Translations under genes and position numbers: made by a program
Notes under the pieces: generated by a model
Database searches by the model: none
The model's input: the letters and a program-made list of their open reading frames with translations, nothing else
What the model was told of the DNA's origin: nothing
Shown: in pieces, positions 1-45,692 of the stretch
How the letters are laid out: each line of letters starts with the position of its first letter
How positions within the stretch are numbered: position 1 is the first letter of the stretch
Assembly (NCBI GenBank): GCA_046758745.1
Contig: JBHIAV010000020.1
Coordinates: 1-45,692 of the forward strand
Direction: 5' to 3'
DNA length: 45,692 nucleotides
From: Gemmatimonadota bacterium
Lineage (GTDB): Bacteria > Gemmatimonadota > Gemmatimonadetes > Palauibacterales > Palauibacteraceae

Positions 1-54
1 CGCGGGCCTCGGGCTTCGGACCGCGAGGCTGGATCGGCTCGCTGTCCGGCGGGG

Positions 55-1164
55 TCACGCGGACTCCGCTGCCAGGAGGAGGGCGATCGCCACGGCGGGC
101 GCCGCCCGGCTTCCATCCTCTCCGAGCTCCCCCGCGAGGTCGACGGTCTCCAGTCCGGCTCGAGCCGCCGCGGCGCGCGCCAGGAAGGCCCCGAGCCCCG
201 CCGTCACCGCTATCCGGGGTTCCGGGCTTCGGAGCCTCGCGCGCAGCTGCCGCACAGCCAGCGCGATGTCGCGCTCCTGCCGCCGCGCCAGGTACGCGGC
301 GATCGAGATCAGCTCCTCCATGGTGAGCTGCGAGAGGTCTGCGCACACCATGCGGGCGAGCCGCGCCGCCGCCTCGGAGCGCGTCTTCCCGCGGCCGTCC
401 GGGGTGGCGCCCGCGTACTCGTCGGGAGCGAGGCGGCCGAGCAGCAGGTGGACATCGCCGGACTGGGCGAACCGCTCCGCCGCCAGGCGGCAGGGTGCGG
501 CGCGCAACGGAACGCAGCGCGCCACTGCGCACAGCGGGGTGCGCACGGCTCCGGTGTACACGAGCTCGCCGGCCCTCAGCCGCTCGAGGTCCGTGCGGCC
601 GAGGGACACGACCCTCCCGCCCACGATCGGCACGATGTCCGTCGTGGTCGTGCCGACATCGATCAGGAAGGCGTCGGGCCAGCGCTTGGCGACGAGACGG
701 GCGGCGGCCGCCCAGTTCGCGGAGGCGACCCGTAGGGGAGCGCTCGCGGCCGCCCCCGGCGAGCAGAAGGTACCGTCGGAGGTGAGGACGCGGAGGCGCG
801 CGCCGGGGCACGCGGCGGCGATCGCGCGCAGGACGAAGGCGACCCCCTCGCCCTTCGTGCGAAAACAGTCCGCGAGCTCGGCGGTGAGCGTCACCCCTAC
901 GAGGTCCGGCGTCCCGAGCTCCTCGTCCGACCCGGGCTGCTCCGTGGCGAGCTCGGTCGCCATCGCGCTCAGGAGATTCGGCAGACCGGCCGGATTCTCC
1001 CACAGCGCATACGGCCGGCTGCGGACCCGGAAATCGGCTGCGTCGGCGATCACCGCTTTGATGTTGGCCCCGCCGACATCCCATCCCAGCACGCGCCGAC
1101 CGGACCGTGCGGGCTCGAGTCCGCAGGGGCGGCTCCGCCGGACCCCTCGCCCCCGCCTCGTCAC
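55..1164 (-). CDS. mfnF: H4MPT-linked C1 pathway hydantoinase-like protein (Orf9 / MfnF-like methanofuran synthase)
   Basis: Motifs LGWDVGGANIKA, VTLTAELADCF, IDVGTTTTDIVPI, ELVYTG, APAVAIALL. GTG at 1164 overlaps the upstream stop (GTGA); alternative GTG at 1092. Confidence 0.85.
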   Translation of the reverse strand: MTRRGRGVRRSRPCGLEPARSGRRVLGWDVGGANIKAVIADAADFRVRSRPYALWENPAGLPNLLSAMATELATEQPGSDEELGTPDLVGVTLTAELADCFRTKGEGVAFVLRAIAAACPGARLRVLTSDGTFCSPGAAASAPLRVASANWAAAARLVAKRWPDAFLIDVGTTTTDIVPIVGGRVVSLGRTDLERLRAGELVYTGAVRTPLCAVARCVPLRAAPCRLAAERFAQSGDVHLLLGRLAPDEYAGATPDGRGKTRSEAAARLARMVCADLSQLTMEELISIAAYLARRQERDIALAVRQLRARLRSPEPRIAVTAGLGAFLARAAAARAGLETVDLAGELGEDGSRAAPAVAIALLLAAESA

Positions 1165-2162
1165 AGCGATGCCACTCGTCCGTTCGCCCGGAAGCAAACG
1201 GCGCGCCGAATCGTCGGGGACCGCCGGACGAGCCGTCCCTCTGCCGCGGCGAGGATGAGGCCGGCCAGGTTGCGGTCCACCGCCGCGCGGAGCCCGATGT
1301 AGGCGGTGGTGAGCCTGGGGTTCAGCTCGATGACCACGGGTCCCCTCGCCGAGAGGACGAGATCGACGCCGACGTAGCCACGCAGTCCCGGCACCAGCTC
1401 GCATGTGCGGCAGGCGGCCCGGAGGGCTCCCCTGCGTTGCGGGTGCTCGAGCGGGCTCCGGCCTCCCAGGTAAGCGAAGGGCCGGCCCGCGACCACGGTC
1501 TGACCGTTGAGGCCGAGGGCTCGGGCCCGCCCCTCCGCGCACAGGACCGATGCGCTGGCCGGAACGCCGGGGACGTATTCCTGCACGATCGGTGGGCTGC
1601 CCACGGCCGCGGCCGCCGCGAGCGCGTCGGCGAGGCCGGACCGATCCCTCACCAGAGTGACACCGCTGCAGCCGGCCCCGGTGTTCGGCTTGACGACCAG
1701 CGGGAAGCCGGCTTCCCGCACGGCAGACTCCGTGTCTCCCCCCGGCCAGGTGCGCGGCAACAGCAGCCCCGCCTCCTCCAGCCGCCGGCAGAGGGCTAGC
1801 TTGTCGCTGGCGGCCCGGATGGCGGTGGGGCCGGGGCCCACCACCATCGCGCCGAGGCGCTCCGCGAGCGCTGCGAGTTCGGCCAGACGGCCGCCGGACT
1901 CGGGGGCTATGAGCCATACGCTGCCCGCCGCGCGCGCCACCTCGGCGAAGATCTCCCTGAAGCCGCCCGGTGGCACCGCGACGGCCTCCACGCCGGCGGG
2001 GAGATCCGCGCGGATGCGTGGGTCCACCGTCGTGAGGAGGTGCCTGTCGGAGAGCTGTACGAGGTCCGCCAGCAGGGCGCGCCGCATGGCGAGCCCCTGA
2101 GCGGCCAGCCCGGCAGGCGGCAGCTCGTCGGCGAAGCCGCCCCCGCTCACGAACTCCAGCAC
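1161..2162 (-). CDS. ATP-grasp ligase, MfnD-like (tyramine/tyrosine--glutamate ligase family)
   Basis: EFVSGGG N-terminus, LIAPESGG, VVKPNTGAGCSG, GYVGVDLV, IELNPRLTT ATP-grasp motifs. Start uncertain (in-frame GTG at 2162). Confidence 0.75.
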   Translation of the reverse strand: MLEFVSGGGFADELPPAGLAAQGLAMRRALLADLVQLSDRHLLTTVDPRIRADLPAGVEAVAVPPGGFREIFAEVARAAGSVWLIAPESGGRLAELAALAERLGAMVVGPGPTAIRAASDKLALCRRLEEAGLLLPRTWPGGDTESAVREAGFPLVVKPNTGAGCSGVTLVRDRSGLADALAAAAAVGSPPIVQEYVPGVPASASVLCAEGRARALGLNGQTVVAGRPFAYLGGRSPLEHPQRRGALRAACRTCELVPGLRGYVGVDLVLSARGPVVIELNPRLTTAYIGLRAAVDRNLAGLILAAAEGRLVRRSPTIRRAVCFRANGRVASL

Positions 2163-2225
2163 GTAGAGGGCGGAGCTGGGGGCCGCGCCTCGCGGTCGCC
2201 GCGCATGCGGAAGGGGGTCGCGCCC

Positions 2226-3008
2226 GTGGAGGTGATAGCCGTCCTCGATGTTCGGGGAGGAGAGGCGGTCCACGCCCGGCGGGGGGAGCGCCAGCTCTAC
2301 CGTCCCGTGTCGAGCGTCCTGACGCCGGGAGCGGACCCGGTCGCGCTGGCGCGCGCCTTCGTCGACCGGCTCGGCCTGTGGGGTTGCTACCTCGCCGACC
2401 TGGGGGCGATCGGCGGGGCGCTCCCGGATCTGGGGCTCATCCGTCGCCTCGCCGCAGCGCTTCCCGGGACCTCGCCTGGTACGTCCGGCGGCGCTGTCCG
2501 GCCTTCGTGCGGCGGCGGACTGTGGGTCGACGCGGGGGTGCGTGACGGAGAGGGCGCTCGCCGTCTGCTCGAGGCGGGCGCCACACGAGCCGTGGTCGGA
2601 TTGGAAACCCTTCCCGGACGGGACGCCCTCTTCTCCATAGCCTCCGCGGCGCCCCCCGATCGTCTCGCGTTCAGCCTCGACCTGCGGGCCGGCCACCCCG
2701 TCGCTACGGCTCCCGCCTTCCAGGCCGCGTCGCCGGCCGCCGTGATGGCGGCCGTTGCGGAGGCCGGATATGGTGCGGTGATTCTGTTGGACCTCGCCCG
2801 CGTGGGCACGGCGACCGGACCTCCCTTCGCGCTCATCGACGAGCTGCGCGGCGGCTTCCCGGACGTGCTGCTGCTGGTCGGCGGGGGCGTGCGGCATGCG
2901 GATGACCTCCGCAGGCTGGCGGATGCCGGATGTGCCGGAGCGCTCGTCGCCACGGCCCTCCACGACGGAACAATCAGCCGGGCGGACGTGGAAGCCGTCG
3001 CCGGCTGA
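2226..3008 (+). CDS. HisA/HisF-like TIM-barrel protein (Orf17, methylofuran biosynthesis)
   Basis: VIAVLDVRGGEAVHARRGER, YLADLGAI, WVDAG, LLDLARVG, VGGGVR, ATALHDG; H4MPT cluster context. GTG 2226 follows AAGGGG; alternative ATG 2205. Confidence 0.8.
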   Translation: MEVIAVLDVRGGEAVHARRGERQLYRPVSSVLTPGADPVALARAFVDRLGLWGCYLADLGAIGGALPDLGLIRRLAAALPGTSPGTSGGAVRPSCGGGLWVDAGVRDGEGARRLLEAGATRAVVGLETLPGRDALFSIASAAPPDRLAFSLDLRAGHPVATAPAFQAASPAAVMAAVAEAGYGAVILLDLARVGTATGPPFALIDELRGGFPDVLLLVGGGVRHADDLRRLADAGCAGALVATALHDGTISRADVEAVAG

Positions 3009-3055
3009 GGATCGGCTCGCCAGGGTCGGCCGGAGGCGCCGTCACGACCGCCCTC

Positions 3056-3541
3056 TCACTCGAGGGATTCCCGGTAGATGGCCGACTGGCCAAACGACTC
3101 CTCGATCTCGACGGAGATCCCGCTCAGCCGGCCGACTCCCCGCTTTCCGAGCGCGTCGCGCAGCCGTTCGGCGAGATAGCGGGCGATCATCTCGGCCGTC
3201 GTGTTGGGCACGGGCAGGAAAACCACGTCCTGGCGGGGGAAGACGTAGAGGCGGTCCCGGTACCGCACCCTCACCCCTCCATCCTCCTCCGTGATGGTGA
3301 GGGCCGGATTCTCGGTGGGCAGCAGCATCTTGTGGTCGAGCTCCCCCACGATCTCCCTCATCATCCTTTTCAGATCCACGAAGTCGAGGACGAAGTGGTT
3401 CTCGTCGATGTCTCCCTCCACGCTCACCGACGCGCGGTAGTTGTGGCCATGGAGCGACTCGCACTTCCCGTCGTACGTGATGAAGTGTCCGGCCGGGAAG
3501 ACGAGATAGTCCTTGGACACCCGGACTTCGAATCGACTCAT
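3056..3541 (-). CDS. queD: 6-pyruvoyl-tetrahydropterin synthase family (QueD/PTPS, CExxHGH type)
   Basis: GHFITY...CESLHGHNY, VLDF, LDHKMLLP, NTTAEMIA. ATG overlaps the citG-like stop (ATGA). Confidence 0.85.
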   Translation of the reverse strand: MSRFEVRVSKDYLVFPAGHFITYDGKCESLHGHNYRASVSVEGDIDENHFVLDFVDLKRMMREIVGELDHKMLLPTENPALTITEEDGGVRVRYRDRLYVFPRQDVVFLPVPNTTAEMIARYLAERLRDALGKRGVGRLSGISVEIEESFGQSAIYRESLE

Positions 3542-4428
3542 AGAGGTCCGCTCTCCTCCCACAGAACCACGAAGAGGCCGGCCGCGATCAGATCGGCGGT
3601 CGTCCCCGGGTTCCGCGCGTGGCCTTCTCGGCGGAGCTCGCGGTCGAGAGCGGCGACGAGCGCGCGCCCCTCTTCCGTGAGGATCCCGCCCCGTTCCACG
3701 GCAGCGCGAGCAGCCCGGCTCACCTCCTCCGCTTCCGCTCGCCCGAACTTTCGCGCGATGAGCGTGTCCGGGATGTCGGCGAGCACCCTCAGGTACGCCT
3801 GCACGACCGCGTCGGGCCACCCCAGTCCTGTGCACCGCGCCTCCCGGAGGGCCGGAGCGCAGCGCTCGAAGGTGATCTCGAAGTCACTGACGTATTCGGA
3901 CGCGATCGAGTCGCGGTCCGCCGCGAGCGCCATCGCCTCCCGAAGGGAGATCGTCGGAGTGCCGCGGATGTCCTGCTCCGCCACGGTGTCCAGCCCTCCA
4001 GGGGCGGCCGCTCGGATCGCGTGATACGCTTCCACCGCATCGTCCACATTGAGACGCCTCAACAGCTGCCGCAAGCTGTCGCGAAGCGGCTTCCGGCCGC
4101 CGGCCGCCGCCTTCGCCAGCGGCGCGAGCAGCAGGATGATGCCGAGGTTGGTATTCGCGGAGACCCACCTTCGGACCGCGTCGTGCGCCGCCCGAATGGT
4201 GGCGCCGACGCCTCTCTCGCCTGCCTCCGCCATGGCGGGTCCGATCGCTGCGGCGCTCGCCAGGTAGTGCTCGAAGCGGGCGTCCGGGAACCCCGCGGCC
4301 TGCGTCACGTTTCCGGGCTTCGGAGCGGAAGCTTCGAGCAGGCAGGCGATCTGCGCCACCACCCCTACTTCCGGCAGCCTCGCCGGGGGCCGCGCCGCCG
4401 GGGGCCGGGTCGCCGGGGACCGCGTCAT
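3538..4428 (-). CDS. CitG-like triphosphoribosyl-dephospho-CoA synthase family (Orf7)
   Basis: LEASAPKPGNV, NTNLGIILL, PDTLIARK, NPGTTADL; coupled to orf5 and queD. Confidence 0.85.
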   Translation of the reverse strand: MTRSPATRPPAARPPARLPEVGVVAQIACLLEASAPKPGNVTQAAGFPDARFEHYLASAAAIGPAMAEAGERGVGATIRAAHDAVRRWVSANTNLGIILLLAPLAKAAAGGRKPLRDSLRQLLRRLNVDDAVEAYHAIRAAAPGGLDTVAEQDIRGTPTISLREAMALAADRDSIASEYVSDFEITFERCAPALREARCTGLGWPDAVVQAYLRVLADIPDTLIARKFGRAEAEEVSRAARAAVERGGILTEEGRALVAALDRELRREGHARNPGTTADLIAAGLFVVLWEESGPL

Positions 4429-5339
4429 GCACCGAGCGGGAGCGTCCCCTCGGCCGGCCGACGCCCCTCGGTCCCAATCCGGTCGAGCACGCGCTCGGCG
4501 ACCGCTCCCGCGATATCCACCCCCGTCACGGCCTGGAGCCCTTTCCAGCCGGGGATTCCGTTCACCTCGAGCACGTATGCCTCGCCCGATGCTGCCGGGA
4601 GAAGATCAACCCCGGCGTAGTCCGCTCCCACCAGGTCGGCGGCGCGCACGGCCGCTTCCGTCCAAGAGTCGAGGAGATCGACCGGCTCGACGGCCCCGCC
4701 CCGGGCGACGTTGGTTCGCCAATCGGCCGCCCGCCGTGCGGCCGCCGCGACGACGCGCCCTCCGACGACGAAGGCCCTCAGGTCTCGCCCTCCGTGCGGG
4801 ATGGTGCGCTGCACGTAATACACCGCGCCCTCGATCTCGAGAGCCCGGAAGACCCGGTACGCCACGTCCTCGTGCTCGATTCGCACCATGCCGAGCCCGT
4901 TCGATCCGAAGAGCGGCTTCACGATGACGTCGCCGAAGGCGCGGAAGGCGGCCATCGCGTCCTCCAGCGTCTCCGCGACGACCGTGGGCGGCGTGGGGAT
5001 GCCGGCGTCCTCGAGCAGGGTCGACGTATAGAACTTGTCGACCGTCTTCTCGATCGCGCCGGCTGTGTTCACCACCGGCACCCCGAGCCGCGACAGGCGA
5101 TGGAGCGCGTCCACCCGAAAGATCGTCCGATCCAGCGAGGCGCGGGGGATGATGCGCACCAGCACGGCCATCAGGTCATCCAGTGCGGTTCCCCCGGCGC
5201 TGAGGCGCGGCGCGCTCCCCACACGGCCCACCAGAGCGTCGATCGGAAGCAGCTTCGACTCCACCCCCCGCTCGCGCAGAGCTCGGGCGAGCTCATCGGT
5301 GTGCCACCCGCCCGACGCGGCCAGGATACCGACCTTCAT
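4425..5339 (-). CDS. RimK-family glutamate ligase (Orf5/MyfB, methylofuran polyglutamylation)
   Basis: VDKFYTS, IVKPLFGSNG, DLRAFVVG, WRTNVARG, GVDLL, EVNGIPGW. ATG 5339 after GAGGAG; alternative GTG 5408 overlapping the mch stop. Confidence 0.85.
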   Translation of the reverse strand: MKVGILAASGGWHTDELARALRERGVESKLLPIDALVGRVGSAPRLSAGGTALDDLMAVLVRIIPRASLDRTIFRVDALHRLSRLGVPVVNTAGAIEKTVDKFYTSTLLEDAGIPTPPTVVAETLEDAMAAFRAFGDVIVKPLFGSNGLGMVRIEHEDVAYRVFRALEIEGAVYYVQRTIPHGGRDLRAFVVGGRVVAAAARRAADWRTNVARGGAVEPVDLLDSWTEAAVRAADLVGADYAGVDLLPAASGEAYVLEVNGIPGWKGLQAVTGVDIAGAVAERVLDRIGTEGRRPAEGTLPLGA

Positions 5340-5404
5340 TTGCCCTCGCTCCTCACCCGTCTCGCTCCTCCTCCGCCGGGGCGGACTGGGCCATCCGTGC
5401 TCGC

Positions 5405-6358
5405 TCACGTCAGGAGAGAGGCACGCAGCACGGCCGGGTTCACCTCTCCGGCGCGGAAGGTACGCCCGCTCGCCACGTTGGTCAGCGCCACCTCGGCGGG
5501 GCTGAACAGGTGCGGATCGATGCGGTAGAAGTCGCCATCGTAGCGCTTGAAGATCTCGTAGAAGGGAGTCCCGTAGTCGGAGGAGGCGGAGGACGGGATG
5601 CGGGAGACGATCTCCGCCAAGGCCTCGTCGCTCGTGCGGACCGTGAAGTGGGCGCGTCCCCCGTACAGGACGCAGTCGTTCGTTCGTCCGATCGCTCGCA
5701 GGTCATCCTTCGCGACGGGCGCGAGGGGCGCGGTGCCCAGTCCGCTGAGCACCGCTCCGATGTCGAACTCCAGCTCCAGCATCTTGTGCAGGGCCGTCTC
5801 GAGCACCCGTGCCGAGATCTGTACCCCGCCGGCCAGGCTCGCCGTGGGCGCGACGAGGAGGAAGAGCCCGTCGGGCGAAACGCCGGCACGCTCCGATACG
5901 TACGCCGCCACCTTTGCGTCCGGGAGCTGGCGCGTCTCCAGCACCAGCACCCCCCTCTTCGCCCTCTCCTCGTACCCCAGGGTCCCGAACAGCTGCTTCT
6001 CCACCCTGGCTGCGGCGCGGAGCGGGCCGGATCCCATGGCGAAGTAGCCCTCCGGATCGATCTTCCAGCCGGCGTACTGCGACGCCATGCAGCTCACCGC
6101 CGGATGGTCCGTGGAGACGATGACGCCCGGGAGCCAGTAGTCTCCGAAGTCGACGGTGGTGAACGCGATCTCGCCCAGGCCGCCCATGCACGCCTCGGCC
6201 AGCCTCCTGCCCGCGGCGAGGCCGCCCGGCGCTCGGACCCCGGCGTCGATGACCCGGGTGCCTCCCCCCAGCGACTCGACCTGAAGGCCAAGCGCCGTGG
6301 CATCCGCAATCATGCCATCCGCGATGCGGGCCGCCCGCTCGTTCAGCCCGAGGTCCAT
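5405..6358 (-). CDS. mch: methenyl-tetrahydromethanopterin cyclohydrolase
   Basis: ACMGGLG, CMASQYAGW, FAMGSGP, QISARVLETALHK, GRTNDCVLYGG, FYRIDPHLFSPA. Confidence 0.95.
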   Translation of the reverse strand: MDLGLNERAARIADGMIADATALGLQVESLGGGTRVIDAGVRAPGGLAAGRRLAEACMGGLGEIAFTTVDFGDYWLPGVIVSTDHPAVSCMASQYAGWKIDPEGYFAMGSGPLRAAARVEKQLFGTLGYEERAKRGVLVLETRQLPDAKVAAYVSERAGVSPDGLFLLVAPTASLAGGVQISARVLETALHKMLELEFDIGAVLSGLGTAPLAPVAKDDLRAIGRTNDCVLYGGRAHFTVRTSDEALAEIVSRIPSSASSDYGTPFYEIFKRYDGDFYRIDPHLFSPAEVALTNVASGRTFRAGEVNPAVLRASLLT

Positions 6359-7242
6359 TCCAGGATCTCCCGCAGATGGAGCAGGTGCTGCCCGAGCTTC
6401 CCACCGTAGTTCCCGGCGGTGATCGCCCTGACCCCCGGACGGCAGGCGGCCGGGATCCCCGCCCGCATCGCCGCCCTCACCTGCTCGAGGCCCATGCCGT
6501 CGATCACGATCTCGAGCACCGAGTTCACCCCTTCCGGGAGCGCGCTCTCCACGAGCGCCCGCAAGGTCGGGCAGTACGCGTCGTTGGTCGTGGCCTTGAG
6601 GGAGTAATGGCGCGATCCCACCTTGCTCCCGCTCCTGACGATCCCCCCTGGGAAGGGGAGGATGACTTCGGGCAGTCTCTCCATCGCCTCCACCGCGGCC
6701 TCGCCCGCCTCGAGGCCCGCGTCGGCGTCCTCGGCGAGGATCAAGAAGTTGCCCCCGCCCACCGCCTCGCGCACGCCGAAGGTCTCCTCGACCAGGAACT
6801 CCCCCTCCATCACGGGGATCCGCCAGTACCGGCGGCCGTCGATGACCTTGCTGATCTGGAACCGATCCCCGAAGTACCGGAGCTGGCCACCCACGTCGAT
6901 GCGTTCCTCCTCTCCGGGAAGCCCGTCATAGCAGGCGGTCGTCGGGCACGTGAGGACGCACTGGCCGACGCGCTCCACGGCGCGCTTCTCGACGCCTTCG
7001 CGGTCGAACGCGAAGAGAAGGACGCTGACGCCCGGACGGCCGTCGGGGGACTCGGCCGCAGAGAGCTGCCGTTCGATCCCCGCCTCGCACTTGCAGCCGA
7101 TCACCGACGTGGCGAAGCCGGTGAGCTTGAGCGCCGCCTCCCGCGCCCAGCGCGCGTTGCGGGCCGTGATCACGAGGCGGGCCGCGCGCATGGTGAATGC
7201 CTCCGCGAAGGTATCCTCGATCAGGACGCCGCGGATCCGCAT
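6343..7242 (-). CDS. fhcD: formylmethanofuran--H4MPT N-formyltransferase (Ftr/FhcD)
   Basis: IEDTFAEAF, GFATSVIGCKCEAGIE, RVGQCVLTCPTT, FPGGIVRSGSKVGS, TAGNYGGKLG. Confidence 0.95.
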   Translation of the reverse strand: MRIRGVLIEDTFAEAFTMRAARLVITARNARWAREAALKLTGFATSVIGCKCEAGIERQLSAAESPDGRPGVSVLLFAFDREGVEKRAVERVGQCVLTCPTTACYDGLPGEEERIDVGGQLRYFGDRFQISKVIDGRRYWRIPVMEGEFLVEETFGVREAVGGGNFLILAEDADAGLEAGEAAVEAMERLPEVILPFPGGIVRSGSKVGSRHYSLKATTNDAYCPTLRALVESALPEGVNSVLEIVIDGMGLEQVRAAMRAGIPAACRPGVRAITAGNYGGKLGQHLLHLREILEWTSG

Positions 7243-7244
7243 GC

Positions 7245-7340
7245 TCAGCCGAGTCCCTGCGGGACGCCGGGCACGACGCCGATAGGCTGGTCGTCGACCG
7301 TCGGGGAACTGGCGTCCGTGGCTGTTGATGACGCTGTCAT
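7245..7340 (-). CDS. putative 31-aa small ORF upstream of fhcD
   Basis: ATG at 7340 preceded by TAGGA; MTASSTATDASSPTVDDQPIGVVPGVPQGLG; stop ends 2 nt before the fhcD ATG. No recognisable homology. Confidence 0.25.
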   Translation of the reverse strand: MTASSTATDASSPTVDDQPIGVVPGVPQGLG

Positions 7341-7392
7341 GGAGGTCCTACCAGCCAATCTGGAACACGTGAGAGTGGTGCCGCGCGCGCGA

Positions 7393-7442
7393 TCGGGGTA
7401 AGCTCAGCCGCGCGCCGCCGGGGTGAGCTCAACCTCGCGCCG
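7393..7442. repeat. 25-bp imperfect tandem duplication of the fwdC 3' end
   Basis: TCGGGGTAAGCTCAGCCGCGCGCCG (7393-7417) versus CCGGGGTGAGCTCAACCTCGCGCCG (7418-7442), 21/25 identical. Confidence 0.8.
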
Positions 7443-8259
7443 TGGTCTCCGCCGGATCAAGAAACAGCACCTCGCCGCGATTCAGCTCGACCACGTCGCC
7501 GCACCAACGCTGGTAGAGCCCGTTCACCTGTGCCTCGGCGATGGACAGACCCAACCGGCGAAGGTAGGGAAGATACAGGCGCAGGAATACCGGACGGTAG
7601 GTACAGGCGTGGCTGAAGGTGGGCAGTAGCTCCGCGGGATGCATTGACACGATCGAGCCCCGCTTCATCCCTGCGCCGGCGCGCCAGCCCAGATGCCCCA
7701 GCACGACAAGGGTGCCGGCGAGCATGTTCACCCCCGCGAAATCGCCGCAGTTCCCGCCAACCGCGATCAACCCGCGGCGCATGCCGCCCCCGACTTCGTT
7801 TCCCGCGTTCCCGAAGATGACGATCTCGCCGCCTCGGATGCCACTCGGACTACCACGAAGAGCACTTCCGATCATGTGGCCAGCGTTCCCTTTCACCACG
7901 ATCCGTCCACCTGACATCTCCGGGCCTACCCAGTCGCCGGCGTCGCCTTCGACGATGATCACTCCGCCCGTCATGCCTGCCCCCACATGCATGCCCACCG
8001 GGCCGTGCACCACGATGCGGCCTTCGGCCATGTTCGCACCGATCTGTTTCACGTTGGAAAGGTCGCCAGTGAGATGGATCTCGCCGTCTCCCGCTCCCGC
8101 GACGCGGAAGAACTCACCGAGTTCGGCGTGTTGGTTGCCGTGCACGACGGTGAGCTTCGCTACCTCGGCTGGGGAAAGACCGGCGAGCCTGCCCGGACTC
8201 AGGACATCCGCTTCGAGCGGCACCGCCGGTGGAGTATGCATTGTGAGCTCGAGGCTCAT
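7429..8259 (-). CDS. fwdC: formylmethanofuran dehydrogenase subunit C
   Basis: GxxMxxG beta-helix repeats (GAGMTGG, GGGMRRG, GVNMLAG, GAGMKRG), LLPTF. Confidence 0.92.
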   Translation of the reverse strand: MSLELTMHTPPAVPLEADVLSPGRLAGLSPAEVAKLTVVHGNQHAELGEFFRVAGAGDGEIHLTGDLSNVKQIGANMAEGRIVVHGPVGMHVGAGMTGGVIIVEGDAGDWVGPEMSGGRIVVKGNAGHMIGSALRGSPSGIRGGEIVIFGNAGNEVGGGMRRGLIAVGGNCGDFAGVNMLAGTLVVLGHLGWRAGAGMKRGSIVSMHPAELLPTFSHACTYRPVFLRLYLPYLRRLGLSIAEAQVNGLYQRWCGDVVELNRGEVLFLDPAETTARG

Positions 8260-8284
8260 GAACGCCTCTGCGCTCTGGGGCGCC

Positions 8285-9982
8285 TCAGACCCCGTGCTCG
8301 TCGGCTTCGGACGGTACGGCACCGGCCGCTTGATGCGCCGTCGGGATGATCTGGCCGTGCGGCACATAGCGGGCGTCCACCGGATAATTCGCGAAACGGA
8401 TCGTGTAGAACTCCTCGAAGAACGGGCCGATCACTCGCTCGATCTCGGGGTCATAATCGGGAGCAACTTGGAACACTCGTCCCTGGTGATCCGCGCGGAA
8501 CTCGTGGTCATCGATGATGAGCTCCCCGTCCTTGATCACATAACGGGGCGTGGAGAACATCTTTTCCTTGTCCTCGTCCTCCTCGTAGATCGTGATGTCG
8601 GCGTCCGCCCCGACCCCTAGGTGGCCCTTATCCGTGAGCCCCAGGAGGCGCGCCGGCCCCGCGCGGGTGATGATCGCGATCTCGTAGAGCGAGTACTCGC
8701 GCTCTTGGCAGTCGCGAAGCCCGCTGTTCTCGAGCGCTTTCTGGTTCACCGTGGCCATTTGCTGCTTGCGGTACTCGCGATCCATGAGCAGCCGTATGAG
8801 CGCCGGATACGTCATGAACGAACCGCCATTCGGATGATCGGTGGAGAACACCATGCGCCAGGGGTCCTCCGAGAGCAGGAACAGCTCGAGTCCGATGGCC
8901 CACTGCAGCGCGTTGGTGTACACGCGATCCTGGTAGGTGAACGGGACGATGCCGCAGCCGCTCTCGTTCTCGGTATCGGCGCTCACCCATTTGCCGCCAC
9001 CGAAACGGCGCAGCATGTATGCGAGCGGGGCATCCGCTGTCATGCTCATGGACCGCCCGAACATCACGGCGCCCACGTCCGCGCTGATGTTGGGGTGCGT
9101 GTTGACGAAATCGGCGATATCTCGCGCCCGTGACGTCGGGTTCTCCCCACTCTTCCCGGCGATGGAGCCGTAGCTGTGGAACTGGATGTGCGTGATGTGC
9201 GCCCGCCGCCCCTCCGCGATCCGCATCGTCTCGAGCGTCGTCTCGAAGTTCCCGGTGTGGCCCAGGTTGTTGCAGTGGATGTGCACCGGGTGCGGAAGCC
9301 CCAGGTCGTTCGCAGCTTCGATGAACGCGCCGATCACCTTGCGCGGAGTGAGGTCGAAGGATCCGATCTTCTCATCGAGCCGGGTAATGTTTGCGTTCCT
9401 CTGCCCCTTCCAGAGTTCATCGGCCCCGGGATTCACCAGCTTGGGGGCGTATGCCTTGGTCGCACTCAGCCACCAGGCCAGCGCCTGCTGGAACTCCTCG
9501 CCCCGCCCCTCCTCCAGCATTCGGTAGAGCAGCAGGTTGTTGCCGACCAGCACGAAGAATCCCTTGTCGATGACCGGCGTGTCGTGCAGTTCCTCCAGCG
9601 TGTGGCGCGCGCCGAGCGGCGTCACGGCGGCTTCCATAGCCGTGGTGTAGCCGAGCGCCGCGTACCGATAGCCGGTAGCGAACGTGGACGGAACGGAGCC
9701 GCCCGTGCCCGAGCGGGTGAGTCGGGTGCGCTGATGGACGTCGTGCCGGTGGTCCTCCGGCTGTACCTTCCGAGCGAGGTTGACCTTGGGGCCGGCGATG
9801 TGACAGTGGATGTCGATGCCTCCCGGCATCACCACCATTCCGCTCGCCTCGATCTTCTTCGCCTCCGGGGGGACGCTGGGCACAATCCTGCCGTCCTGGA
9901 CGCACACGTCCCGCACCTCGGCGTCGACGCCGTTCGCCGGGTCGTACACCCTGCCGTCGACGATGCGCAGCGACGAACCCAC
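8285..9982 (-). CDS. fwdA: formylmethanofuran dehydrogenase subunit A (amidohydrolase)
   Basis: DIHCHIAG, KLVNPG, HPVHIHCNNLG, HITHIQFHSYG, STDHPNGG metal ligands. GTG after GAGGAGG. Confidence 0.95.
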   Translation of the reverse strand: MGSSLRIVDGRVYDPANGVDAEVRDVCVQDGRIVPSVPPEAKKIEASGMVVMPGGIDIHCHIAGPKVNLARKVQPEDHRHDVHQRTRLTRSGTGGSVPSTFATGYRYAALGYTTAMEAAVTPLGARHTLEELHDTPVIDKGFFVLVGNNLLLYRMLEEGRGEEFQQALAWWLSATKAYAPKLVNPGADELWKGQRNANITRLDEKIGSFDLTPRKVIGAFIEAANDLGLPHPVHIHCNNLGHTGNFETTLETMRIAEGRRAHITHIQFHSYGSIAGKSGENPTSRARDIADFVNTHPNISADVGAVMFGRSMSMTADAPLAYMLRRFGGGKWVSADTENESGCGIVPFTYQDRVYTNALQWAIGLELFLLSEDPWRMVFSTDHPNGGSFMTYPALIRLLMDREYRKQQMATVNQKALENSGLRDCQEREYSLYEIAIITRAGPARLLGLTDKGHLGVGADADITIYEEDEDKEKMFSTPRYVIKDGELIIDDHEFRADHQGRVFQVAPDYDPEIERVIGPFFEEFYTIRFANYPVDARYVPHGQIIPTAHQAAGAVPSEADEHGV

Positions 9983-10007
9983 GCAGCCTCCTCTCGGCGT
10001 GCGGGCC

Positions 10008-11357
10008 CTACGCGACCGAGGCGACGAGCGGTGTGCCCACAGGGAGGCGGTTACCTCCGAGCAGCTCGCGCACGCGATGGCGGATGGCGGTCAGGATCTG
10101 CTCGTCGCTCGGGTAAGGCGAATCGAAGGCCGGGCGCAGCGTGATCGGGACGTCGTCCATGCGGTACACCGTGCCCGCGACGTTGATGCCGTACGTGGCC
10201 GTCGTGAATGCCACCCGCGCCAGCTGGCTCGTAAGCGTGAGCTTGGGATCCAGGCAGATGACCGGGATACGCCGGAGGTGCTCGATGGCCGCCTTTGGAA
10301 AGTTGGAGGCGGGATCGCTCGCGACGATCAGAGCCGCATCGGCTTCGCGACGGGCGAGCAGGTCCACCGTGGTGAACTCGCCGGGATTGAAGCGAGGGTA
10401 CCCTCGGCTGAAGTTGACGCCGAACGGGAACCCCGTCTGCCACGACAGAACGTTGTCCGCGCCCGTCACATTGCCATGACCGCGGACCGGCTTCGCCACG
10501 AAGCGCGTGAACTCGTTAAGATCAGTGGCGAGTGCCAGCAGCGCTCCGGAATTGAAGTGCCGGCCGCGGGTCATCGTGAGTCCCATCCCGAACAGGAAGA
10601 CGCCGTAGCAGCAGCTCTTCATCCGCGAGACGAGGTCCTCTAGGACGGCGAGGGAGACGCCGGTGCGCTGCTCGATGGAGGGATCGACCTCGCGTCCTTT
10701 GACCAGGGCCCTCAACGCCCACAGGACTTCGAAGTCACTGCGCGGCTTCACCTGGATGAAGATGTCCGCTACCCGCGCACTGGGAGTTCGCCGCACGTCC
10801 ACCAGGACGACGGTGCGGTCTTTTCGACCGTTGGGGACGTACATGCCCTTCGGGGTCACCGCGTACCTCGTGAAGAGCCGCGGGTGCGACTCCGCCGGGT
10901 TACCGCCCCAGAACACGATGAGGTCCGCCCGGTTCTTTATCTCGCCGAGCGAGGCGGTGCTTTCGCCCACGCCCTGGAACGCGATTCCCGATGGGCCGTG
11001 GCACACCGAGGTCGTGGTGTCCACCGTGCCGCCGATCATGTCCGCGAGCGACACCGCCACGCGCTGAGCCTCACAGGTCGTGTCGGACAGCCCGTAGATC
11101 ACGGGGAAACGCGCCCGGGCGAGAATCTGTGCGGCCTCTTCGACGCCTTCATCGGTGCTCGCCTCGCGACCCTCGATCAGGGCGAACGGACGCTCCTCGA
11201 GGCCGTGCTGCTTGAACCACGCCCTGCCCAGGATACAGGCGTTCGCCGCCTTCGTGATGCGCTTCTGCTCCAGATCCACGGTGAGGTCCATGTCGTCGCA
11301 AACGCAGCCGCAGAATGTGCAGGTAGCCCCCTCTACAACCCTGATGCCGTCGCTCAT
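10008..11357 (-). CDS. fwdB: formylmethanofuran dehydrogenase subunit B (Mo/W-pterin, [4Fe-4S])
   Basis: CTFCGCVCDD plus a distal ANAC Cys, TSVCHGPS, IKNRADLIVFWG, RGHGNVTG, YRMDDVP. ATG after GAGGAG. Confidence 0.93.
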   Translation of the reverse strand: MSDGIRVVEGATCTFCGCVCDDMDLTVDLEQKRITKAANACILGRAWFKQHGLEERPFALIEGREASTDEGVEEAAQILARARFPVIYGLSDTTCEAQRVAVSLADMIGGTVDTTTSVCHGPSGIAFQGVGESTASLGEIKNRADLIVFWGGNPAESHPRLFTRYAVTPKGMYVPNGRKDRTVVLVDVRRTPSARVADIFIQVKPRSDFEVLWALRALVKGREVDPSIEQRTGVSLAVLEDLVSRMKSCCYGVFLFGMGLTMTRGRHFNSGALLALATDLNEFTRFVAKPVRGHGNVTGADNVLSWQTGFPFGVNFSRGYPRFNPGEFTTVDLLARREADAALIVASDPASNFPKAAIEHLRRIPVICLDPKLTLTSQLARVAFTTATYGINVAGTVYRMDDVPITLRPAFDSPYPSDEQILTAIRHRVRELLGGNRLPVGTPLVASVA

Positions 11358-11361
11358 CGGA

Positions 11362-11730
11362 CTAATCTCCTCGATTCTCCGCGCTCTCCCGGACCGGCTC
11401 GATTTCAACGTCCAGGTTCTTGGAGATCGGCATGCCGCTGCCGGCCGTATCGCTCGCCATCAGCTCGCTCGACAGGGGGCCGTAGGCCATGAACAGTATC
11501 CCCGGTGGCAGGTCCTTCGTCTCGCGGCCCTTGCACCGCACGACGACCTCGCCCACCGACGTGCGCAGCCGCACCTTGCTGTCATCCTTGAGTCCAAGGC
11601 GCGCCATGTCCTCCACGTTCATCTCCACGGTCGAGGAGATGTCAATGTACGTCGGCTCCGTCTTACCTGCGCACAGAGAGGTCCCCTGCTTGCTCGAGCG
11701 CCCGCCGATCAGCGTCATGATCTCAGCCAT
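11362..11730 (-). CDS. fwdD: formylmethanofuran dehydrogenase subunit D (molybdopterin dinucleotide-binding domain)
   Basis: LIGGRSSKQG, EMNVEDMARLG, GILFMAYGP, DTAGSGMP; directly upstream of fwdB. Alternative start 11766. Confidence 0.88.
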   Translation of the reverse strand: MAEIMTLIGGRSSKQGTSLCAGKTEPTYIDISSTVEMNVEDMARLGLKDDSKVRLRTSVGEVVVRCKGRETKDLPPGILFMAYGPLSSELMASDTAGSGMPISKNLDVEIEPVRESAENRGD

Positions 11731-11812
11731 GGGAAACCTGGCGGACCTCAAGAGAGGATCGCTCATTCCCGGCGATCCAGCCTGGATTCCCGGGTTTGCC
11801 GCTGCCGTCTCC

Positions 11813-11821
11813 AGTATAGCA
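11813..11821 (-). promoter_or_regulatory. candidate extended -10 promoter (TGnTATACT) upstream of fwdD
   Basis: Minus strand reads TGCTATACT in the fnr-fwdD gap; no clear -35. Confidence 0.45.
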
Positions 11822-11832
11822 CATCTGGCACC

Positions 11833-13221
11833 TCATTGAGAGCGACCGTCCAGCAGTCTCAGCATCTCCTCGACGCGGGTGAACTTCTCACGCGGCTTGC
11901 CCTTGGCTGCTCCGCGTCTGATCTCCGCCTGGTCGATTACAAGCCAGTCGCTGTAGCTGACCACCCGAGGCCCATCCCCTGCGCGCAGGACGTTCAGGCC
12001 GTCCGCCCCGGGCTTCGCGCCGCTGTCCAGAGCCGGCAGATCGGCGAGCAGGGATTTCACGGTCGCGACGCTGTCCGCGCGGTTCGTACCGATGAGCCCC
12101 GTCGGACCACGCTTGATCCATCCCGTGGCGTACAGCCCCGGAATCACGGCGCCGCTCTCGTCGACGATCCGTCCGTCACGGGTGGGGAAGATGCCCCGGC
12201 GCACATCGAACGGAACACCCGGGAGCGGGATGCCCTGATACCCGATGCTGCGGAATAGTAGCCCACAGGCCATTCCCACGCGTTCCCCTGTCCCTACCGC
12301 CTTCTGCTGGAAGGGCTGGCCCTCGAGTCGGTTCCGTTCGAAGATGACCTCCTCCAGCCGCCCTTCGCCCTTGAGCTGCACAGGACTCAGCAGGAAGCGC
12401 AGGATGATCCGCCGACGGCTTCCGCGGCCGGGCCGGGAGGTGAAGCCGTGGAGGATCTCCACGTTCTTCCGGGCGACGGACCCGCGCTTGTCGGCGATTT
12501 CGGAGAGACTCTCGGGATTGAGCTCGAGCTCCGCCGGATCCACCGCCGGATCGCAGTCCGCCAGCTCGCCCAGCTCCCGGAGCTCCTTGCTGGTGAACTT
12601 CGCCTGCGCGGGACCGCGGCGCCCGACAACATGGATCTCCCGGATCCGGCTCGTGGCGAGGCAGTCGATGGCATGTTCGCAGATATCGGTCTGCTTCAGC
12701 TCGTCCACTGTCTTGGCGAGAATCCGGCACACGTCGACGGCGACGTTCCCCTGGCCGATGATGACCGCCACCTCATGGCTCAGATCGAACCGCCGATCGT
12801 GGTAATCCGGATGCCCGTTGTACCAGCCGACGAATTCGGTCGCGGTGTGGCTTCCCGGCAGATCCTCCCCGGGAATCCCCAACCGGCGGTCGCTCTCCGC
12901 CCCGCAGGCGAACACCACCGCATGATACGCCTCCCGCAGCTCCTGGACGGCGACATCGCGGCCCACCGTGACGTTGCCCAGAAACCTGAACTCGGGCTCG
13001 CGCGCGATCCTCTCGTAGATCCGGATCGGCCCCTTGAGCTTGGGATGGTCGGGGGCGACCCCGTAGCGAACGAGGCCGAAGGGGGCCGGAAGCCGTTCAA
13101 GCATGTCGACGCGGACCACGTGCTCGGACTTGATGAGGGCTTCTGCGGCGTAAAACCCACTGGGGCCGGCGCCGACGATCGCCACCTTGAGGGGATTCTG
13201 CTCCGAGCCGAGGACGCTCAT
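11833..13221 (-). CDS. ferredoxin--NADP+ reductase (FprA/adrenodoxin reductase type)
   Basis: VAIVGAGPSGFYAA, PFGLVRYGVAPDH, FVGWYNGHP, IGQGNVAVDV, GRRGPAQAKFT, GWIKRGPTGLIGTN, KPREK. ATG after GGAG. Confidence 0.92.
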   Translation of the reverse strand: MSVLGSEQNPLKVAIVGAGPSGFYAAEALIKSEHVVRVDMLERLPAPFGLVRYGVAPDHPKLKGPIRIYERIAREPEFRFLGNVTVGRDVAVQELREAYHAVVFACGAESDRRLGIPGEDLPGSHTATEFVGWYNGHPDYHDRRFDLSHEVAVIIGQGNVAVDVCRILAKTVDELKQTDICEHAIDCLATSRIREIHVVGRRGPAQAKFTSKELRELGELADCDPAVDPAELELNPESLSEIADKRGSVARKNVEILHGFTSRPGRGSRRRIILRFLLSPVQLKGEGRLEEVIFERNRLEGQPFQQKAVGTGERVGMACGLLFRSIGYQGIPLPGVPFDVRRGIFPTRDGRIVDESGAVIPGLYATGWIKRGPTGLIGTNRADSVATVKSLLADLPALDSGAKPGADGLNVLRAGDGPRVVSYSDWLVIDQAEIRRGAAKGKPREKFTRVEEMLRLLDGRSQ

Positions 13222-13689
13222 TGGTGCTCCGTTCGGGTCAGGCGCAGGCATCATCACGGGAACACGACGATTGCCAGGATGTGTCGTCCAACCGGCCTAG
13301 CAACGGCCACGCGGGAGAGCGTCACGAGAGAACTGACCGGTTGCGCGGCCAAACTGTGTCGTCGTCGAGGGGTCCCGATGCCTTCACGTTACATTTCTCC
13401 CTGTGGGCCGCGACCGCTCAGAATCGGGCCTCCGTCGCGGCGCCGCAAATCGGACAGCGGGGACCCGTCATGCAAGCGAGATCGCGGTTGGTAGCGACCG
13501 ACCTGACGGGCAGGACGGATCTCGTCCTGGGCGCCACAGGACCGCCGGACGCGGCTTCGGGCAGGGGCCTGAGAATCGGCGCTCCCCGACGAGAACGTGA
13601 ACCGCGGCGCGGCACATTCGAGGGGATACCGCGAAAGGAAGAGCCAGCGTGCCCGGGCTGCCGGGGCGCCTTCATCGCCGCGCGGCGGT

Positions 13690-14817
13690 ATGTCGGCTGA
13701 CTCCAAGCCCTTTCTCGTCGCCGCCGTGGCGGGGCGGGCGCTTGCTGCTTCGGCGTCGCGGGCCGGTCATACGGTCGTCGTGGTCGACTGTTTTGCCGAC
13801 CGCGATACGCGAGCGCTGGCGAGGGACTGCCGTTCGGTGGTGGCGGCGCACGGGCTGAGATTGGACGGCCGCGCTCTTCTCGCTGCGGCAGAGGCGCTGG
13901 CACCACCGGGGCGCTGCGCCGGGGTGGTCTATGGTTCCGGGTTCGAGGGGCGAACCGGCCTGCTGGCGCGCCTCCTCGTCGGTCGCCGGCGCTATGGCAA
14001 CGAGCCATCGGCGGTGGCCGCGATCAAGGATCCACGGTGCTTCCTGCCCCTGCTGGATCGCCTCGGCATCCGCTACCCCGAAGTGCGGCTCACTCCGCCT
14101 CCGGACCCCGCCGGGTGGCTGGTGAAGCGACCCGGAGGCGCCGGGGGTGCCCACGTGCGCCACGCCGGTAGGCGTCGCGTGCGGGCCGGCTCGTATTTCC
14201 AGCGCTTCGAAAAGGGCCGAGGCCTCTCGGCGCTGTTCCTGGCCGATGGCCGACGCGCCCGCGTCATCGGGTTCAACGAGCAGTGGACCGCGCCGGCCCG
14301 ACGCGGCCGGCCTTTTCTGTACGGCGGCGCCGTCGGTGGGATCGCTCTGCCGCCGGCGGTGGAGTCGGACCTGCGCGCCAAGCTCGACGTCCTGGTGGCG
14401 GCCACGGGGCTAGTAGGGCTGAACGGCATCGATTTCCTGCTCCGCGGCGACGAGTGGTTGGCCCTCGAGGTGAACCCCCGCCCGACGGCCACGGTGGAGC
14501 TGTACGACCCGGACTACCCGCACGGCCTGTTCGACTGGCATCTGCGCGCCTGCGAGGGCGAACTTCCCGGACATCCGGCACGTCCACGCGCAGCGCGGGC
14601 CCACGCCGTCGTCTACGCGGCCAACAACGTGCAGTTGAGCGCCGCGTTCCTGTTTCCCGACTGGTGCCGCGATCTCCCGGATCCGGGCACCCGGTTTGCG
14701 CCGGGAGATCCGGTATGTACGGTACATGCTGCCGCAGCCGACGCCGAGCGGGCCGTTGCGCTCGTCCGTCGCCGGGAGGCCGTCATCCGGAGCGCGATGA
14801 TCGAGCAACGGACATGA
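13690..14817 (+). CDS. ATP-grasp ligase OrfY (MyfA, methylofuran glutamylation)
   Basis: GRALAASASRAG, VDCFADRDT, VYGSGFE, WLVKRPGGAGG, GLNGIDF, LEVNPRPTAT, GDPVCTV. Confidence 0.82.
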   Translation: MSADSKPFLVAAVAGRALAASASRAGHTVVVVDCFADRDTRALARDCRSVVAAHGLRLDGRALLAAAEALAPPGRCAGVVYGSGFEGRTGLLARLLVGRRRYGNEPSAVAAIKDPRCFLPLLDRLGIRYPEVRLTPPPDPAGWLVKRPGGAGGAHVRHAGRRRVRAGSYFQRFEKGRGLSALFLADGRRARVIGFNEQWTAPARRGRPFLYGGAVGGIALPPAVESDLRAKLDVLVAATGLVGLNGIDFLLRGDEWLALEVNPRPTATVELYDPDYPHGLFDWHLRACEGELPGHPARPRAARAHAVVYAANNVQLSAAFLFPDWCRDLPDPGTRFAPGDPVCTVHAAAADAERAVALVRRREAVIRSAMIEQRT

Positions 14818-14964
14818 GAGTGCAACATTCCACCCGTCCCTCCCGGGCAGGCGAGCACCTCGGCGTCAAGGCCCTCGCGGCTCGCCGTCTCGCCGCAATC
14901 CGCATAGGCGAACTCGGAAGCGCGGGGTCGGTCGCGCCGACGAAGCGTAGGACCTCGCCCTCTT

Positions 14965-15137
14965 GGGGCCGGCGATCAAGTCGGGGGGGCCAGCGCTGCG
15001 CAGGATCGTGGCGAAGCCTTCCGGATCCGCGAGCGCCTCGCCGGTCGGGATGGAGCGTTCGAGGAAGACGCGCTCGCCCTCCAGTCCGACCACTCGAACC
15101 GCAGCGTCCCCGGATCGATGCGGATGACGCGCGGCAC
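14965..15137 (-). pseudogene. frameshifted, truncated DUF1464 (butyrate-kinase-like) gene remnant
   Basis: GTG 5 nt after the mtd stop reads VPRVIRIDPGTLRF; a frameshift near 15095 continues VVGLEGERVFLERSIPTGEALADPEGFATILRSAGPPDLIAGP. This resembles the DUF1464 N-terminus (IDPGT...DLIAGPSGYG), and similarity stops at IAGP. Confidence 0.65.
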
Positions 15138-15142
15138 GGCGG

Positions 15143-15997
15143 TCAGAGCGACCGCGCCAGCTCGAAGATCGTCTCGGCGTCCAGGACCAGATCGTTCCGC
15201 TCGAAGAGCCGCGCGATGCACGCCTTGTGGAGCTTCAGCTTGAAGCCGCCGACGCCGAACGCGCCGAACGTAGTCGCCCCATCGCGCGACGCCCCGTCGT
15301 CAGTCGCCTCCACTCCCTCGATCCCGAGGGGAGGCACCGCGTTCAGGTCGCCGAGCACCGACGGTCCCTCGCTCGCCCACGCGGAGCGCTTGAGAAGGAC
15401 AACGCCCGGCGGGCCGCAGGAGAGGACGATATCGGCTCCCTCGAGATCCTCGGCCGACTCCAGAGGGTAGTCCACGGCCCGGGGCGTCACCTCGACCCCG
15501 AAGCGCCCCGAGACGACGCGGCGCGCGCGCTCGGCCGTCGCGGTGCTCCGCGAGGTGATGGCGACCTCGGCTCCCGCCGTGGCGAAGAGCGCCGCGGCCC
15601 GCTTGCCGACCGGTCCGGTGCCGCCGAGGAGGAGGACCCGCTTCCCTTCCACGCCGCCGGCCGCCCGCTCCAGCTTTACCACGGCGGCCACCGCCGTCGT
15701 GTTCGAGCCGTTCGAGTCGAGCAGGATGGCTACCCGGAACGGGCCGAAGAACGCCTCCCGGGCCTTCTCGAGCAGGGTCTCCCCGGCCTCGAGGTCGGCG
15801 CCGCCGATGAAGATGGCGGTATTCCGGAGCTCCTTCGGGCCGCGCGTGAAGATGGCCCCATGCACGAGGCCGCGGACGTCGCCGGAATCCACCCCACCGT
15901 AGGCGAGCACCTCATCCGCGCCGCCGTCGAACGCGACGATGCTGTCGAAGGCACTCGGGTGTCGGTCGCTGTCGAGCTGGAGGAGGAGCTTCTTCAT
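15143..15997 (-). CDS. mtdA: NAD(P)-dependent methylene-H4MPT dehydrogenase (MtdA/MtdC type)
   Basis: KKLLLQLD, AFDGGAD, IFTRGPK, FFGPFRV, LDSNGSNTTA, GTGPVG, DLNAVPPLGI, KLKLHKACIARLF. Confidence 0.9.
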   Translation of the reverse strand: MKKLLLQLDSDRHPSAFDSIVAFDGGADEVLAYGGVDSGDVRGLVHGAIFTRGPKELRNTAIFIGGADLEAGETLLEKAREAFFGPFRVAILLDSNGSNTTAVAAVVKLERAAGGVEGKRVLLLGGTGPVGKRAAALFATAGAEVAITSRSTATAERARRVVSGRFGVEVTPRAVDYPLESAEDLEGADIVLSCGPPGVVLLKRSAWASEGPSVLGDLNAVPPLGIEGVEATDDGASRDGATTFGAFGVGGFKLKLHKACIARLFERNDLVLDAETIFELARSL

Positions 15998-16051
15998 ACG
16001 AGGGCGGTGGGAGCCGGCGCAGGTGCCGGCCCCCGCGGAGGCCTCGCCCGC

Positions 16052-16573
16052 CTAGACGCGCACGGTCTCCTCTGCGCCCGCGGCGAACGGGTGACGGGCC
16101 GCCTCCTTCTTCGACAGCACCGTGTCGATCGTGGGAAGGCTCTTGATCGCCCGCTCGATCGACTCCTTCGTCGCCTGGTAGTTGAAGTCGAAGATCTTCT
16201 TGTCGTCCTCGGCCTCCCAGTGGATGAACACGCCGACCAGGATGCACAGGTCATCCACCTGATCCTTGGGGATGATCCCCTCCTCGACGGAATCCACTAC
16301 GGCGCGCGCCACCGCCGCCTGGGCGGGCCCGAACATCTGTACCGCCTGCTTGGCCCCTTTGATCGTCACCTTGTTGAAGAGCAGGGTATCGGGCTTGGCG
16401 GGGAGGTTCGGCTCGACGACCGCCAGGAGAGCGTTGTGGCCGGAGCGCTGGGAGCAGAGGGTGTTGGTGAACGCTTGGCCGGCCGGTCCGTTCTTGGAAC
16501 CGATGACGAGATCGACGTGAGCGACCTCGTTACCGTCGCCGACAAGCGACTCGCCGATCATGAGTGATCGCAT
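16052..16573 (-). CDS. fae: formaldehyde-activating enzyme
   Basis: [45 protein letters not shown] after GGAGG. Confidence 0.95.
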
Positions 16574-16901
16574 GGAACGCCTCCTGTGCCAAGGAGTGAC
16601 TCTGGCGCAAACGACGGATCCCGGGGCCAGCCCGGGTAACGTCGTTGGGCTCGCGGAAGAAGGTAGTTCGGTAGAGAAGCCTCCCCCAGAAGCAACGTTG
16701 AAACGACGTTCAGGAAGTGACCCGTAGAATAGGCATCGAGCACCGGGAGGTCAAGATGCGAGCACGGTTGAATGTTCACCACCCGTTCCGTATTTCAGAC
16801 GCGTCTCGCAGCGCCGGCATCCTTCGCTCGGAACGATGCCGGAACCGCCGCTACTGAGGAGCGACTTACCCGTCCGCGGGTCCGGTTCGTACGGAGGCGA
16901 C

Positions 16902-17594
16902 GTGGCAGCTACGGGAAGTGATGGCTCCCGGGAGATCCGAGCGTCCCGCAGCCTCATGGAGGTCACGGAGTGGGAGCTCCAGCGCATCCTGCTGGACATC
17001 CACGACGGCCCGGTGCAGCACATGTACGCCGCCCTTTCCCAGCTCGACCTGTTGCGGCGCTCGCTCGGAGGGGCGGGGAAGGTATCGCCCGAGGCGGACC
17101 AGCTGATCGAGCGAATCCGACGCCTCCTCGAGCGGGGACTGGGCGAGGTTCGGAGCTTCATCGGAGCCTTCCGGCCGCCCGAGTTCGAGTCCCGCGATCT
17201 CGTCGCCCTGCTCGAGGGACTCGTTCTCCAGCACGAGGCCGACACCGATATGGATGTGACCCTCGAGGTGGATGGACGACTTCCCGAGGTGACGCTGGCC
17301 GTCAAGATCGCACTCTACCGGGTGCTACAGGAGGCGCTGTCGAACGCCTATCGGCACGGGGGCGCGGACCGGGTGGCTGCTCGGCTCGTCCCCGTGCGGA
17401 GAGGGGATGAGGCCGGCATCGAGATGCGGATCGTCGATAACGGCGCGGGCTTCGATCCCGCAGCGGTTCGCCCCGAGCAGCGTTTCGGGCTGAAGGGGAT
17501 GCGTGACCGCATGGAGATGATCGGAGGGAGCTTCAGCCTGAAGAGCTCGCCGGGGCGGGGGACGGTCATCGTCCTGGGGGCGCCAGCGGCGTGA
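16902..17594 (+). CDS. cytoplasmic histidine kinase (HisKA_3 + HATPase), no sensor domain
   Basis: H-box LDIHDGPVQ, YRVLQEALSNAYRH, DNGAGFD, FGLKGMRDR. GTG after GGAGG; alternative ATG 16836. Confidence 0.88.
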   Translation: MAATGSDGSREIRASRSLMEVTEWELQRILLDIHDGPVQHMYAALSQLDLLRRSLGGAGKVSPEADQLIERIRRLLERGLGEVRSFIGAFRPPEFESRDLVALLEGLVLQHEADTDMDVTLEVDGRLPEVTLAVKIALYRVLQEALSNAYRHGGADRVAARLVPVRRGDEAGIEMRIVDNGAGFDPAAVRPEQRFGLKGMRDRMEMIGGSFSLKSSPGRGTVIVLGAPAA

Positions 17595-18220
17595 GCCAGC
17601 GGATTCGCGTCGTCCTGGCTGACGATCACGAGCTCGTTCTGGAGGGGCTGCGCTCTCTCCTCGATGCGGAGTCGGACATCGAGGTGGTGGCGACCGCGAC
17701 GACTGGCCAAGCGCTCATGGAGGCGGTTCGCGCCCACCGGCCGGACGTTGCCGTCGTGGACCTGGTGCTGGGGGAGCCGGATGGACTGGCCTGCCTGGAG
17801 CGCATCCGATCTGAGGGACATCCGGTGCGCGTGCTCGTGCTCACCGCCTACAGTGACGGGGAGTCGATGCGGGCGGCCCTGGAGGGCGGGGCCGATGGCT
17901 ACGCCCTCAAGACCGAGCCGCCGCAACAGACGGTCACGTCCATACGGCAGGTCCAAGCGGGGCAGCTCGTCTTCCCGTTGGCTGCGAAGCGGTGGCTGCT
18001 GGGTGGGTCCGCGCCGGCGGGAAGCGGCCAGCTCACCGATCGTGAGCGAGAGGTGCTCGCCCTGGTGGCCGAAGGCCTCACGAACGCGCAGATCGCGCGG
18101 CGGCTGAGAGTGAGCGGGAACACGGTGAAGTTCCACCTCCAGAACCTCTACATGAAGCTGGGGGTCAGCAATCGGACCGAGGCCGCCGCGCGCTATCTGA
18201 AAGAGCGGTCGCCGGACTGA
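17591..18220 (+). CDS. NarL/FixJ-family response regulator (REC + LuxR HTH)
   Basis: LADDHELV, DVAVVDL, GYALK, LTDREREVLALVAEGLTNAQIA...TVKFHL; start overlaps the kinase stop. Confidence 0.95.
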   Translation: MSQRIRVVLADDHELVLEGLRSLLDAESDIEVVATATTGQALMEAVRAHRPDVAVVDLVLGEPDGLACLERIRSEGHPVRVLVLTAYSDGESMRAALEGGADGYALKTEPPQQTVTSIRQVQAGQLVFPLAAKRWLLGGSAPAGSGQLTDREREVLALVAEGLTNAQIARRLRVSGNTVKFHLQNLYMKLGVSNRTEAAARYLKERSPD

Positions 18221-18263
18221 TTCTCCCCGCCTCCTCCCCTCCGGATCTCCTCGTCGGCGGTCA

Positions 18264-18320
18264 CCACCCGAACGGGTAGGGCGCCCCCTGCCCGAAAGGA
18301 AGCGGCGGCTCACCCGCCCG
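18264..18320. promoter_or_regulatory. candidate response-regulator binding repeats upstream of tal
   Basis: CCACCCGAACGGGTAG (contains the ACCCG-AA-CGGGT palindrome), CTGCCCGAAAGG and a weaker CACCCG at 22-24 bp spacing. Confidence 0.35.
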
Positions 18321-18418
18321 GCGGTGGTAGGGGGGCCGACCGCGTGCAACCTTCTCCATGTGAGCCTACCCGGCGCCTTTCGGCCGGGGCCAACTGTCGT
18401 CCGGACGGGGAGAACCCG

Positions 18419-19144
18419 ATGCAGATCTATCTCGACACGGCCAACCTCGAGGAGATTCGTGAGGCGGCCGGCTGGGGAGTGCTGAGCGGGGTGACCACGA
18501 ATCCCACGCTGCTGGCGCGCGAGAGCGGCATGGACTTCGAGGAGACGATCCGGCAGATCGCCTCGCTGGTGGACGGCCCGATCAGCGCCGAGGCGGTCCG
18601 CGGAGACGCCGACGGAATGGTGGAGGAGGGGCGGCGGTACGCCGCCTGGCATCCCAACGTGATCATCAAGGTGCCCTGCACGGTCGAGGGCTTGAAGGCG
18701 GTATACCGTCTCAAGGCGGAGGGAATACGCACCAACGTCACCCTCTGCTTCAACGCCAACCAGGCGCTCCTCGCGGCCCGAGCCGGGGCGTTCGTGATCT
18801 CGCCCTTCGTCGGCCGACTGGATGACATCTCGCAGCCCGGGATGGATCTCATCCGCGATATCGTCGCACTCTTCGACCGGGACCCCGAGATCGAGACGCG
18901 AGTCCTGGCGGCTTCGATCCGCCATCCGCGCCACATCGTGGAAGCTGCGCTGGCGGGCGCTCACATCGCGACCTGCCCCTTCAAGGTACTCCGGCAGAGC
19001 ATGAAGCACCCGCTCACGGACATCGGAATCGAGCGGTTCCTGGCGGACTGGCGGCGCCGCGAGGAAAAAGCGACCCACCCAGAGGCCACGGAGGCTGGGA
19101 GGCCGGCGGAGGCGGGTCGGCAGCCGTCCCTCCGGCCCGTGTGA
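18419..19144 (+). CDS. tal: transaldolase (small TalC/FSA family)
   Basis: [22 protein letters not shown] (Schiff-base Lys), [19 protein letters not shown]. Glu in ISAE and Phe in SPF indicate transaldolase rather than FSA. Confidence 0.93.
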
Positions 19145-19206
19145 GCCGTGGGGTGGTGAGCGACTCGCCGGCGGGGACTACGCCCCGTTCCCTTGGCCCG
19201 GGAGCG

Positions 19207-19260
19207 TGAACGCACAGTCAGACATGAACGCACAGTCAGACATGAACGCACCGTCAGAGA
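19207..19260 (+). repeat. 3 x 18-bp tandem repeat abutting the RuBisCO RBS
   Basis: TGAACGCACAGTCAGACA x2 then TGAACGCACCGTCAGAGA, followed by GGAG and the ATG at 19273. Confidence 0.92.
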
Positions 19261-19272
19261 GGAGCTGAAATC

Positions 19273-20661
19273 ATGCCGACGACGAAAGAGGTCTTGGGAG
19301 GGACAACGGCCTCCCCGGTGCCGGAAGCCAGCGAGAGCCCGGGCTTCGAAGCAGGGGTGGCGCCCTACCAGAAGAACTACTGGGCTCCGGAGTACCGGCC
19401 AAGAGACACGGACCTGCTCTGCGCGTTCCGCATCACCCCGAAGCCGGGGGTCGACATCATCGAGGCGGCCGCCGCAGTGGCCGCGGAATCTTCCACCGGG
19501 ACGTGGACCGAGGTGTGGTCGAGCGCCCTCACGGACCTCGATCGCTACCGCGCGCTCGTCTACCGGATCGACGACGACATCGCGTACATCGCCTACCCGT
19601 TGGATCTCTTCGAGGAGGGTTCCATCGTCAACATCATGAGCTCGATCGTCGGCAACGTCTTCGGCTTCAAGGCCGTCACCGCCCTGCGTCTGGAGGATAT
19701 GCGGATCCCGGTCGCGCTGGTGAAGACCTTCCCGGGACCGCCCACCGGGATCGAGCTGGAGCGGCAGCGGCTCAAGAAGTTCGGCCGCCCGCTACTCGGG
19801 GGCACGATCAAGCCGAAGCTCGGCCTGAGCCCCGCGGGATACGCCCGGGTCGTCTACGACTGCCTCAAAGGCGGGCTGGACACCACCAAGGACGACGAGA
19901 ACATGAACTCCCAGCCGTTCAGCCGCTGGCGGGACCGCTTCCTGTTCGTGATGGAGGCGGTGAACAAGGCGGAGGCCGAGACCGGCGAGACGAAGGGTCA
20001 CTGGCTGAACGTCACCGCCCCCACCACGGAGGAGGCGCTCGAGCGGGCGGATTACGCGGCCGAACTCGGCTCGCGCTACGTGATGATCGATTACCTGACC
20101 GCCGGCTTCGCTGCCCACCAGAGCGTGCGCAATCACATCGAGAAGAAGGGGCTGATGCTCCACGTGCATCGGGCGATGCACGCCGTCATCGACCGGCAGA
20201 AGAACCACGGCATCGCCTTCCGGGTGCTCGCGAAGTGGCTCCGGCTGGCCGGCGGCGATCACCTGCACACGGGGACGGTGGTCGGCAAGCTGGAAGGCGA
20301 TAGGGCCGTGACCATCGCCATCGCGGACATGCTGAGGAAGGATTGGGTCCCCGCCGACCCGGCGACGGGCGCCTACTTCGAGCAGGAGTGGGCAGGGCTC
20401 AAAACCGTCTTTCCGTGCGCCTCCGGTGGCATCCATGTGCATCACATCCCGGCCCTGTACGAGATCTACGGGAACGATGCCTTCTGGCTCTTCGGCGGCG
20501 GGACGCACGGACACCCCGGCGGCAGCCTGGCGGGAGCGCGGGCCAACAGGGTCGCCACAGAGGCGATCGCCCAGGGAATTCCCCTGGAGAGGGCGGCCCG
20601 CGACTGCCCGGAGCTCCGCGACGCGATGGAGCTCTGGAAGGACATCCGCTTCGAAGACTGA
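19273..20661 (+). CDS. rbcL: RuBisCO large subunit, Form I-like without small subunit (probable Form I-alpha)
   Basis: [63 protein letters not shown] all intact; the next gene is prk, with no rbcS. Confidence 0.96.
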
Positions 20662-20672
20662 GGAGATCGACC

Positions 20673-21656
20673 ATGCCGTTCCGAGACCAGAATCCGATCC
20701 TGCTCGGCATCGTCGGCGACTCCGGTTCGGGCAAATCGACGCTCTCCGCAGGGATCGAGATGATCCTCGGCAAGGAAAGAGTGACCGATATCTGCCTGGA
20801 CGACTACCACCGCTACGATCGTGCCGGGCGCAAGGCGCATGGAATCACCGCGCTGAATCCCGAGTGCAACCACCTGGAGCTGATGCGGCAGCACCTCCTC
20901 CTCCTCCGCGCAGGAGAGACGATCTTCAAGCCGGTGTATGATCACTCCGATGGGACCTTCGGTCCCCCGGAGTTCGTGACGCCGCGACAGCTCGTGGTCG
21001 TGCATGGGCTTTTGGGGCTGTACACCCAGCCCCTCAAGTCCGCCTTTCACGTCTCGGTCTTTCTCGACCCCGATCCCGACCTCCGGGTGCAGTGGAAGAT
21101 CAGCCGGGATACGGCGAAGCGCGGCTACACTCCGGAGCAGGTGCGGCAACAGCTCGAGCATCGGCGTCACGATTCCGAGACGTTCATCCTGCCGCAGCGG
21201 GGGCGGGCGGACCTCGTCGTGCGCTTCTACCCGCAGCCCGGCTACTGGCAGACGCGCGACAACACCAGGCTGAACGTCCGCATCCTGCAGCGCCACGACG
21301 TGGGGGGACCCGACCTCGAGTCGCTGCTGGTCGAGGCGGCTCGCATCGCCTGCCACGGGAAAAGGGGACGCCCGTGTCTGTACCTCGAGGAATATTCGAC
21401 GGGTGGAGTCGAGGAGGCCCTCTACATAGACGGTTCGATTCCAGACGAGCTGGCCGCGGAAGTGGAAGACACCCTGTGGGATCAGATGCCGCGGGTCCGA
21501 CACCTGCGCCCGGAGGAGATCGGCGTGTTCGATGAGGGCGGGGTGATCCGCCGGTCCAACAGCCTCGCGCTCACCCAGCTGCTCGTCACGTACTACCTCG
21601 TGCGAGCCGCCGAAGTGGCGCGGGAGGAGCTGGCGGCCTCGGCGGCCGCCTCGTGA
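20673..21656 (+). CDS. prk: phosphoribulokinase (cyanobacterial/plant/archaeal-like class)
   Basis: [13 protein letters not shown]-loop, [43 protein letters not shown] after GAGGAG. Confidence 0.9.
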
Positions 21657-22742
21657 CGCGGCCGGCGGCGAAGGGGAGCGGGATGCGATCGCCGCCGCCC
21701 CCGCTCGACGAGCTGTCGATCAACGTGATCCGCGGCCTGGCCATGGATGCGGTAGAGGCCGCGCGCTCCGGGCACCCCGGGATGCCGATGGGAGCGGCCA
21801 CCATGGCGTACGTCCTGTGGGACCGGCATCTGCGGCACGATCCGACCGACCCTGTCTGGCCCGACCGGGACCGCTTCGTTCTCTCGGCTGGACACGGCTC
21901 CATGCTCCTGTACGCCCTGCTGCACCTCACCGGCTATGAGTTGCCGCTCGAGGAGCTGAGGGAGTTTCGGCAATGGGGGAGCCGGACGCCCGGCCACCCG
22001 GAGTACGGACATACCCCCGGCGTCGAGACGACGACCGGTCCCCTCGGCCAGGGCTTCGGAAACGCCGTCGGGATGGCGATCGCCGAACGCTGCCTGGCTG
22101 CCCGCTTCAACCGGCCCGGGCACGGGATCGTGGACCACCGGACGTACGTGATCGCGAGCGATGGGGATCTCATGGAGGGTGTCCAGTCCGAAGCCGCCTC
22201 GCTGGCCGGTCACCTGGGGCTGGGTCGCCTCATCGTCCTGTACGACGCCAATCGGATCAGCATCGATGGCTCGACCGACCTCGCCTTTACCGAGGACGTG
22301 GGAGCCCGGTTCGTCGGCTACGGCTGGCACGTGCAGGAGATCGACGGACACGATGCGGCGGCGGTGGACGAGGCCCTCACGGCGGCCCGGGGGGAGGTCG
22401 GGCGCCCCTCTCTCATCATAGCCAGGACCCACATCGGCTACGGGAGCCCCAACAAGCAGGACTCGGCGGACGCGCACGGCGCACCGCTCGGATCGGAGGA
22501 GCTGCGCCTGGTCAAGGAGCGGCTCGGAATCCCTCCGGAGGAGAGCTTCTGGATCCCGGAAGAGGTCCGCACCCACATGCGCGCGGCGCTCGAGCGAGGC
22601 TGCGTGTGGCGGCGAGAGTGGGAGGATCGGTTGCGGGCCTACGCCGAGGCCTTCCCCGGGGAGCACACGCGCTTCCTGGAGGCCCTCCGAGGCGACCTGC
22701 CCGCCGGGTGGGGGGAATCGCTGCCCATGTTCGAAGGCGGGA
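21653..22742 (+). pseudogene. tkt: transketolase, truncated after the N-terminal TPP-binding domain
   Basis: [65 protein letters not shown]. Similarity ends at LPMFEGG (~22742); the frame then runs through unrelated sequence to a stop at 23146. Confidence 0.85.
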
Positions 22743-22745
22743 CCC

Positions 22746-22985
22746 GCTGTCGGAGCATGGCGGGTGCCTGTCGGGGATACGGGCCGTCTCCTGTCGGGGT
22801 GATGGCAGCCGCCTTTCGGGGACACGGGCCGTCGCCTTTACGCCACAGGGCTCCCTGGTTCGTATCGGGGGGACTCCCCATCTTGGAGAACCTCCATGTT
22901 TCGGGCAGGAGCCCCGGCCCTGTTCGGGCAGGGATCGCGGTCGTCGGGCACCCCTTTCTAGGTCGGGCAGGAACGCCCGTCGGGA
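22746..22985. repeat. degenerate repeat tract (TCGGG cores at ~17-23 bp spacing, ~45-bp duplicated unit)
   Basis: GCCTGTCGGGGATACGGGCCGTCTCCT (22766-22792) versus GCCTTTCGGGGACACGGGCCGTCGCCT (22811-22837); TCGGGCAGG at 22901, 22924, 22963. Confidence 0.6.
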
Positions 22986-22994
22986 GCGGGTCGC

Positions 22995-23294
22995 GTGGGA
23001 TACACCCGCAGGGACATCCAGGACTCGGTGAACCGGGCCGGCGACGCCCACATGCAGGCGCTCATCGATCATCACGAGTCGGCCTATCCGGAGAGCCCTC
23101 CCACGCCGGGAAACATCTGCCGCGCCGAAGCCGAGCGCCTGAATGAGCTGGGCTTCGGGAACGCCGGCGACGACCTCAGACTGATCGAGACGAGGGTCGA
23201 ACGGGCCGGGAACGAAGTTCGGATCACGCACGTTTTCGAGTACGTACCACTCGGGGTGCGCCTATTGACCGAGCCGTTCACGGGCTACGCCTGA
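22995..23294 (+). CDS. hypothetical protein (99 aa)
   Basis: GTG after GGGAG; globular, balanced composition unlike the Arg/Pro-rich shadow ORFs. Confidence 0.65.
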
Positions 23295-23982
23295 GCCGGG
23301 CCGTTCTGCCGGGCCCGACCCCTCGTGAACCCGGAGCGCACCGGCGGCGCGCGGTGGAACGGCGGGAGGCTTGCGCTCAGGCGGACACCAACATATCGTG
23401 ATGACCCCCCAGAGGTTCCGGGGCTGCCGGCAGGGGTGGCCGGTCCGCGAGACCGGCGCACGACCGGGGGCTCACGGAGAGTTCTTCGGCGGTGACGCAT
23501 GGCTGAGGGTGTCTCGTCAGGGAGCCGGGCGTGGGGAGTGGCGGTAGGGTGGCGGAGCGAGGGCAAGCCCGGTCCGTTCGGATGCCGCGGCAGTGGGCCG
23601 GGGCAGCGGTGGCGCGGGTACTGGTGGTCCTCCTGTGGCCGGCTTGCCGACGCTCTCGCTTCCTCCCGTTCTCGACTCCCCTCGATTCTTGCCACTCTCG
23701 TTACTCGCCGCCAGGACTCTCCCGAAGATCCACATTCCGGCTTCAGACTAGCGGTCTGCACTTCCCTCTCATCGAGGAGGCTCGAGATGGCTCACGCGCA
23801 GGTCCGGCGCGCTGTCGTTGGGAGCGCCACGTTGGTGGGCCCATGGGTCGCGCCGGCGGGCCGGGGAGGAATCGACCGCGGTGGACCCGGAGAGCGGGGT
23901 CCACCGCCGTAAGCGGAAGCCTCATTCGGAGCCGTCTCTCCGAGACGGAGTCTCGCCCATCCCAAGCAGGCAGGAGTTCTTT

Positions 23983-25773
23983 ATGAGTCGACTCAATCAT
24001 CGCGCCTGGTCGTGGGCGGTCGCTGCGAGCCTGTTGCTGCTCGTGGCCGCGCCCGCGGCGGCCCAGGACCTGATCCAGATGTCGAAGGATCCGGGTCAGT
24101 GGGTGCTACCGGGCAAGGACTACGCGTTGACCCGGTACGTCGAGCTGGGCCAGATCAACAAGTCGAACGTCGGGAACCTGAAGGTTGCCTGGACGTTTTC
24201 GACAGGCACGTTGAACGGGCTCGAGGGCGCTCCTCTGGTCATCGGCAACACGATGTATTTCGTGACCTCGTTCCCGAACATCGTGTACGCCCTGGACCTC
24301 GCCAAGGAGGGTGCCCCGATCAAGTGGCTGTACAGGCCCGATCAGGACCCCACGGTGCCCGGGGTCGCGTGCTGCGATCTGGTGAACCGCGGCGTGGCGT
24401 ACGCCGACGGCAAGATCTTCTTCACTCAGCTCGACGCGACTGTGGTGGCGCTCGATGCGAACACCGGCAAAGTGGTCTGGTCGGTGAAGCAGGGCGATCC
24501 GAAGAAGGGGATGACCATCACCGGCGCTCCGCTCGTGATCAAGGACAAGGTGATCACCGGGATCAGCGGCGGTGAGTTCGGCGTTCGCGGCTTCGTGACC
24601 GCCAACGACATCAAGACCGGCAAGCAGATCTGGCGGAAGTACAGCGCCGGCCCGGACGAGGACGTCGGGATCGGCCCGGACTTCAAACCCTTCTACAAGG
24701 ACCACCAGGGCAAGGACCTCGGGGTCACCACGTGGAAGGGCGACGAGTGGACCCGCGGAGGCGGCACGACGTGGGGCTGGTACTCCTACGATCCGGAGCT
24801 CGACCTCTTCTACTACAACACCGGTAACCCCGGCAGCTGGAATCCGGATCAGCGCCCCGGCGACAACAAGTGGTCGATGACGATGTGGGCGCGTGATCCC
24901 GACGACGGCATGGCCAAGTGGGCATATCAGATGACCCCGCACGATGCGTGGGACTACGACGGGGTCAACGAGAGCATCCTGGTCGATCAGATGATCGGTG
25001 GGAAGCTGCGGAAGACCTCGGTCCACTTCGACCGTAACGGTTTCGCGTACACGGTGGACCGGACCACCGGCGAGGTCATCGTGGCCGAGCCGTACGGCGC
25101 GGTGAACTGGGCGAAGGCGATCGATAAGAAGACAGGGCGTCCCATCGAAGATCCATCCAAGCGGACGAAGCAGGGCGAGAACACCACGAACATCTGCCCG
25201 TCCGCCATGGGCTTCAAGGACCAGCAGCCGGCCTCCTACTCGCCGCGCACGAAGCTGTTCTACGTGCCGAGCAACAACCTCTGCATGGACTATGAAGGGG
25301 TGGAGGTCAGCTACACCGCGGGCCTGCCGTACGTCGGCGCAATCGTGAAGACGTACCCGGGTCCGGGTGGGCATCGTGGCGCGCTGGTTGCCTGGGATGC
25401 CACCGAGGGCAAGAAGGTCTGGGAGGTCAAGGAGAACTTCTCCGCCTGGGGCGGCACGCTCGTGACGTCCACCGACCTGGTGTTCTACGGCACCATGGAC
25501 GGTTGGTTCAAGGCGGTCGACGCGACCAGCGGAAACGTGCTGTGGAAGTTCAAGACCGGTGCCGGGATCATCGGTGCTCCGATGACGTACATCGGCCCGG
25601 ACGGCAAGCAGTACGTGGCCATTCTGGCGGGCGTCGGTGGCTGGGCAGGCGCCACGGTCTCCCTTGATCTATCGCTGGATGACCCGACGGCCGCTCTCGG
25701 AGCGGTGAACGCGTTCGACGATCTCGGGCAGCACGTCGCCAAGAGCGGCATTCTGTTCGTGTTCTCGCTGTAA
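23983..25773 (+). CDS. xoxF: lanthanide-dependent PQQ methanol dehydrogenase
   Basis: Signal peptide; VACCDLVNRG disulfide, GISGGEFGVRG, TGNPG, HDAWDYDGVNE (D-x-D lanthanide motif), HFDRNG; followed by xoxJ and xoxG; no mxaI. Confidence 0.93.
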   Translation: MSRLNHRAWSWAVAASLLLLVAAPAAAQDLIQMSKDPGQWVLPGKDYALTRYVELGQINKSNVGNLKVAWTFSTGTLNGLEGAPLVIGNTMYFVTSFPNIVYALDLAKEGAPIKWLYRPDQDPTVPGVACCDLVNRGVAYADGKIFFTQLDATVVALDANTGKVVWSVKQGDPKKGMTITGAPLVIKDKVITGISGGEFGVRGFVTANDIKTGKQIWRKYSAGPDEDVGIGPDFKPFYKDHQGKDLGVTTWKGDEWTRGGGTTWGWYSYDPELDLFYYNTGNPGSWNPDQRPGDNKWSMTMWARDPDDGMAKWAYQMTPHDAWDYDGVNESILVDQMIGGKLRKTSVHFDRNGFAYTVDRTTGEVIVAEPYGAVNWAKAIDKKTGRPIEDPSKRTKQGENTTNICPSAMGFKDQQPASYSPRTKLFYVPSNNLCMDYEGVEVSYTAGLPYVGAIVKTYPGPGGHRGALVAWDATEGKKVWEVKENFSAWGGTLVTSTDLVFYGTMDGWFKAVDATSGNVLWKFKTGAGIIGAPMTYIGPDGKQYVAILAGVGGWAGATVSLDLSLDDPTAALGAVNAFDDLGQHVAKSGILFVFSL

Positions 25774-25805
25774 CACAGCGCAACCCCAAAGCCCCTCGAA
25801 AGAGG

Positions 25806-25834
25806 CCGGGCACCGGGCTGAGCCCGGTGCCCGG
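25806..25834. repeat. perfect 14-bp inverted repeat downstream of xoxF
   Basis: CCGGGCACCGGGCT-G-AGCCCGGTGCCCGG. Confidence 0.8.
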
Positions 25835-25860
25835 TTCGGGCAGCCGAGGGCACCTCGTGG

Positions 25861-25890
25861 AACCCGCTCCCCTCGGCGGGTTTTATTTTC
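25861..25890 (+). terminator. intrinsic terminator between xoxF and xoxJ
   Basis: AACCCGC...GCGGGTT stem followed by TTATTTT. Confidence 0.65.
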
Positions 25891-25957
25891 CTGGGCCAGG
25901 AGGATCGATGCCGCGGCTGTGGGCGTAACCGTGCGAGCCAAGGTACCGGGGGCCGGA

Positions 25958-26851
25958 ATGGGACGACGCATCGGAAAGAGAAGAGGCGCGGCGGCGCTCG
26001 CCTGCGTCCTGCTGCTCGGCGGCGGCTCCGGTTCAGCGGCGGCACAGCCGGCGAGCAGCGGAGTGGACGGGGAGAAAGAGGCGTTCCGCGTCTGCGCCGA
26101 TCCGAACAATCTGCCCTTCTCGAACCGGCGGGAGGAAGGGTTCGAGAACAAGCTCGCCGAGATGATCGCGGCGGAGCTGGGAACCAGCGTTCAATACACC
26201 TGGTGGCCCCAGCGTCGCGGCTTCATCCGAAACACCCTTCGAGAGAAGCTGTGCGACGTGGTCATGGGCGTTCCGAGCAGCTACGAGCTCGTCCTGACGA
26301 CCAAGCCCTATTATCGCTCCACGTACGTGTTCCTCTACCGGAAGGATGCGGGGCTGGAACTCCGCACGCTCGACGATCCCGTGCTGCGAGAGCTCCGGAT
26401 CGGCGTGCACATCATCGGAGATGACTACGCCAACAGTCCGCCTGCTCACGCGCTCAGCAACCGGAACATCGTGCAGAACGTCGTCGGCTACAGCGTGTAC
26501 GGGGACTACAACGAGCCGAACCCGCCGGCCAGGATCGTGGATGCGGTGGAGTCGGGCGACGTGGATGTGGCGATCGTGTGGGGACCGATCGCCGGCTACT
26601 TCTCGAAGGGACAGCCGCTGCCGCTCGAGATCGTGCCGGTGTCGCCGCAGATCGACCTGCCGTTCCTCCCCTTCGTGTTCGACGTGTCGATGGGAGTGCG
26701 CCGCGAAGACGAGGAGCTCAGGGACGGTCTGGAGCGGATTCTCGACAAGAAAGCGGCCGAGATCCGGGCGCTGCTGGAGGAGTACGGTGTACCGATCGTT
26801 GGGATCCACCGACGGTCCGCAGCTTCCCCCCGGGAGGGAGAGAGCCCGTGA
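25958..26851 (+). CDS. xoxJ: MxaJ/XoxJ periplasmic binding protein
   Basis: RVCADPNNLPFSN, GFENK, QRRGFIRNTL, CDVVMG, PYYRSTYVF, DVAIVWGPIAGY, SMGVR. Confidence 0.92.
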   Translation: MGRRIGKRRGAAALACVLLLGGGSGSAAAQPASSGVDGEKEAFRVCADPNNLPFSNRREEGFENKLAEMIAAELGTSVQYTWWPQRRGFIRNTLREKLCDVVMGVPSSYELVLTTKPYYRSTYVFLYRKDAGLELRTLDDPVLRELRIGVHIIGDDYANSPPAHALSNRNIVQNVVGYSVYGDYNEPNPPARIVDAVESGDVDVAIVWGPIAGYFSKGQPLPLEIVPVSPQIDLPFLPFVFDVSMGVRREDEELRDGLERILDKKAAEIRALLEEYGVPIVGIHRRSAASPREGESP

Positions 26852-27480
26852 TGACATGGAGATCGTGGGGCGCGTTCTTCGCCCTGCTGCTGTTCGGACT
26901 CACCGTCGGCAAGACAGCCGGCGCCCAGACGCCGGAGGCCCAGACGCCCTGCACCCAGACGCCCGAGGCTCAGACGCCGGAGGCTCAGGCGCCCTGCACC
27001 CAGACGCCGGAGCCCCAGATGCCGGAGCCCCAGACGCCGGAGGCCCAGGCACCCGAGGCTCAGACGCCGGAGGCCCAGGCACCCGAGGCTCAGACGCCGG
27101 AGGCCCAGGTGCCGGAGGCCCAGGAGCCCGAGGCTCAGACGCCCGACCAGGCGCAGGAGACGGCCGCTGGCTCCCCGGCCGAGAAGCTCAATCCGTACAC
27201 CGGCGACGAGGAGGCCATCGCCGCGGGGCGCAAGCTGTTCCTGAAGTTCAACTGCTACGGCTGCCACGGGACGCAGGGTGGAGGCGGGATGGGGAAGCCG
27301 ATCAACGACACCAGGTGGGCGTACGGCGGCGATGACGCGTCCGTGCTCGAGACGATCCGCAACGGGCGCGAGGGCGGGATGCCGGCCTTCAGGGACATCC
27401 TGACGGAGGACGAGATCTGGAAGGTGATGGCGTTTCTCCGCTCCCTGTATAAGGGCGATCCCGAAGCGATCGTCTGGTAG
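26851..27480 (+). CDS. xoxG: cytochrome c (XoxG-like) with N-terminal QTPEA-repeat linker
   Basis: Signal peptide; NPYTGD, NCYGCHG heme motif, GGGMG, GMPAF; coupled to the xoxJ stop (alternative GTG 26848). Confidence 0.88.
   Translation: MTWRSWGAFFALLLFGLTVGKTAGAQTPEAQTPCTQTPEAQTPEAQAPCTQTPEPQMPEPQTPEAQAPEAQTPEAQAPEAQTPEAQVPEAQEPEAQTPDQAQETAAGSPAEKLNPYTGDEEAIAAGRKLFLKFNCYGCHGTQGGGGMGKPINDTRWAYGGDDASVLETIRNGREGGMPAFRDILTEDEIWKVMAFLRSLYKGDPEAIVW
26926..27150 (+). repeat. 15 x 15-bp coding tandem repeat (consensus CAGACGCCGGAGGCC, QTPEA)
   Basis: Units read QTPEA QTPCT QTPEA QTPEA QAPCT QTPEP QMPEP QTPEA QAPEA QTPEA QAPEA QTPEA QVPEA QEPEA QTPDQ. Confidence 0.93.
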
Positions 27481-27505
27481 GGCGGACGGGCCGATCAGAA
27501 AGAGC

Positions 27506-28801
27506 GTGCGCGACTGGACCCGTCGGGAGCTCCTGCGGGAGGCTGCCGTCCTCGGTGCCGGGGCGATGCTTCCCGTCGAGGCCCTGCGGGCACGATCCTC
27601 TCTCTTCTCCTCCCCCCCCGCCGATGAGGATACGTTCCGCATCGGCCTGGTAGTGCCGCTCACCGGCCCCCTCGCTGAGGGGGGTAGAGCGTCGGTGCGC
27701 GGCGCCGAGCTGGGCGCCGCGGAGGCCAACCATGTGGCGGGACTCCTCGGAAAGCGATTCGAGCTGGTCGTAGCCCCGGCCGCGGGGCCCGACGACAGCG
27801 AGCGGGAGGCCCGCCGCGTGGCCGAAGAGGAGGGGGTCTTCGCCCTCGCTGGGGGACTCGGCGAGGCCGCCTGCTCCGCCCTGGGCGAGGCGGCGGATCG
27901 CCTCGGGGTGATCTTCTTCAACATCGGGTCTCCGAGCGATGCGCTCCGGGGGGAGGGCTGTCGGCGCTTCACCTTCCATGTCGAGGCGAGCGCCGCCATG
28001 TATGCGGACGCTACCGCCCAATGGCTCGTCCGGGAGACGCATCTGAGGCGATGGCACTTCGTGCTCCCGGATACGGAGGGTGGAGAGCGCACGTACCGGC
28101 GGGTCCGCGCCGCTCTGGTCGAGCAGGGCGGTGAGGAGACGGGAACCCGCCGTGTCGCTCCGGCGGCGGCGGATCCGGGCCCGCTGCTGCGGGAGCTCCG
28201 CCGCGTCGGGCCGGACGTGGTCTTCCTCGGGCTGAACGGATCCCTCAGGGAAGCGTTCCTCGCCCGCTACCGCTCGGAAGGGGCCGGCGTGGGGTTCGAG
28301 GTCACCGGGCCTCCCATCAGCACACTCAGGCTGTGGAACGCGCCTCCCGAGAGCCGGGCCGGCGTGTGGCCGACCCTATGGCATCACAAGCTCTTTCGCT
28401 ATGGAGCGGAGCAGATAAACGACCGCTTTCGTCGTCAGTTCGTCCGAGCGCTCGATGCGCACGGCTGGGCCGGCTGGATGGCGGTGAAGGCGCTGGTCGA
28501 CTCCGTGTTACGGGCCCGGACGAGCGATGCGCCCGAGCTCGTTCGCTTTCTCGAGCGCAGGGGTACCCAGTTCGACGGGCACAAGGGGAGGCAGCTGACC
28601 TTCCGGCCGTGGGATCACCAGCTTCGCCAGCCCGTGTATCTCATCCGCGCGAAGGACCGGGGAGAGGACCGATGGGATGTGTTCAGCGGTGTGGCCGAGC
28701 TACCGAAGGGAGAGCCTGGAGCCGGGGTCTCGTCGGCGGAGTACCTGGATCGCATCGGGGACGGGCGAACCGAGACCGCATGCCGCTTCTCGGACCGTTG
28801 A
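27506..28801 (+). CDS. Tat-exported ABC substrate-binding protein (branched-chain type, PQQ-ADH-system associated)
   Basis: TRRELL Tat motif; RIGLVVPLTG, DALRGEGC, RYGAEQINDRF, FDGHKGRQLTFRPWDHQLRQP. Confidence 0.85.
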   Translation: MRDWTRRELLREAAVLGAGAMLPVEALRARSSLFSSPPADEDTFRIGLVVPLTGPLAEGGRASVRGAELGAAEANHVAGLLGKRFELVVAPAAGPDDSEREARRVAEEEGVFALAGGLGEAACSALGEAADRLGVIFFNIGSPSDALRGEGCRRFTFHVEASAAMYADATAQWLVRETHLRRWHFVLPDTEGGERTYRRVRAALVEQGGEETGTRRVAPAAADPGPLLRELRRVGPDVVFLGLNGSLREAFLARYRSEGAGVGFEVTGPPISTLRLWNAPPESRAGVWPTLWHHKLFRYGAEQINDRFRRQFVRALDAHGWAGWMAVKALVDSVLRARTSDAPELVRFLERRGTQFDGHKGRQLTFRPWDHQLRQPVYLIRAKDRGEDRWDVFSGVAELPKGEPGAGVSSAEYLDRIGDGRTETACRFSDR

Positions 28802-28872
28802 CGGCGGAAAAGGCGCGACTCGCCTCGAGTGCGGCTCAATGCGACGCCCGTCAGGCTGACCGGGAGAGTAAC

Positions 28873-29883
28873 ATGCAAGGATCCGTGTGGGGTCGCTTGC
28901 GGCACGTCGGGGCCGCCTGTCTCCTCCTCTCGGTCTCCCCGCCCGGAGTGGCCGGACAATCGGCCCCGCTCGTGTATGTGACGAACGAGCGCTCGGGCGA
29001 CATCACCGTCATCGACACGGGTTCCGACCAGGTGGTGGCGACGATCCCCGTAGGGGAAGGACGACCGAGGGGGATCCAGGTGAGTCCGGATGGCCGGACC
29101 GTGTACGTGGCGCTGAGCGATGATGCCCGAACCATCGAGACTGACCGCGATGCGATCGCCATCGTCGACGTGGCTTCCGGCGAAGTCACGGAGCGACTGC
29201 CCGGCGGCACGGATCCGGAGCAGTTCGCTGTGAGTCCGGACGGTTCCCGACTGTACGTGGCCAATGAGGATGCCGGGACGGCCTCGATCATCGACCTCGC
29301 GAGCGGTCGGGTGCTCGCCACTCTGACGGTCGGCATCGAGCCGGAGGGAGTGGCGGTGAGTCCGGACGGTCGCTGGGTGTACGTGACGGCCGAGACCAGC
29401 AACACGGTGTCCGTGATCGACGCCGAGGGGGGCCGAGTGGCGGCCACCTTCCTGGTCGACATCCGACCCCGGGCAGCCGCGTTCTCTCCCGACGGCCGCA
29501 GGGCTTACGTCACCGCGGAGATCGGCGGCACGCTCTCCGTGGTCGACGCGGAGGCGCACAAGGTGATCGATGTCATCGAGCTCGAGGCCGGTGAGGCGAA
29601 GCCCGTGGGCGTCGCCGTGTCTCCCGATGGCCGAAGGGCGTATGTGGCGAACGGCCACGCCGACAACGTGGCCGTCATCGACGCAGAGACGCTCCAGGTC
29701 ATCGCCACGGTGGCCGTGGGGACTCGCCCGTGGGGGATCGCGGTGACCCCGGACGGAAGGAAAATCTACACCGCCAACGGCGTCTCCGGTGATGTCTCCG
29801 TGATCGATGCGAAGACCCTCCAGGTCATCGCTACGATCCCGGCCGGCGAGGGACCGTGGGGGGTGGCGGTCGTCGGTGGATAG
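28873..29883 (+). CDS. YVTN beta-propeller (PQQ-catabolism associated)
   Basis: Repeated YVTNE/YVAN...VID...P.G..VSPDG blades; signal peptide. Confidence 0.88.
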   Translation: MQGSVWGRLRHVGAACLLLSVSPPGVAGQSAPLVYVTNERSGDITVIDTGSDQVVATIPVGEGRPRGIQVSPDGRTVYVALSDDARTIETDRDAIAIVDVASGEVTERLPGGTDPEQFAVSPDGSRLYVANEDAGTASIIDLASGRVLATLTVGIEPEGVAVSPDGRWVYVTAETSNTVSVIDAEGGRVAATFLVDIRPRAAAFSPDGRRAYVTAEIGGTLSVVDAEAHKVIDVIELEAGEAKPVGVAVSPDGRRAYVANGHADNVAVIDAETLQVIATVAVGTRPWGIAVTPDGRKIYTANGVSGDVSVIDAKTLQVIATIPAGEGPWGVAVVGG

Positions 29884-29917
29884 ATCGCCACGGCCGCAGG
29901 ACCAAGCGAAGCGCCCC

Positions 29918-30460
29918 TCAGATGAGGCCCCGCCGAGCCGGAAGCGACCGGGGGAAGCGCCGCGAAAGCCAACCGTCGAGGCCCCAGCTGCGACCCGCCC
30001 GTGCGCCGAGGAACGCCACCATGCACGCGATCAGCAGGAGGTGGAACCCCTGCTGGCAGTAGCCGACCCCGAAGGTCGCCAGCAGATAGTTGCCCATGAC
30101 GACGAGACCGATCGCGGAAGCGACGGGAGTGGCAAACCCGAGGGTGAGCCCGAGCCCTACGAAGGTCTCGCCGAACGCGGTCAGATGCGCGAAGAGCGGC
30201 GCGTTCGGAACGACCGTGCCCATCAGGAAGTCGGCGTACCAGTCCACGCGAACCGTCTCCGCGTATCGGGTGAGGAGGGTGGGCATGATGCTCACCCAGC
30301 GCTCCGAGGCGCGTGGAAGCGGCAGGAAACCCAGCGCGAGGAAGCCGCTCAGCTTGGTGAGGGCGCTCTTCGCGAACCACATTCCGACCGCGATGCGGAG
30401 CGCGGCCAGCCACCGGTCCGGATTGCGGGGCATGCGCCGATCGTCCTCGCGGTGTGCCAT
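29918..30460 (-). CDS. DoxX-family membrane protein
   Basis: LRIAVGMWF, GETFVGLGLTLG, AGRSWGLDG, several TM helices; ATG after AAAGGA. Confidence 0.8.
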   Translation of the reverse strand: MAHREDDRRMPRNPDRWLAALRIAVGMWFAKSALTKLSGFLALGFLPLPRASERWVSIMPTLLTRYAETVRVDWYADFLMGTVVPNAPLFAHLTAFGETFVGLGLTLGFATPVASAIGLVVMGNYLLATFGVGYCQQGFHLLLIACMVAFLGARAGRSWGLDGWLSRRFPRSLPARRGLI

Positions 30461-30959
30461 CACACCGTTCCTTTCACCAGAGGTCCGGCGACACCGCGCC
30501 GCCGAGGGGAGTCGTGGTGCCCCAGCCAGGGGGACACTCGTATCGTGCGTGGCCGCAACGATAACACCACGGGGCAAGGGCGGCGATTCGAACTCGCGGG
30601 CCCTGCGGACCCCGGGCCGGGAGGGAGGGTAGGCGGGGTGGAGGCCCCGGGGAACCTGCGAGAGGATTGGCGCATTACCGGGAAGGTGCCGGCGGATGAG
30701 CCGGCCCCGGAGTGGTGGGCAGCCACGGGAGCCCGCCCGGCTCGCTGCAGCTCCAGCCCCGGGAGGCCGTTTCTGGCCTTCGGCGTGGCGCGAGAAGCGG
30801 GGCTGGGGGCGAGGGTTTGGCCCGGAAGTTGCTCGAGATGCTTGACATGAGGGAGCCTCGTGCGCGTTGCCGGGGCGATCCCGACGGGTGAACCGGCGGT
30901 ATCGGTCGGAGGGGCGCCGGGTTGTGTGCTCCCGCAGTGGCATAGATGGGAGTAGATGT

Positions 30960-31664
30960 ATGAAAAACATAGATTCAGACCGTGCGCCCGAGGCCGGACG
31001 AAGGATCCGGCCGCCGCCCCGCTACGTGCTGGGCCTGTGGAGAGGCGCCCTGTTCTTCTTCCTGATCGCCTTCGCCGCCGAGGCCCGGGCCATCGAGGCC
31101 GAGGCTGCCGATCTGCTGGAATTGCAGGACAATGGGCCTGACGGGATGACCGACGGCTGGCGCTCGCCGTTCGGTGAGGAACGCTCCACAAGCGTCGCCG
31201 TGCCGATGGTCGTCGGGGAGCTCTTCATCATCTCCGCGCCCGTGAGCTCGATCCTCCACGAGCTGTGGCTGGAGAGTGTCGAGGTGCAGCAGGAGCGGGT
31301 CGCCTGCCTGGGCGGGTATTTCGACGAGCGCGACAACGCGGTCCACATCACCAGGGTGGACAGGGTCCCGGCCAGAGCGGACTCTCTTCGCTCGGAAGCC
31401 GGGCCGTCGCTGGCGCGGTGCGGGACGCCGATGTGGAGCGGCACCGTCCACACGCATATCGCCCTGTACCGCGGATATCCGTACGCGACGTTCTCCGTGA
31501 ACGACCGGGCTGTCATGGCACTCTGGCGGTCCAGGTGGAAGGCGGAGGGCCTCTTCTGCGTCCTCTATTCGGAGACGCTGGCATATTGCGAGTGGGGGCC
31601 GGCCTTGAGCGCCGACGTGGCGTACAACGAGACCCCCGCCATGGTGGTCAGCGCCGGGGAATAG
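30960..31664 (+). CDS. hypothetical exported protein with JAB/JAMM-like motif
   Basis: Hydrophobic N-terminus ending AEARA; ERVACLGG...GTVHTH...FSVND. Confidence 0.6.
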   Translation: MKNIDSDRAPEAGRRIRPPPRYVLGLWRGALFFFLIAFAAEARAIEAEAADLLELQDNGPDGMTDGWRSPFGEERSTSVAVPMVVGELFIISAPVSSILHELWLESVEVQQERVACLGGYFDERDNAVHITRVDRVPARADSLRSEAGPSLARCGTPMWSGTVHTHIALYRGYPYATFSVNDRAVMALWRSRWKAEGLFCVLYSETLAYCEWGPALSADVAYNETPAMVVSAGE

Positions 31665-32091
31665 CGCTCCCCCGCAGGCGTGCCCGCGCGATCGACATCG
31701 CGCTCACCAGCCGGGTCTCCACTCGGTCCGGCGAGGCGTAGTATCCTGCCAGGGAGGCGGCGTATTCGTGCGGCGCCTCAGGGAGCGGGAGCTCCCCCGC
31801 GGCGCGCAACCGGTCCAGCTCTTGCTCCAGGGCGGCCGTCCCGCGGAGCGCCTGAGCCGTCGCTGCGCCGGCCAGGAACCCTGCCACGTACGCCTCCCGG
31901 ACCTCGGAAGACCAGCTCAGGTAGTCGCGGCCGTCCAGTCGGAAGGGGTCCGACTCGCCCCGGGAGGGGATCGAGCCGAAGAACCCGGCGCCTCCGAGCC
32001 AGAGGAGCGCGGTCGCGACCGCCGCGGGACGGAAGGGGAAGGTCCGGAGTCCGAGGGCTCCGGCCCGGTGGATGTCTCGGCCGCGCCTCAC
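31648..32091 (-). CDS. hypothetical exported protein, paralog of 32088-32486
   Basis: GTG overlaps the upstream stop; signal-like segment; REAYVAGFLAGAA motif. Confidence 0.65.
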   Translation of the reverse strand: MRRGRDIHRAGALGLRTFPFRPAAVATALLWLGGAGFFGSIPSRGESDPFRLDGRDYLSWSSEVREAYVAGFLAGAATAQALRGTAALEQELDRLRAAGELPLPEAPHEYAASLAGYYASPDRVETRLVSAMSIARARLRGSAIPRR

Positions 32092-32486
32092 GGTGAGAGC
32101 GACCGGTCGATCGTGTGCAGCGCGCGGACGAGTCGGTCTCCGCGGTGGTTTTCCCAAAAATAGTGGTCGGCAAGGCGCGCCAGATAGACGTTCGGGTGAA
32201 GATCGAAGGTAAGGCGGCGTTCCTCGAGCAGGCGGTCGATCCCCGCGGCCACGGCATCGCCCGCCTTCGGGCCGCCGGCCTCGGTCCACGCTGCGCCGGC
32301 GACGAATCCTGACAGGTAAGCCTGTCGGGCGTCGGATCCGAGCTTCTGCCACTCCCGGTACCCCCACGTCAGCACATCGGTAGGCTCCATCCGGCCCCGA
32401 TATCGGGCGCCCTGGGCCGCGGAGCCCACGCTCGCCAACGCCCACGCCAGGACGGGTATGAGGGGGAGCAGCGTGCGCCTACCCAT
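32088..32486 (-). CDS. hypothetical exported protein
   Basis: Signal peptide MGRRTLLPLIPVLAWALA; RQAYLSGFVAGAA; overlaps the sulfocyanin stop. Confidence 0.7.
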   Translation of the reverse strand: MGRRTLLPLIPVLAWALASVGSAAQGARYRGRMEPTDVLTWGYREWQKLGSDARQAYLSGFVAGAAWTEAGGPKAGDAVAAGIDRLLEERRLTFDLHPNVYLARLADHYFWENHRGDRLVRALHTIDRSLSP

Positions 32487-33171
32487 CCCTGCGCATGTCC
32501 GGGACGCGTGCATCCCGCGACACCTCGAACCAGATCCACATCCCGCCCGGTCCGTGGCCCGGGACCCCGCAGTACACACGGAACCTCCCCTCGCGGTCGG
32601 CCACGAATTGAAACGTCACCGGCTTTTCCCGAGAGGAGAGACCCCCGGTGAACGCCCGCGTCGCGGCGCCTGCGAAGGCGATCCTCGCATCACGTCCCGA
32701 GAGGGGGACGGGGTCGTCCGCTTCAATGACGCTGGCGGAGTGCGGCACGTTGGCGTCGAGATTCTGGAAGGTCGCCGTGACCTTCCAGCCGAGGGGCATC
32801 ACGATCGTCGCATTGCCGGCGTAGAAGCCGTCGAAGCTCCACGCCCCGTTCACTCCGCGGTAGCCCGCCCACAGCTTGAGGTCGGCCAGCGAATCGGCGG
32901 GGTCGTAGGCGAGGAACTCGTTCACCTCCACCAGGTCCGAGACGCTCTCCTGGCTGTCGCCGGAACGGACACCATCGGCCTCCCGGTCCCGAGCCGCCTC
33001 GGCTGTAGGGGACTCGCCGGCGTCGCGCGCCTGCCCGTCCCCGGTTCCCGCGTCGGCCGACTTCCCGCCGCAGCCGCTCGCGGCGCCCCACAACAGCGCC
33101 GGAAGCACCAGACCGACCGCCGCCCTGTTGAGTACTCCTCGCAGGGGCCCTCGCGCTCCCCTCAGCCGCAT
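32479..33171 (-). CDS. sulfocyanin (SoxE)-like type-1 blue copper lipoprotein
   Basis: Lipobox-like AASGC; FDGF, VPHSA, YCGVPGHGPGGMW (His, Cys, His, Met copper ligands). Start uncertain (33171 or 33183). Confidence 0.82.
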   Translation of the reverse strand: MRLRGARGPLRGVLNRAAVGLVLPALLWGAASGCGGKSADAGTGDGQARDAGESPTAEAARDREADGVRSGDSQESVSDLVEVNEFLAYDPADSLADLKLWAGYRGVNGAWSFDGFYAGNATIVMPLGWKVTATFQNLDANVPHSASVIEADDPVPLSGRDARIAFAGAATRAFTGGLSSREKPVTFQFVADREGRFRVYCGVPGHGPGGMWIWFEVSRDARVPDMRRDG

Positions 33172-33196
33172 CCTCCGATCCAAGCTGAACGCACCG

Positions 33197-33234
33197 AAAA
33201 AACCGGGGGCAGCGTGGGACGCTGCCCCCGGTTT
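33197..33234 (-). terminator. intrinsic terminator after the second PQQ dehydrogenase
   Basis: 16-bp perfect stem AAACCGGGGGCAGCGT-GGG-ACGCTGCCCCCGGTTT; ends in T6 on the minus strand. Confidence 0.8.
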
Positions 33235-33270
33235 CCCCTACCGGGCCGGGCCCGGCGCCGCCCAAGGCCG

Positions 33271-35025
33271 CTAGCGCGCGAGGGCGAAGGTGAACACCGC
33301 GTCGCCGCGCCGGTAGCCGAGCTGGAAGTTTCCGCCGCACGCCACGGTGACGTACTGACGTCCGTCCAGCTCATACGTCATCGGAGCGGCGTTCGCTCCC
33401 GCGCCGCAGTTGAACTTCCACAGGATGTCGCCCGTCTCGGCGTCGAACGCCTCGAAGTCACCGTTCCCCTCACCCGTGAACACCAGCCCGCCCGCGGTGG
33501 CCAACAGGCCGCCCATCATCGGGTCCTCGGTCTCGTGGCTCCACGCCACGTCGCCGGTGTTGACATCCACCGCGACCACGTACCCCCCCTGGTCCTCGCC
33601 GGGGACGGCGACGAACGCGCTCCCCAGCCACAGCTTGCCCTTCTCATACGGTGAGAAGTGCGTGATGTAGTTCATCGGCTGGTGGAGGGCCGCGATGAAC
33701 TGGTAGCCAAGCTGCGGGTTGAAGGCCGTGGGCGACCACTCCGCCCCGCCGTTCGCTCCGGGGAGCATTCGCACGCCTTCCGCCGTCGGCTGGGCGAACA
33801 GGTTCTCGTGCGGCACCCAGTTCTGCGACCGGCGGATCCGCTCGCCCGTCTCCGCATCGAGCACATACGTCCACCCAGTCTTGCCGGCGTGGATCACCGC
33901 CTTCGTCCCGTCCGAGAGGCGCACCAGAGCCGCCGGGCTCGCCGCGTCGAGGTCCCACACGTCGTGCGGCAGGTACTGGTGGCACCACTTCATCGTCCCG
34001 TCGGCGATGTTGATGGCGCAGATCGACTCGGTCCACCGGTTGTCACCCGGCCGGATCGAGCCGTCCAGGTCGGGGGAGGGATTTCCGATCGACACGAAGA
34101 CGGTCCCCGTCTCGTCATCGATCGCGGGGGTCTGCCAGATGGAGCCGCCGCCCACCTTCCAGCTGTCGGCGTGCTTAGCCGAATCGGCCTTCTCTTGGGC
34201 GATGTCGCGGTTCAGGTTCTCCCCGCCCGGCGTCGTCTCGGCCCACTCGCCCCACCAGCCCCCTTCCTCCGGGGAGGGGATCGTGTGCCAGGTCCAGACC
34301 AGCGCCCCCGTCTCGGCGTCGAAGGCCTTGAGGAAGCCGCGGATCCCGTACTCGGCCCCCGCAGTGCCGATCAGGACCTTCCCCTCGTACACCGTCGGCG
34401 CCATCGTCTCGGAGTAGCCGGCCGCCGGGTCCGCGATCTGCGTCTCCCACACCTTCTCGCCGGTCCTCTGGTCGAGGGCGACGAGGCGGGCGTCCAGCGT
34501 GCCCAGGTACAGCTTGCCGTACGCGGCCGCCACGCCGCGGTTGTTGGGTCCGCAGCAGAAGATGGTCGTCTCCCCCAGCTCGTTCTCCCCCTCGTAGCGC
34601 CACAGCTCTTCCCCCGTACGGGCGTCCACGGCCATGACGTTGTCCCACGGCGTGGTGAGGTACATGACGCCGCCGAACACGAGCGGCGTGTTCTCGAAGG
34701 ACCCGAGGCGGCCCGCGCCCGTCTGGTACACCCACACCGGCACGAGCCCCGACACGTTCTGGCGATTGATCTGGTCGAGCGGCGACCAGCGCCGGTTCGT
34801 GTAGTCCTTGCCGTACATGCGCCACTCCGAGGCCTCATCCACGGCGCCCTTGAGGTCGGAGTCGCTCAGGCTGGCGAACGTGGGTGGGGCCGCCTCCTCG
34901 GCCGGCGGGGCTTCCTCCGCCGGCCTTCCCGTGTCCGCCGGTTGACAGGCGAGGCCCAGCAGCCCCGCGGCAAGCGCGGCCAGCCACCGGGTGGAACCGA
35001 CGAACTCCTGGCGTAAGCTCTCCAT
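33271..35025 (-). CDS. second PQQ-dependent alcohol dehydrogenase, lipoprotein, probably lanthanide-binding
   Basis: Lipobox LLGLAC; IFCCGPNNRG, GAEYGIRG, IGNPSPD, HDVWDLDAASP (D-x-D), PGANGGAEWSP. ATG after GAGGAGG. Confidence 0.9.
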   Translation of the reverse strand: MESLRQEFVGSTRWLAALAAGLLGLACQPADTGRPAEEAPPAEEAAPPTFASLSDSDLKGAVDEASEWRMYGKDYTNRRWSPLDQINRQNVSGLVPVWVYQTGAGRLGSFENTPLVFGGVMYLTTPWDNVMAVDARTGEELWRYEGENELGETTIFCCGPNNRGVAAAYGKLYLGTLDARLVALDQRTGEKVWETQIADPAAGYSETMAPTVYEGKVLIGTAGAEYGIRGFLKAFDAETGALVWTWHTIPSPEEGGWWGEWAETTPGGENLNRDIAQEKADSAKHADSWKVGGGSIWQTPAIDDETGTVFVSIGNPSPDLDGSIRPGDNRWTESICAINIADGTMKWCHQYLPHDVWDLDAASPAALVRLSDGTKAVIHAGKTGWTYVLDAETGERIRRSQNWVPHENLFAQPTAEGVRMLPGANGGAEWSPTAFNPQLGYQFIAALHQPMNYITHFSPYEKGKLWLGSAFVAVPGEDQGGYVVAVDVNTGDVAWSHETEDPMMGGLLATAGGLVFTGEGNGDFEAFDAETGDILWKFNCGAGANAAPMTYELDGRQYVTVACGGNFQLGYRRGDAVFTFALAR

Positions 35026-35635
35026 AAGTGCCTCCTCGGAAACGTTACCGGCGCTCGCGAACGCCCGTTCGGGCCGCCCCAACGGCCCGCGACGATGGGC
35101 GATTCGCGGAGGTCCCGGCGCGGCTGGGCAGCGGCGAGCGGCACACGGCGGGAGCCGGCGCCGATCGCACGAAAGACGCGTATGGACGATCGTCGCCTCG
35201 CAGGCGCCCGGCGTCGGACGCGTGAGCGTGGGGAAAGGACGAAGCTCGCTGTGTGGCGAGAAACAAATGCGCCGGCCTCCCAACTCGTGTTCGGGTGAAA
35301 GCGCTGGCGCGCGTGCCCCCAGGAGTCTGCCCGTAGCAACACAGGGTAACGACTTCCGCCCAGGATCGTCAACTAGCCCGGCTCTTCCGAGGCTTGACGG
35401 GCCGGCCCCTCGCCGGGAGATTTCAGCACTTCGCGCTCGGTGCCAAGGGCCCGTCTGCCGCGGCTCCGGTGATCCACGCATCGGCGGAAGCCACGCGCGA
35501 CGGGCGGGGGCCGGGCCCATCCGGCTTCTGAGGGCGCCGCCTCCAGTCACGTCCGGCGCCTTGTCCATCCGAGTGCGGAGGGCGCCGCCGGCCGTACCCG
35601 CCGCCGGCGCCGACCGAACGAAAGGAGGGGGCTCA

Positions 35636-37783
35636 ATGTCGCCAGAGGCAGTTCGAAAGATCCATTATGGCCGGCAGGCGCGTCGACTCCTCGCGTGGAT
35701 CATGCCGCATCTGGTGCTCGGCGCAGCGCCCGCGGCTCTCTCCGCTCAGGAGACCGAGCCGGCCGAGGCAGACACCACCCCGGCGGCCCGGCACCGCCTG
35801 GAGCAGATCCGGGTCACCGTCACCCGTGGAGAACGGGTCCTCACGCGCCTCCCCTACGCCGTGTCGGTGAGCACCGTCGAGGACCTTCAGAGAGGCGAGC
35901 GGAGCGTCTCGCTGGAGGAGGGTCTGAGGGCGGTGCCGGGGGTGTTCGTCCAGAACCGGAGGAACTTCTCCCTCGGCGATCGGGTGACGATCCGTGGTGT
36001 GGGCTCCCGCGCACAGTTCGGCGTTCGTGGGATCCAGATCCTGGCGGACGGCATCCCGCTGACCCTTCCCGATGGTCAGGCCGTCCTCACCAACCTCGAC
36101 TTGAGCTCGGCCGGCCGCGTGGAGGTGATCCGTGGCCCCGCCTCCGCCCTGCACGGCAACGCCGCCGGAGGCGTGCTCAGCTACTACACCGAGGATTTCG
36201 CCCCCGGCCGCCTCCAGGTGGGTCCGGACGTGACAGGGGGAAGCCACGAGTTCCTGAGCACTCGGATCCGGACCTCGGGGATCCTAGGGAGCTTCGGATA
36301 TCTCGCGAACTTCCGGCGCCTCGAGACCGACGGCTTCCGCGAGCGTGCCCACGCCGAGATGTACTCGGCCAACGTGGTGGGCCGCCAGAAGTTCTCCCCC
36401 TCCACCGAGCTCCGGGGCGTGCTCAACGTCTTCCACATGCCCTTCGGGGAGAACCCGAGCTCGCTGACGCGCGACGACGCGATGAACAACCCGGAGATGG
36501 TGCGCTCGTTCATCATCTCGCAGGGTGCGGGGGAGGAGAACACGCAGGGCCAGCTCGGGCTCGCGCTCACTCATCGGTTCGATTCGGACCATGAGATCCA
36601 GATCGCGGGGTGGGGGCTCGGCCGGAGCATCTGGAACCCGATTCCTGGCCGGATCATCGATCTCTCGCGGGACGCCGGGGGACTACGCCCGATCGTGAGC
36701 GGAACCGAGCGGTTCGGCGGCCAGCGCTCGCTCCGCTGGATCGTCGGGGCGGACGCCGCTCTGCAGAGCGACGACCGGCGCGAGCACCGGAACGAGGGGG
36801 TCGGGGAGTCCGGCGGGCGGGCGGTCGAAGGAGAGCTGCTGCAGGACCAGCGGGAGCGGGTGCTCAGCCTCGGCCCGTTCGCCGAGCTCACCCTCGGGCT
36901 GACCGACGAGTGGCGGGTCACGGTGGCCGGCCGCTACGACGTCTTCGACTTCGATGTGGACGACAAGAAGCTCGATGACGGGGACGACTCCGGCCAACGC
37001 ACTCTCACGCATTTCAGTCCGATGGTGGGGATCACCTACGCGCCCGTCGAGGAGTTCGCGGCCTACGCCAACTTCGCGACCGCCTTCGAGACCCCGACAA
37101 CGAGCGAGCTGTCGAACCGGCCCACCGGTGAGGGCGGTTTCAATCCAGACCTGGACCCGGAGACCATCGAGAGTTTCGAGGTGGGGGTGCGCGGTTGGGT
37201 CGAGGCTGCGAAGCTCCGCTACGGTGTCTCGGGATACCTGGCCACGGCCGACGACGCGCTCCTCCCGTTTCAGGGCCCGACGGAGGAGGTCTTCTTCCGC
37301 AACGCCGGGGAAGTCTCCCGCGATGGGCTCGAGCTCGAGCTCGCCTGGCTCCCGCACGCCAGCGTGGAGACGCGTGTCTCCTACACGTTCCAGGACTTCG
37401 TGCTGGAGGAGTTCGAGACGGATGAGGCGGACTTCTCAGGCAACCGGGAGCCCGGCGTTCCGCGGCACCGGGTCTTCGCGGGAGCGACCTACCGGGCCCC
37501 CTTCGGGCTGCGCTCGGAGGTCAACTTTCAGTGGGTGGATGCGTTCCTGGTGGACGACGCGAACGAGTTCTCCAACTGGTCGTCTCGCGTGGTCGACCTG
37601 CGATTCGACCTCGACCTGCGGGTCGGTCACGCCGCCGTGCAGCCGTACCTCGGGATCGACAACGTGTTCGACGAGCGGTACAACGCGTCCGTGATCCCGA
37701 ACGCGTTCCGCGACCGGTATTACGAGCCGGCGCCGGGCAGGGAGGTGTACGGAGGCCTCAGGGTCCCGGTGGGCATCCGGTAG
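35636..37783 (+). CDS. TonB-dependent receptor, YncD/PqqU-like
   Basis: IRGVGSRAQFGVRGI, DGIPLTLPDGQ, EVIRGPASALHGNAAGGV, FETPTTSELS, YYEPAPGR. ATG after AAGGAGG. Confidence 0.88.
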   Translation: MSPEAVRKIHYGRQARRLLAWIMPHLVLGAAPAALSAQETEPAEADTTPAARHRLEQIRVTVTRGERVLTRLPYAVSVSTVEDLQRGERSVSLEEGLRAVPGVFVQNRRNFSLGDRVTIRGVGSRAQFGVRGIQILADGIPLTLPDGQAVLTNLDLSSAGRVEVIRGPASALHGNAAGGVLSYYTEDFAPGRLQVGPDVTGGSHEFLSTRIRTSGILGSFGYLANFRRLETDGFRERAHAEMYSANVVGRQKFSPSTELRGVLNVFHMPFGENPSSLTRDDAMNNPEMVRSFIISQGAGEENTQGQLGLALTHRFDSDHEIQIAGWGLGRSIWNPIPGRIIDLSRDAGGLRPIVSGTERFGGQRSLRWIVGADAALQSDDRREHRNEGVGESGGRAVEGELLQDQRERVLSLGPFAELTLGLTDEWRVTVAGRYDVFDFDVDDKKLDDGDDSGQRTLTHFSPMVGITYAPVEEFAAYANFATAFETPTTSELSNRPTGEGGFNPDLDPETIESFEVGVRGWVEAAKLRYGVSGYLATADDALLPFQGPTEEVFFRNAGEVSRDGLELELAWLPHASVETRVSYTFQDFVLEEFETDEADFSGNREPGVPRHRVFAGATYRAPFGLRSEVNFQWVDAFLVDDANEFSNWSSRVVDLRFDLDLRVGHAAVQPYLGIDNVFDERYNASVIPNAFRDRYYEPAPGREVYGGLRVPVGIR

Positions 37784-37901
37784 CCGGCAGAGGCGCGCGC
37801 CCGCAGGCGGCCTGCGCGGCGAGCGCGCCCTCGCGGGAGGAGACTTCAGGCGGCGTCCGCTCGCCCGCTCGACCGGAACGGAGGTGCACGGCGCCGGCGA
37901 G

Positions 37902-40100
37902 TCACCGGTCGGCGTCTTGGCCGAAGTTGCGCCGCACGATGACCTTGAGCGCCCGGGCGTTGAGCGGCGAGAGGAAGCGCTCGAGCTCGCCGGTCAGCCC
38001 GTTCTCGTTGAAGGTCCCGAAGATGGGGCGGCGGGAGTCGAACACGTTGCTCACGATGCCCTCGATCTCCCACTGAGCGAAGGCCCAGCCGGCACGGACG
38101 TTCGCCACGAAATACGTGTCCAGAGGCTCGGTCTCGTTGGCCTCGTCGCCTCGCAGCCACTGCGCTCCCACCAGCCGCGCGTCGAGGCCGATGTCGAAGC
38201 CCCCCGGCAGCTCCGTCAGTCCTCCCAACTTCAGCTGGTGGTCCGGCACGAGCGGCATGCGGTCGCCGCTGTGCACGTCGTTGGGGCCTGACAGCGGGCT
38301 GTCCTCGAAGTCATCGTCCGCCCGCACGCTGAACAGCTCGGCCGCAGATCGAAAGGTGGCCCGCGTGTAGGCGTAGCCGACGTAGGCCGATAGGGGCGCA
38401 CCGAGGTCGACGCGCGCCGACAGCTCCACTCCTTCCCTACGAGTGCGCTCTACATTGCGGAAGAAGCCCTCCACCGGGGAGGCCTCCGACGGAACGAAGA
38501 AGATCTCGTCGCGCACCTCCGTGCGATACGCCGAGGCGTCGATGGCCACGGGACCGAGCGCCCAGCGCCCCCCGAGCTCGAAGGTGACCGCGGTGACGGG
38601 ATCCAGCGGAGGGTCTTCGCCCAGGGCGAAGGGCAGCGGGCAGGCGGCCTCGGGGTCGGCGCAGGCGAGCTCCAGGATGGCCGGCGCGCGGAAGCTGGCC
38701 CCCACCGAGGCGTACAGCGAGACATCCGGTTCCACGGCGATGCTCACCCCGCCACGCGGGCTCAGTCGACCGTACGTGCTCGTGGTGTCGCCCGCCGGAT
38801 CGAGGAGGTTGCGGAAGGGGATGCGCACATAGTCGTACCGGGCGCCCGCCGAGAGCGTCGTGCGCCCGACCCGTAGGTCGGCGATCGCGAAGCCCGCCAG
38901 GTCGAGGCTCGGGCTCTCGACATCGGTGGTGATCTCCCCCTCACCTTGGCCGCGCTGCTCCTCGAAGATGCGGATATCCACCCAGTTCGCAGCGGCGTCA
39001 GCGCCGAGGCGAACCGACAGGGTGCTACCGCGGAGCGGCGACGTCCAGCGCCAGTCGGCCGTGCCGCCGACGGAACGGTTGGTGGCGAAAGCCCGGACGT
39101 CGTCCTCGGGCGGCTGGTTGACGTTGAACCGCTCGCCCTCGGAGCGCCGGAAGTAGGCCCGGAGCGAGGCGCGCCCCGTCCCGATAGGCGCGTAGCCGGC
39201 GAGGGAGAACTGCTGGAGGTTGAGGTCTTCGAAGTCCCCGGCCGTGAAGTTCGTCTTCGGAGCCGACTCGAACAGGCTCTCCGGCAGGGAGCCCGCCGTC
39301 TCCGCCCGCGACTCGGCCGCGAATAGCTGTAGGGTGGCGCCGCGGGCGGCGCCGAGCCGGCCCAGGTTCAGGAAGCCGTTCCAGCTTTGCGCCCCGGTGG
39401 CGTCGCGCCATCCGTCCTCCCGTTCGTACCCGCCGCCGAGGTAGTAGTCCCACCCCCCCGACGAACGGCCGCCGAGGGAGCCCTCTGCCGAGAACGCTCC
39501 GAACGATCCGCCCGAGAGCTCGATCTCTCCGGATGGCTCCCCCCTCCCGCGGCGCGTCACAAGGTTGACCGCGCCGCCGAGCGAGTTGGGTCCGAGAAGG
39601 GAACCGGTGCCGCTCAGCAGCTCCACCCGCTCGACATGCTCCATCGGCAGCAGATCGAAGTTCACCTCCTGCGCGTCGGGCTCGTTTTGCCGAACGCCGT
39701 CCAGGAACACCGAGACGCCGGGGGGCAGGCCGAGCGTGGGCCCGACGACGAAGCCGCGGGTGCTCAGGTTCAGCTTGTAGGGCGAGCCGAGATCATCGTA
39801 GAAGGACACCCCTGCCAGCGAGGCCAGGGCGTCCGCCAGGAGGCGCGGCTCCCAGGCGTCGATCTCCCGGCCGGCGAGCACCGAGACGCGGGCCGGGACT
39901 CCGGAGGCGATTCCCGGGCCGGCCGCGGGCACGATCGAGCCGATCACCTCGATCGGCTGCAGCTGAAACGTGGCCGTATCGCGTTTCGCGGCGGTGTCGG
40001 CATCCTGGGCGACCGCCGATCGGGCCAGACCGCCCGCGATCAGGGCGATGAGGACGAAAGCCTTGGCGAATCTCCCTTCCCGGCCACCTGTCATCGTCAT
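37902..40100 (-). CDS. TonB-dependent receptor, LutH/LanA-like
   Basis: RGFVVGPTLGLPPGVSVFLDGVRQNE, VNFDLLP, GPNSLGGAV, RAPAILELACADPEAACPLP..DPPLDPV, RGDEAN. Confidence 0.88.
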   Translation of the reverse strand: MTMTGGREGRFAKAFVLIALIAGGLARSAVAQDADTAAKRDTATFQLQPIEVIGSIVPAAGPGIASGVPARVSVLAGREIDAWEPRLLADALASLAGVSFYDDLGSPYKLNLSTRGFVVGPTLGLPPGVSVFLDGVRQNEPDAQEVNFDLLPMEHVERVELLSGTGSLLGPNSLGGAVNLVTRRGRGEPSGEIELSGGSFGAFSAEGSLGGRSSGGWDYYLGGGYEREDGWRDATGAQSWNGFLNLGRLGAARGATLQLFAAESRAETAGSLPESLFESAPKTNFTAGDFEDLNLQQFSLAGYAPIGTGRASLRAYFRRSEGERFNVNQPPEDDVRAFATNRSVGGTADWRWTSPLRGSTLSVRLGADAAANWVDIRIFEEQRGQGEGEITTDVESPSLDLAGFAIADLRVGRTTLSAGARYDYVRIPFRNLLDPAGDTTSTYGRLSPRGGVSIAVEPDVSLYASVGASFRAPAILELACADPEAACPLPFALGEDPPLDPVTAVTFELGGRWALGPVAIDASAYRTEVRDEIFFVPSEASPVEGFFRNVERTRREGVELSARVDLGAPLSAYVGYAYTRATFRSAAELFSVRADDDFEDSPLSGPNDVHSGDRMPLVPDHQLKLGGLTELPGGFDIGLDARLVGAQWLRGDEANETEPLDTYFVANVRAGWAFAQWEIEGIVSNVFDSRRPIFGTFNENGLTGELERFLSPLNARALKVIVRRNFGQDADR

Positions 40101-40359
40101 GCAAGACGCCGTCCGACCTCTGGAGTTCCGCGGACCCCTCCCCTTCGGCTCGATTCGACGGGCCCGCTCGGGCGGACCCTATTCTCGCTTCCGTAACCGG
40201 GGATCTCAAGCCGACGTCGGGATGCGCATCGCGGGCCGATAAAGCGTTCGGACACCCGCCGCAGTGGCTAGCTCCGCTGCGGCTCGCCGGCGAAAAGCGG
40301 GTCGAGGTCGGCGTCCGCTACGCACCCGACGAGACGGAACGGGCGGGGCCGGGCGCCTC

Positions 40360-41157
40360 TCAGCCTCCTCGCCGCAGGCGGATGTCACCGTTCACGGTCG
40401 AGAGCTCCAGCCGGCGTCCACCGCTCCCGATCGTTCCGCGCATGTTGCGGGCCGAGAAACGTCCGCTGATCGTGAGTGGGAAGTCGGTCTCCAGCCGTCC
40501 GTTCACCGTCCGCGCCCGGACCTCCGTGTTCGTATCGGCGGGGAGATCGAGCGTGATGCTCCCGTTCACGGTCGAGAACTCGAGCTCGTCGTCCCAATTG
40601 GCGCTCCGGAACGCCGCATCGATGGAACCGTTCACGGTCGACGCCTCCGCGAGACCGGATGTCGATACCCTGACATCTCCGTTGACCGTGCTGGCGCGCA
40701 CGTCGCCGCCCAGCGAGCTTGCCTCCACATCGCCGTTCACGGTCTGGCCGACGAAACGAACGCCGCCAGGCAAACGCACGGTGAAGTCGACCTCCACGTC
40801 GTTGTCGTTGGCGCTCAGGTGAGCGGCGCTTCCGGGAGCGCACTTGTTCCGGCGGCCCTTCCTCTTATCCGGGTACACGGCGCAGATCGTCACGCCGCCA
40901 GAGTGCTCCACCACCTCGATCTTCACCTCCGCCGCATCGCTTTTCCTTCCGCGCTTGCGGGCGAGCACCTCTACGTCGCCGCCGGATGCGGACGCGGCCC
41001 GTATGTCTCCGTTGATTCCTTTGACCTCGACGGTCTTCCCCCTCGCCACCCGCCCGCTCCAGCGGAACTCCTGCACGAGGGCGCCTTCCACGCCGCGGAT
41101 GCCGAAGTTTCCCGATGCGGCGACAGCGATGAGACCTGCGAGGGAGAGCATTCGCAT
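40360..41157 (-). CDS. DUF4097 beta-strand-repeat exported protein
   Basis: Repeated TVNGD/TVNGS motifs; signal peptide. Confidence 0.85.
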   Translation of the reverse strand: MRMLSLAGLIAVAASGNFGIRGVEGALVQEFRWSGRVARGKTVEVKGINGDIRAASASGGDVEVLARKRGRKSDAAEVKIEVVEHSGGVTICAVYPDKRKGRRNKCAPGSAAHLSANDNDVEVDFTVRLPGGVRFVGQTVNGDVEASSLGGDVRASTVNGDVRVSTSGLAEASTVNGSIDAAFRSANWDDELEFSTVNGSITLDLPADTNTEVRARTVNGRLETDFPLTISGRFSARNMRGTIGSGGRRLELSTVNGDIRLRRGG

Positions 41158-41244
41158 ATTCCGTTTCCTCCTATCCTTCCGCCCGCTCTGTCATTCTATT
41201 GTTTCGGCCCGCCGCTCTGGCCTCACCCGCGCCCCTCCGGGACC

Positions 41245-42111
41245 TCACGGACAGCTCCCGGCCGGCTGCACCAGCTCGATCAGGCCATCGAACGATTCGA
41301 GCTCCACCAGCGCCTTTCCGGTCCCGAGAGTGAACGAGAAGCGCTTGCTGTCAATCGGCCCATCGAAGCGGATCGGGCAGGGCGCCGAGAACTCGCCGTC
41401 GAAGGTGGCCACGGAAACGCGCGCGTTGACCCGGCCCGTAACGGCCACGCGTAGGTCCCCGTCGTGCGTCGAGAGGAAGTAGCGCCCCCCGTCCTGGATC
41501 GTGCCGTCGTACAGGATGTCGCCCTCCACCGTCGCGACGTCCACGTTTCCGGAGTCCACGCGTTCCAGCGTGATATCGCCGTCCACCCCCTGCACGTTGA
41601 TGTCGCCTTCAACATCCCGGATCTCGACGTATCCGTCCACTGCATTCACCGAGATCTTGCCGCGCGCCCCCTCGAGGGTGATGTCCCCGTCCACGGATTG
41701 GAGGGAGACGAGCCCGTTCCCGCCGCGTACGTCGATGGAGCCCTCCACCGATTGGACCGACACATCGGCCCCCACGCCGTCCAGCGAGACCGTCACTTCG
41801 ACGCCATGGATCTCGATGGCCATAGACCGCGGGATGGTGAGGTCGAAGTTCGCGACCGAAGGCCCCCCATATCGCGATTCGACCTCGAGGGTAACCGTCG
41901 AGCCCGAGGTCAGGACGTCGACCCGGTCGCGGCTGCCATGATCGACTCGTGCCCGGACCGCCTCGCGCTTCCACGTGTGGATGTCCACCAATCCGGCCAC
42001 GTTGTGCAAAGAGAGGCGGCCGTTCGGCGGCACCGAGAAGGTGGTGTCCGTCTGCTGCGCCAGGGCCAGGGTCGCCGTCAGCGCGGCCGCGAGGTTGATC
42101 AGCATCGGCAT
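41245..42111 (-). CDS. DUF4097 beta-strand-repeat exported protein
   Basis: Repeated SVEG/SVDGDI motifs; signal peptide; part of the ECF operon. Confidence 0.85.
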   Translation of the reverse strand: MPMLINLAAALTATLALAQQTDTTFSVPPNGRLSLHNVAGLVDIHTWKREAVRARVDHGSRDRVDVLTSGSTVTLEVESRYGGPSVANFDLTIPRSMAIEIHGVEVTVSLDGVGADVSVQSVEGSIDVRGGNGLVSLQSVDGDITLEGARGKISVNAVDGYVEIRDVEGDINVQGVDGDITLERVDSGNVDVATVEGDILYDGTIQDGGRYFLSTHDGDLRVAVTGRVNARVSVATFDGEFSAPCPIRFDGPIDSKRFSFTLGTGKALVELESFDGLIELVQPAGSCP

Positions 42112-42164
42112 CTATCCTTATCTCGTTCCTTCGCGAATCCGTTTCGCTTCATGCGCCGGCTCGC

Positions 42165-42881
42165 TCACGTGCGGGCCAGCGCGTTCGCTCGCCGCAGAAG
42201 CTCCACCTTTCGCGCCATCGCCTGACTCAGGTGCCGATTCAGGTAGGCGTTGGCCGGGTCGGCCTGCAGCGCCCGTCGCGCCTGTTCGATCGCCCCGTCG
42301 ATGGTGGCCAGGCTCTTCTCGATGATCGCGACGGTAGCGGGATCGAGCCGCTCCTTCCCGACGGTCAGCCTGAGCTCCAGCTCACGGATCGCGGCCTCGT
42401 ACGCCGCGGCGGGCGAAGAGGACGTCGAGATGAGGGCCGCGGGCCGCCGCCCCTCTCCCGCCTGGCCGACCCCCGCAGCTCCCGAGCCGCGACCGAACCA
42501 CACGGCGCTCCCGCCGAGGAGAAGGAAGGCCACCGCTGCCGCGACGAGCTGGGGAACGGTGAGGGCGACCCTTCGGCGTGCGGCGCGCGCCGCGCGCTGG
42601 GCCGGGAGATCGACGATTGCGGATGACCCGCCGCCGGCCACGGCGGCCCGGGCAGTCCCTGCGGAGGACGCCGCTAGACGCGCGACGATTCCCGGCCACA
42701 GGTCCGTCACCGGGGGGCGGTCTTCGACAGCGGCCGCCTCGCGCTTCACCGCCCGCAGAGCCTCGAGCGTCCGCCCGCAAGCGACGCATCCGCTCAGGTG
42801 CGTCTCGAGGGCCTGGCGATCCGCCACAGACAGCTCCTCGTCCAGATACTCCGAAAGCCGCTCCATCCACGGGTCGCTCAT
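42165..42881 (-). CDS. zf-HC2 zinc-binding anti-sigma factor
   Basis: LSEYLD...HLSGCVAC (HxxxCxxC) and one TM segment; follows the ECF sigma. Alternative GTG 42893. Confidence 0.88.
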   Translation of the reverse strand: MSDPWMERLSEYLDEELSVADRQALETHLSGCVACGRTLEALRAVKREAAAVEDRPPVTDLWPGIVARLAASSAGTARAAVAGGGSSAIVDLPAQRAARAARRRVALTVPQLVAAAVAFLLLGGSAVWFGRGSGAAGVGQAGEGRRPAALISTSSSPAAAYEAAIRELELRLTVGKERLDPATVAIIEKSLATIDGAIEQARRALQADPANAYLNRHLSQAMARKVELLRRANALART

Positions 42882-42894
42882 CTCTCGCTCCACC

Positions 42895-43467
42895 TCATGT
42901 TGATAGGTACTCCCGCATCATCATCCGGGCGCGATGGAGCTGCGCCTTCGTGGTCCCGGTCGTCACGCCCAGCAATTCCGCGATCTCCGCGTGCTTGTAG
43001 CCCTCCACGTCGTGCAGCACCAAGACCTGTCTGGCCCCGGGCGGGAGGCGCTCGATGCCGGCCTCGAAGTCCACCGCCAGCTCGGTGTGAGCGGGCCGCA
43101 CCGAGAGACGGCCGATCGCCGCCTCGCCGTCGGCCGCGAAGCGCTCCCGTCGGATGCCCAGCCTCTTCCTCCGGGCGAGGATCACGTTGACGGCCAGCCG
43201 ATGCAGCCAGGTACCGAACGTCGAGTCGCCCCGGAAGGTGCCGAGCTTCTCCCAGGTGCGTACGAAGACATCCTGCGTCACCTCGTCGGCCAGATCGGCG
43301 TCGAGCATCCGCCGGCACAGGCTGTGGATCCGGGCCACGTGCCGCCCGTACAGTCGCTCGAACGCCGGCAGGTCGCCTCGCGCCGCCTGGTGTGCATCCG
43401 CGGTGTCGTCCGGGACGCTCCTCGTCTGGTCGATCGGCTCCCTCGCCAAGGCGGTCCGCATCTCCAT
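42895..43467 (-). CDS. ECF RNA polymerase sigma factor
   Basis: GDLPAFERLY, ADEVTQDVF, FGTWLHRLAVN, LHDVEGYKHAEIA, TTKAQLHRAR. Confidence 0.93.
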   Translation of the reverse strand: MEMRTALAREPIDQTRSVPDDTADAHQAARGDLPAFERLYGRHVARIHSLCRRMLDADLADEVTQDVFVRTWEKLGTFRGDSTFGTWLHRLAVNVILARRKRLGIRRERFAADGEAAIGRLSVRPAHTELAVDFEAGIERLPPGARQVLVLHDVEGYKHAEIAELLGVTTGTTKAQLHRARMMMREYLST

Positions 43468-43677
43468 GCACAGGGTGGGATAGCCGCGGGGTGGGAATAG
43501 TTGGAAAGTGCGCTAGATTCCGCCGATGGGCCAGACTTGACCCGAGCGTGGCGGGAGCGACCCGAGTCGCGCGCGGGGCCGCCGGCCCGGCCCAGTCGCC
43601 GGCCACGGGCAGAGGTGGTGCCCCGCCGGGCACCGCGGCGGACCGCCCGCCCCGTCCGAACCAGAAAGGAGGCCGTG

Positions 43678-44205
43678 GTGGGAATCCTCGACGCGCTCCT
43701 CCCCGAGTATGACCACGAGATGGCGGGGACCCGCCGGCTTCTCGAGCGGGTTCCAGGGGAGAAGCTCGACTGGCGGCCGCATCCGAAGTCCATGCCCCTC
43801 GGACGATTGGCCGATCACATCGCCGATATCCCGTCCTGGGTCGGGGCTGTGCTGGGGGCCGATCACTTCGACGTCGCTCACGGGGTGTCGGAGGGCGAGG
43901 GGGAGGAAGGCGGGAGCACGAACGGCTGGCCGGGCTCGGCGGCCTCCATCCTGGAGAAGTTCGACACCAACGTGAGGAGATCCCGTGCGGCGATCGCCGG
44001 GACGAGCGAGGAGGCCCTCGCCGAGCCGTGGAGCCTGCGGAAGGGGGAGGAGGTGCTGTTCACGCAGCCAAGGGGGGCCGCCCTGCAGAGCGTCCTGATC
44101 AACCACATCATCCACCACCGCGGTCAGTTGGGGGTATACCTGCGGTTGAACGACGTTCCCCTCCCGCAGCTGTACGGTCCGACGGCGGACGAGCCGGACT
44201 TCTGA
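43678..44205 (+). CDS. DinB/YfiT-family metalloprotein
   Basis: WRPHPKSM, LADHIA, NHIIHHRGQLGVYLR, PQLYGPTADE. GTG after AAGGAGG. Confidence 0.9.
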   Translation: MGILDALLPEYDHEMAGTRRLLERVPGEKLDWRPHPKSMPLGRLADHIADIPSWVGAVLGADHFDVAHGVSEGEGEEGGSTNGWPGSAASILEKFDTNVRRSRAAIAGTSEEALAEPWSLRKGEEVLFTQPRGAALQSVLINHIIHHRGQLGVYLRLNDVPLPQLYGPTADEPDF

Positions 44206-44530
44206 CGCGGACCCCACGCGATGGGTTGCCTCGCTGTGAAAATTTTTGCGTCGGAGCGGCCGCTTCGTCCTCGGGCAGCGACGCGCTCAGGGACCGGGTG
44301 CCTTCGGAAAAGCCGCCGCCGCCGGTCCGCCGGGCGACGAGGCGGTCCACCTCTAAGCCGTGGCCCGACGGATGGTTGGCCGGTGCACCCATCGGCGACT
44401 GGGAGCTGGCTCCGCTTCGACGCATCCCATGCCCTCCGGACTCCGCCGCACCGCGACACGGTGGCCCGATAGCTGCCCACGCTTTGGGAGCCAGTACGAA
44501 CTCGCGCCACAGCTACTACACGGGGCTCTC

Positions 44531-45541
44531 ATGCGCATGCATCGACCGCTTAGAACTTCGCTCATCGCCGTGACGGCCGCCCTGGTGGGGCTTCCGGACT
44601 CCGCCGGTGCGCAGACGATCGAGGAATCCCTGCGCCGGCTCGGCACGGAGAACGCCATATTGTACGCCCACCCCGTCGTCTCGGGAGTCGGGGCGGCGCT
44701 CAACTCGGGCTTCTACCACACGGCCAGGGCGCACTCTCCGCTCGGGTTCGACTTCGGGATCCGAGCGATGGGCGCTTTCGTGCCCGCCGCGGACCGGGCT
44801 TTCGTTCCCATTCTCCCGGCGTCGCTCGAGTACCGGGGGATCACATACGCCGATCCGTACGGATCGCCCCCCGGCGTGCCGCTCGAGTCTCCGACCGCGC
44901 TGGGCGAGGGAACCGGGATCGTGCTGATGCCTCAGGGCGGATACCGCCAGGCCCTGCTGGCCGCGGGGGAGAACCCCGATGACTTCAACATCCAGTTTCC
45001 GGAAGGCTTCGACTTCCCGGCCGTTCCCATGGCGGTGGCGCAGCTGGGCCTCGGCGTTGGGTTCGGCACCGACGCGATGGTCCGCTTCATACCCAGCGTG
45101 CAGCTGAGCCAGGACGTCGGATCCGTCTCCCTGTTCGGTGTCGGGCTGAAGCACCAGATCGACCGCTGGTTTCCCGGACCCTCCCCGGTGAACCTGTCGG
45201 CGTCGTTCGGCTGGCAGCGGCTGGAGGTGGGAAGCTACCTGGAGGCGCGGGCGAAGCACGCCTCGCTGATCGCCAGCCGGGATGTGGCCTTTCTGACTCT
45301 GTACGCGGGCGGCACGCTGGAGGACACGGACGTGGACATCGAGTACACCGTGTCGAACGCGGCCGGCATTCCCGGCGTTCCGGCCGACGGGGAGGTGATC
45401 GCCTTCACCGACGACTCGGACAACTCGGCGCGGTTCACCGTCGGCTCGACGTTCAACCTCCTGTTGTTGAGGCTGAACGTCGACTACTCGTTCTCGGACT
45501 ACAACGTGCTGAACGTCAACCTGCTGGTGAGCTACCGCTAA
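44531..45541 (+). CDS. probable outer-membrane protein (DUF6588-like)
   Basis: Signal peptide; ALNSGFYHTA, VRFIP, FGVGLKH, alternating beta-strand C-terminus. Confidence 0.7.
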   Translation: MRMHRPLRTSLIAVTAALVGLPDSAGAQTIEESLRRLGTENAILYAHPVVSGVGAALNSGFYHTARAHSPLGFDFGIRAMGAFVPAADRAFVPILPASLEYRGITYADPYGSPPGVPLESPTALGEGTGIVLMPQGGYRQALLAAGENPDDFNIQFPEGFDFPAVPMAVAQLGLGVGFGTDAMVRFIPSVQLSQDVGSVSLFGVGLKHQIDRWFPGPSPVNLSASFGWQRLEVGSYLEARAKHASLIASRDVAFLTLYAGGTLEDTDVDIEYTVSNAAGIPGVPADGEVIAFTDDSDNSARFTVGSTFNLLLLRLNVDYSFSDYNVLNVNLLVSYR

Positions 45542-45583
45542 GAGCCTGTACCCTCCCCCCTCGCCCTGAGTCAGGGGAGCTCA

Positions 45584-45614
45584 GTGTGGGGACGGCCTCG
45601 TGCCGTCCCCACAC
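45584..45614. repeat. 13-bp perfect hairpin (terminator or REP-like)
   Basis: GTGTGGGGACGGC-CTCGT-GCCGTCCCCACAC, with no U-tract. Confidence 0.6.
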
Positions 45615-45692
45615 CGCAACCGAGCTCGGAAATCGTGCCTAGGGGTCGAAGACGTGCTCTGCCGCGGGGAGCGGCCTTCTCCCTCGTGCCCC

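Follow-up and report, generated by a model that had tools for sequence, protein, structure and literature searches.

Gene content of the locus

The window analysed here is the whole 45,692-nt stretch of contig JBHIAV010000020.1 (assembly GCA_046758745.1), and its annotated features, assigned using Pfam and NCBIfam profile matches and sequence comparison with PDB entries, are listed in Table 1. A sequence-only reading had described xoxFJG, fae-mtd-mch-ftr, fwdDBAC with an FNR, and tal-rbcL-prk-tkt as contiguous modules. All of them are indeed present on this one contig, but tkt is a remnant, the assignment of the cytochrome at 26848-27480 as the probable xoxG is weak, and fae-mtd is separated from mch-ftr by the fwd operon, the FNR gene, and one ATP-grasp gene. 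The xoxF frame is open from 23818, and the start at 23983 was placed by alignment of N-termini; the predicted XoxF retains the lanthanide Asp (WDYDG). Two TonB-dependent receptors are present as well, but neither reaches the cutoff of any specific NCBIfam model, which leaves "cofactor-uptake receptors", as that reading called them, a tentative name. The second PQQ dehydrogenase (33271-35025, minus strand) was missing from its list. Serine-cycle or RuMP (hps/phi) genes, which it had not seen in the window, did not appear in our profile search among the window ORFs scanned either.

Table 1. Features of the window, with coordinates and the matches on which each assignment is based (scores in bits)
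Feature	Coordinates	Strand	Evidence
H4MPT-linked C1 transfer protein, hydantoinase_A fold, MfnF-like (methanofuran/methylofuran biosynthesis)	55..1101	-	TIGR03123 318.6 (cutoff 244.1); MfnF 197.8, below cutoff; Pfam Hydantoinase_A
ATP-grasp ligase, weakly MfnD-like (cofactor glutamylation)	1161..2963	-	Pfam ATP-grasp_3, preATP-grasp_3; MfnD 71, below cutoff
CitG-like triphosphoribosyl transferase family protein, H4MPT cofactor island	3538..4428	-	Pfam CitG 238.6; syntenic in G401, G403
RimK/MptN-like H4MPT:glutamate ligase	4425..5408	-	Pfam RimK; NF040720 MptN 253, below cutoff 350
mch, methenyl-H4MPT cyclohydrolase	5405..6358	-	Pfam MCH 409
ftr, formylmethanofuran:H4MPT formyltransferase	6343..7242	-	Pfam FTR, FTR_C
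fwdC	7429..8367	-	TIGR03122 266.6 (cutoff 130.65)
fwdA, amidohydrolase subunit	8285..9982	-	TIGR03121 680.5 (cutoff 392.75)
fwdB, Cys-type pterin subunit, N-terminal [4Fe-4S] Cys motif	10008..11408	-	TIGR03129 502.9
fwdD-like "fourth domain" subunit	11362..11766	-	Pfam Molydop_binding 46.7 (cutoff 26.8); NF042908 FwdD 71.9, below cutoff 175
FNR, FprA/adrenodoxin-reductase-type NADPH:ferredoxin oxidoreductase	11833..13257	-	PDB 1lqt, 1cjc
ATP-grasp_3 protein	13597..14817	+	Pfam; no NCBIfam match; weak homologues at same island position in G401, G403, G027
mtd, methylene-H4MPT dehydrogenase (MtdA/B family)	15143..15997	-	Pfam Mpt_N 106.6
fae, formaldehyde-activating enzyme	16052..16573	-	Pfam Fae 240
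Histidine kinase (HisKA_3), RuBisCO cassette	16836..17594	+	Pfam
NarL/LuxR-type response regulator, RuBisCO cassette	17591..18220	+	Pfam Response_reg, GerE
tal, transaldolase	18344..19144	+	Pfam TAL_FSA 195.7
rbcL, Form I′-type RuBisCO large subunit, 462 aa	19273..20661	+	structures, tree, indels, catalytic motifs
prk, phosphoribulokinase	~20703..21656	+	NF005655 337 (cutoff 236)
tkt′, transketolase remnant, N-terminal TPP domain only	21653..22735	+	Pfam Transketolase_N only
Rearrangement scar	22736..23982	.	36-nt imperfect direct repeat (22757-22792, 22802-22837); orphan 110-aa ORF (22962-23294, +)
xoxF, lanthanide-type PQQ methanol dehydrogenase, signal peptide	23983..25773	+	TIGR03075 702.8; PDB 4mae 769; WDYDG motif
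xoxJ	25919..26851	+	TIGR03871 313.7 (cutoff 212.15)
c-type cytochrome, probable xoxG	26848..27480	+	Pfam Cytochrome_CBB3; MoxG 67.5, below cutoff 147.8
Periplasmic binding protein, PQQ-ADH system type	27506..28801	+	Pfam Peripla_BP_6; TIGR03863 152.7, below cutoff
TIGR03866 family protein	28849..29883	+	TIGR03866 326 (cutoff 287.3)
Sulfocyanin-like cupredoxin	32479..33183	-	Pfam SoxE 43
Second PQQ alcohol dehydrogenase, probable lipoprotein, Asp at lanthanide position (WDLD)	33271..35025	-	TIGR03075 483 (cutoff 480); PDB 6zcv 305
TonB-dependent receptor (listed ORF; true start probably near 35650)	34991..37783	+	Pfam Plug, TonB_dep_Rec_b-barrel
TonB-dependent receptor	37902..40100	-	Pfam; every specific NCBIfam model below cutoff

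The textbook bacterial Fhc complex is a hydrolase that releases formate. The window FwdB scored 392 bits against 8rja_B and 371 bits against 5t5i_B, with only 63 bits against 6s6y_B, and it carries the motifs CTFCGC (residue 30), NAC (56), SVCHGPS (134), and RGHGNVTG (309), so that the Cys-His active-site motif, the Arg motif, and the N-terminal Cys cluster are all present, as is an FwdD. In the related genomes G401 and G027, the Cys-His motif reads SAAHEAS and SAGHEPS, respectively, and FwdD had no match. Under the published criteria separating Fwd dehydrogenase from Fhc hydrolase (PMC6926001), these motifs and the FwdD subunit mark the predicted FwdB and FwdD as a dehydrogenase of the archaeal, Cys-bearing type and not the Fhc hydrolase. 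The adjoining FNR matched FprA (1lqt, 399.9 bits over residues 21-468) and adrenodoxin reductase (1cjc, 382 bits).

The RuBisCO cassette and its position

The best solved relatives of the window RbcL were 7qsz and its kin (774 bits), 8u66, 7qsw, and 6ura (679 bits), while ordinary Form I enzymes scored 503-630 bits. In a 48-row tree it grouped with the Chloroflexota Form I′ sequences in a 38-row clade (100/100) that excluded the 10 canonical Form I rows, and together with two other Gemmatimonadota sequences it branched outside a 35-row core (100/99). Its catalytic motifs are intact, and it has the indel features common to the small-subunit-less clade, namely a 12-residue deletion, no C-terminal extension, and no N-domain insertion. 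Searching the 87%-complete genome with PF00101 yielded no match at E≤1, and the best genomic E value with a same-phylum RbcS probe was 0.23. Furthermore, prk starts about 10-40 nt after rbcL; its true start may lie near 20670 (a tblastn alignment extends back to 20673), and neither start leaves room for rbcS. In control loci, rbcS directly followed rbcL in all seven canonical cases and in none of the four Gemmatimonadota loci of Form I′ type. These findings support the earlier proposal of an enzyme of the rare small-subunit-less kind, which is of the Form I′ type; no report of Gemmatimonadota as a Form I′ host phylum was found in the literature.

Downstream of prk, homology of tkt′ covers residues ~26-361 of full-length relatives (674-750 aa) and ends at 22714-22765, the open frame continuing to 23146 without homology, and the Pyr and C-terminal transketolase domains were present in no frame. 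The scar that follows has no second copy in the genome and no homologues in the loci compared. At the other end of the cassette, homologues of the histidine kinase and of the response regulator occur near rbcL in 24 and 26, respectively, of 46 Form I′-type loci, and this two-component regulator is conserved in the Chloroflexota loci.

In three related loci (G401:C14, G027:C65, and G403:C106), mtd-fae on the minus strand is directly followed by xoxF-xoxJ on the plus strand as divergent neighbours, and the window alone, in comparison with them, has hk-rr-tal-rbcL-prk-tkt′ exactly between fae and xoxF. The G401 cassette lies in a region syntenic with contig C29 of the source genome (G000), that of G402 adjoins a C12-like region, and in G403 prk-tkt-hk-rr are found elsewhere within the C1 island. 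No xox or H4MPT genes were found beside rbcL in 51 species-genome loci; among 54 metagenome loci, many of them short, the lone match was a beta-propeller of 22%, taken as spurious. Taken jointly with the interpretation below, to which we give a somewhat better than even chance, these arrangements suggest that a mobile cassette was inserted into the divergent fae/xoxF intergenic region of a pre-existing island.

Predicted carbon flow and alternative readings

Most of the other Calvin-cycle genes were found outside the window: an intact tkt (contig C7), rpe (C8), pgk and gap (C4), and a class I FBPase (C1). A DeoC-type aldolase gene adjoins rpe; its best model was class I FBA (220.6 bits, below the cutoff of 277). 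Class II FBA and GlpX were not found in the genome, and a genome search with PF00274 left its own controls silent. PqqC is also present. Since the genome is 87.4% complete, every "not found" given here is provisional.

The gene content suggests that methanol is burnt to CO2 and that this CO2 is re-fixed by the Form I′ RuBisCO; that methanol-derived CO2 serves as the RuBisCO substrate we infer only from gene adjacency. Read from the family assignments, a mobile Form I′ cassette (hk, response regulator, tal, rbcL, prk, tkt) would have entered the fae/xoxF gap of a lanthanide-methanol/H4MPT island, and the event would have cut away the last two thirds of the cassette tkt, whose function the intact copy would cover. 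Periplasmic oxidation of methanol to formaldehyde would then fall to XoxF, XoxJ, and the c-type cytochrome; Fae, Mtd, Mch, and Ftr would carry the C1 unit to formyl-methanofuran; and FwdDBAC, a putative archaeal-type, Cys-ligated W/Mo formylmethanofuran dehydrogenase, would release it as CO2, the adjoining FprA-type reductase possibly handing electrons to NADP+. The CO2 would be fixed by an L8-type RuBisCO that lacks small subunits, acting with PRK, and Tkt, Rpe, the probable class I aldolase (C8), Pgk, Gap, and FBPase would complete the cycle. On balance we favour, with some reserve, a genuine island with an inserted Form I′ cassette in an organism that would live as an autotrophic methylotroph, much as Methylacidiphilum or Methylomirabilis do, but using a Form I′ enzyme.

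An unlikely reading, though one of some weight, is that the cassette serves general chemolithoautotrophy or mixotrophy, that its place in the island is accidental, and that methanol carbon either just yields energy through dissimilation or is assimilated by another route. The genome encodes a form I CoxL on C35 (1266.9 bits; cutoff 991), so that CO could be the Calvin-cycle reductant independently of methanol, and because the cassette, like those of Chloroflexota, includes a kinase and regulator of its own, its control may be unrelated to methanol. In addition, its position differs in each relative, the adjacency of rbcL to xox/H4MPT genes was unmatched in 105 other rbcL loci, and because the event ruined the cassette tkt, the second tkt could be the sole reason why an accidental insertion was tolerated. 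Formate dehydrogenase alpha (741 bits) and formate-THF ligase (830 bits) also make formate handling and a folate-linked serine entry possible. Against this reading, cassette genes lie inside the C1 island, which is ~1% of the source genome, in two of the four Gemmatimonadota genomes (G000 and G403) and at two different positions, and the genome yielded no NiFe hydrogenase. Moreover, the best genome-wide score for hps was 18 bits, on the rpe gene, and the malyl-CoA-lyase family (HpcH_HpaI) had no match genome-wide; with RuMP and malyl-CoA lyase not found, the genome shows no other complete route for C1 assimilation.

That the juxtaposition or the bin assignment is an artefact (a chimeric assembly, or a contig mis-binned from another Gemmatimonadota in the same samples) appears improbable. 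Depth was even over both module junctions, which a different assembler had rebuilt (Logan contigs, two samples): one contig from run X1 spans 14001-24789 with no differences and another from run X2 spans 19225-27060, both at flat depth. Since the assembly may itself derive from these two runs, they provide a second assembler, not a second sample, and minor contigs in three runs depart from the window at 16761 and return at 17540. RbcL, Fae, and XoxF were present in none of 30 sampled same-family genomes, so the island is foreign to the family. Mis-binning is countered by composition and by one flanking gene only: in tetranucleotide profile the contig stood 19th in closeness to the genome mean out of 72 contigs with a length of 10 kb or more, its five sub-blocks all fell within the distribution of 225 6-kb genome blocks, its GC content is 0.687 against 0.684 for the genome, and the DUF6588 gene at the non-island end had its sole match (53%) in a same-family genome (one of five genomes queried). 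Mis-binning would in any case leave the contig's own content unchanged. The closest RbcL, XoxF, Fae, Mch, and Ftr all come from MAGs named Gemmatimonadota, and the regions flanking those loci show synteny with other contigs of the source genome, which supports a Gemmatimonadota host and agrees with the placement first suggested for the window. The population comes from hydrothermal-vent metagenomes.

Equally improbable is a decaying, non-functional acquisition with the tkt truncation as its first visible loss step. The missing Pyr and C-terminal domains and the repeats and orphan ORF of the scar would point to it, but hk, rr, tal, rbcL, and prk keep their full length and score strongly against their families, and the RbcL catalytic motifs are undamaged. 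The GC3 signature of the coding sequence is normal as well, two samples gave the identical sequence, and with an intact tkt elsewhere the loss is neutral.

Comparison with known systems

The predicted formylmethanofuran dehydrogenase resembles archaeal Fwd/Fmd (5t5i, 8rja) in its FwdB scores, in keeping the Cys-His and Arg motifs, the N-terminal Cys cluster, and FwdD, and in having ftr as a separate gene beyond the fwdDBAC block. It differs in that no FwdF/G polyferredoxin is visible in the window, an FprA-type NADPH:ferredoxin reductase adjoining fwdD instead, and in that the host is a bacterium with XoxF.

Form I′ RuBisCO has been described in Anaerolineales/Chloroflexota (Banda et al. 2020, as cited in the excerpts of PMC9802188, 10.1101/2021.08.23.457424, and 10.64898/2026.09.21.753380). 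The window shares with these loci the absence of rbcS, prk directly downstream of rbcL, an RbcL 64-74% identical with the same three indel features, and the hk-rr-(tal)-rbcL-prk-tkt cassette. In contrast, its host is a Gemmatimonadota, its RbcL lies outside the 35-row core, and its cassette lies within a methylotrophy island. According to the abstract of 10.1101/2021.08.23.457424, RuBisCO forms lacking a small subunit are found mainly in anaerobes, whereas the window organism looks O2-respiring (XoxF with cytochrome c; a heme-copper oxidase motif on C5).

XoxF/H4MPT methylotrophy in Gemmatimonadota is itself already well known from soil Gemmatimonadetes (Butterfield et al. 2016, PMC5103831; Voutsinos et al. 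2024, PMC10875860). As far as the excerpts of these papers go, the window resembles those organisms in XoxF with XoxJ, cytochrome, beta-propeller protein, and TonB receptor, in H4MPT pathway and cofactor-synthesis genes adjoining the dehydrogenase, and in PQQ synthesis in the genome. In the same excerpts the proposed assimilation route is the serine pathway, and the words RuBisCO, Calvin, and CBB do not occur; by contrast, no malyl-CoA lyase was found in the window genome, and a RuBisCO cassette splits its fae/xoxF pair. Other Gemmatimonadota pair XoxF/H4MPT with ordinary L8S8 RuBisCO.

CBB-based methylotrophy in Paracoccus, Xanthobacter, NC10, and Verrucomicrobia uses Form I L8S8 RuBisCO, as in Methylacidiphilum and Methylomirabilis, whereas no small subunit was found in the window organism. 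The proposed window route shares with Methylacidiphilum, Methylomirabilis, Paracoccus, and Xanthobacter complete oxidation of the C1 substrate to CO2 and its fixation by RuBisCO and PRK, along with an XoxF-type methanol dehydrogenase and with neither RuMP nor a complete serine cycle found; its last oxidation step, unlike theirs, seems to be carried out by a redox Fwd and not by Fhc with formate dehydrogenase. Calvin-cycle methylotrophy and methanotrophy are documented in Methylacidiphilum and Ca. Methylomirabilis (excerpts of PMC9874027), and, just as the sequence-only reading did not recognise the combination of XoxF/H4MPT-Fwd with a small-subunit-less RuBisCO, we found no description of it in the literature. 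We regard the predicted variant of Calvin-cycle methylotrophy with a Form I′ RuBisCO as new.

Gene content and contiguity of the locus

The window makes up the whole of contig C20 in a genome of 3.08 Mb and 130 contigs, which was estimated to be 87.4% complete and 0.08% contaminated. Because a G+C content of about 69% fills mechanical ORF lists with shadow frames, reading frames were picked by third-position G+C and afterwards by family searches. The gene inventory of the sequence-only reading proved right, subject to corrections such as the recognition of its transketolase gene as a fragment (tkt', N-terminal TPP domain only).

Features of the window and of other contigs of the same genome, with their position, strand and supporting evidence
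Feature	Position	Strand	Evidence
MfnF-type H4MPT-linked C1 protein, ATP-grasp ligase, CitG-like, MptN-like ligase, mch, ftr	within 55-16573	-	family searches
fwdC, fwdA, fwdB, fwdD-like, FNR-like, then mtd, fae	within 55-16573	-	family searches
ATP-grasp gene	between FNR-like gene and mtd	+	family searches
histidine kinase, LuxR-type response regulator, tal, rbcL, prk, transketolase fragment	from 16836	+	family searches
xoxF, xoxJ, c-type cytochrome, periplasmic binding protein, PQQ-catabolism-associated beta-propeller protein	to 29883	+	family searches
DoxX, sulfocyanin-like cupredoxin, second PQQ alcohol dehydrogenase, two TonB-dependent receptors	beyond 29883
DUF4097 proteins, ECF sigma/anti-sigma pair, DinB protein, DUF6588 protein (unrelated to C1 island)	40.2 kb onward
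PqqC	C47		found
rpe	C8		found
pgk + gap, adjacent	C4		found
class I FBPase	C1		found
DeoC-family aldolase adjoining rpe	C8		best model class I FBA, 220.6 bits, below cutoff 277
formate dehydrogenase alpha	C61		741 bits
formate-THF ligase	C5		830 bits
form I CO dehydrogenase large subunit	C35:10969-13239		1266.9 bits (cutoff 991)
one motif, taken to be that of heme-copper oxidase subunit I	C5		motif search

At the far end of the window, two DUF4097 'toastrack' proteins are encoded 3' of the ECF sigma factor and its zf-HC2 anti-sigma factor (40360-43467), and a paralogous set is present on contig C15 (sigma factor 48%). The DUF6588 gene found its sole match in a genome of the same family, one of the five genomes asked.

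The stretch is present in four DNA runs, all from one hydrothermal-vent metagenome study. In a comparison of Logan contigs with positions 14001-34000, a single contig of run X1 covered 14001-24789 with 0 differences and a single contig of run X2 covered 19225-27060, with depth flat across the stretch (about 12.4 and 10.3-11, respectively). A second assembler thus reconstructed the fae/kinase and tkt'/xoxF junctions from two samples, X1 and X2, which are themselves flagged as possible sources of the assembly, and chimeric joins are unlikely; among the pieces listed for the two lower-depth runs, none bridged a junction. Low-depth minor contigs in runs X1, X2 and X3 include one that departs from the window at 16761 and another that starts matching at 17540. 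These breakpoints flank the kinase gene and may reflect a strain variant in which the left end of the cassette (kinase, regulator, tal, rbcL, prk and tkt') has a different allele or arrangement. Even with 3 mismatches tolerated, the 30-base loose end at 16761 matched nowhere in the window, and it is therefore not the window's own xoxF upstream region. The tetranucleotide profile of the window ranked 19th of 72 in closeness to the genome mean, nearer than the median contig, its five sub-blocks all lay within the spread of 225 blocks of 6 kb, and its G+C was 0.687 as compared with 0.684 for the genome.

The RuBisCO and the cassette that carries it

The window RbcL comprises 462 aa. Its best matches among solved structures were 7qsz and kin (771-775 bits), followed by 8u66, 7qsw and 6ura (679-698 bits), while ordinary Form I enzymes scored 503-630 bits; we take 6ura to come from Ca. 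Promineofilum breve (Form I') and the 7qs* structures to represent reconstructed ancestors. The window RbcL was 64-74% identical to Form I' sequences, as compared with 53-59% for Form I. With one genome per species, the nearest relatives were two MAGs named Gemmatimonadota (80% and 77%), and after them came RbcLs of Chloroflexota (61-74%), a few Planctomycetota and one Bacillota MAG. In a maximum-likelihood tree of 48 rows, which included no reference Form I'' or I-alpha sequences, the window fell in a clade of 38 rows (100/100) with Chloroflexota Form I', apart from the 10 canonical Form I rows. Three lineages meet at the base of this clade in an order that the tree leaves unresolved, namely the window, the pair L002 and L042 from the related Gemmatimonadota genomes G402 and G401 (97/86), and a core of 35 rows, mostly Chloroflexota (100/99). 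Checked against the carboxylase residues, the active-site motifs are all present, including GGGTHGHP; in spinach numbering, the active site is formed by Lys175, Lys177, Lys201, Asp203, Glu204, His294, Arg295, His327, Lys334, Ser379, Gly381, Gly403 and Gly404. Furthermore, the enzyme shares the indels of the Chloroflexota sequences, with a 12-residue deletion before the last helices and neither the C-terminal extension nor the N-domain insertion, and canonical RbcLs of Gemmatimonadota carry all three missing segments, being about 15 residues longer at the C-terminal extension. In the consulted part of 10.64898/2026.09.21.753380, this extension is described as a feature of Forms I and I'' that is absent in Form I'. 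Judged by its sequence, the window RuBisCO is of Form I' type and is predicted to be an L8 carboxylase without small subunit.

Other forms were weighed as well. Form I'' was set apart by description, from the C-terminal extension that the window RbcL lacks, and so was I-alpha, whose identity to Forms I and III is put at only about 48-50% in the consulted text of 10.1101/2021.08.23.457424. Form IF enzymes, according to the portion consulted of 10.64898/2026.03.18.712719, have a cognate small subunit and are nested in Form I, unlike the window RbcL. A RuBisCO-like protein (Form IV) was ruled out by the intact active-site motifs and by a score of 657.6 bits against NF003252.

No rbcS match (PF00101) was obtained at E ≤ 1 in the whole 87.4% complete genome, and an RbcS probe from a genome of the same phylum reached a best E of only 0.23 there; prk starts about 10-40 nt after the rbcL stop. 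Such searches do work, because rbcS was detected just 3' of rbcL in 3/3 canonical genomes of the phylum and at 7/7 canonical loci. It was absent from all four Gemmatimonadota loci of Form I' type, and of 46 such loci taken from species genomes at large, 42 have prk after rbcL. The proposal that the RuBisCO is free of a small subunit was thus upheld by the placement in the Form I' clade, the shared indels and the genome-wide search.

The order kinase-regulator-(tal)-rbcL-prk-tkt recurs in Chloroflexota loci, and the cassette is therefore a unit travelling together; near Form I' rbcL, a kinase was found at 24, a regulator at 26 and tkt at 16 of 46 loci, many of which are short. A HisKA_3 kinase with a NarL/LuxR-type regulator accompanies Form I' rbcL in the window (16836-18220) and, across Chloroflexota, at loci L004, L008-L011, L013, L015, L018-L022, L026-L029, L031-L036, L045 and others, and the pair occupies the place where a LysR-type CbbR is expected. 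It may be the cassette's own regulator, and the portions consulted of the Form I' literature yielded no discussion of such a pair beside Form I' rbcL.

The tkt' gene aligns to full-length relatives (674-750 aa) only at residues ~26-361. Homology ends at 22714-22765, at the expected start of the Pyr domain, and no later domain occurs in any frame. About 20 nt past this end lies a 36-nt imperfect direct repeat (22757-22837; 83% identity, 45-nt spacing), and between the repeat and xoxF there is an orphan ORF of 110 aa (22962-23294) with coding-like codon bias and no Pfam hit. A repeat or mobile-element origin of this scar was rejected, as 22700-23990 is unique in the genome and none of the fetched loci carries a homologue of the 110-aa ORF. 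A promoter/terminator scan of 16000-24200 returned no more than shuffled sequence gives.

In three relatives (G401:C14, G027:C65 and G403:C106) mtd-fae lie on one strand with xoxF-xoxJ directly next to them on the other, and among these genomes only the window has the cassette between fae and xoxF. From the undivided neighbours in the relatives it follows that the cassette was inserted in the divergent intergenic region and that its 3' end was lost during insertion; when insertion boundaries were sought by intergenic DNA homology between the window and G401, G403 and G027, only coding DNA aligned. The cassette of G401 has flanks syntenic with contig C29 of the window's genome (G000), and that of G402 adjoins a C12-like region. 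The stretches G000:C29:9341-16981, compared with L042, and G000:C12:15227-22272, compared with the G402 loci L002/L093, are colinear and cassette-free at 40-70% protein identity; they resemble unoccupied insertion sites, from which the moves of the cassette might be dated. The C1 island of G403, i.e., its lanthanide-methanol/H4MPT genes, includes prk, tkt and the kinase-regulator pair between an ATP-grasp gene and the CitG-like gene, whereas the RuBisCO of this genome, an ordinary rbcLS, is encoded on another contig (L037). This H4MPT/XoxF island (G403:C106, L087+L088, 7009-36505), with a prk of 57%, a full tkt, the kinase-regulator pair and no rbcL, looks like one whose cassette lost or swapped its rbcL.

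The differing sites among relatives indicate that the cassette is mobile and that its position in the window is specific to this population. The synteny that the sequence-only reading suggested seeking elsewhere did not recur, with C1 genes beside rbcL at 0 of 51 species-genome loci and, among 54 metagenome loci, a sole match to a beta-propeller (22%) that was taken as spurious. A serious rival to refixation of methanol-derived CO2 is that autotrophy is driven by CO or another donor, the insertion site being fortuitous; the genome does encode a form I CO dehydrogenase large subunit. The presence of cassette genes within the C1 island in 2/4 Gemmatimonadota genomes argues for some functional pull. 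The placements in G000 and G403 were not treated as independent, because they possibly stem from one old event followed by rearrangement.

Methanol oxidation and the rest of the genome

XoxF scored 702.8 bits against TIGR03075 (cutoff 480), and its closest PDB entries were 4mae, which we take to be the Methylacidiphilum SolV enzyme (769 bits), 6oc5 (727 bits) and 6dam (694 bits), as compared with 586-643 bits for MxaF-type entries. Its WDYDG motif, which begins at residue 323 once the protein is trimmed, aligns with the identical motif of 4mae; in DYD, an extra Asp two residues past the catalytic Asp is the mark of lanthanide enzymes, and MxaF has Ala in its place. The xoxF gene, whose likely start at 23983 yields a signal peptide, is accordingly placed by motif and family score among the predicted lanthanide-type PQQ methanol dehydrogenases. 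XoxJ scored 313.7 bits against a cutoff of 212, and the c-type cytochrome after it 67.5 bits against the MoxG model, below the cutoff of 147.8. The second PQQ alcohol dehydrogenase, a probable lipoprotein with WDLD at the lanthanide position, has its nearest matches in the quinoprotein ethanol dehydrogenase entries 6zcv/6zcw. Its neighbours are the sulfocyanin-like cupredoxin, DoxX and unannotated ORFs (29918-35025), and a blue-copper protein, not a cytochrome, may serve as its electron acceptor.

The window FwdB gave 371-392 bits to archaeal FwdB vs 63 bits to 6s6y_B, presumably the Methylorubrum extorquens Fhc. Its SVCHGPS aligns with SVCHGPS of 5t5i_B, its RGHGNVTG with RGHYNVTG, and its N-terminal CTFCGCVCDD...NAC with CPFCGTLCDD...NAC. 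According to the portion consulted of Hemmann et al. 2019 (PMC6926001), bacterial Fhc no longer has several features of archaeal Fwd, namely three catalytic residues of the B subunit (Cys118, His119 and Arg288), the N-terminal [4Fe-4S] domain of this subunit and the fourth domain, FwdD. All of these residues and the Cys cluster are retained in the window FwdB. A fwdD-like gene for a 134-aa Molydop_binding protein overlaps the fwdB start (Pfam 46.7 bits, cutoff 26.8; FwdD-specific model 71.9 bits, below its cutoff of 175). From the retained residues and Cys cluster, the window Fwd is of archaeal type and predicted to be redox-active, in place of Fhc, which was unexpected. The product of the gene adjoining fwdD is homologous over its full length to FprA/adrenodoxin reductase (1lqt, 400 bits), and no ferredoxin or polyferredoxin gene, FwdF/G-like ones included, was recognised among the window ORFs scanned; we infer that the FprA-type protein carries Fwd electrons to NADP+.

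G403 has a FwdB of the Cys type (78%) and a FwdD-like homologue in the same place (63%). The B subunits of G401 and G027 read SAAHEAS and SAGHEPS, with no FwdD hit and the Fhc-style order B-A-ftr-C. The loci compared were window 10008-11766, L089 (G401:C14) 7683-9638 and L090 (G027:C65) 14467-15582. The Fhc-type B subunit of G401 retains the N-terminal Cys motif and looks like an intermediate state.

The gene route from methanol to CO2 is complete in the window (XoxF, Fae, Mtd, Mch, Ftr and FwdABCD). Of the Calvin-cycle proteins, RbcL, PRK, Tal, Tkt, Rpe, Pgk, Gap and class I FBPase were found genome-wide, among them an intact tkt of 665 aa on contig C7 and, of the other genes for which a check had been proposed, pgk, gap, fbp and rpe; the aldolase appeared only as a sub-cutoff candidate. 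In the 87.4% complete genome, GlpX, a class II aldolase and a NiFe hydrogenase were not found, and a search with PF00274 for a class I aldolase gave no match, which is uninformative since control genomes were silent too. Two more CoxL-like genes lie on contigs C39 and C25. As for the lack of serine-cycle and RuMP genes, stated by the sequence-only reading for the window, it may extend to the 87.4% complete genome, in which hps gave only an 18-bit cross-hit on rpe and the HpcH_HpaI family, which includes malyl-CoA lyase, gave 0 matches; formate-THF ligase, however, is encoded there.

The phylum was surveyed in 401 Gemmatimonadota genomes, G000 included. RbcL was matched at E ≤ 1e-50 in nine, the other eight being 53-63% identical, i.e., canonical. 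Fae was matched in 84 and XoxF (E ≤ 1e-120) in 135 genomes, both tallies including the unpublished genome G057 and the latter also G157, on which no other result depends; in the window's own family, RbcL, Fae and XoxF were each matched in 0/30 genomes. Canonical RuBisCO occurs together with Fae and XoxF in four genomes (G034, G062, G122 and G272), and therefore the pairing of RuBisCO with XoxF/H4MPT is not unique to the window within the phylum; what is special to the window is the form of the RuBisCO and its position. In the groundwater MAG G401, RbcL (80%), XoxF (86%) and Fae, Mch and Ftr (78-83%) are all found, so that at least one further genome combines Form I' with XoxF/H4MPT, there on different contigs.

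Proposed physiology and comparison with known systems

Oxidation of methanol to CO2 followed by refixation through Form I' RuBisCO is a reasonable, though unproven, genomic inference, and the gene order of the window, read as sequence, displays how the modules were joined. In its full extent the proposal is of a Gemmatimonadota that respires O2 and whose Calvin cycle depends on a deep-branching Form I' RuBisCO without small subunit, with CO2 and NADPH made beside it by Fwd/FprA and expression tied to methanol and lanthanide; we offer this tentatively, as a possibility that is rather doubtful in all its parts together. C1 units from methanol would be turned directly into CO2 by the archaeal-type formylmethanofuran dehydrogenase, a putative W/Mo enzyme coupled through the FprA-type reductase. 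This CO2 would raise the internal concentration for the Form I' enzyme, which is thought to be poor at discriminating against O2, and the cassette, once inserted in the fae/xoxF promoter hub, would be expressed according to the supply of methanol and lanthanide. We propose that Form I' could be workable in an O2-respiring host because CO2 and NADPH would be produced right beside it.

If this is true, Form I' extends beyond anaerobic Chloroflexota, and bacterial methylotrophs have more than the Fhc-plus-formate-dehydrogenase route open to them. The locus suggests that a redox-active Fwd has been retained or reacquired by some bacteria in place of the Fhc hydrolase, and some lineages of Gemmatimonadota, abundant soil carriers of XoxF, may assimilate C1 carbon as CO2 rather than via the serine pathway. 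Form I' RuBisCO is used to reason about the origin of the small subunit and of O2 tolerance, and its occurrence in a setting with O2-linked methanol oxidation raises the question of whether an L8 enzyme can support growth on internally generated CO2.

For Gemmatimonadetes with XoxF, the H4MPT pathway and PQQ synthesis, serine-pathway assimilation was proposed (PMC5103831), and likewise for those with XoxF/H4MPT in PMC10875860; the words RuBisCO, Calvin and CBB are absent from the consulted text of both. The portion consulted of PMC9802188 reports the Calvin cycle for Gemmatimonadota and Form I' for Anaerolineales and Caldilineales. As of 2021, Form I' had not been found outside Anaerolinea, according to the sections consulted of 10.1101/2021.08.23.457424. 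The corresponding sections of 10.64898/2026.09.21.753380 list as hosts Chloroflexi and five Planctomycetota, plus two deep subclades of unnamed hosts, contain no 'Gemmatimonad', 'methanol' or 'methylotroph', and state that broader sampling is needed to settle the monophyly of Form I'; a Gemmatimonadota lineage at the base of the clade adds a sample of the kind needed. The literature search on Gemmatimonadota XoxF/Calvin/RuBisCO returned no description of the combination, which the sequence-only reading had likewise not recognised, and the published Form I' sets, in particular the subclade-1/-2 host lists, may hold unlabelled Gemmatimonadota entries. What the window presents are known modules, namely XoxF/H4MPT oxidation, the Form I' cassette and Calvin-cycle methylotrophy, combined in a new host.

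Follow-up and report, generated by a model that had tools for sequence, protein, structure and literature searches.

The window, by which we mean the whole 45,692-nucleotide stretch of DNA analysed here, carries on its minus strand a block of four genes encoding FwdD, FwdB, FwdA and FwdC (positions 7429-11766), set among genes of H4MPT-linked C1 metabolism (Table 1). The original prediction ended this block at 11730, but the start codon of FwdD lies 36 nt beyond that point, at 11766. The open reading frame (ORF) of FwdB covers 10008-11408, although its likely start is the ATG at 11357, 5 nt past the FwdD stop codon, and FwdD is translationally coupled to FwdB; the FwdC ORF spans 7429-8367, with a likely start ATG at 8259. 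The formyltransferase gene, ftr, had been described as lying outside the block. It is indeed not interleaved with the fwd genes, but it follows fwdC by 186 nt on the same strand, overlaps mch and is probably part of the fwd operon.

Table 1. Genes of the fwd cluster and associated C1 genes in the window
Product	Position	Strand	Profile match	Remarks
FprA/adrenodoxin-reductase-type NADPH:ferredoxin oxidoreductase, 474 aa	11833..13257	minus		66 nt upstream of fwdD
FwdD, 134 aa	11362..11766	minus	PF01568 46.7 bits	separate 'domain IV' cap, pterin site
FwdB, 449 aa	10008..11357	minus	TIGR03129 502.9 bits (cut-off 327.8)	Mo/W-bis-pterin and [4Fe-4S] subunit
FwdA, 565 aa	8285..9982	minus	TIGR03121 680.5 bits	binuclear-metal amidohydrolase predicted to cleave formyl-MFR
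FwdC/FhcC, 276 aa	7429..8259	minus	TIGR03122 266.6 bits	beta-helix scaffold
Ftr/FhcD, formylmethanofuran:H4MPT formyltransferase	6343..7242	minus	NF002554 441.9 bits; TIGR03119 430.8 bits	
Mch, methenyl-H4MPT cyclohydrolase	5405..6358	minus	TIGR03120 398.3 bits	16 nt overlap with ftr
MptN-like RimK-family glutamate ligase (H4MPT side chain)	4425..5408	minus	NF040720 253.1 bits (below cut-off 350); TIGR00768 189.5 bits	4 nt overlap with mch
MtdB-like methylene-H4MPT dehydrogenase	15143..15997	minus	PF09176 Mpt_N 106.6 bits	
Fae, formaldehyde-activating enzyme	16052..16573	minus	TIGR03126 256.2 bits	

The window also encodes a XoxF-type PQQ dehydrogenase, RuBisCO and PRK, and other parts of the genome supply two canonical bis-pterin formate dehydrogenases, NDH-1 and an aa3 oxidase. 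The stretch was found in no RNA run. The proposed host is a soil-type Gemmatimonadota bacterium, an aerobic methanol oxidiser that fixes carbon via RuBisCO. In the family to which the window belongs, 30 genomes were sampled and none has a FwdB homologue, so either the fwd island was acquired or the contig is mis-binned, although the tetranucleotide profile is typical of the bin.

FwdB matches archaeal subunits over its full length (PDB 8rja_B, E 3.3e-116; 5t5i_B, E 8.5e-110), whereas the match to Methylorubrum FhcB (6s6y_B) is weak (E 1.6e-16) and confined to C-terminal residues 254-449. With residues numbered from the ORF that runs to 11408, and alignment positions counted by hand, C30, C33 and C37 (spaced C-x2-C-x3-C) together with C58 match the N-terminal cysteine quartet of M. 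wolfei FwdB, and each is specified by a Cys codon. Cys136 (codon TGC) and His137, in the motif TSVCHGPS, align with Cys118 and His119 of the M. wolfei enzyme (5t5i_B), while Arg309 in RGHGNV aligns with Arg288, and H311 is also present. Alignment and codons thus bear out the original prediction that subunit B retains CxxCxxxC, the VCHGPS cysteine (encoded by TGC and not selenocysteine) and RGHxNV. The structure model of FwdB was poor (pLDDT 68) and uninformative. FwdD, likewise predicted to be present as a separate subunit, scores 71.9 bits against NF042908 (E 5e-20), below the curated cut-off of 175, and matches FwdD chains in the PDB at around 1e-12 (7bkb_J, 7.8e-13; 5t5i_D, 9.5e-13), in addition to the Pfam hit in Table 1. 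In the account given by Hemmann et al. 2019 (PMC6926001), FhcB has lost Cys118 (now Ser62), His119, Arg288 and the Fe-S domain, and the complex has no FwdD cap, so that formate is released. Every residue described there as lost is kept in the window, and the B/D pair is not a degenerate FhcB of the Methylorubrum kind.

The significance of these motifs is illustrated by their distribution among relatives. In a set of 80 FwdB homologues from 80 loci, spanning at least four phyla including Gemmatimonadota, Proteobacteria and Chloroflexi, the four Fe-S cysteines are kept in 79-80 sequences, and C136, H137, R309 and H311 each in all 80. In every one of the 76 testable loci the gene for FwdD immediately precedes that for FwdB. 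No other subunit is as well conserved among these relatives as FwdB, whose mean identity to the window is 79.1%, compared with 73.5% for A, 66.5% for D, 65.4% for C and 62.0% for Ftr. Degenerate, Fhc-like paralogues are represented by 19 B sequences from the same loci (L001-L060), and occur in 76 of 400 sampled Gemmatimonadota genomes. The Fhc-like clusters, which often share a locus with a Fwd-type cluster, encode homologues of B, A, Ftr and C; FwdD was absent, as judged where the upstream DNA was short enough to tell. Their B subunits are 29-44% identical to the window FwdB and are the least conserved component (33.0% versus 47.2% for A). They have lost C136 and H137 in all cases (0/19 each) and retain R309 in only 5/19, although the four Fe-S cysteines are still kept in 18-19/19. 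Since the FwdB motifs are invariant in 79-80 of the 80 homologues and, at the metal-ligand site, absent from the 19 degenerate paralogues, sequence comparison argues that they are not due to chance and that both the catalytic residues and the Fe-S cysteines are strongly conserved. In the tree, the window and its 79 homologues are sister (support 1.0) to a clade containing all 11 intact representatives, one of them methanogen-type, and stand apart from the degenerate clades. The family is large, comprising at least 5810 clusters at 90% identity with E <= 1e-100; species-representative genomes contain at least 575 confirmed stretches. Pathway reconstructions, at least in the treatments of PMC11264602 and PMC13300288, lump these enzymes with Fhc.

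The label 'archaeal-style', applied originally to the whole complex, fits B and D and, weakly, A, but not the FwdC tail or the gene order, which are Fhc-like. FwdA matches archaeal chains (8rja_A, 2.3e-143; 5t5i_A, 7.1e-141) and FhcA (6s6y_A, 8.3e-112), and its HxH (H59, H61) and other conserved metal-site motifs align, by motif alignment only, with archaeal FwdA (5t5i_A). For archaeal FwdC chains, alignment to the window FwdC stops near ORF residue 258, whereas M. extorquens FhcC (6s6y_C, residues 12-261) aligns with residues 52-301, tail included; the tail itself (approximately residues 243-301 of the ORF) aligns solely with this protein. The FwdC model (pLDDT 94.2) displays helices at 226-235 and 242-246, and in Foldseek it lies nearer, by a small margin, to 6s6y_C (TMq 0.88, rmsd 1.9) than to 5t5i_C (TMq 0.87, rmsd 3.1). 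This FhcC-like helix-loop-helix may dock the formyltransferase. The best match of Ftr is FhcD (6s6y_D, 2.6e-93), followed by archaeal Ftr (1ftr_A, 2e-92). Gene order could be read in 60 relatives, and 51 of them place ftr between A and C, exactly the fhcBADC arrangement, which makes the architecture Fhc-like; the placement of ftr in the window, outside A-C, is a minority rearrangement. Neither the polyferredoxin FwdF nor the ferredoxin FwdG was found among the ORFs of the window or when the 80 loci were scanned using the proteins of the window.

The gene upstream of fwdD encodes a protein of the two-domain FAD/NADP fold whose residues 21-468 give a full-length match to FprA (PDB 1lqt_A, E 1.4e-118) in which the N-terminal IVGAGPSG (GxGxxG) motif is aligned; it also matches adrenodoxin reductase (1cjc_A, E 3e-113). 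Of 56 testable loci, 45 have an fprA orthologue (59-76% identity) adjoining the fwd genes, or 46 if the frameshifted pieces in L005 are counted, and in the 45 loci it lies either upstream of fwdD (22) or downstream of fwdC (23). Next to fprA in 35 of the 45 is a small gene for a 7Fe ferredoxin, a full-length homologue of 7Fe ferredoxin I (1frk_A, 8.2e-27). In the window itself fprA has neither a neighbouring ferredoxin gene nor a remnant of one; contig C56 of the same genome encodes a 7Fe-type ferredoxin with 44% identity. Among 400 sampled Gemmatimonadota genomes, FprA with at least 69% identity occurs in seven, five of them encoding it beside a Fwd-type B, the others being G302 and G065, while 134 carry, only or also, a generic FprA at 45-55% identity. 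These data support the presence of a dedicated electron-exit module, consisting of FprA either alone or together with a 7Fe ferredoxin, that is linked to the fwd cluster in place of FwdF/G. The Fwd of Ethanoperedens, in which FwdF is reported to be replaced by an F420 reductase (PMC11493965), provides a precedent for such an exchange.

Sequence establishes what all the subunits are, that the residues for catalysis and Fe-S binding are intact and conserved, and how the genes are linked; from this we infer cofactor loading, activity, direction, electron acceptor and Ftr docking as follows. The operon fprA-fwdD-fwdB-fwdA-fwdC-ftr-mch would encode a bacterial formyltransferase/formylmethanofuran dehydrogenase complex in which Ftr transfers the formyl group of formyl-H4MPT to methanofuran or methylofuran, FwdA hydrolyses the formyl-MFR, and the formate is passed to the Mo- or W-bis-pterin site of FwdB/FwdD, where it is oxidised to CO2. 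The two electrons would exit through the FwdB [4Fe-4S] cluster, most likely to NADP+ through the adjacent FprA-type flavoprotein. The link would be the cluster-encoded 7Fe ferredoxin in most relatives and, in this genome, a ferredoxin encoded elsewhere or direct docking. The net outcome would be CO2 and NADPH, without free formate, which is in keeping with a methanol oxidiser that lives aerobically and uses RuBisCO. Direct oxidation of formyl-MFR to CO2, as originally predicted, appears to be the best reading, given that the B/D residues are intact and strongly conserved and that an electron-exit module is linked to the genes; we assign a probability of about 0.7 to a complex of Fhc architecture whose dehydrogenase is live and converts formyl-MFR to CO2 by oxidation. 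Redox activity of the FwdB/D dehydrogenase is itself probable, if anything slightly more so, while the odds that the electrons leave to NADP+ via FprA are roughly even.

The identity of the electron acceptor is where the most credible alternative lies. The complex could be redox-active without FprA being its partner, the electrons passing to the ferredoxin pool or another acceptor and the fprA-fdx pair serving a nearby function, such as ferredoxin-dependent steps in H4MPT or methanofuran biosynthesis. This is consistent with the MptN-like, CitG-like and ATP-grasp cofactor-biosynthesis genes that flank the cluster, with the window fprA having no ferredoxin beside it, with the 10 of 56 testable loci that have no nearby FprA, and with three Fwd-type genomes of the phylum sample that have generic FprA only; in addition, G302 retains the high-identity FprA within a purely Fhc-like cluster devoid of FwdD or an intact B. 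However, Fhc-only genomes have the same cofactor need, and the high-identity FprA is found in just 1 of 76 of them, and the fprA linkage persists through two gene arrangements and across phyla. We therefore regard the exclusion of FprA from the electron path as rather unlikely.

Considerably less probable is that the complex functions like the Methylorubrum Fhc, FwdB and FwdD acting as scaffolds while formyl-MFR is converted to free formate and the two formate dehydrogenases complete the oxidation. The FhcC-like tail of FwdC accords with such a function, as does an ftr gene that, much as in fhcBADC, is within or next to the cluster, and the two separate formate dehydrogenases make a formate-releasing route viable as well. 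Cofactor supply counts on the same side, as the genome encodes MoaA (two copies), MoaD and MoaE, while searches of this 87.4%-complete MAG did not recover MoeA, MobA, FdhD or ModA. MoeA, MobA and FdhD are, however, present in five of five related genomes and contiguous in four, and both encoded formate dehydrogenases need the same genes. Furthermore, a scaffold role fits poorly with catalytic and Fe-S residues invariant in 79-80 of 80 sequences, with an ever-present FwdD and with B as the most conserved subunit, when genuinely degenerate paralogues sharing these loci no longer have the metal ligands. Least probable of all is a reductive, methanogen-like direction in which CO2 is fixed onto methanofuran. 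In its favour, chemistry at the FwdBD site is inherently reversible, and enzymes that fix CO2 are said to have the same active site as those that form it (PMC11493965). Against this, the context is oxidative (Fae, MtdB-like and XoxF-type dehydrogenases, aa3 oxidase), carbon fixation is already covered by RuBisCO and PRK, and the cluster has no low-potential donor module (FwdF/G, Hdr). The potential of the NADP couple is about -320 mV. NADPH would thus be some 200 mV too positive for a formyl-MFR couple placed at -530 mV (PMC11493965), and the reversibility suggested in the original prediction is physiologically unlikely if NADP(H) is the partner.

The redox-active complex favoured here shares features with several known systems. 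The full-length FwdB match, the four Fe-S cysteines, the Cys-His...Arg site, the separate FwdD, the FwdA metal-site motifs and the FwdC beta-helix are common to archaeal FwdABCD(FG) of Methanothermobacter wolfei (5T5I). In the window, by contrast, the cluster has no FwdF or FwdG, the tail of FwdC cannot be aligned with archaeal FwdC, ftr probably belongs to the operon and the neighbour is an FprA-type flavoprotein. As its host is an aerobic bacterium, the window enzyme, unlike methanogen Fwd, presumably runs oxidatively. The Fwd of Candidatus Ethanoperedens thermophilum (8RJA) provides the best PDB match for both FwdB and FwdA; it is reported to form CO2, the reductase module that replaces the polyferredoxin making oxidation strongly exergonic (PMC11493965). 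That enzyme uses the F420 reductase FwdI and retains FwdG, whereas the window encodes an adrenodoxin-reductase-type FAD enzyme with NADP+ as the would-be acceptor. With Methylorubrum extorquens FhcABCD (6S6Y) the window system shares its place in the pathway (after Fae, Mtd and Mch), the tail of FwdC, FhcD as the best match of Ftr and, in most relatives, the B-A-ftr-C order, but it differs in keeping the Fe-S domain, Cys, His and Arg of FwdB and in possessing FwdD. The FprA homologue resembles Mycobacterium tuberculosis FprA over its full length, and the relatives' ferredoxin resembles Azotobacter 7Fe ferredoxin I. In known FprA systems electrons are described as flowing from NADPH via ferredoxin to P450s (PMC6208970); the flow proposed here would be reversed, from a -530 mV donor to NADP+.

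New here are the FprA linkage in two arrangements, the FhcC-like FwdC tail and the position of ftr between A and C in most relatives. In textbook bacterial methylotrophy the H4MPT pathway ends in Fhc, and at the formate that it releases assimilation and oxidation part ways. Within an Fhc architecture, a live dehydrogenase would remove this branch point and would deliver NADPH straight from a -530 mV donor, which would be relevant to methylotrophs that use the CBB cycle and to energy-starved oxidisers of atmospheric trace gases. Somewhat short of even odds is the broader view of a widespread Ftr-FwdABCD, 7Fe ferredoxin and FprA supercomplex converting formyl-H4MPT to CO2 and NADPH without free formate; if true, it would be the first NADP-linked formylmethanofuran dehydrogenase and a third type of electron coupling in these enzymes, after ferredoxin/polyferredoxin and F420. 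The Fwd-type system occurs in soil Gemmatimonadota, a USC-gamma-labelled MAG, Betaproteobacteria and Chloroflexi, and, as its cluster frequently has a degenerate Fhc paralogue for a neighbour, a single cell could switch between a formate and a CO2/NADPH exit from the H4MPT pathway. An enzyme from an aerobic host that is predicted to interconvert CO2 and formyl groups would also be of biocatalytic interest. Hemmann et al. proposed an evolutionary path from archaeal Fwd to the Fhc of methylotrophs (PMC6926001). The window system looks like a living intermediate between archaeal Fwd and the crippled Fhc of model methylotrophs, and would, if the reading holds, represent an experimentally reachable survivor of that transition, in which the formyltransferase had been recruited and the dehydrogenase not yet lost.

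The genes from the fprA-like gene to the MptN-like ligase are closely packed in the window and all co-directional on the minus strand. The ATG of a 449-residue FwdB begins 5 nt past the FwdD stop codon, and 449 residues is the length of FwdB in the public gene calls of relatives. Automatic annotation already calls this protein 'formylmethanofuran dehydrogenase subunit B'. A search for RNA runs containing the segment 6343-13257 listed none.

Genes of the fwd string and the evidence for their assignment
Feature	Coordinates	Strand	Assignment
fprA-like	11833-13257	-	FprA/adrenodoxin-reductase homologue
fwdD	11362-11766	-	PF01568 match; FwdD model below cut-off
fwdB	10008-11357/11408	-	curated model far above cut-off
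fwdA	8285-9982	-	curated model far above cut-off
fwdC	7429-8259/8367	-	curated model far above cut-off
ftr	6343-7242	-	curated model far above cut-off
mch	5405-6358	-	curated model far above cut-off
MptN-like ligase	4425-5408	-	

Near this string the window carries fae, an MtdB-like gene, the RuBisCO large subunit, phosphoribulokinase, a XoxF-type PQQ dehydrogenase and a XoxJ-like protein. The window is one contig of a MAG of 3.08 Mb in 130 contigs (68.4% G+C, 87.4% complete, 0.08% contaminated), and other parts of this genome carry genes for an aa3 oxidase, NDH-1 and two formate dehydrogenases, one of the NAD type and one of the FdnGHI type. On the strength of the C1 and CBB-cycle genes in the window, together with these respiratory and formate-oxidizing enzymes, the host reads as an aerobic methanol oxidizer using the CBB cycle. 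In the region 19273-21656 the RuBisCO large-subunit gene scores 657.6 bits against NF003252 and 447.8 bits, below cut-off, against the type III model; phosphoribulokinase comes almost directly after it, leaving a gap too small for a small-subunit gene. In the region 21653-23800 the transketolase ORF (497 residues) covers only positions 3-343 of a 654-position model and is followed by several overlapping ORFs in other frames. A frameshift or disruption of the gene, or an assembly error, may account for this. Two PQQ-dependent dehydrogenases of the methanol/ethanol family lie in the regions 23818-28801 and 32479-40100: a XoxF-like enzyme, accompanied by the XoxJ-like binding protein, and a 765-residue ORF with a long N-terminal extension. 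Two TonB-dependent receptors, of which one is PqqU-like, and a sulfocyanin-like cupredoxin are encoded there as well.

FwdB from the window matches archaeal chains end to end (Ethanoperedens, 8rja_B, 3.3e-116; M. wolfei, 5t5i_B, 8.5e-110); FhcB of the Methylorubrum formyltransferase/hydrolase complex (6s6y_B) aligns to residues 254-449 only (1.6e-16). Counted along the alignment with 5t5i_B, Cys136 corresponds to Cys118, His137 to His119 and Arg309 to Arg288, and Cys30, Cys33, Cys37 and Cys58 align to the four N-terminal cysteines of that chain. The codon of Cys136 is TGC. The Fe-S cysteines, this cysteine, the arginine of the RGH motif and a separate fwdD are thus confirmed as the original prediction described them. 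Its account of Methylorubrum, in which FhcB has lost the pterin and Fe-S sites and FwdD is lacking, likewise agrees with the available text of Hemmann et al. 2019 (PMC6926001), where Ser62 replaces Cys118, His119, Arg288 and the Fe-S domain are gone, and FwdD has no counterpart. The predicted FwdB model is weak (pLDDT 68.2), with low confidence right at the cofactor loops; Foldseek with this low-confidence model placed archaeal FwdB above FhcB, at a TM of ~0.5 and an rmsd of ~11 Å.

The active-site residues are retained far beyond the window. A scan of species-representative genomes gave at least 600 stretches, of which at least 575 were confirmed as relatives, and the best 80 (72-88% identity) were taken as the locus set, with one Fwd-type B per locus and with HSPs shorter than 250 query residues or on the opposite strand excluded. 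These loci carry the labels Gemmatimonadales, Gamma-, Beta- and Alphaproteobacteria, Chloroflexi and Candidatus Oxydemutatoraceae MAGs, with one MAG labelled USC-gamma and one Candidatus Methylophosphatis. Cys58, Cys136, His137, Arg309 and His311 are kept in 80/80 homologues, and Cys30, Cys33 and Cys37 in 79, the exception being a sequence truncated by a contig end. The fwdD gene precedes the intact fwdB in all 76 loci with at least 450 nt of upstream sequence. Within this best-80 set B has the highest mean identity to the window (79.1%, n=80), followed by A (73.5%, 72), D (66.5%, 75), C (65.4%, 62) and Ftr (62.0%, 63). In four Chloroflexi-labelled loci (L044, L050, L055 and L064) a conserved ORF of 70-80 residues lies between fwdD and fwdB; it starts MSW..GDWA.EM, contains no cysteines and has an acidic C-terminus.

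The same 80 loci contain 19 additional, Fhc-like B genes (29-39% identity), which display a different pattern. Position 136 is Ala, Thr, Pro or Met and never Cys (0/19), His137 is likewise absent (0/19) and Arg309 occurs in 5/19, with the Fe-S cysteines kept in 18-19 of the 19. FwdD is missing wherever the upstream spacing is readable, and B is the least conserved subunit (mean identity to the window 33.0%, versus 47.2% for A and 35.9% for C). Such Fhc-like B proteins, with the four [4Fe-4S] cysteines and without the Mo/W ligands, occur in many Gemmatimonadota (loci L001-L060, for example L002, L013 and L020; genomes G161, G174 and others), and they differ in this respect from M. extorquens FhcB, in which the entire Fe-S domain is absent. 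A selenocysteine encoded by an in-frame TGA was considered for seven Fhc-like B genes of a phylum-wide sample and rejected, as the active-site position is Ala, Thr or Ile in 7/7; in 3/7 a stop is visible in the alignment, and it lies at the 3' end of the gene.

A search of 1.84 billion protein-cluster representatives with FwdB returned 2828 matches with E <= 1e-3. Among the top 150 of these, 92 cover all eight sites by pairwise local alignment, the other 58 being left out; 90 of the 92 keep the four cysteines and only 11 keep C-H-R-H. In a midpoint-rooted tree of 190 sequences (FastTree, LG+gamma), from which one Fwd-type and one Fhc-like sequence with an uncovered site were omitted, the window and 79 locus homologues form one group. 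Its sister clade (support 1.0) comprises 18 representatives, namely all 11 intact ones and seven that deviate, and the Fhc-like paralogues are placed amid the degenerate representatives, in two separate clades. An intact representative, P0027, matches Methanospirillum FwdB at 586 bits, so methanogen-type enzymes are part of the sister clade. Eight representatives of 570-640 residues (P0001, P0002, P0007, P0010, P0024, P0033, P0077 and P0138) are probably FwdD-FwdB fusions; this was confirmed for P0007, in which FwdD chains match the N-terminus and FwdB chains the C-terminus.

Archaeal FwdC chains reach only about residue 258 of the window ORF, and FhcC (6s6y_C) aligns to residues 52-301, tail included. 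The tail of FhcC, a helix-loop-helix in place of a beta-hairpin, carries FhcD, according to the accessible part of Hemmann et al. (PMC6926001). In the confident FwdC model (pLDDT 94.2, built on 41 aligned sequences) residues 226-235 and 242-246 are helical, and Foldseek gave the lowest rmsd for 6s6y_C (1.9 Å, TMq 0.88), by a small margin over 5t5i_C (3.1 Å, TMq 0.87). In 51 loci the genes run D-B-A-ftr-C, and nine share the window's order, D-B-A-C-ftr; in two others B is followed by no ftr, and the remaining loci are cut. The order in M. extorquens is given as fhcBADC in the text available (PMC6926001). The architecture of the window-type complex is Fhc-like. The observation behind the original prediction stands and its interpretation is supported in part: the intact, conserved residues of B and the presence of D favour a redox-competent enzyme oxidizing formyl-methanofuran to CO2, but the archaeal style fits B and D only, and A weakly.

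A full-length FprA/adrenodoxin-reductase homologue (1lqt_A, 1.4e-118; 1cjc_A, 3e-113) is encoded 66 nt upstream of fwdD. In the 56 of the 80 loci that could be judged for fprA, through coverage of both flanks or a visible gene (24 were not judgeable), an orthologue of 59-76% identity adjoins the fwd cluster in 45, upstream of fwdD in 22 and downstream of fwdC in 23. Among the 11 initially scored without the gene, L005 carries it in three frameshifted pieces, raising the count to 46/56. Directly upstream of fprA, 35 of the 45 loci (23/23 of the downstream and 12/22 of the upstream arrangement) have a gene of ~101 codons for a full-length homologue of the Azotobacter 7Fe ferredoxin I (1frk_A, 8.2e-27). 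A search upstream of the window's fprA for this ferredoxin gene or a decayed remnant gave nothing significant; the sole comparable ferredoxin of the genome, on contig C56, is 44% identical. FprA, with the ferredoxin where present, suggests NADP+ as the electron sink. In L010 an internally deleted ferredoxin remnant lies upstream of fprA at about 4071-4197. The fprA pieces of L005 span 7813-9185 of the corresponding stretch of genome G130 (L122, G130:C2) and could be long-read assembly errors; L010 and L122 are two apparent cases of decay of the electron module.

Across 400 evenly drawn Gemmatimonadota genomes plus that of the window, counts that take in the unpublished genome G062, a B homologue occurs in 84 genomes other than the window's own, eight with the Fwd type (82-86% identity) and 76 with Fhc-like B only (30-44%). 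FprA homologues (E <= 1e-60) occur in 134 genomes of the sample besides the window's own, mostly at 45-55% identity, and reach at least 69% in seven, five of which have the gene adjoining a Fwd-type B (G190, G215, G142, G344 and G130). The sixth, G065, has it on a 3.7 kb contig with fdx-fprA only, and in the seventh, G302, it lies within an Fhc-like cluster without FwdD or an intact B. The Fwd-type genomes G320, G391 and G151 have generic FprA only. Because of the relatedness among these genomes, the counts cannot be treated as independent. In the G302 locus (L120, G302:C42:18000-32000) a 70%-identity fprA is flanked by ftr and an FhcC-like gene; B is degenerate there, and FwdD and ferredoxin are both lacking. 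This locus may have arisen by deletion from an L002-type arrangement, or it may hint that FprA also acts outside the intact dehydrogenase.

The best-supported reading of these genes is a formyltransferase/dehydrogenase complex. Ftr would transfer the formyl group onto methanofuran, FwdA would hydrolyse formyl-methanofuran, the tunnelled formate would be oxidized to CO2 by FwdBD, and the electrons would exit via the FwdB cluster; we infer the insertion of the cofactor, the identity of its metal (Mo or W), the activity of the complex, its electron acceptor and the docking of Ftr. The potential of NADP is about -320 mV. Set against this, the formyl-methanofuran couple at -530 mV (PMC11493965 and PMC11656701, in the parts available) would make oxidation strongly exergonic, and a reverse reaction driven by NADPH is therefore implausible, contrary to the reversibility that the original prediction had allowed. 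The Ethanoperedens enzyme provides a precedent, in the accessible text of PMC11493965, for the electron module rather than the active site setting the direction.

With respect to cofactor supply, the MAG encodes MoaA (two copies), MoaD and MoaE; MoeA, MobA, FdhD and ModA were not found in its 87.4%-complete sequence, and tblastn with the relatives' MobA/MoeA-region ORFs gave no match in this genome. FdhD, MobA and MoeA are all found in five of five related genomes with the same cluster (G001-G005), the MobA-like and FdhD matches being below strict cut-offs, and ModA in two. Four of the five have fdhD, mobA and moeA no more than about 3 kb apart, so one assembly gap could remove all three. The two canonical Mo/W formate dehydrogenases of the window's genome (C61:5402-7828 and C28:32726-36100) require the same three genes.

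The provenance of the cluster admits two explanations. A B homologue was found in 0/30 sampled genomes of the window's own family, and all eight other Fwd-type genomes of the phylum sample belong to another family of the same class. The contig has a tetranucleotide profile typical for its bin (r = 0.996; it ranks 32 among the 58 contigs of 15 kb or more). A 16S gene search of the genome gave none. The absence of B from the family suggests either horizontal acquisition of the whole C1 island or mis-binning of the contig from a compositionally similar relative; mis-binning would weaken the whole-genome arguments only.

In the portion of Chistoserdova 2016 (PMC5020050) available, fwdD is recorded in Archaea, Synergistetes, Firmicutes and NC10 and absent from Planctomycetes and Proteobacteria. 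A count of 149 bacterial FwdB matches is given by Wells et al. 2023 (PMC10100899), who infer transfer from Archaea and propose no function in the sections accessible, and the accessible text of a 2024 formylmethanofuran dehydrogenase review (PMC11656701) gives Fhc as the sole bacterial relative. MAG surveys, as far as their available text goes, put fwd and fhc together. Neither an intact bacterial Fwd in methylotrophs nor an FprA/ferredoxin link to it is described in the literature searched; Adam et al. 2019 (Nat Microbiol), Chistoserdova 2013 and supplements, which lay outside that search, may bear on the point. The complex encoded in the window is, as read from its genes, an Fwd/Fhc hybrid with a probable NADP-linked electron exit, and this hybrid is widespread among uncultured bacteria.

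Follow-up and report, generated by a model that had tools for sequence, protein, structure and literature searches.

A form I'-type RuBisCO without a small subunit, encoded with phosphoribulokinase inside a methanol-oxidation island of a Gemmatimonadota bacterium

Results

The 45,692-nucleotide stretch of Gemmatimonadota DNA analysed here (the window) carries an rbcL gene whose product is of the rare small-subunit-free, form I' type and falls in a clade of its own, known to date from Gemmatimonadota MAGs. The gene belongs to a Calvin-cycle (CBB) module that interrupts a lanthanide-type island for methanol/H4MPT oxidation, where it separates fae from xoxF. We consider it probable that this RuBisCO, presumably co-transcribed with prk in a portable module, drives Calvin-cycle assimilation in an aerobic methylotroph.

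The rbcL gene and its product

The open reading frame at 19273..20661 (+ strand) runs for 462 aa without stops and is a bona fide, complete RuBisCO large subunit with intact catalytic motifs. The two Pfam domains cover its full length (PF02788, 3.6e-44; PF00016, 3.2e-121), and it scores 658 bits against the profile NF003252 versus 448 bits against the form III profile TIGR03326, below the cut-off of 497. The RuBisCO active-site set comprises the carbamylated lysine in TKDDE, KPK, HRAMH, H..GKLEG, SGGIH and GGG, and the alignment shows every one of these motifs to be kept, with FGGGTHGHP conserved among 19 rows that include forms I, I' and III; the translation also contains GNVFGFK, YRID and a 13-residue form III-like segment. 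Carboxylase function is predicted from these domains and motifs. The original prediction is supported in taking the protein for a catalytically complete, form I-related RuBisCO. The same alignment confirms the predicted loss of the form I loop after YRID, the RNEGRDL insertion and the long C-tail: the 4 small-subunit-bearing form I rows have 7-8 extra residues behind YRIE/D, a 12-residue insertion reading 'ARNEGRD...' and a tail beyond ..KFEF, and the window's RbcL has none of the three. Identity to solved structures is 68-75%, the highest PDB scores being those of ancestral constructs (774 bits) and of 8U66 (698 bits). An L8 quaternary state would be expected of the protein, and its kinetics and expression are likewise matters of prediction.

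Phylogenetic placement

RbcL shares 77-86% of its residues with its nearest relatives; identity falls to 61-74% for form I' loci and to 55-63% for form I. In the careful tree it lies within a joint form I/I'/I'' clade (support 100/99), outside the small-subunit-bearing form I crown (100/99), and in a separate clade of 15 rows (93/97), the named members of which are Gemmatimonadota MAGs only. The form I' group (94/89) does not include this clade either, and 8U66-like sequences join form I at 79/78. The basal branch of form I' is the RbcL of a cultured organism, Caldinitratiruptor microaerophilus. The backbone among the RbcL clade, form I' and form I plus I''-like sequences is a trichotomy (50/0, zero length). 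AU p values for the alternative placements of the clade are 0.47, 0.12 and 0.09; a tree holding it together with all form I' equals the free tree (dlnL 0.00, p-AU 0.47), and joining it to the form I' core alone gives 0.093. A 76-row quick tree places it next to P0064 and form I (aLRT 87).

The loops and termini bear on the assignment. A 12-residue insert is carried by form I, 8U66-like and P0064 sequences, and a short loop takes its place in the RbcL clade and in all 74 form I'-type sequences inspected. The loop had been described as being 'as in Form III'; it is indeed short, but as this is the state of 74/74 form I'-type sequences it indicates form I' rather than form I-alpha or form III. 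The C-terminal extension/insert, which in the accessible part of its published description is present in forms I and I'' and absent in form I', is missing here also.

Small subunit and assembly factors

No rbcS was detected anywhere in the genome, an assembly 87.4% complete in 130 contigs, with the PF00101 HMM (E<=10) or by tblastn with form IA and form IC RbcS queries (E<=0.01), the same queries having recovered rbcS in 5/5 form I loci. PF00101 likewise had no match in the genomes of loci L042, L002 and L008, with the control L037 positive. Searches of the same 87.4%-complete genome for cbbX, CbbQ_C and RbcX found none, in agreement with the original prediction that rbcS, cbbX, cbbQ and rbcX are lacking. 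Across loci, rbcS occurs in 0/46 of the form I' type versus directly after rbcL in 5/5 of form I. A form I'-type gene and an rbcS do occur together, on separate contigs, in one planctomycete genome. Given the completeness of the assembly, the absence of rbcS is strongly suggested rather than proven, since the gene could be unassembled; RbcL is predicted to work without a small subunit.

Organisation of the Calvin-cycle module

The module opens with a sensor histidine kinase (HisKA_3 and HATPase_c domains by Pfam; 16836..17594, +), homologues of which (39-47% identity) precede rbcL, in the same orientation, in 22/46 form I'-type loci. It is followed by a NarL/LuxR-type response regulator (Response_reg and GerE; 17591..18220, +), a candidate operon regulator 53-64% identical to its counterparts ahead of rbcL in form I' loci; control of the rbcL operon by this adjacent two-component system would be expected. 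A short transaldolase/fructose-6-phosphate aldolase of TalC/FSA type (tal) comes next (18344..19144, +; TIGR00875, 287 bits, cut-off 246), and has homologues (63-72% identity) directly upstream of rbcL in L006, L008 and L045. Between tal and rbcL an 18-nt unit, TGAACGCACAGTCAGACA, is repeated in tandem to give three copies (19207..19260, +; TRF score 97). The array ends 12 nt before the rbcL ATG, and has 3 matches versus 0.01 expected. The unit is absent from the other loci compared, and is possibly an operator or 5' leader element.

The rbcL stop codon (20659-20661) is followed by an 11-nt spacer, GGAGATCGACC, which contains GGAG, and then by the ATG of prk at 20673, as predicted. This phosphoribulokinase of 327 aa (20673..21656, +; NF005655, 345 bits, cut-off 236) is 55-58% identical to those of L042 and L002. 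The last recognisable gene is a truncated transketolase with the thiamine-diphosphate domain only (21653..22765, +; Pfam Transketolase_N only, and tblastn): its homology stops near residue 425-440 of ~750 and the frame continues without homology to 23146. About 1 kb without recognisable gene (22766..23817) then leads from this remnant to xoxF and forms the right-hand edge of the inserted module; homology, Rfam and Pfam searches there gave no transketolase homology in any frame, no Rfam match, and no Pfam match for the ORF at 22962-23294. A full-length tkt lies with a tal on contig C7 of the same genome, which renders the operon copy dispensable.

The truncation is not an artefact of assembly. 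A 19 kb Logan contig of run X1 shows 0 differences across 18200-24789 and bridges the tkt junction, and a 7.8 kb contig of run X2 spans 19225-26200; the contigs of both runs bridge rbcL, prk, the tkt remnant and xoxF, so a chimera at this point was ruled out; these runs may be the source samples, which would make them independent assemblies and not independent samples. Over the whole window no Rfam family matched at gathering thresholds, and in a promoter and terminator scan of 16500-24000 counts were not above those of shuffled sequence.

Chloroflexota form I' loci have the same gene order, HK-RR-tal-rbcL-prk-tkt. Kinase and regulator together precede rbcL in 22/46 loci, the order in L008 being identical to that of the window, and prk is downstream of rbcL in 42/46, the remaining 4 ending at a contig edge.

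The methanol-oxidation island

Rightward of the module lies xoxF (23818..25773, +, start codon uncertain), encoding a lanthanide-type PQQ methanol dehydrogenase (TIGR03075, 703 bits). Its best solved relatives are 4mae (769 bits), presumably the Methylacidiphilum methanol dehydrogenase, and 6oc5 (727 bits), and the DYD motif is aligned ('wdydgvne'), its Asp being what we take to be the mark of XoxF-type methanol dehydrogenases. A xoxJ/moxJ-like periplasmic binding protein follows (25919..26851, +; TIGR03871, 314 bits, cut-off 212). Leftward, all on the minus strand, are fae for the formaldehyde-activating enzyme (16052..16573, located at 16085-16558; PF08714, 3.5e-71), an MtdB-like methylene-H4MPT dehydrogenase (15143..15997; PF09176, 8e-31) and a block at 6343..13296 with fhcD, fhcC, fhcA and fhcB-like genes of the formyltransferase/hydrolase complex and an oxidoreductase (FTR/FTR_C, GXGXG, Amidohydro_3, Molydop_binding). 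Further left, again on the minus strand, are ATP-grasp, PTPS-like, CitG-like and RimK-like genes (1161..5702, Pfam), to which a role in H4MPT-cofactor biosynthesis may be assigned from what is known of methylotrophs. Both the fhc block and these genes have orthologues in G404, a genome of the same family whose orthologous island has no CBB module; in G444 fae and xoxF are ~0.8 kb apart. The module, comprising two-component regulator, transaldolase, rbcL, prk and tkt, is thus an insertion between fae and xoxF and appears portable.

XoxF homologues occur in 3/3 Gemmatimonadota genomes with this RuBisCO clade, which are kin and not independent cases; identity to the XoxF of the window is 84% in G444 and 51% in G445. 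No Fae was found in G445, so a link to H4MPT does not hold throughout the RuBisCO clade. G447, a Chloroflexota genome with a homologous module, yielded neither XoxF nor Fae.

The best named hits of the genome's RpoB all belong to Gemmatimonadota lineages. Elsewhere in the genome we found a formate dehydrogenase alpha subunit (741 bits), four COX1 homologues representing four heme-copper oxidases, a class I FBPase, and rpe with an aldolase (contig C8, 221 bits, below the family cut-off of 277). No HPS above cut-off marks the RuMP pathway and no HpcH/HpaI family member, the one family searched, marks the serine cycle in this genome, which leaves methanol carbon without another recognised route. 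The proposed link to C1 oxidation is thus borne out by an operon set between fae/mtdB/fhc and xoxF-xoxJ, with the formate dehydrogenase encoded elsewhere in the genome. The enzyme may also be of low specificity, as the original prediction supposed, with CO2 generated internally making up for it. Methanol would be oxidised to formaldehyde by XoxF, formaldehyde to formate by the H4MPT route (Fae, Mtd, Fhc) and formate to CO2 by formate dehydrogenase, with electrons passing to the heme-copper oxidases. This methanol-derived CO2 would form the substrate pool of RuBisCO, and with PRK the enzyme would convert it to biomass as in autotrophic methylotrophs such as Methylacidiphilum, which assimilates carbon as CO2 by PRK and RuBisCO; pentoses would probably be regenerated by transaldolase, transketolase, class I FBPase and a DhnA-type aldolase.

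Discussion

The identity of the enzyme could be read otherwise. The original prediction took it as form I-alpha-like; on such a reading it would be an evolutionary intermediate linking form III to form I, and probably a dimer, and the short form III-like loop, short C-terminus, lack of rbcS and linkage to prk are indeed likenesses to form I-alpha as the available portion of its description gives it. That form is ~48% identical to form I and branches outside I+I' in the accessible part of the West-Roberts 2021 preprint; its hallmarks are about 48-50% identity to forms I and III and a position outside I+I'+I''. The window's RbcL reaches 55-63% identity to form I and 61-74% to loci of form I', belongs within the I/I'/I'' clade (100/99), and shares its short loop with all form I' sequences inspected; P0130, the sole 45%-identical full-length cluster representative (unlabelled), does branch outside that clade. 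Form I-alpha was accordingly rejected, and we regard such an intermediate as very improbable. Form III with a pentose bisphosphate pathway was also rejected, TIGR03326 scoring below its cut-off, AMP phosphorylase (TIGR03327) having no match in the genome and prk being adjacent. So was canonical form I (IA-IF, L8S8), in view of the missing large-subunit inserts, the lack of an adjacent rbcS and the position outside the form I crown. It is similarly hard to credit, if marginally less so than form I-alpha, that an ordinary small-subunit-dependent form I enzyme has its rbcS in the unassembled 12.6% of the genome: the genome is incomplete and the planctomycete case shows that rbcS may sit on a separate contig, but the sequence is outside the form I crown (100/99) and has none of the three form I length features, prk stands 11 nt behind rbcL where 5/5 form I loci and 0/46 loci of the present type have rbcS, and searches of two more genomes from the clade gave no rbcS.

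As to what the module does, it could be functional without being the route for methanol carbon, serving lithoautotrophy on another donor, a redox sink or CO2 refixation in mixotrophy. Homologous Chloroflexota modules have no xoxF link (G447), Fae is missing in G445, the module has its own two-component regulator and shares no obvious methylotrophy regulator, and the sample of the source DNA is labelled hydrothermal vent, an environment in which sulfur and hydrogen are common electron donors. This is unlikely, though it deserves more weight than the alternatives on enzyme identity, as neither NiFe hydrogenase nor pmoA/amoA was found in the genome, no RuMP or serine-cycle marker was found, and the module lies exactly inside the C1 island. 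The truncated transketolase could also mean that the module is decaying; a recently transferred module whose RuBisCO is no longer used would accord with a tkt cut after its first domain and followed by 1 kb of non-coding DNA, and with the lack of a close homologue in a sample of 400 other Gemmatimonadota genomes. Such decay seems scarcely plausible when rbcL, prk, tal and the kinase and regulator genes are intact with ribosome-binding sites, every catalytic motif is retained, the third-position G+C of rbcL (0.89, the highest in the region) is host-like, and the full-length tkt makes the operon copy dispensable. Calvin-cycle assimilation of methanol-derived CO2 by a form I'-type enzyme is the reading we favour.

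Among known systems the nearest is form I', for which 6URA is, we take it, the solved structure (Banda et al. 2020). The window shares with it the missing small subunit, the short loop in place of the 12-residue 'RNEGRD..' insert, the lack of C-terminal extension and of an insert after YRIE, prk directly downstream, the HK-RR-(tal)-rbcL-prk-(tkt) order and 61-74% identity to named form I' loci. It differs in belonging to a separate clade (93/97) that the form I' group (94/89) does not include, in a C-terminus 2-3 residues shorter (..FED) and in its Gemmatimonadota hosts, the present one having four heme-copper oxidases and XoxF; a 2026 preprint gives form I' hosts as Chloroflexi and Planctomycetota only. 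Two further kinds fall in the same I/I'/I'' clade and give the top PDB scores: the 8U66-like RuBisCO, which probably corresponds to the published form I'' and is represented by P0084 from an Armatimonadota MAG, and the synthetic ancestral L8 enzymes 7QSV, 7QSX and 7QSZ. Both carry the 12-residue insert that RbcL lacks. Calvin-cycle methylotrophy with XoxF is established in Methylacidiphilum, Methylomirabilis and Paracoccus, which have small-subunit-bearing form I RuBisCO; they resemble the present case in XoxF, in H4MPT or an equivalent route to CO2 and in RuBisCO/PRK, and differ from it in that here the enzyme has no small subunit and the cbb genes are inside the C1 island.

A survey of Gemmatimonadota gives RuBisCO types IC/ID, II and IV only, and 'Gemmatimonad' has 0 occurrences in the RuBisCO literature searched; published trees may already contain the clade without naming it. 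The best reading is of a new host and context, Gemmatimonadota and a methanol-oxidation island, for a known kind of enzyme. Attempts to reconstruct how the world's dominant CO2-fixing enzyme came by its small subunit draw mainly on form I relatives that lack one, and the present clade is a further, well-supported branch at the node where forms I, I' and I'' meet. The locus gives a testable physiological setting, CO2 released in the cell from C1 oxidation, and an RbcL that is short and, by its gene neighbourhood, chaperone-independent should be an easy target for expression and kinetics.

A bolder, tentative suggestion, which we think rather less likely than not to hold, is that the Gemmatimonadota clade is no sub-branch of form I' but an independent lineage, so far without a name and lacking the small subunit, that branches at the base of the form I radiation and works in oxygen-respiring, lanthanide-dependent methylotrophs. 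In the accessible part of the literature such relatives of form I are tied to Chloroflexi (with a few Planctomycetota) and to low-oxygen habitats. If the suggestion were true, it would break the proposed tie of single-subunit form I-related RuBisCOs to anaerobic niches, and would give a fourth deep lineage to fit into scenarios of how the small subunit and the C-terminal insert arose.

Results

The rbcL gene (window 19273-20661, + strand) is an open frame of 462 residues encoding two RuBisCO large-subunit domains, each full length in the domain search, and its product scores 658 bits with the NCBI form I large-subunit model; with the form III model it reaches 448 bits, short of the cut-off of 497. 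The active-site motifs, including GGGTHGHP, are kept in an alignment of 19 sequences, and all those named in the original prediction of a complete large subunit are present in the translation. The same alignment bears out the predicted lack of the form I loop after YRID and of the RNEGRDL insertion, and the short C-tail: the query has neither the 7-8 residue insert after YRIE/D, nor the 12-residue 'ARNEGRD...' insert, nor a tail past ..KFEF, all three of which are present in the four small-subunit-bearing form I rows (4/4). The phosphoribulokinase gene prk (327 aa, + strand) follows directly, as had been proposed, its ATG at 20673 separated from the rbcL stop by GGAGATCGACC.

The genome (3.08 Mb, 130 contigs, 87.4% complete, 0.08% contamination), of which the window is contig C20, holds only one RuBisCO large-subunit gene. 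The expected absence of rbcS, cbbX, cbbQ and rbcX held throughout this 87.4%-complete assembly, in which the RuBisCO_small HMM has no match at E<=10, form IA and form IC RbcS and CbbX as tblastn queries have none at E<=0.01, and CbbQ_C and RbcX have no match. These RbcS queries are sensitive, detecting rbcS directly 3' of rbcL in all five form I loci and in none of the 46 loci of the query's type. Nor was PF00101 found in the genomes behind two Gemmatimonadota loci (L042, L002) and one Chloroflexi locus (L008) with the same RuBisCO type, the control genome of L037 being positive. A Planctomycetaceae MAG (G448) carries a form I'-type rbcL-prk locus (L012) plus rbcS on another contig (C508), and may either encode a canonical form I enzyme as well or be a mixed bin.

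Among solved structures the query scores highest, at 771-775 bits, with five 457-aa entries named 'RubisCO large subunit'; sequences labelled 'synthetic construct' in UniRef are near-identical to these, and we take the five to be the ancestors reconstructed by Schulz et al. 2022. It scores 698 bits with 8U66, 679 with 6URA and roughly 630 or lower with form I enzymes. Identity to the query is 86% for the nearest metagenomic protein, 77-80% for two Gemmatimonadota MAGs, 61-74% for named Chloroflexota, Planctomycetota, Bacillota and KSB1-related loci, 55-63% for small-subunit-bearing form I and at most 45% for the next full-length cluster representative. The label 'form I-alpha-like' in the original prediction does not fit and was rejected, because form I-alpha is described as branching below form I' and as sharing about 48% identity with form I, as against 55-63% in the query. 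When the C-terminal region was compared across the query and 120 listed hits, the short 'EA[IV]A.G.T[LI]E.AA' form was present in 89 rows, of which 74 are form I'-type and 15 belong to the query clade (13 rows besides the query and its duplicate P0002), and the long form in 13, namely four plant form I sequences, P0064, P0084, P0099 and six synthetic constructs; the remaining 19 of 121 rows, compared over the last 60 residues, gave no match to the pattern. P0084 aligns to 8U66 with 937 bits over 455 residues.

A quick tree was built from 76 rows: besides the query it held 14 near hits and 15 further ones, 20 named form I'-type and 2 Gemmatimonadota loci, 9 form I rows, 3 long-loop sequences and 12 distant cluster representatives. 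With six synthetic constructs, the plant fusion artefacts and the frameshifted loci L022, L043 and L046-L048 left out, it places the query clade (17 rows, aLRT 85) beside P0064 and form I (aLRT 87). A more careful tree (LG+C20+F+G4; supports UFBoot/aLRT) was then built from 59 rows x 460 columns, after removal of six outgroup rows that were very long and of 11 redundant ones. Here the query clade (15 rows, 93/97) lies within the forms I/I'/I''-like grouping (100/99) and outside small-subunit-bearing form I (100/99). The form I' group of 27 rows has 94/89, and the 8U66-like group with P0064 and form I 79/78; the branch joining the query clade to these last is of zero length (50/0). None of three placements of the query clade was rejected in AU tests, whether with all of form I' (dlnL 0.00, p 0.47), with the form I' core only (dlnL 18.4, p 0.093) or with small-subunit-bearing form I only (dlnL 10.2, p 0.12). 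The 12-residue insert is common to the 8U66-like group, P0064 and form I and missing from the outgroups, and since it unites these three, parsimony disfavours the query clade as immediate sister of form I. Taken together, supports and AU tests show a real clade outside the form I crown that is compatible with more than one position at the I/I'/I'' node; a 2026 preprint likewise fails to resolve this node and two form I' subclades. The most basal form I' branch of the tree, P0028, is at least 90% identical to WP_264843211.1 of the cultured Caldinitratiruptor microaerophilus. According to a 2026 culture-collection survey, form I' has yet to be found in culturable species.

In 42 of the 46 query-type loci prk follows rbcL, the other four being cut by a contig edge. 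In 22/46 a histidine kinase and NarL-type response regulator precede rbcL on its own strand, tkt follows prk in 16 and a short transaldolase directly precedes rbcL in three. The Chloroflexi locus reproduces the window's order exactly, HK-RR-tal-rbcL-prk-tkt, with 60% (regulator), 46% (kinase) and 63% (transaldolase) identity. Form I loci have instead the order rbcL-rbcS-cbbX (rbcS in 5/5, cbbX in 4/5). Given the gene order common with form I' loci, the window carries the Calvin-cycle module typical of them. Three Actinomycetota form I loci of rbcL-rbcS-cbbX order (L038, L039, L052) also have a histidine kinase and NarL-type regulator nearby, only 33-39% identical to the window's, and two-component control of cbb genes may extend more widely than form I' loci. 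An 18-nt unit occurs three times in tandem (19207-19260) right before the ribosome-binding site of rbcL. This repeat is seen among the fetched loci only in the window's genome and is possibly a regulator-binding site; contigs of one sequencing run (X2) fall into 30-45 nt pieces exactly there, as expected of a repeat.

Around the module the window encodes a methanol dehydrogenase of the XoxF type (DYD motif present; 769 bits with 4mae), xoxJ, Fae, an MtdB-like dehydrogenase, the Fhc complex and cofactor biosynthesis. The region 32479-40178 holds a second, PedH-like PQQ dehydrogenase, nearest to the lanthanide-type ethanol dehydrogenase 6zcv, a cupredoxin-like neighbour and two TonB-dependent receptors, which we regard as candidates for lanthanide uptake and an alternative electron acceptor; such receptors adjoin the C1 genes in the same-family genome G404 too. 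For four ORFs of coding-like composition (28851-29504, 29918-31021, 30846-31664, 31609-32163) Pfam gave nothing at E<=1e-5; the second and third, scanned against NCBIfam too, gave nothing at E<=1e-10. The rest of the genome encodes the alpha subunit of a formate dehydrogenase (741 bits), class I FBPase and four homologues of heme-copper oxidase subunit I, and has rpe adjoining the gene of a DhnA-type aldolase whose score is under the family cut-off. Genome searches returned no hexulose-phosphate synthase above cut-off, and no malyl-CoA lyase family member, pmoA/amoA, NiFe hydrogenase, AMP phosphorylase, glpX or class II aldolase. All three Gemmatimonadota genomes with the query's RuBisCO clade have XoxF homologues and only two have Fae; as the three are kin, the pairing of XoxF with this clade is a recurring association and not a statistic.

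The best named relatives of RpoB (contig C19) are 81-91% identical and bear Gemmatimonadota labels only, including 'marine benthic group' and Palauibacterales, and the runs holding this DNA are labelled hydrothermal vent metagenome. Query-type rbcL is rare in the phylum: no close homologue is present in 400 other sampled genomes, eight of which have form I-type genes 53-63% identical to the query, and none of 30 same-family genomes has a RuBisCO homologue. Among 60 other genomes of the family two have Fae and one, G404, has XoxF. Its orthologous C1 island (31-69% identity; fae, mtdB, fhcBADC, cofactor genes, two TonB receptors, a binding protein, xoxJ and xoxF) contains none of the six module genes, and RuBisCO was not found in five genomes of its genus. 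In G444, source of L042, a distance of 0.8 kb separates fae from an xoxF that is 84% identical, and a different contig carries the Calvin module; in the window the module fills the fae-xoxF gap exactly. At its right edge (21653-23817) the transketolase breaks off after the first, thiamine-diphosphate domain, with 1 kb of non-coding DNA beyond it, a junction crossed with no differences by independently assembled contigs of two runs; a full-length tkt lies with tal on contig C7 (69177-72860). The truncated tkt and approximately 1 kb of gene-free DNA look like the scar of the module's insertion.

Discussion

The kind of enzyme is itself already known, the clade member MBI4514075.1, from a Gemmatimonadetes MAG, having been named 'form I large subunit' by NCBI. 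New relative to the literature consulted are Gemmatimonadota as host phylum of a small-subunit-free form I'-type RuBisCO, the physical joining of its module to a lanthanide-type methylotrophy island, and its aerobic respiratory background, which differs from the anoxic settings to which published work ties single-subunit forms. All biochemical properties of the enzyme, namely its oligomeric state, its specificity and a benefit from internal CO2, are inferred. On the most economical reading, methanol would be oxidised completely to CO2 inside the cell, and this CO2 would feed the Calvin cycle through a small-subunit-free, form I'-type RuBisCO in an oxygen-respiring member of the Gemmatimonadota.

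Follow-up and report, generated by a model that had tools for sequence, protein, structure and literature searches.

A putative PQQ-to-copper electron route in Gemmatimonadota: a lanthanide-type quinoprotein dehydrogenase encoded next to a SoxE-type cupredoxin

To our knowledge, all characterised lanthanide PQQ dehydrogenases pass their electrons to c-type cytochromes. A 45,692-nt stretch of DNA from a Gemmatimonadota bacterium (JBHIAV010000020.1; "the window" below is this whole stretch) raises the question of whether a blue copper protein could take the place of the cytochrome, since a gene for a PQQ dehydrogenase with a lanthanide-type motif is followed directly by one for a type-1 copper protein. 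The original prediction for this locus was of a lipid-anchored dehydrogenase paired with a sulfocyanin-like copper protein, in an operon without cytochrome c. The genes that bear on the question are as follows.

23752..25770, plus strand: xoxF, the window's real XoxF (769 bits to 4mae)
25919..26851, plus strand: xoxJ (TIGR03871, 313.7 bits, above the cut-off)
about 26854..27480, plus strand: xoxG-like monohaem cytochrome c (CxxCH ORF 26854–27477; PF13442/PF00034; TIGR03872, 67.5 bits, below the cut-off)
31648..32091, minus strand: SM2, paralogous to SM1 (29% identical in the alignment)
32088..32486, minus strand: SM1, a small all-helical protein, exported or anchored, 132 aa (family HMM, AF2)
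32479..33183, minus strand: SoxE-domain type-1 cupredoxin, 234 aa (PF06525), the next gene after the dehydrogenase
33271..35025, minus strand: PQQ-dependent dehydrogenase, eight-bladed, D-x-D, non-XoxF, 584 aa (PF01011 and TIGR03075)
35636..37783, plus strand: TonB-dependent receptor (plug and barrel Pfam domains)

The minus-strand genes form an operon spanning 31648–35025, in the order PQQ dehydrogenase, cupredoxin, SM1, SM2. The start of SM1 overlaps the cupredoxin stop by 8 nt, and the likely GTG start of SM2, as read from the DNA, overlaps the SM1 stop by 4 nt (GTGA); the cupredoxin is translationally coupled to the genes downstream. A promoter and terminator scan of 31300–35800 gave no promoter-like and one terminator-like site, no more than in shuffled sequences. 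Among sequencing runs searched for the stretch, four DNA runs from a single study contain it, and no RNA run was listed. The first two genes had been recognised as a pair in the original prediction, but SM1 and SM2 were missed. Its statement that the operon holds no cytochrome c was correct: among ORFs of at least 50 aa, no CxxCH motif occurs in 31648–35025 and just two occur in the whole window, one in the xoxG-like gene and the other in a non-coding frame inside xoxF. The sole c-type cytochrome of the window is the xoxG-like protein, encoded about 5 kb from the pair. The dehydrogenase operon and the genuine xoxFJG operon share one methylotrophy island.

The dehydrogenase matches Pfam PF01011 with 295.9 bits (cut-off 26.7) and clears the TIGR03075 methanol/ethanol family model only marginally, at 484.6 bits against a cut-off of 480.05. 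Its best solved relative is PedH (6zcv; 306 bits, E 3e-90), with which, in a HMMER alignment, HDVWDLDAASP pairs residue for residue with HDGWDFDGVNE. The vicinal Cys157-Cys158, Glu225, Asn315 and catalytic Asp358 also align with PedH, and the extra aspartate, Asp360, lies two residues past Asp358, as in lanthanide-type D-x-D enzymes. The extra aspartate of WDLDAAS had been noted in the original prediction, and it is confirmed here by its alignment with the WDFDG of PedH; all the other ligands are present too. In the dehydrogenase's family the Cys-Cys pair and N315 are kept in 114 of 114 members, E225 in 112, and D358 and D360 in 113 each, so that almost every member has the lanthanide-type ligand set. 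The lone exception at position 360 bears Ala, the MxaF-type residue, and for this reason the position looks to be under selection. The D-x-D motif predicts lanthanide use here but does not prove it.

Relationship to XoxF is distant. The dehydrogenase scores 231–281 bits against XoxF structures, where the window's own XoxF reaches 769 bits against 4mae; with this low similarity, and with an operon of its own that lacks xoxJ and xoxG, it falls outside XoxF clades 1–5. An identity as XoxF3 was considered and rejected, similarity being low to all XoxF structures; a 2026 preprint (10.64898/2026.07.10.737718) describes Type 8 PQQ-ADH and XoxF3 as common among species from a number of soil phyla, one of them Gemmatimonadota. 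A clade phylogeny had been put forward with the original prediction as a way of checking it, and a FastTree tree of 120 members does place the dehydrogenase in a clade separate from XoxF, on a long branch (0.45). To judge by these comparisons it is a member of a separate DxD PQQ alcohol-dehydrogenase family, and not a XoxF, an MxaF or a close ExaA/PedH relative.

The cupredoxin gene starts with TTG, with a Met five codons in. In the protein a lipobox-like AASGC is followed by a tether, disordered and about 50 residues long, and the copper domain is C-terminal, at about 86–234; in an AlphaFold2 model, pLDDT is about 50 for residues 1–85 and 88–98 for most of 86–234. The copper-site sequence is PHSA...CGVPGHGPGGM, with His148, Cys205, His210 and Met215 as ligands, the first three present in 31 of 31 adjacent cupredoxin orthologues and the methionine in 30. 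The match to the Pfam SoxE domain (PF06525) is clear, at 43.1 bits against a cut-off of 21, and the top Foldseek match for the model is rusticyanin 1rcy (E 2e-7, TM 0.57 by target, 20% identity). Scores against the NCBIfam equivalogs fall well below their cut-offs, with 39.3 bits against 168.4 for sulfocyanin (TIGR03094) and 17.2 against 146.7 for rusticyanin (TIGR03095). There is no SoxM-type terminal oxidase cluster beside the gene, its neighbours being the PQQ dehydrogenase, SM1, SM2 and the TonB receptor. The SoxE match and the complete set of ligands bear out part of the "sulfocyanin-like" description, but by profile score and gene context the cupredoxin is no orthologue of sulfocyanin, and "sulfocyanin-type" is valid only at the level of the Pfam domain. 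With Sulfolobales sulfocyanin and Acidithiobacillus rusticyanin it has in common the SoxE domain, the His/Cys/His/Met type-1 site and what seems to be a membrane-tethered N-terminus; it differs from them in its bacterial host, in failing both equivalogs, and in having neither a SoxM oxidase nor an iron-oxidation context.

Both proteins seem, from their N-termini, to be tethered to the membrane in this genome by lipid anchors and long linkers. The dehydrogenase begins with MESLRQEFVGSTRWLAALAAGLLGLAC, followed by a Pro/Ala/Glu-rich linker, and the cupredoxin has WGAASGC ahead of its tether. LLGLAC in the former and AASGC in the latter fit a loose lipobox pattern, by reading only, and a flexible linker follows each. 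The lipid anchor of the original prediction can be kept for this locus to that extent, but the orthologues of either protein mostly carry an ordinary signal peptide of the AxA|Q kind; predicted lipid anchoring is confined to this genome and a few relatives, and is not a family trait.

SM1 has no match in Pfam or NCBIfam, and its neighbours in the ESM Atlas are hypothetical proteins. A family HMM built for it has matches in 34 related loci, each downstream of the dehydrogenase, and none in the proteobacterial clade described below, and in two Rokubacteria genomes (L075 and L090) the SM1 domain is fused to the cupredoxin. The AF2 model (pLDDT 86) has HdeA as its best VIA-align match (Z 6.6) and HdeB as the next (Z 5.3). 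These Z scores are too weak, for a helical protein, to support a relationship to HdeA or HdeB; "small periplasmic helical bundle" is the most that can be said.

How general the pairing is was assessed in 120 related loci, 40 from the phylum and 80 from a species-wide collection. A cupredoxin gene lies directly downstream of the dehydrogenase in 32 of these, by ad hoc gene calls (GC3 plus motifs): 20 of the phylum loci, over 18 genus codes, and 12 of the species-wide ones, all on the same strand. Such recurrence of gene order is far more than would be expected by chance. On the tree of the 120, made with FastTree only, all four Rokubacteria/Methylomirabilota-type rows have the cupredoxin in this position, as do 27 of the 54 Gemmatimonadota rows, with 24 lacking it and three too short to tell. 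A proteobacterial sister clade (Paraburkholderia, Bradyrhizobium erythrophlei, Methyloceanibacter, Lichenibacterium), 47–55% identical by best tblastn segment and belonging to the same D-x-D family, likewise has a gene for a small redox carrier directly downstream on the same strand. In this clade the gene encodes a di-haem cytochrome c of class I, and SM1 is lacking, as is a porin-like gene. An ORF with two CxxCH motifs fills the slot in 48 of the 56 rows of this clade, and cytochrome c domains were found in five of the five such ORFs tested. No row of either group has the carrier of the other. No characterisation of the sister clade was found in the searches made.

The case for the cupredoxin as an electron acceptor is supported mainly by this one-for-one exchange with a di-haem cytochrome c. 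Conservation of the pair across phyla, in the slot that holds the di-haem gene in the sister clade, gives good indirect support to a putative PQQ-to-copper chain. The copper chain of the original prediction gains from the occurrence of the pair in two phyla, but about half of the Gemmatimonadota orthologues have no adjacent cupredoxin. In eight phylum loci the dehydrogenase lies instead 2–5 kb from xoxF-xoxJ, followed in six of them by a monohaem cytochrome. With no cupredoxin adjacent, another acceptor must serve in these eight and in the other cupredoxin-less orthologues; a copper acceptor is not obligatory for the dehydrogenase family. Synteny, moreover, shows linkage of the two genes and not contact between the proteins. 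No fusion of the two was found: where PQQ-dehydrogenase ORFs in the phylum are long, the added part is a PMT-like membrane domain or Peptidase_M28 and not a cupredoxin, and a search for cupredoxin-domain proteins of at least 411 aa gave none, which is weak evidence.

Several known systems resemble parts of this arrangement. PedH, whose electron acceptor is cytochrome c550, and ExaF share with the dehydrogenase the eight-bladed PQQ propeller, the Cys-Cys pair, the Glu/Asn/Asp ligands and D-x-D. The match to PedH is moderate, with about one-third of aligned residues identical (alignment read by eye), and the differences are that the adjacent carrier here is a cupredoxin and that the window's dehydrogenase seems to be lipid-anchored. 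XoxF with XoxJ and XoxG (4mae, 6oc5, 6dam) belongs to the same superfamily and has the same lanthanide ligand set, but the dehydrogenase operon has neither xoxJ nor xoxG. Amicyanin, a blue copper protein, accepts electrons from the quinoprotein methylamine dehydrogenase. Azurin is described as the natural acceptor of type II PQQ-ADH in a review (PMC8348568). In both systems, as proposed here, electrons leave a quinoprotein via a type-1 copper protein. In ADH IIB, however, they first cross its own fused haem domain, and the cofactor of methylamine dehydrogenase is TTQ, not PQQ; neither enzyme is D-x-D, and neither azurin nor amicyanin is SoxE-type. A route from a PQQ dehydrogenase to blue copper has been hypothesised for cytochrome-c-less Thaumarchaeota (PMC7300363). 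Among open-licence PMC and bioRxiv papers, judged by title and opening of the abstract, none was found on the pairing of a lanthanide PQQ dehydrogenase or xoxF with a cupredoxin, and the word "cupredoxin" is absent from the main text of Voutsinos 2024 (PMC10875860).

The genome also fits such a chain, with pqqC, pqqE and four genes for subunit I of haem-copper oxidases. The genes for the TonB receptor and the dehydrogenase diverge from a spacer of about 610 bp; among NCBIfam models the receptor best matches PqqU (NF041535), along nearly the full length of the model, yet its 298.7 bits fall short of the cut-off of 1200, and homologous receptors adjoin the dehydrogenase in six relatives (L031, L034, L039, L059, L062 and L071).

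From gene content, motifs, fold and conserved synteny, we give a little better than an even chance to a four-gene periplasmic oxidation module in which the PQQ dehydrogenase hands its electrons to the adjacent cupredoxin, the carrier that is swapped for a di-haem cytochrome in the sister clade. The choice of metal and of substrate, the directness of the electron transfer and the identity of the terminal acceptor are the predicted parts of this scheme. An alcohol or aldehyde would reduce PQQ at the (probably lanthanide) metal site of the dehydrogenase, a C1 or short-chain substrate being plausible because of the methylotrophy setting; the type-1 copper protein would re-oxidise PQQH2 in two one-electron steps and would then deliver the electrons to a haem-copper oxidase of the genome. 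The dedicated di-haem cytochrome c whose gene fills this position in the proteobacterial sister clade would do the same job there; in Gemmatimonadota and Rokubacteria its place would have been taken by a cupredoxin, of a type in wide use in these phyla. A fuller version, of haem-free periplasmic alcohol oxidation in Gemmatimonadota and Rokubacteria, with a lanthanide-type PQQ dehydrogenase directly reducing a dedicated SoxE-type cupredoxin, SM1 assisting, and the carrier exchanged one for one with di-haem cytochrome c, is more tentative, and we would put it somewhat short of an even chance.

The chain could also be indirect, the dehydrogenase passing electrons to the xoxG-like cytochrome c and the cupredoxin coming in at the following step as a general carrier towards the oxidase, like cytochrome cH of classical methylotrophs. 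A suitable cytochrome is encoded at 26854–27477 in the same window, and cupredoxin-less orthologues often adjoin xoxF-xoxJ-cytochrome clusters. SoxE-type cupredoxins, widespread in the phylum, are also much more widely distributed than the dehydrogenase: of 401 genomes 166 have the former and 99 the latter, and of 30 in the window's own family 27 and three, respectively. Some copies lie among housekeeping genes or otherwise apart from PQQ genes, and this breadth means that the cupredoxin could be a general carrier and not a dedicated partner. We nevertheless think an indirect chain unlikely, since the di-haem cytochrome of the sister clade occupies the exact slot of the cupredoxin, and its being dedicated there argues that the slot encodes the direct partner; in addition, the other 32 cupredoxin-bearing loci have no close XoxF homologue (at least 57% identity to the window's XoxF) in the flanks fetched. 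A cupredoxin with a job unrelated to the dehydrogenase, such as iron oxidation or copper handling, and adjacent to it only through a shared periplasmic regulon, is very improbable. Rusticyanin, the nearest solved fold, is an iron-oxidation carrier, and a genome survey of marine Gemmatimonadota calls sulfocyanin genes a putative iron oxidase (PMC11316326), but such a job would not account for the tight same-strand gene order in two phyla, for the exchange of the slot with cytochrome c, or for translational coupling to the downstream genes, and no iron-oxidation genes were noticed in the window, although they were not searched for specifically.

A different doubt concerns the metal. The dehydrogenase might not depend on lanthanides, or might be inactive here, with D-x-D simply handed down in the family and its metal being calcium or some other. 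Its score against TIGR03075 is barely sufficient, and for some types of PQQ-ADH clade is no guide to the metal used, as stated in the same preprint (10.64898/2026.07.10.737718). Near-invariance of D360, with an MxaF-type Ala as its one exception, weighs against this, as do the intact remaining ligands and Cys-Cys pair, the divergent TonB receptor next door here and in six relatives, and a genome that makes PQQ, and we regard it as distinctly unlikely.

If electrons do pass from the dehydrogenase to the cupredoxin, a carrier slot filled now by a di-haem cytochrome, now by a type-1 copper protein, would be a natural comparison for acceptor choice, redox potential and docking; the properties of XoxG are thought to be tuned to its lanthanide enzyme. 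Phyla abundant in soil and sediment would also seem to need copper for their rare-earth-dependent oxidation of alcohols. Two unstudied parts are brought forward, SM1 and the dehydrogenase family, which has proteobacterial members in cultivable Paraburkholderia and Bradyrhizobium. Caution is advisable with SoxE-type genes from metagenomes, which should not be read as iron oxidases: if the proposed chain is true, many "sulfocyanin" markers of iron oxidation in Gemmatimonadota and Rokubacteria would really mark alcohol oxidation.

The dehydrogenase and the adjacent cupredoxin head an operon on the minus strand that ends in two small genes, SM1 and SM2. Because the window is about 69% G+C, genes were called from third-position G+C, and family libraries served as a check on the calls. 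The features needed here are:

33271–35025, minus strand: PQQ dehydrogenase (P0001), 584 aa; PF01011, TIGR03075
32479–33183, minus strand: cupredoxin (P0002), Pfam SoxE; 87-nt gap after the dehydrogenase
32088–32486, minus strand: SM1; start overlaps the cupredoxin stop by 8 nt
31648–32091, minus strand: SM2, a paralogue of SM1; GTGA overlap with SM1
35636–37783, plus strand: TonB-dependent receptor, divergent from the dehydrogenase; top NCBIfam model PqqU
37902–40100, minus strand: second TonB-dependent receptor, flanking the operon with the first
23752–25770, plus strand: true xoxF; 769 bits to XoxF structure 4mae
within 23752–29880, plus strand: xoxJ, after xoxF; above the TIGR03871 cut-off
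within 23752–29880, plus strand: xoxG-like monohaem cytochrome, after xoxJ
within 23752–29880, plus strand: PQQ-system substrate-binding protein, downstream of the xoxG-like gene; TIGR03863, below cut-off
within 23752–29880, plus strand: beta-propeller protein, downstream of the xoxG-like gene; TIGR03866, above cut-off

The window is contig C20 of a 3.08 Mb source genome (130 contigs; estimated completeness 87.4%) and forms an island of methylotrophy and autotrophy genes. Positions 1–23300 hold C1 genes (Fae, methylene-H4MPT (Mpt_N) dehydrogenase, and the formyltransferase/hydrolase subunits FTR, GXGXG, amidohydrolase and molybdopterin-like), ATP-grasp and CitG-like cofactor genes, and autotrophy genes (RuBisCO large subunit, phosphoribulokinase, transketolase and a transaldolase-family gene). 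A LuxR-type two-component pair lies there between the H4MPT-linked formaldehyde oxidation and RuBisCO-side genes; elsewhere, an ECF sigma factor, a zf-HC2 anti-sigma factor and two DUF4097 “toastrack” proteins stand in a row (40363–43512, minus strand). Two “PQQ-dependent catabolism-associated” proteins are encoded in the window. Its two PQQ dehydrogenases, P0001 and XoxF, are the only ones in the source genome, which also has pqqC and pqqE (contig C47) and four haem-copper oxidase subunit I genes. For the receptor at 35636, the best NCBIfam model, PqqU, scores 298.7 bits, well under its 1200 cut-off; its cargo could be PQQ, a chelated lanthanide or another compound. Among ORFs of at least 50 aa there are two CxxCH motifs in the entire window and none in the dehydrogenase-cupredoxin operon, which agrees with the original observation that it encodes no cytochrome c.

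The dehydrogenase matches PF01011 (295.9 bits) and, narrowly, TIGR03075 (484.6 bits; cut-off 480.05). The top-scoring solved structure is that of the lanthanide enzyme PedH (6zcv, 306 bits). Their HMMER alignment pairs HDVWDLDAASP with HDGWDFDGVNE, FCCGPNNRG with PCCDVINRG, GAEYGIRG with GGEFGVVG and GNPSP with GNPAP, which locates in P0001 the vicinal disulphide, both metal ligands (Glu and Asn) and the catalytic and extra Asp. The extra Asp first read from WDLDAAS is thus borne out, WDLD pairing with PedH WDFD. XoxF structures score lower (231–281 bits) and the window's own XoxF is 35% identical, so membership in XoxF/MxaF was rejected. Bit scores, and FastTree within the family, place the enzyme in a family of its own, separate from XoxF/MxaF and not near ExaA/PedH. 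A 2026 preprint (10.64898/2026.07.10.737718) singles out Type 8 PQQ-ADH and XoxF3 as abundant among species from several phyla of soil bacteria, including Gemmatimonadota.

Of 401 sampled phylum genomes, 99 have homologues (E ≤ 1e-90), as do, weakly, 3 of 30 from the window's own family; the unpublished genomes G182 and G057 are included in these counts. A species-wide scan used one genome per species, with identities taken from the best tblastn segment. Sequences 55–61% identical came from Gemmatimonadota, Rokubacteria/Methylomirabilota and a few MAGs under other labels; those at 47–55% came from Alpha- and Betaproteobacteria and one Acidobacteriota MAG, with Paraburkholderia, Bradyrhizobium erythrophlei, Methyloceanibacter, Trinickia and Lichenibacterium among the cultivated hosts. 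Cys157-Cys158 and Asn315 are kept in all 114 family members compared, Glu225 in 112 (Asp in the other two), and the catalytic Asp358 and extra Asp360 in 113 each, with Gly at the former in L053 and Ala, the MxaF-type residue, at the latter in L054. By motif, then, the entire family is of lanthanide type. The two exceptions are basal members (L053:8001-9689(-), WGLD; L054:7998-9713(+), WDLA), each followed by a TPR protein and not a redox carrier. Two long PQQ dehydrogenases of the phylum are fused, one to an N-terminal PMT-like membrane glycosyltransferase-type domain (L152:2532-6188(-), 1219 aa) and one to a C-terminal Peptidase_M28 domain (L153:760-3963(-), 1068 aa). A proteobacterial homologue has an in-frame stop (L108:5001-6752(+)) and a Gemmatimonadota orthologue is divided over two frames (L059:7387-9089(+)); these may be pseudogenes or assembly errors.

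That both proteins are lipid-anchored, as proposed, stays a prediction for the window and does not extend to most relatives. The dehydrogenase N-terminus, MESLRQEFVGSTRWLAALAAGLLGLAC followed by a Pro/Ala/Glu-rich stretch, resembles the signal of a lipoprotein. The signal peptides of most orthologous dehydrogenases end AxA|Q (e.g., ...AIAQEQVET), and Cys-containing lipobox-like ends occur, besides the window, in the divergent L053, L054, L056, L057, L058 and L064. A loose lipobox pattern occurs in 8 of 32 adjacent cupredoxins; the convincing cases are the closest relatives of the window, L031 and L033 (both with long tethers), L049/L080 (one contig) and two Rokubacteria fusions. From these signals, membrane tethering would therefore be a local variation and not a property of the system.

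The copper protein has a signal ending WGAASGC and an acidic, Gly/Ala-rich linker of about 50 residues, followed by a domain scoring 43.1 bits against Pfam SoxE (cut-off 21). It had been called Cu-ligand-complete and sulfocyanin-type. The first description stands, as His148, Cys205, His210 and Met215 are all present; the second stands at the level of the SoxE domain only, the sulfocyanin equivalog being missed (39.3 bits against an NCBIfam cut-off of 168.4). A rusticyanin equivalog was likewise rejected (17.2 against 146.7). In an alignment with 30 cupredoxins encoded directly after orthologous dehydrogenases, the two His and the Cys are invariant and the Met is present in 30 of 31 sequences; L033 has Gln, known as an alternative axial ligand. 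An AlphaFold2 model built on this alignment gives a confident beta-sandwich at residues 86–234 (block pLDDT mostly 88–98), with residues 1–85 disordered. Foldseek ranks rusticyanin 1rcy as its closest PDB fold (E 2e-7, 20% identity, TM 0.57 by target), with CuA and nitrite-reductase cupredoxin domains next. Sequence features identify it as a SoxE-domain type-1 cupredoxin. Homologues are common (166 of 401 phylum genomes, 27 of 30 in the window's family), and three inspected copies from that family (L155–L157) have rho, proline dehydrogenase and SDR genes as neighbours, two with the copper-site motifs CPVPAHAVTGM (L156) and CYIPAHAATGM (L157); in these bacteria the fold therefore probably doubles as a general carrier. 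The source genome, 87% complete, has the operon copy only.

The gene downstream of the dehydrogenase was compared in 40 phylum loci (mostly one per genus code, two or three for some genera) and 80 loci from the species-wide scan. A cupredoxin is directly downstream on the same strand in 20 of the 40 (18 genus codes), directly upstream in one, about 4.1 kb upstream on the opposite strand in two, and absent from the fetched stretch in 17. The species-wide figures are 12 of 80 directly downstream, five at 2.7–4.4 kb upstream on the opposite strand, and 63 without one in the fetched stretch. A FastTree phylogeny of 120 members, rooted on the window's XoxF and omitting the frameshifted L059, sorts these arrangements by clade.

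Carrier gene downstream of the dehydrogenase, by clade (FastTree only, window on a long branch; genes in relatives called from G+C3 and motifs)
Rokubacteria/Methylomirabilota-type clade, 4 rows: cupredoxin 4, di-haem 0, neither 0, too short 0
Gemmatimonadota clade including the window, 54 rows: cupredoxin 27, di-haem 0, neither 24, too short 3
Proteobacterial clade with one Acidobacteriota row, 56 rows: cupredoxin 0, di-haem 48, neither 4, too short 4
Basal rows, 6 rows: cupredoxin 1, di-haem 0, neither 5, too short 0

Three Gemmatimonadota contigs were reached twice (L047 = L078, L049 = L080, L070 = L073), leaving 51 distinct rows (25 cupredoxin, 23 neither, 3 too short). The downstream ORF of the proteobacterial clade begins within some 300 nt and comprises 210–260 codons with two CxxCH motifs; all five tested contain cytochrome c domains, in three as two separately scored stretches. 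Cupredoxin and di-haem cytochrome c never co-occur in a row.

This slot would encode the electron acceptor of the dehydrogenase, and the carrier would have been swapped between lineages, di-haem cytochrome c in one and cupredoxin in the other. Direct electron transfer from the dehydrogenase to the copper protein is favoured mainly because the same slot on the same strand holds a small periplasmic redox carrier of either kind, never both. Against this, close to half of the Gemmatimonadota orthologues lack a cupredoxin next door, cupredoxins of this family are more widespread than the dehydrogenase, and in the window itself the xoxG-like cytochrome is about 5 kb away. In eight phylum loci (L037, L040, L042, L055, L060, L061, L064 and L070) the dehydrogenase is 2–5 kb from xoxF; xoxJ adjoins xoxF in seven, the fetched L037 stretch cutting xoxF short, and a monohaem cytochrome ORF follows xoxJ in six. 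One cytochrome may serve both enzymes there. A fused dehydrogenase-cupredoxin protein was looked for and not found, and synteny cannot prove contact between the two. Divergently upstream of one dehydrogenase-cupredoxin pair is an 820 aa ORF that combines eight CxxCH motifs with TPR repeats at its C-terminus (L032:10454-12913(+)).

SM1 and SM2 belong to a family of small exported helical proteins without a database family. Besides the window's own copy, a profile built from SM1 detected homologues at 34 loci, each immediately following the dehydrogenase or the cupredoxin. Every one of these loci falls in a Gemmatimonadota or Rokubacteria group; the proteobacterial clade yielded none. In two Rokubacteria MAGs (L075:6478-7524, L090:6481-7467) a single frame encodes a signal/lipobox, a cupredoxin (CGVTGHGVAGM), a linker and a C-terminal SM1 domain, making SM1 a putative working partner of the cupredoxin. 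The SM1 alignment has the motifs DGxxW...AYxxGFLAGA and LRFPFAPxVY...YWWENH and no conserved Cys, His or Met. The model is a small helical bundle (pLDDT 86); its matches to HdeA (Z 6.6) and HdeB (Z 5.3) are too weak to carry meaning, and its ESM Atlas neighbours are hypothetical proteins. In many relatives the cassette is followed by a porin-like gene of 400–490 codons (N-terminus ...AQGLTMQMSNGWNFSFSGNVNAF; e.g., L037:5989-7386(-), L040:10111-11580(+), L034:10715-11926(+)), which has no Pfam match and was not found in the window by tblastn.

That blue copper proteins accept electrons from quinoprotein dehydrogenases is already known; amicyanin is the electron acceptor of the TTQ enzyme methylamine dehydrogenase. 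Azurin takes electrons from a type II quinohaemoprotein ADH (PMC8348568), Thaumarchaeota lacking cytochrome c have been hypothesised to pass electrons from a PQQ dehydrogenase to blue copper (PMC7300363), and sulfocyanin genes of marine Gemmatimonadota have been interpreted as iron oxidases (PMC11316326). An account of xoxF systems in Gemmatimonadetes and Acidobacteria lists cytochromes, XoxJ, small hypothetical proteins and transporters, the word cupredoxin being absent from its main text (PMC10875860). In the main texts of the open-access papers and preprints searched, no operon was found described that pairs a D-x-D PQQ dehydrogenase (catalytic plus extra Asp) with a cupredoxin, nor was any alternation between di-haem cytochrome and cupredoxin. 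The proposed dehydrogenase-to-copper pathway suggested by these gene neighborhoods is a solid, testable comparative-genomic hypothesis.
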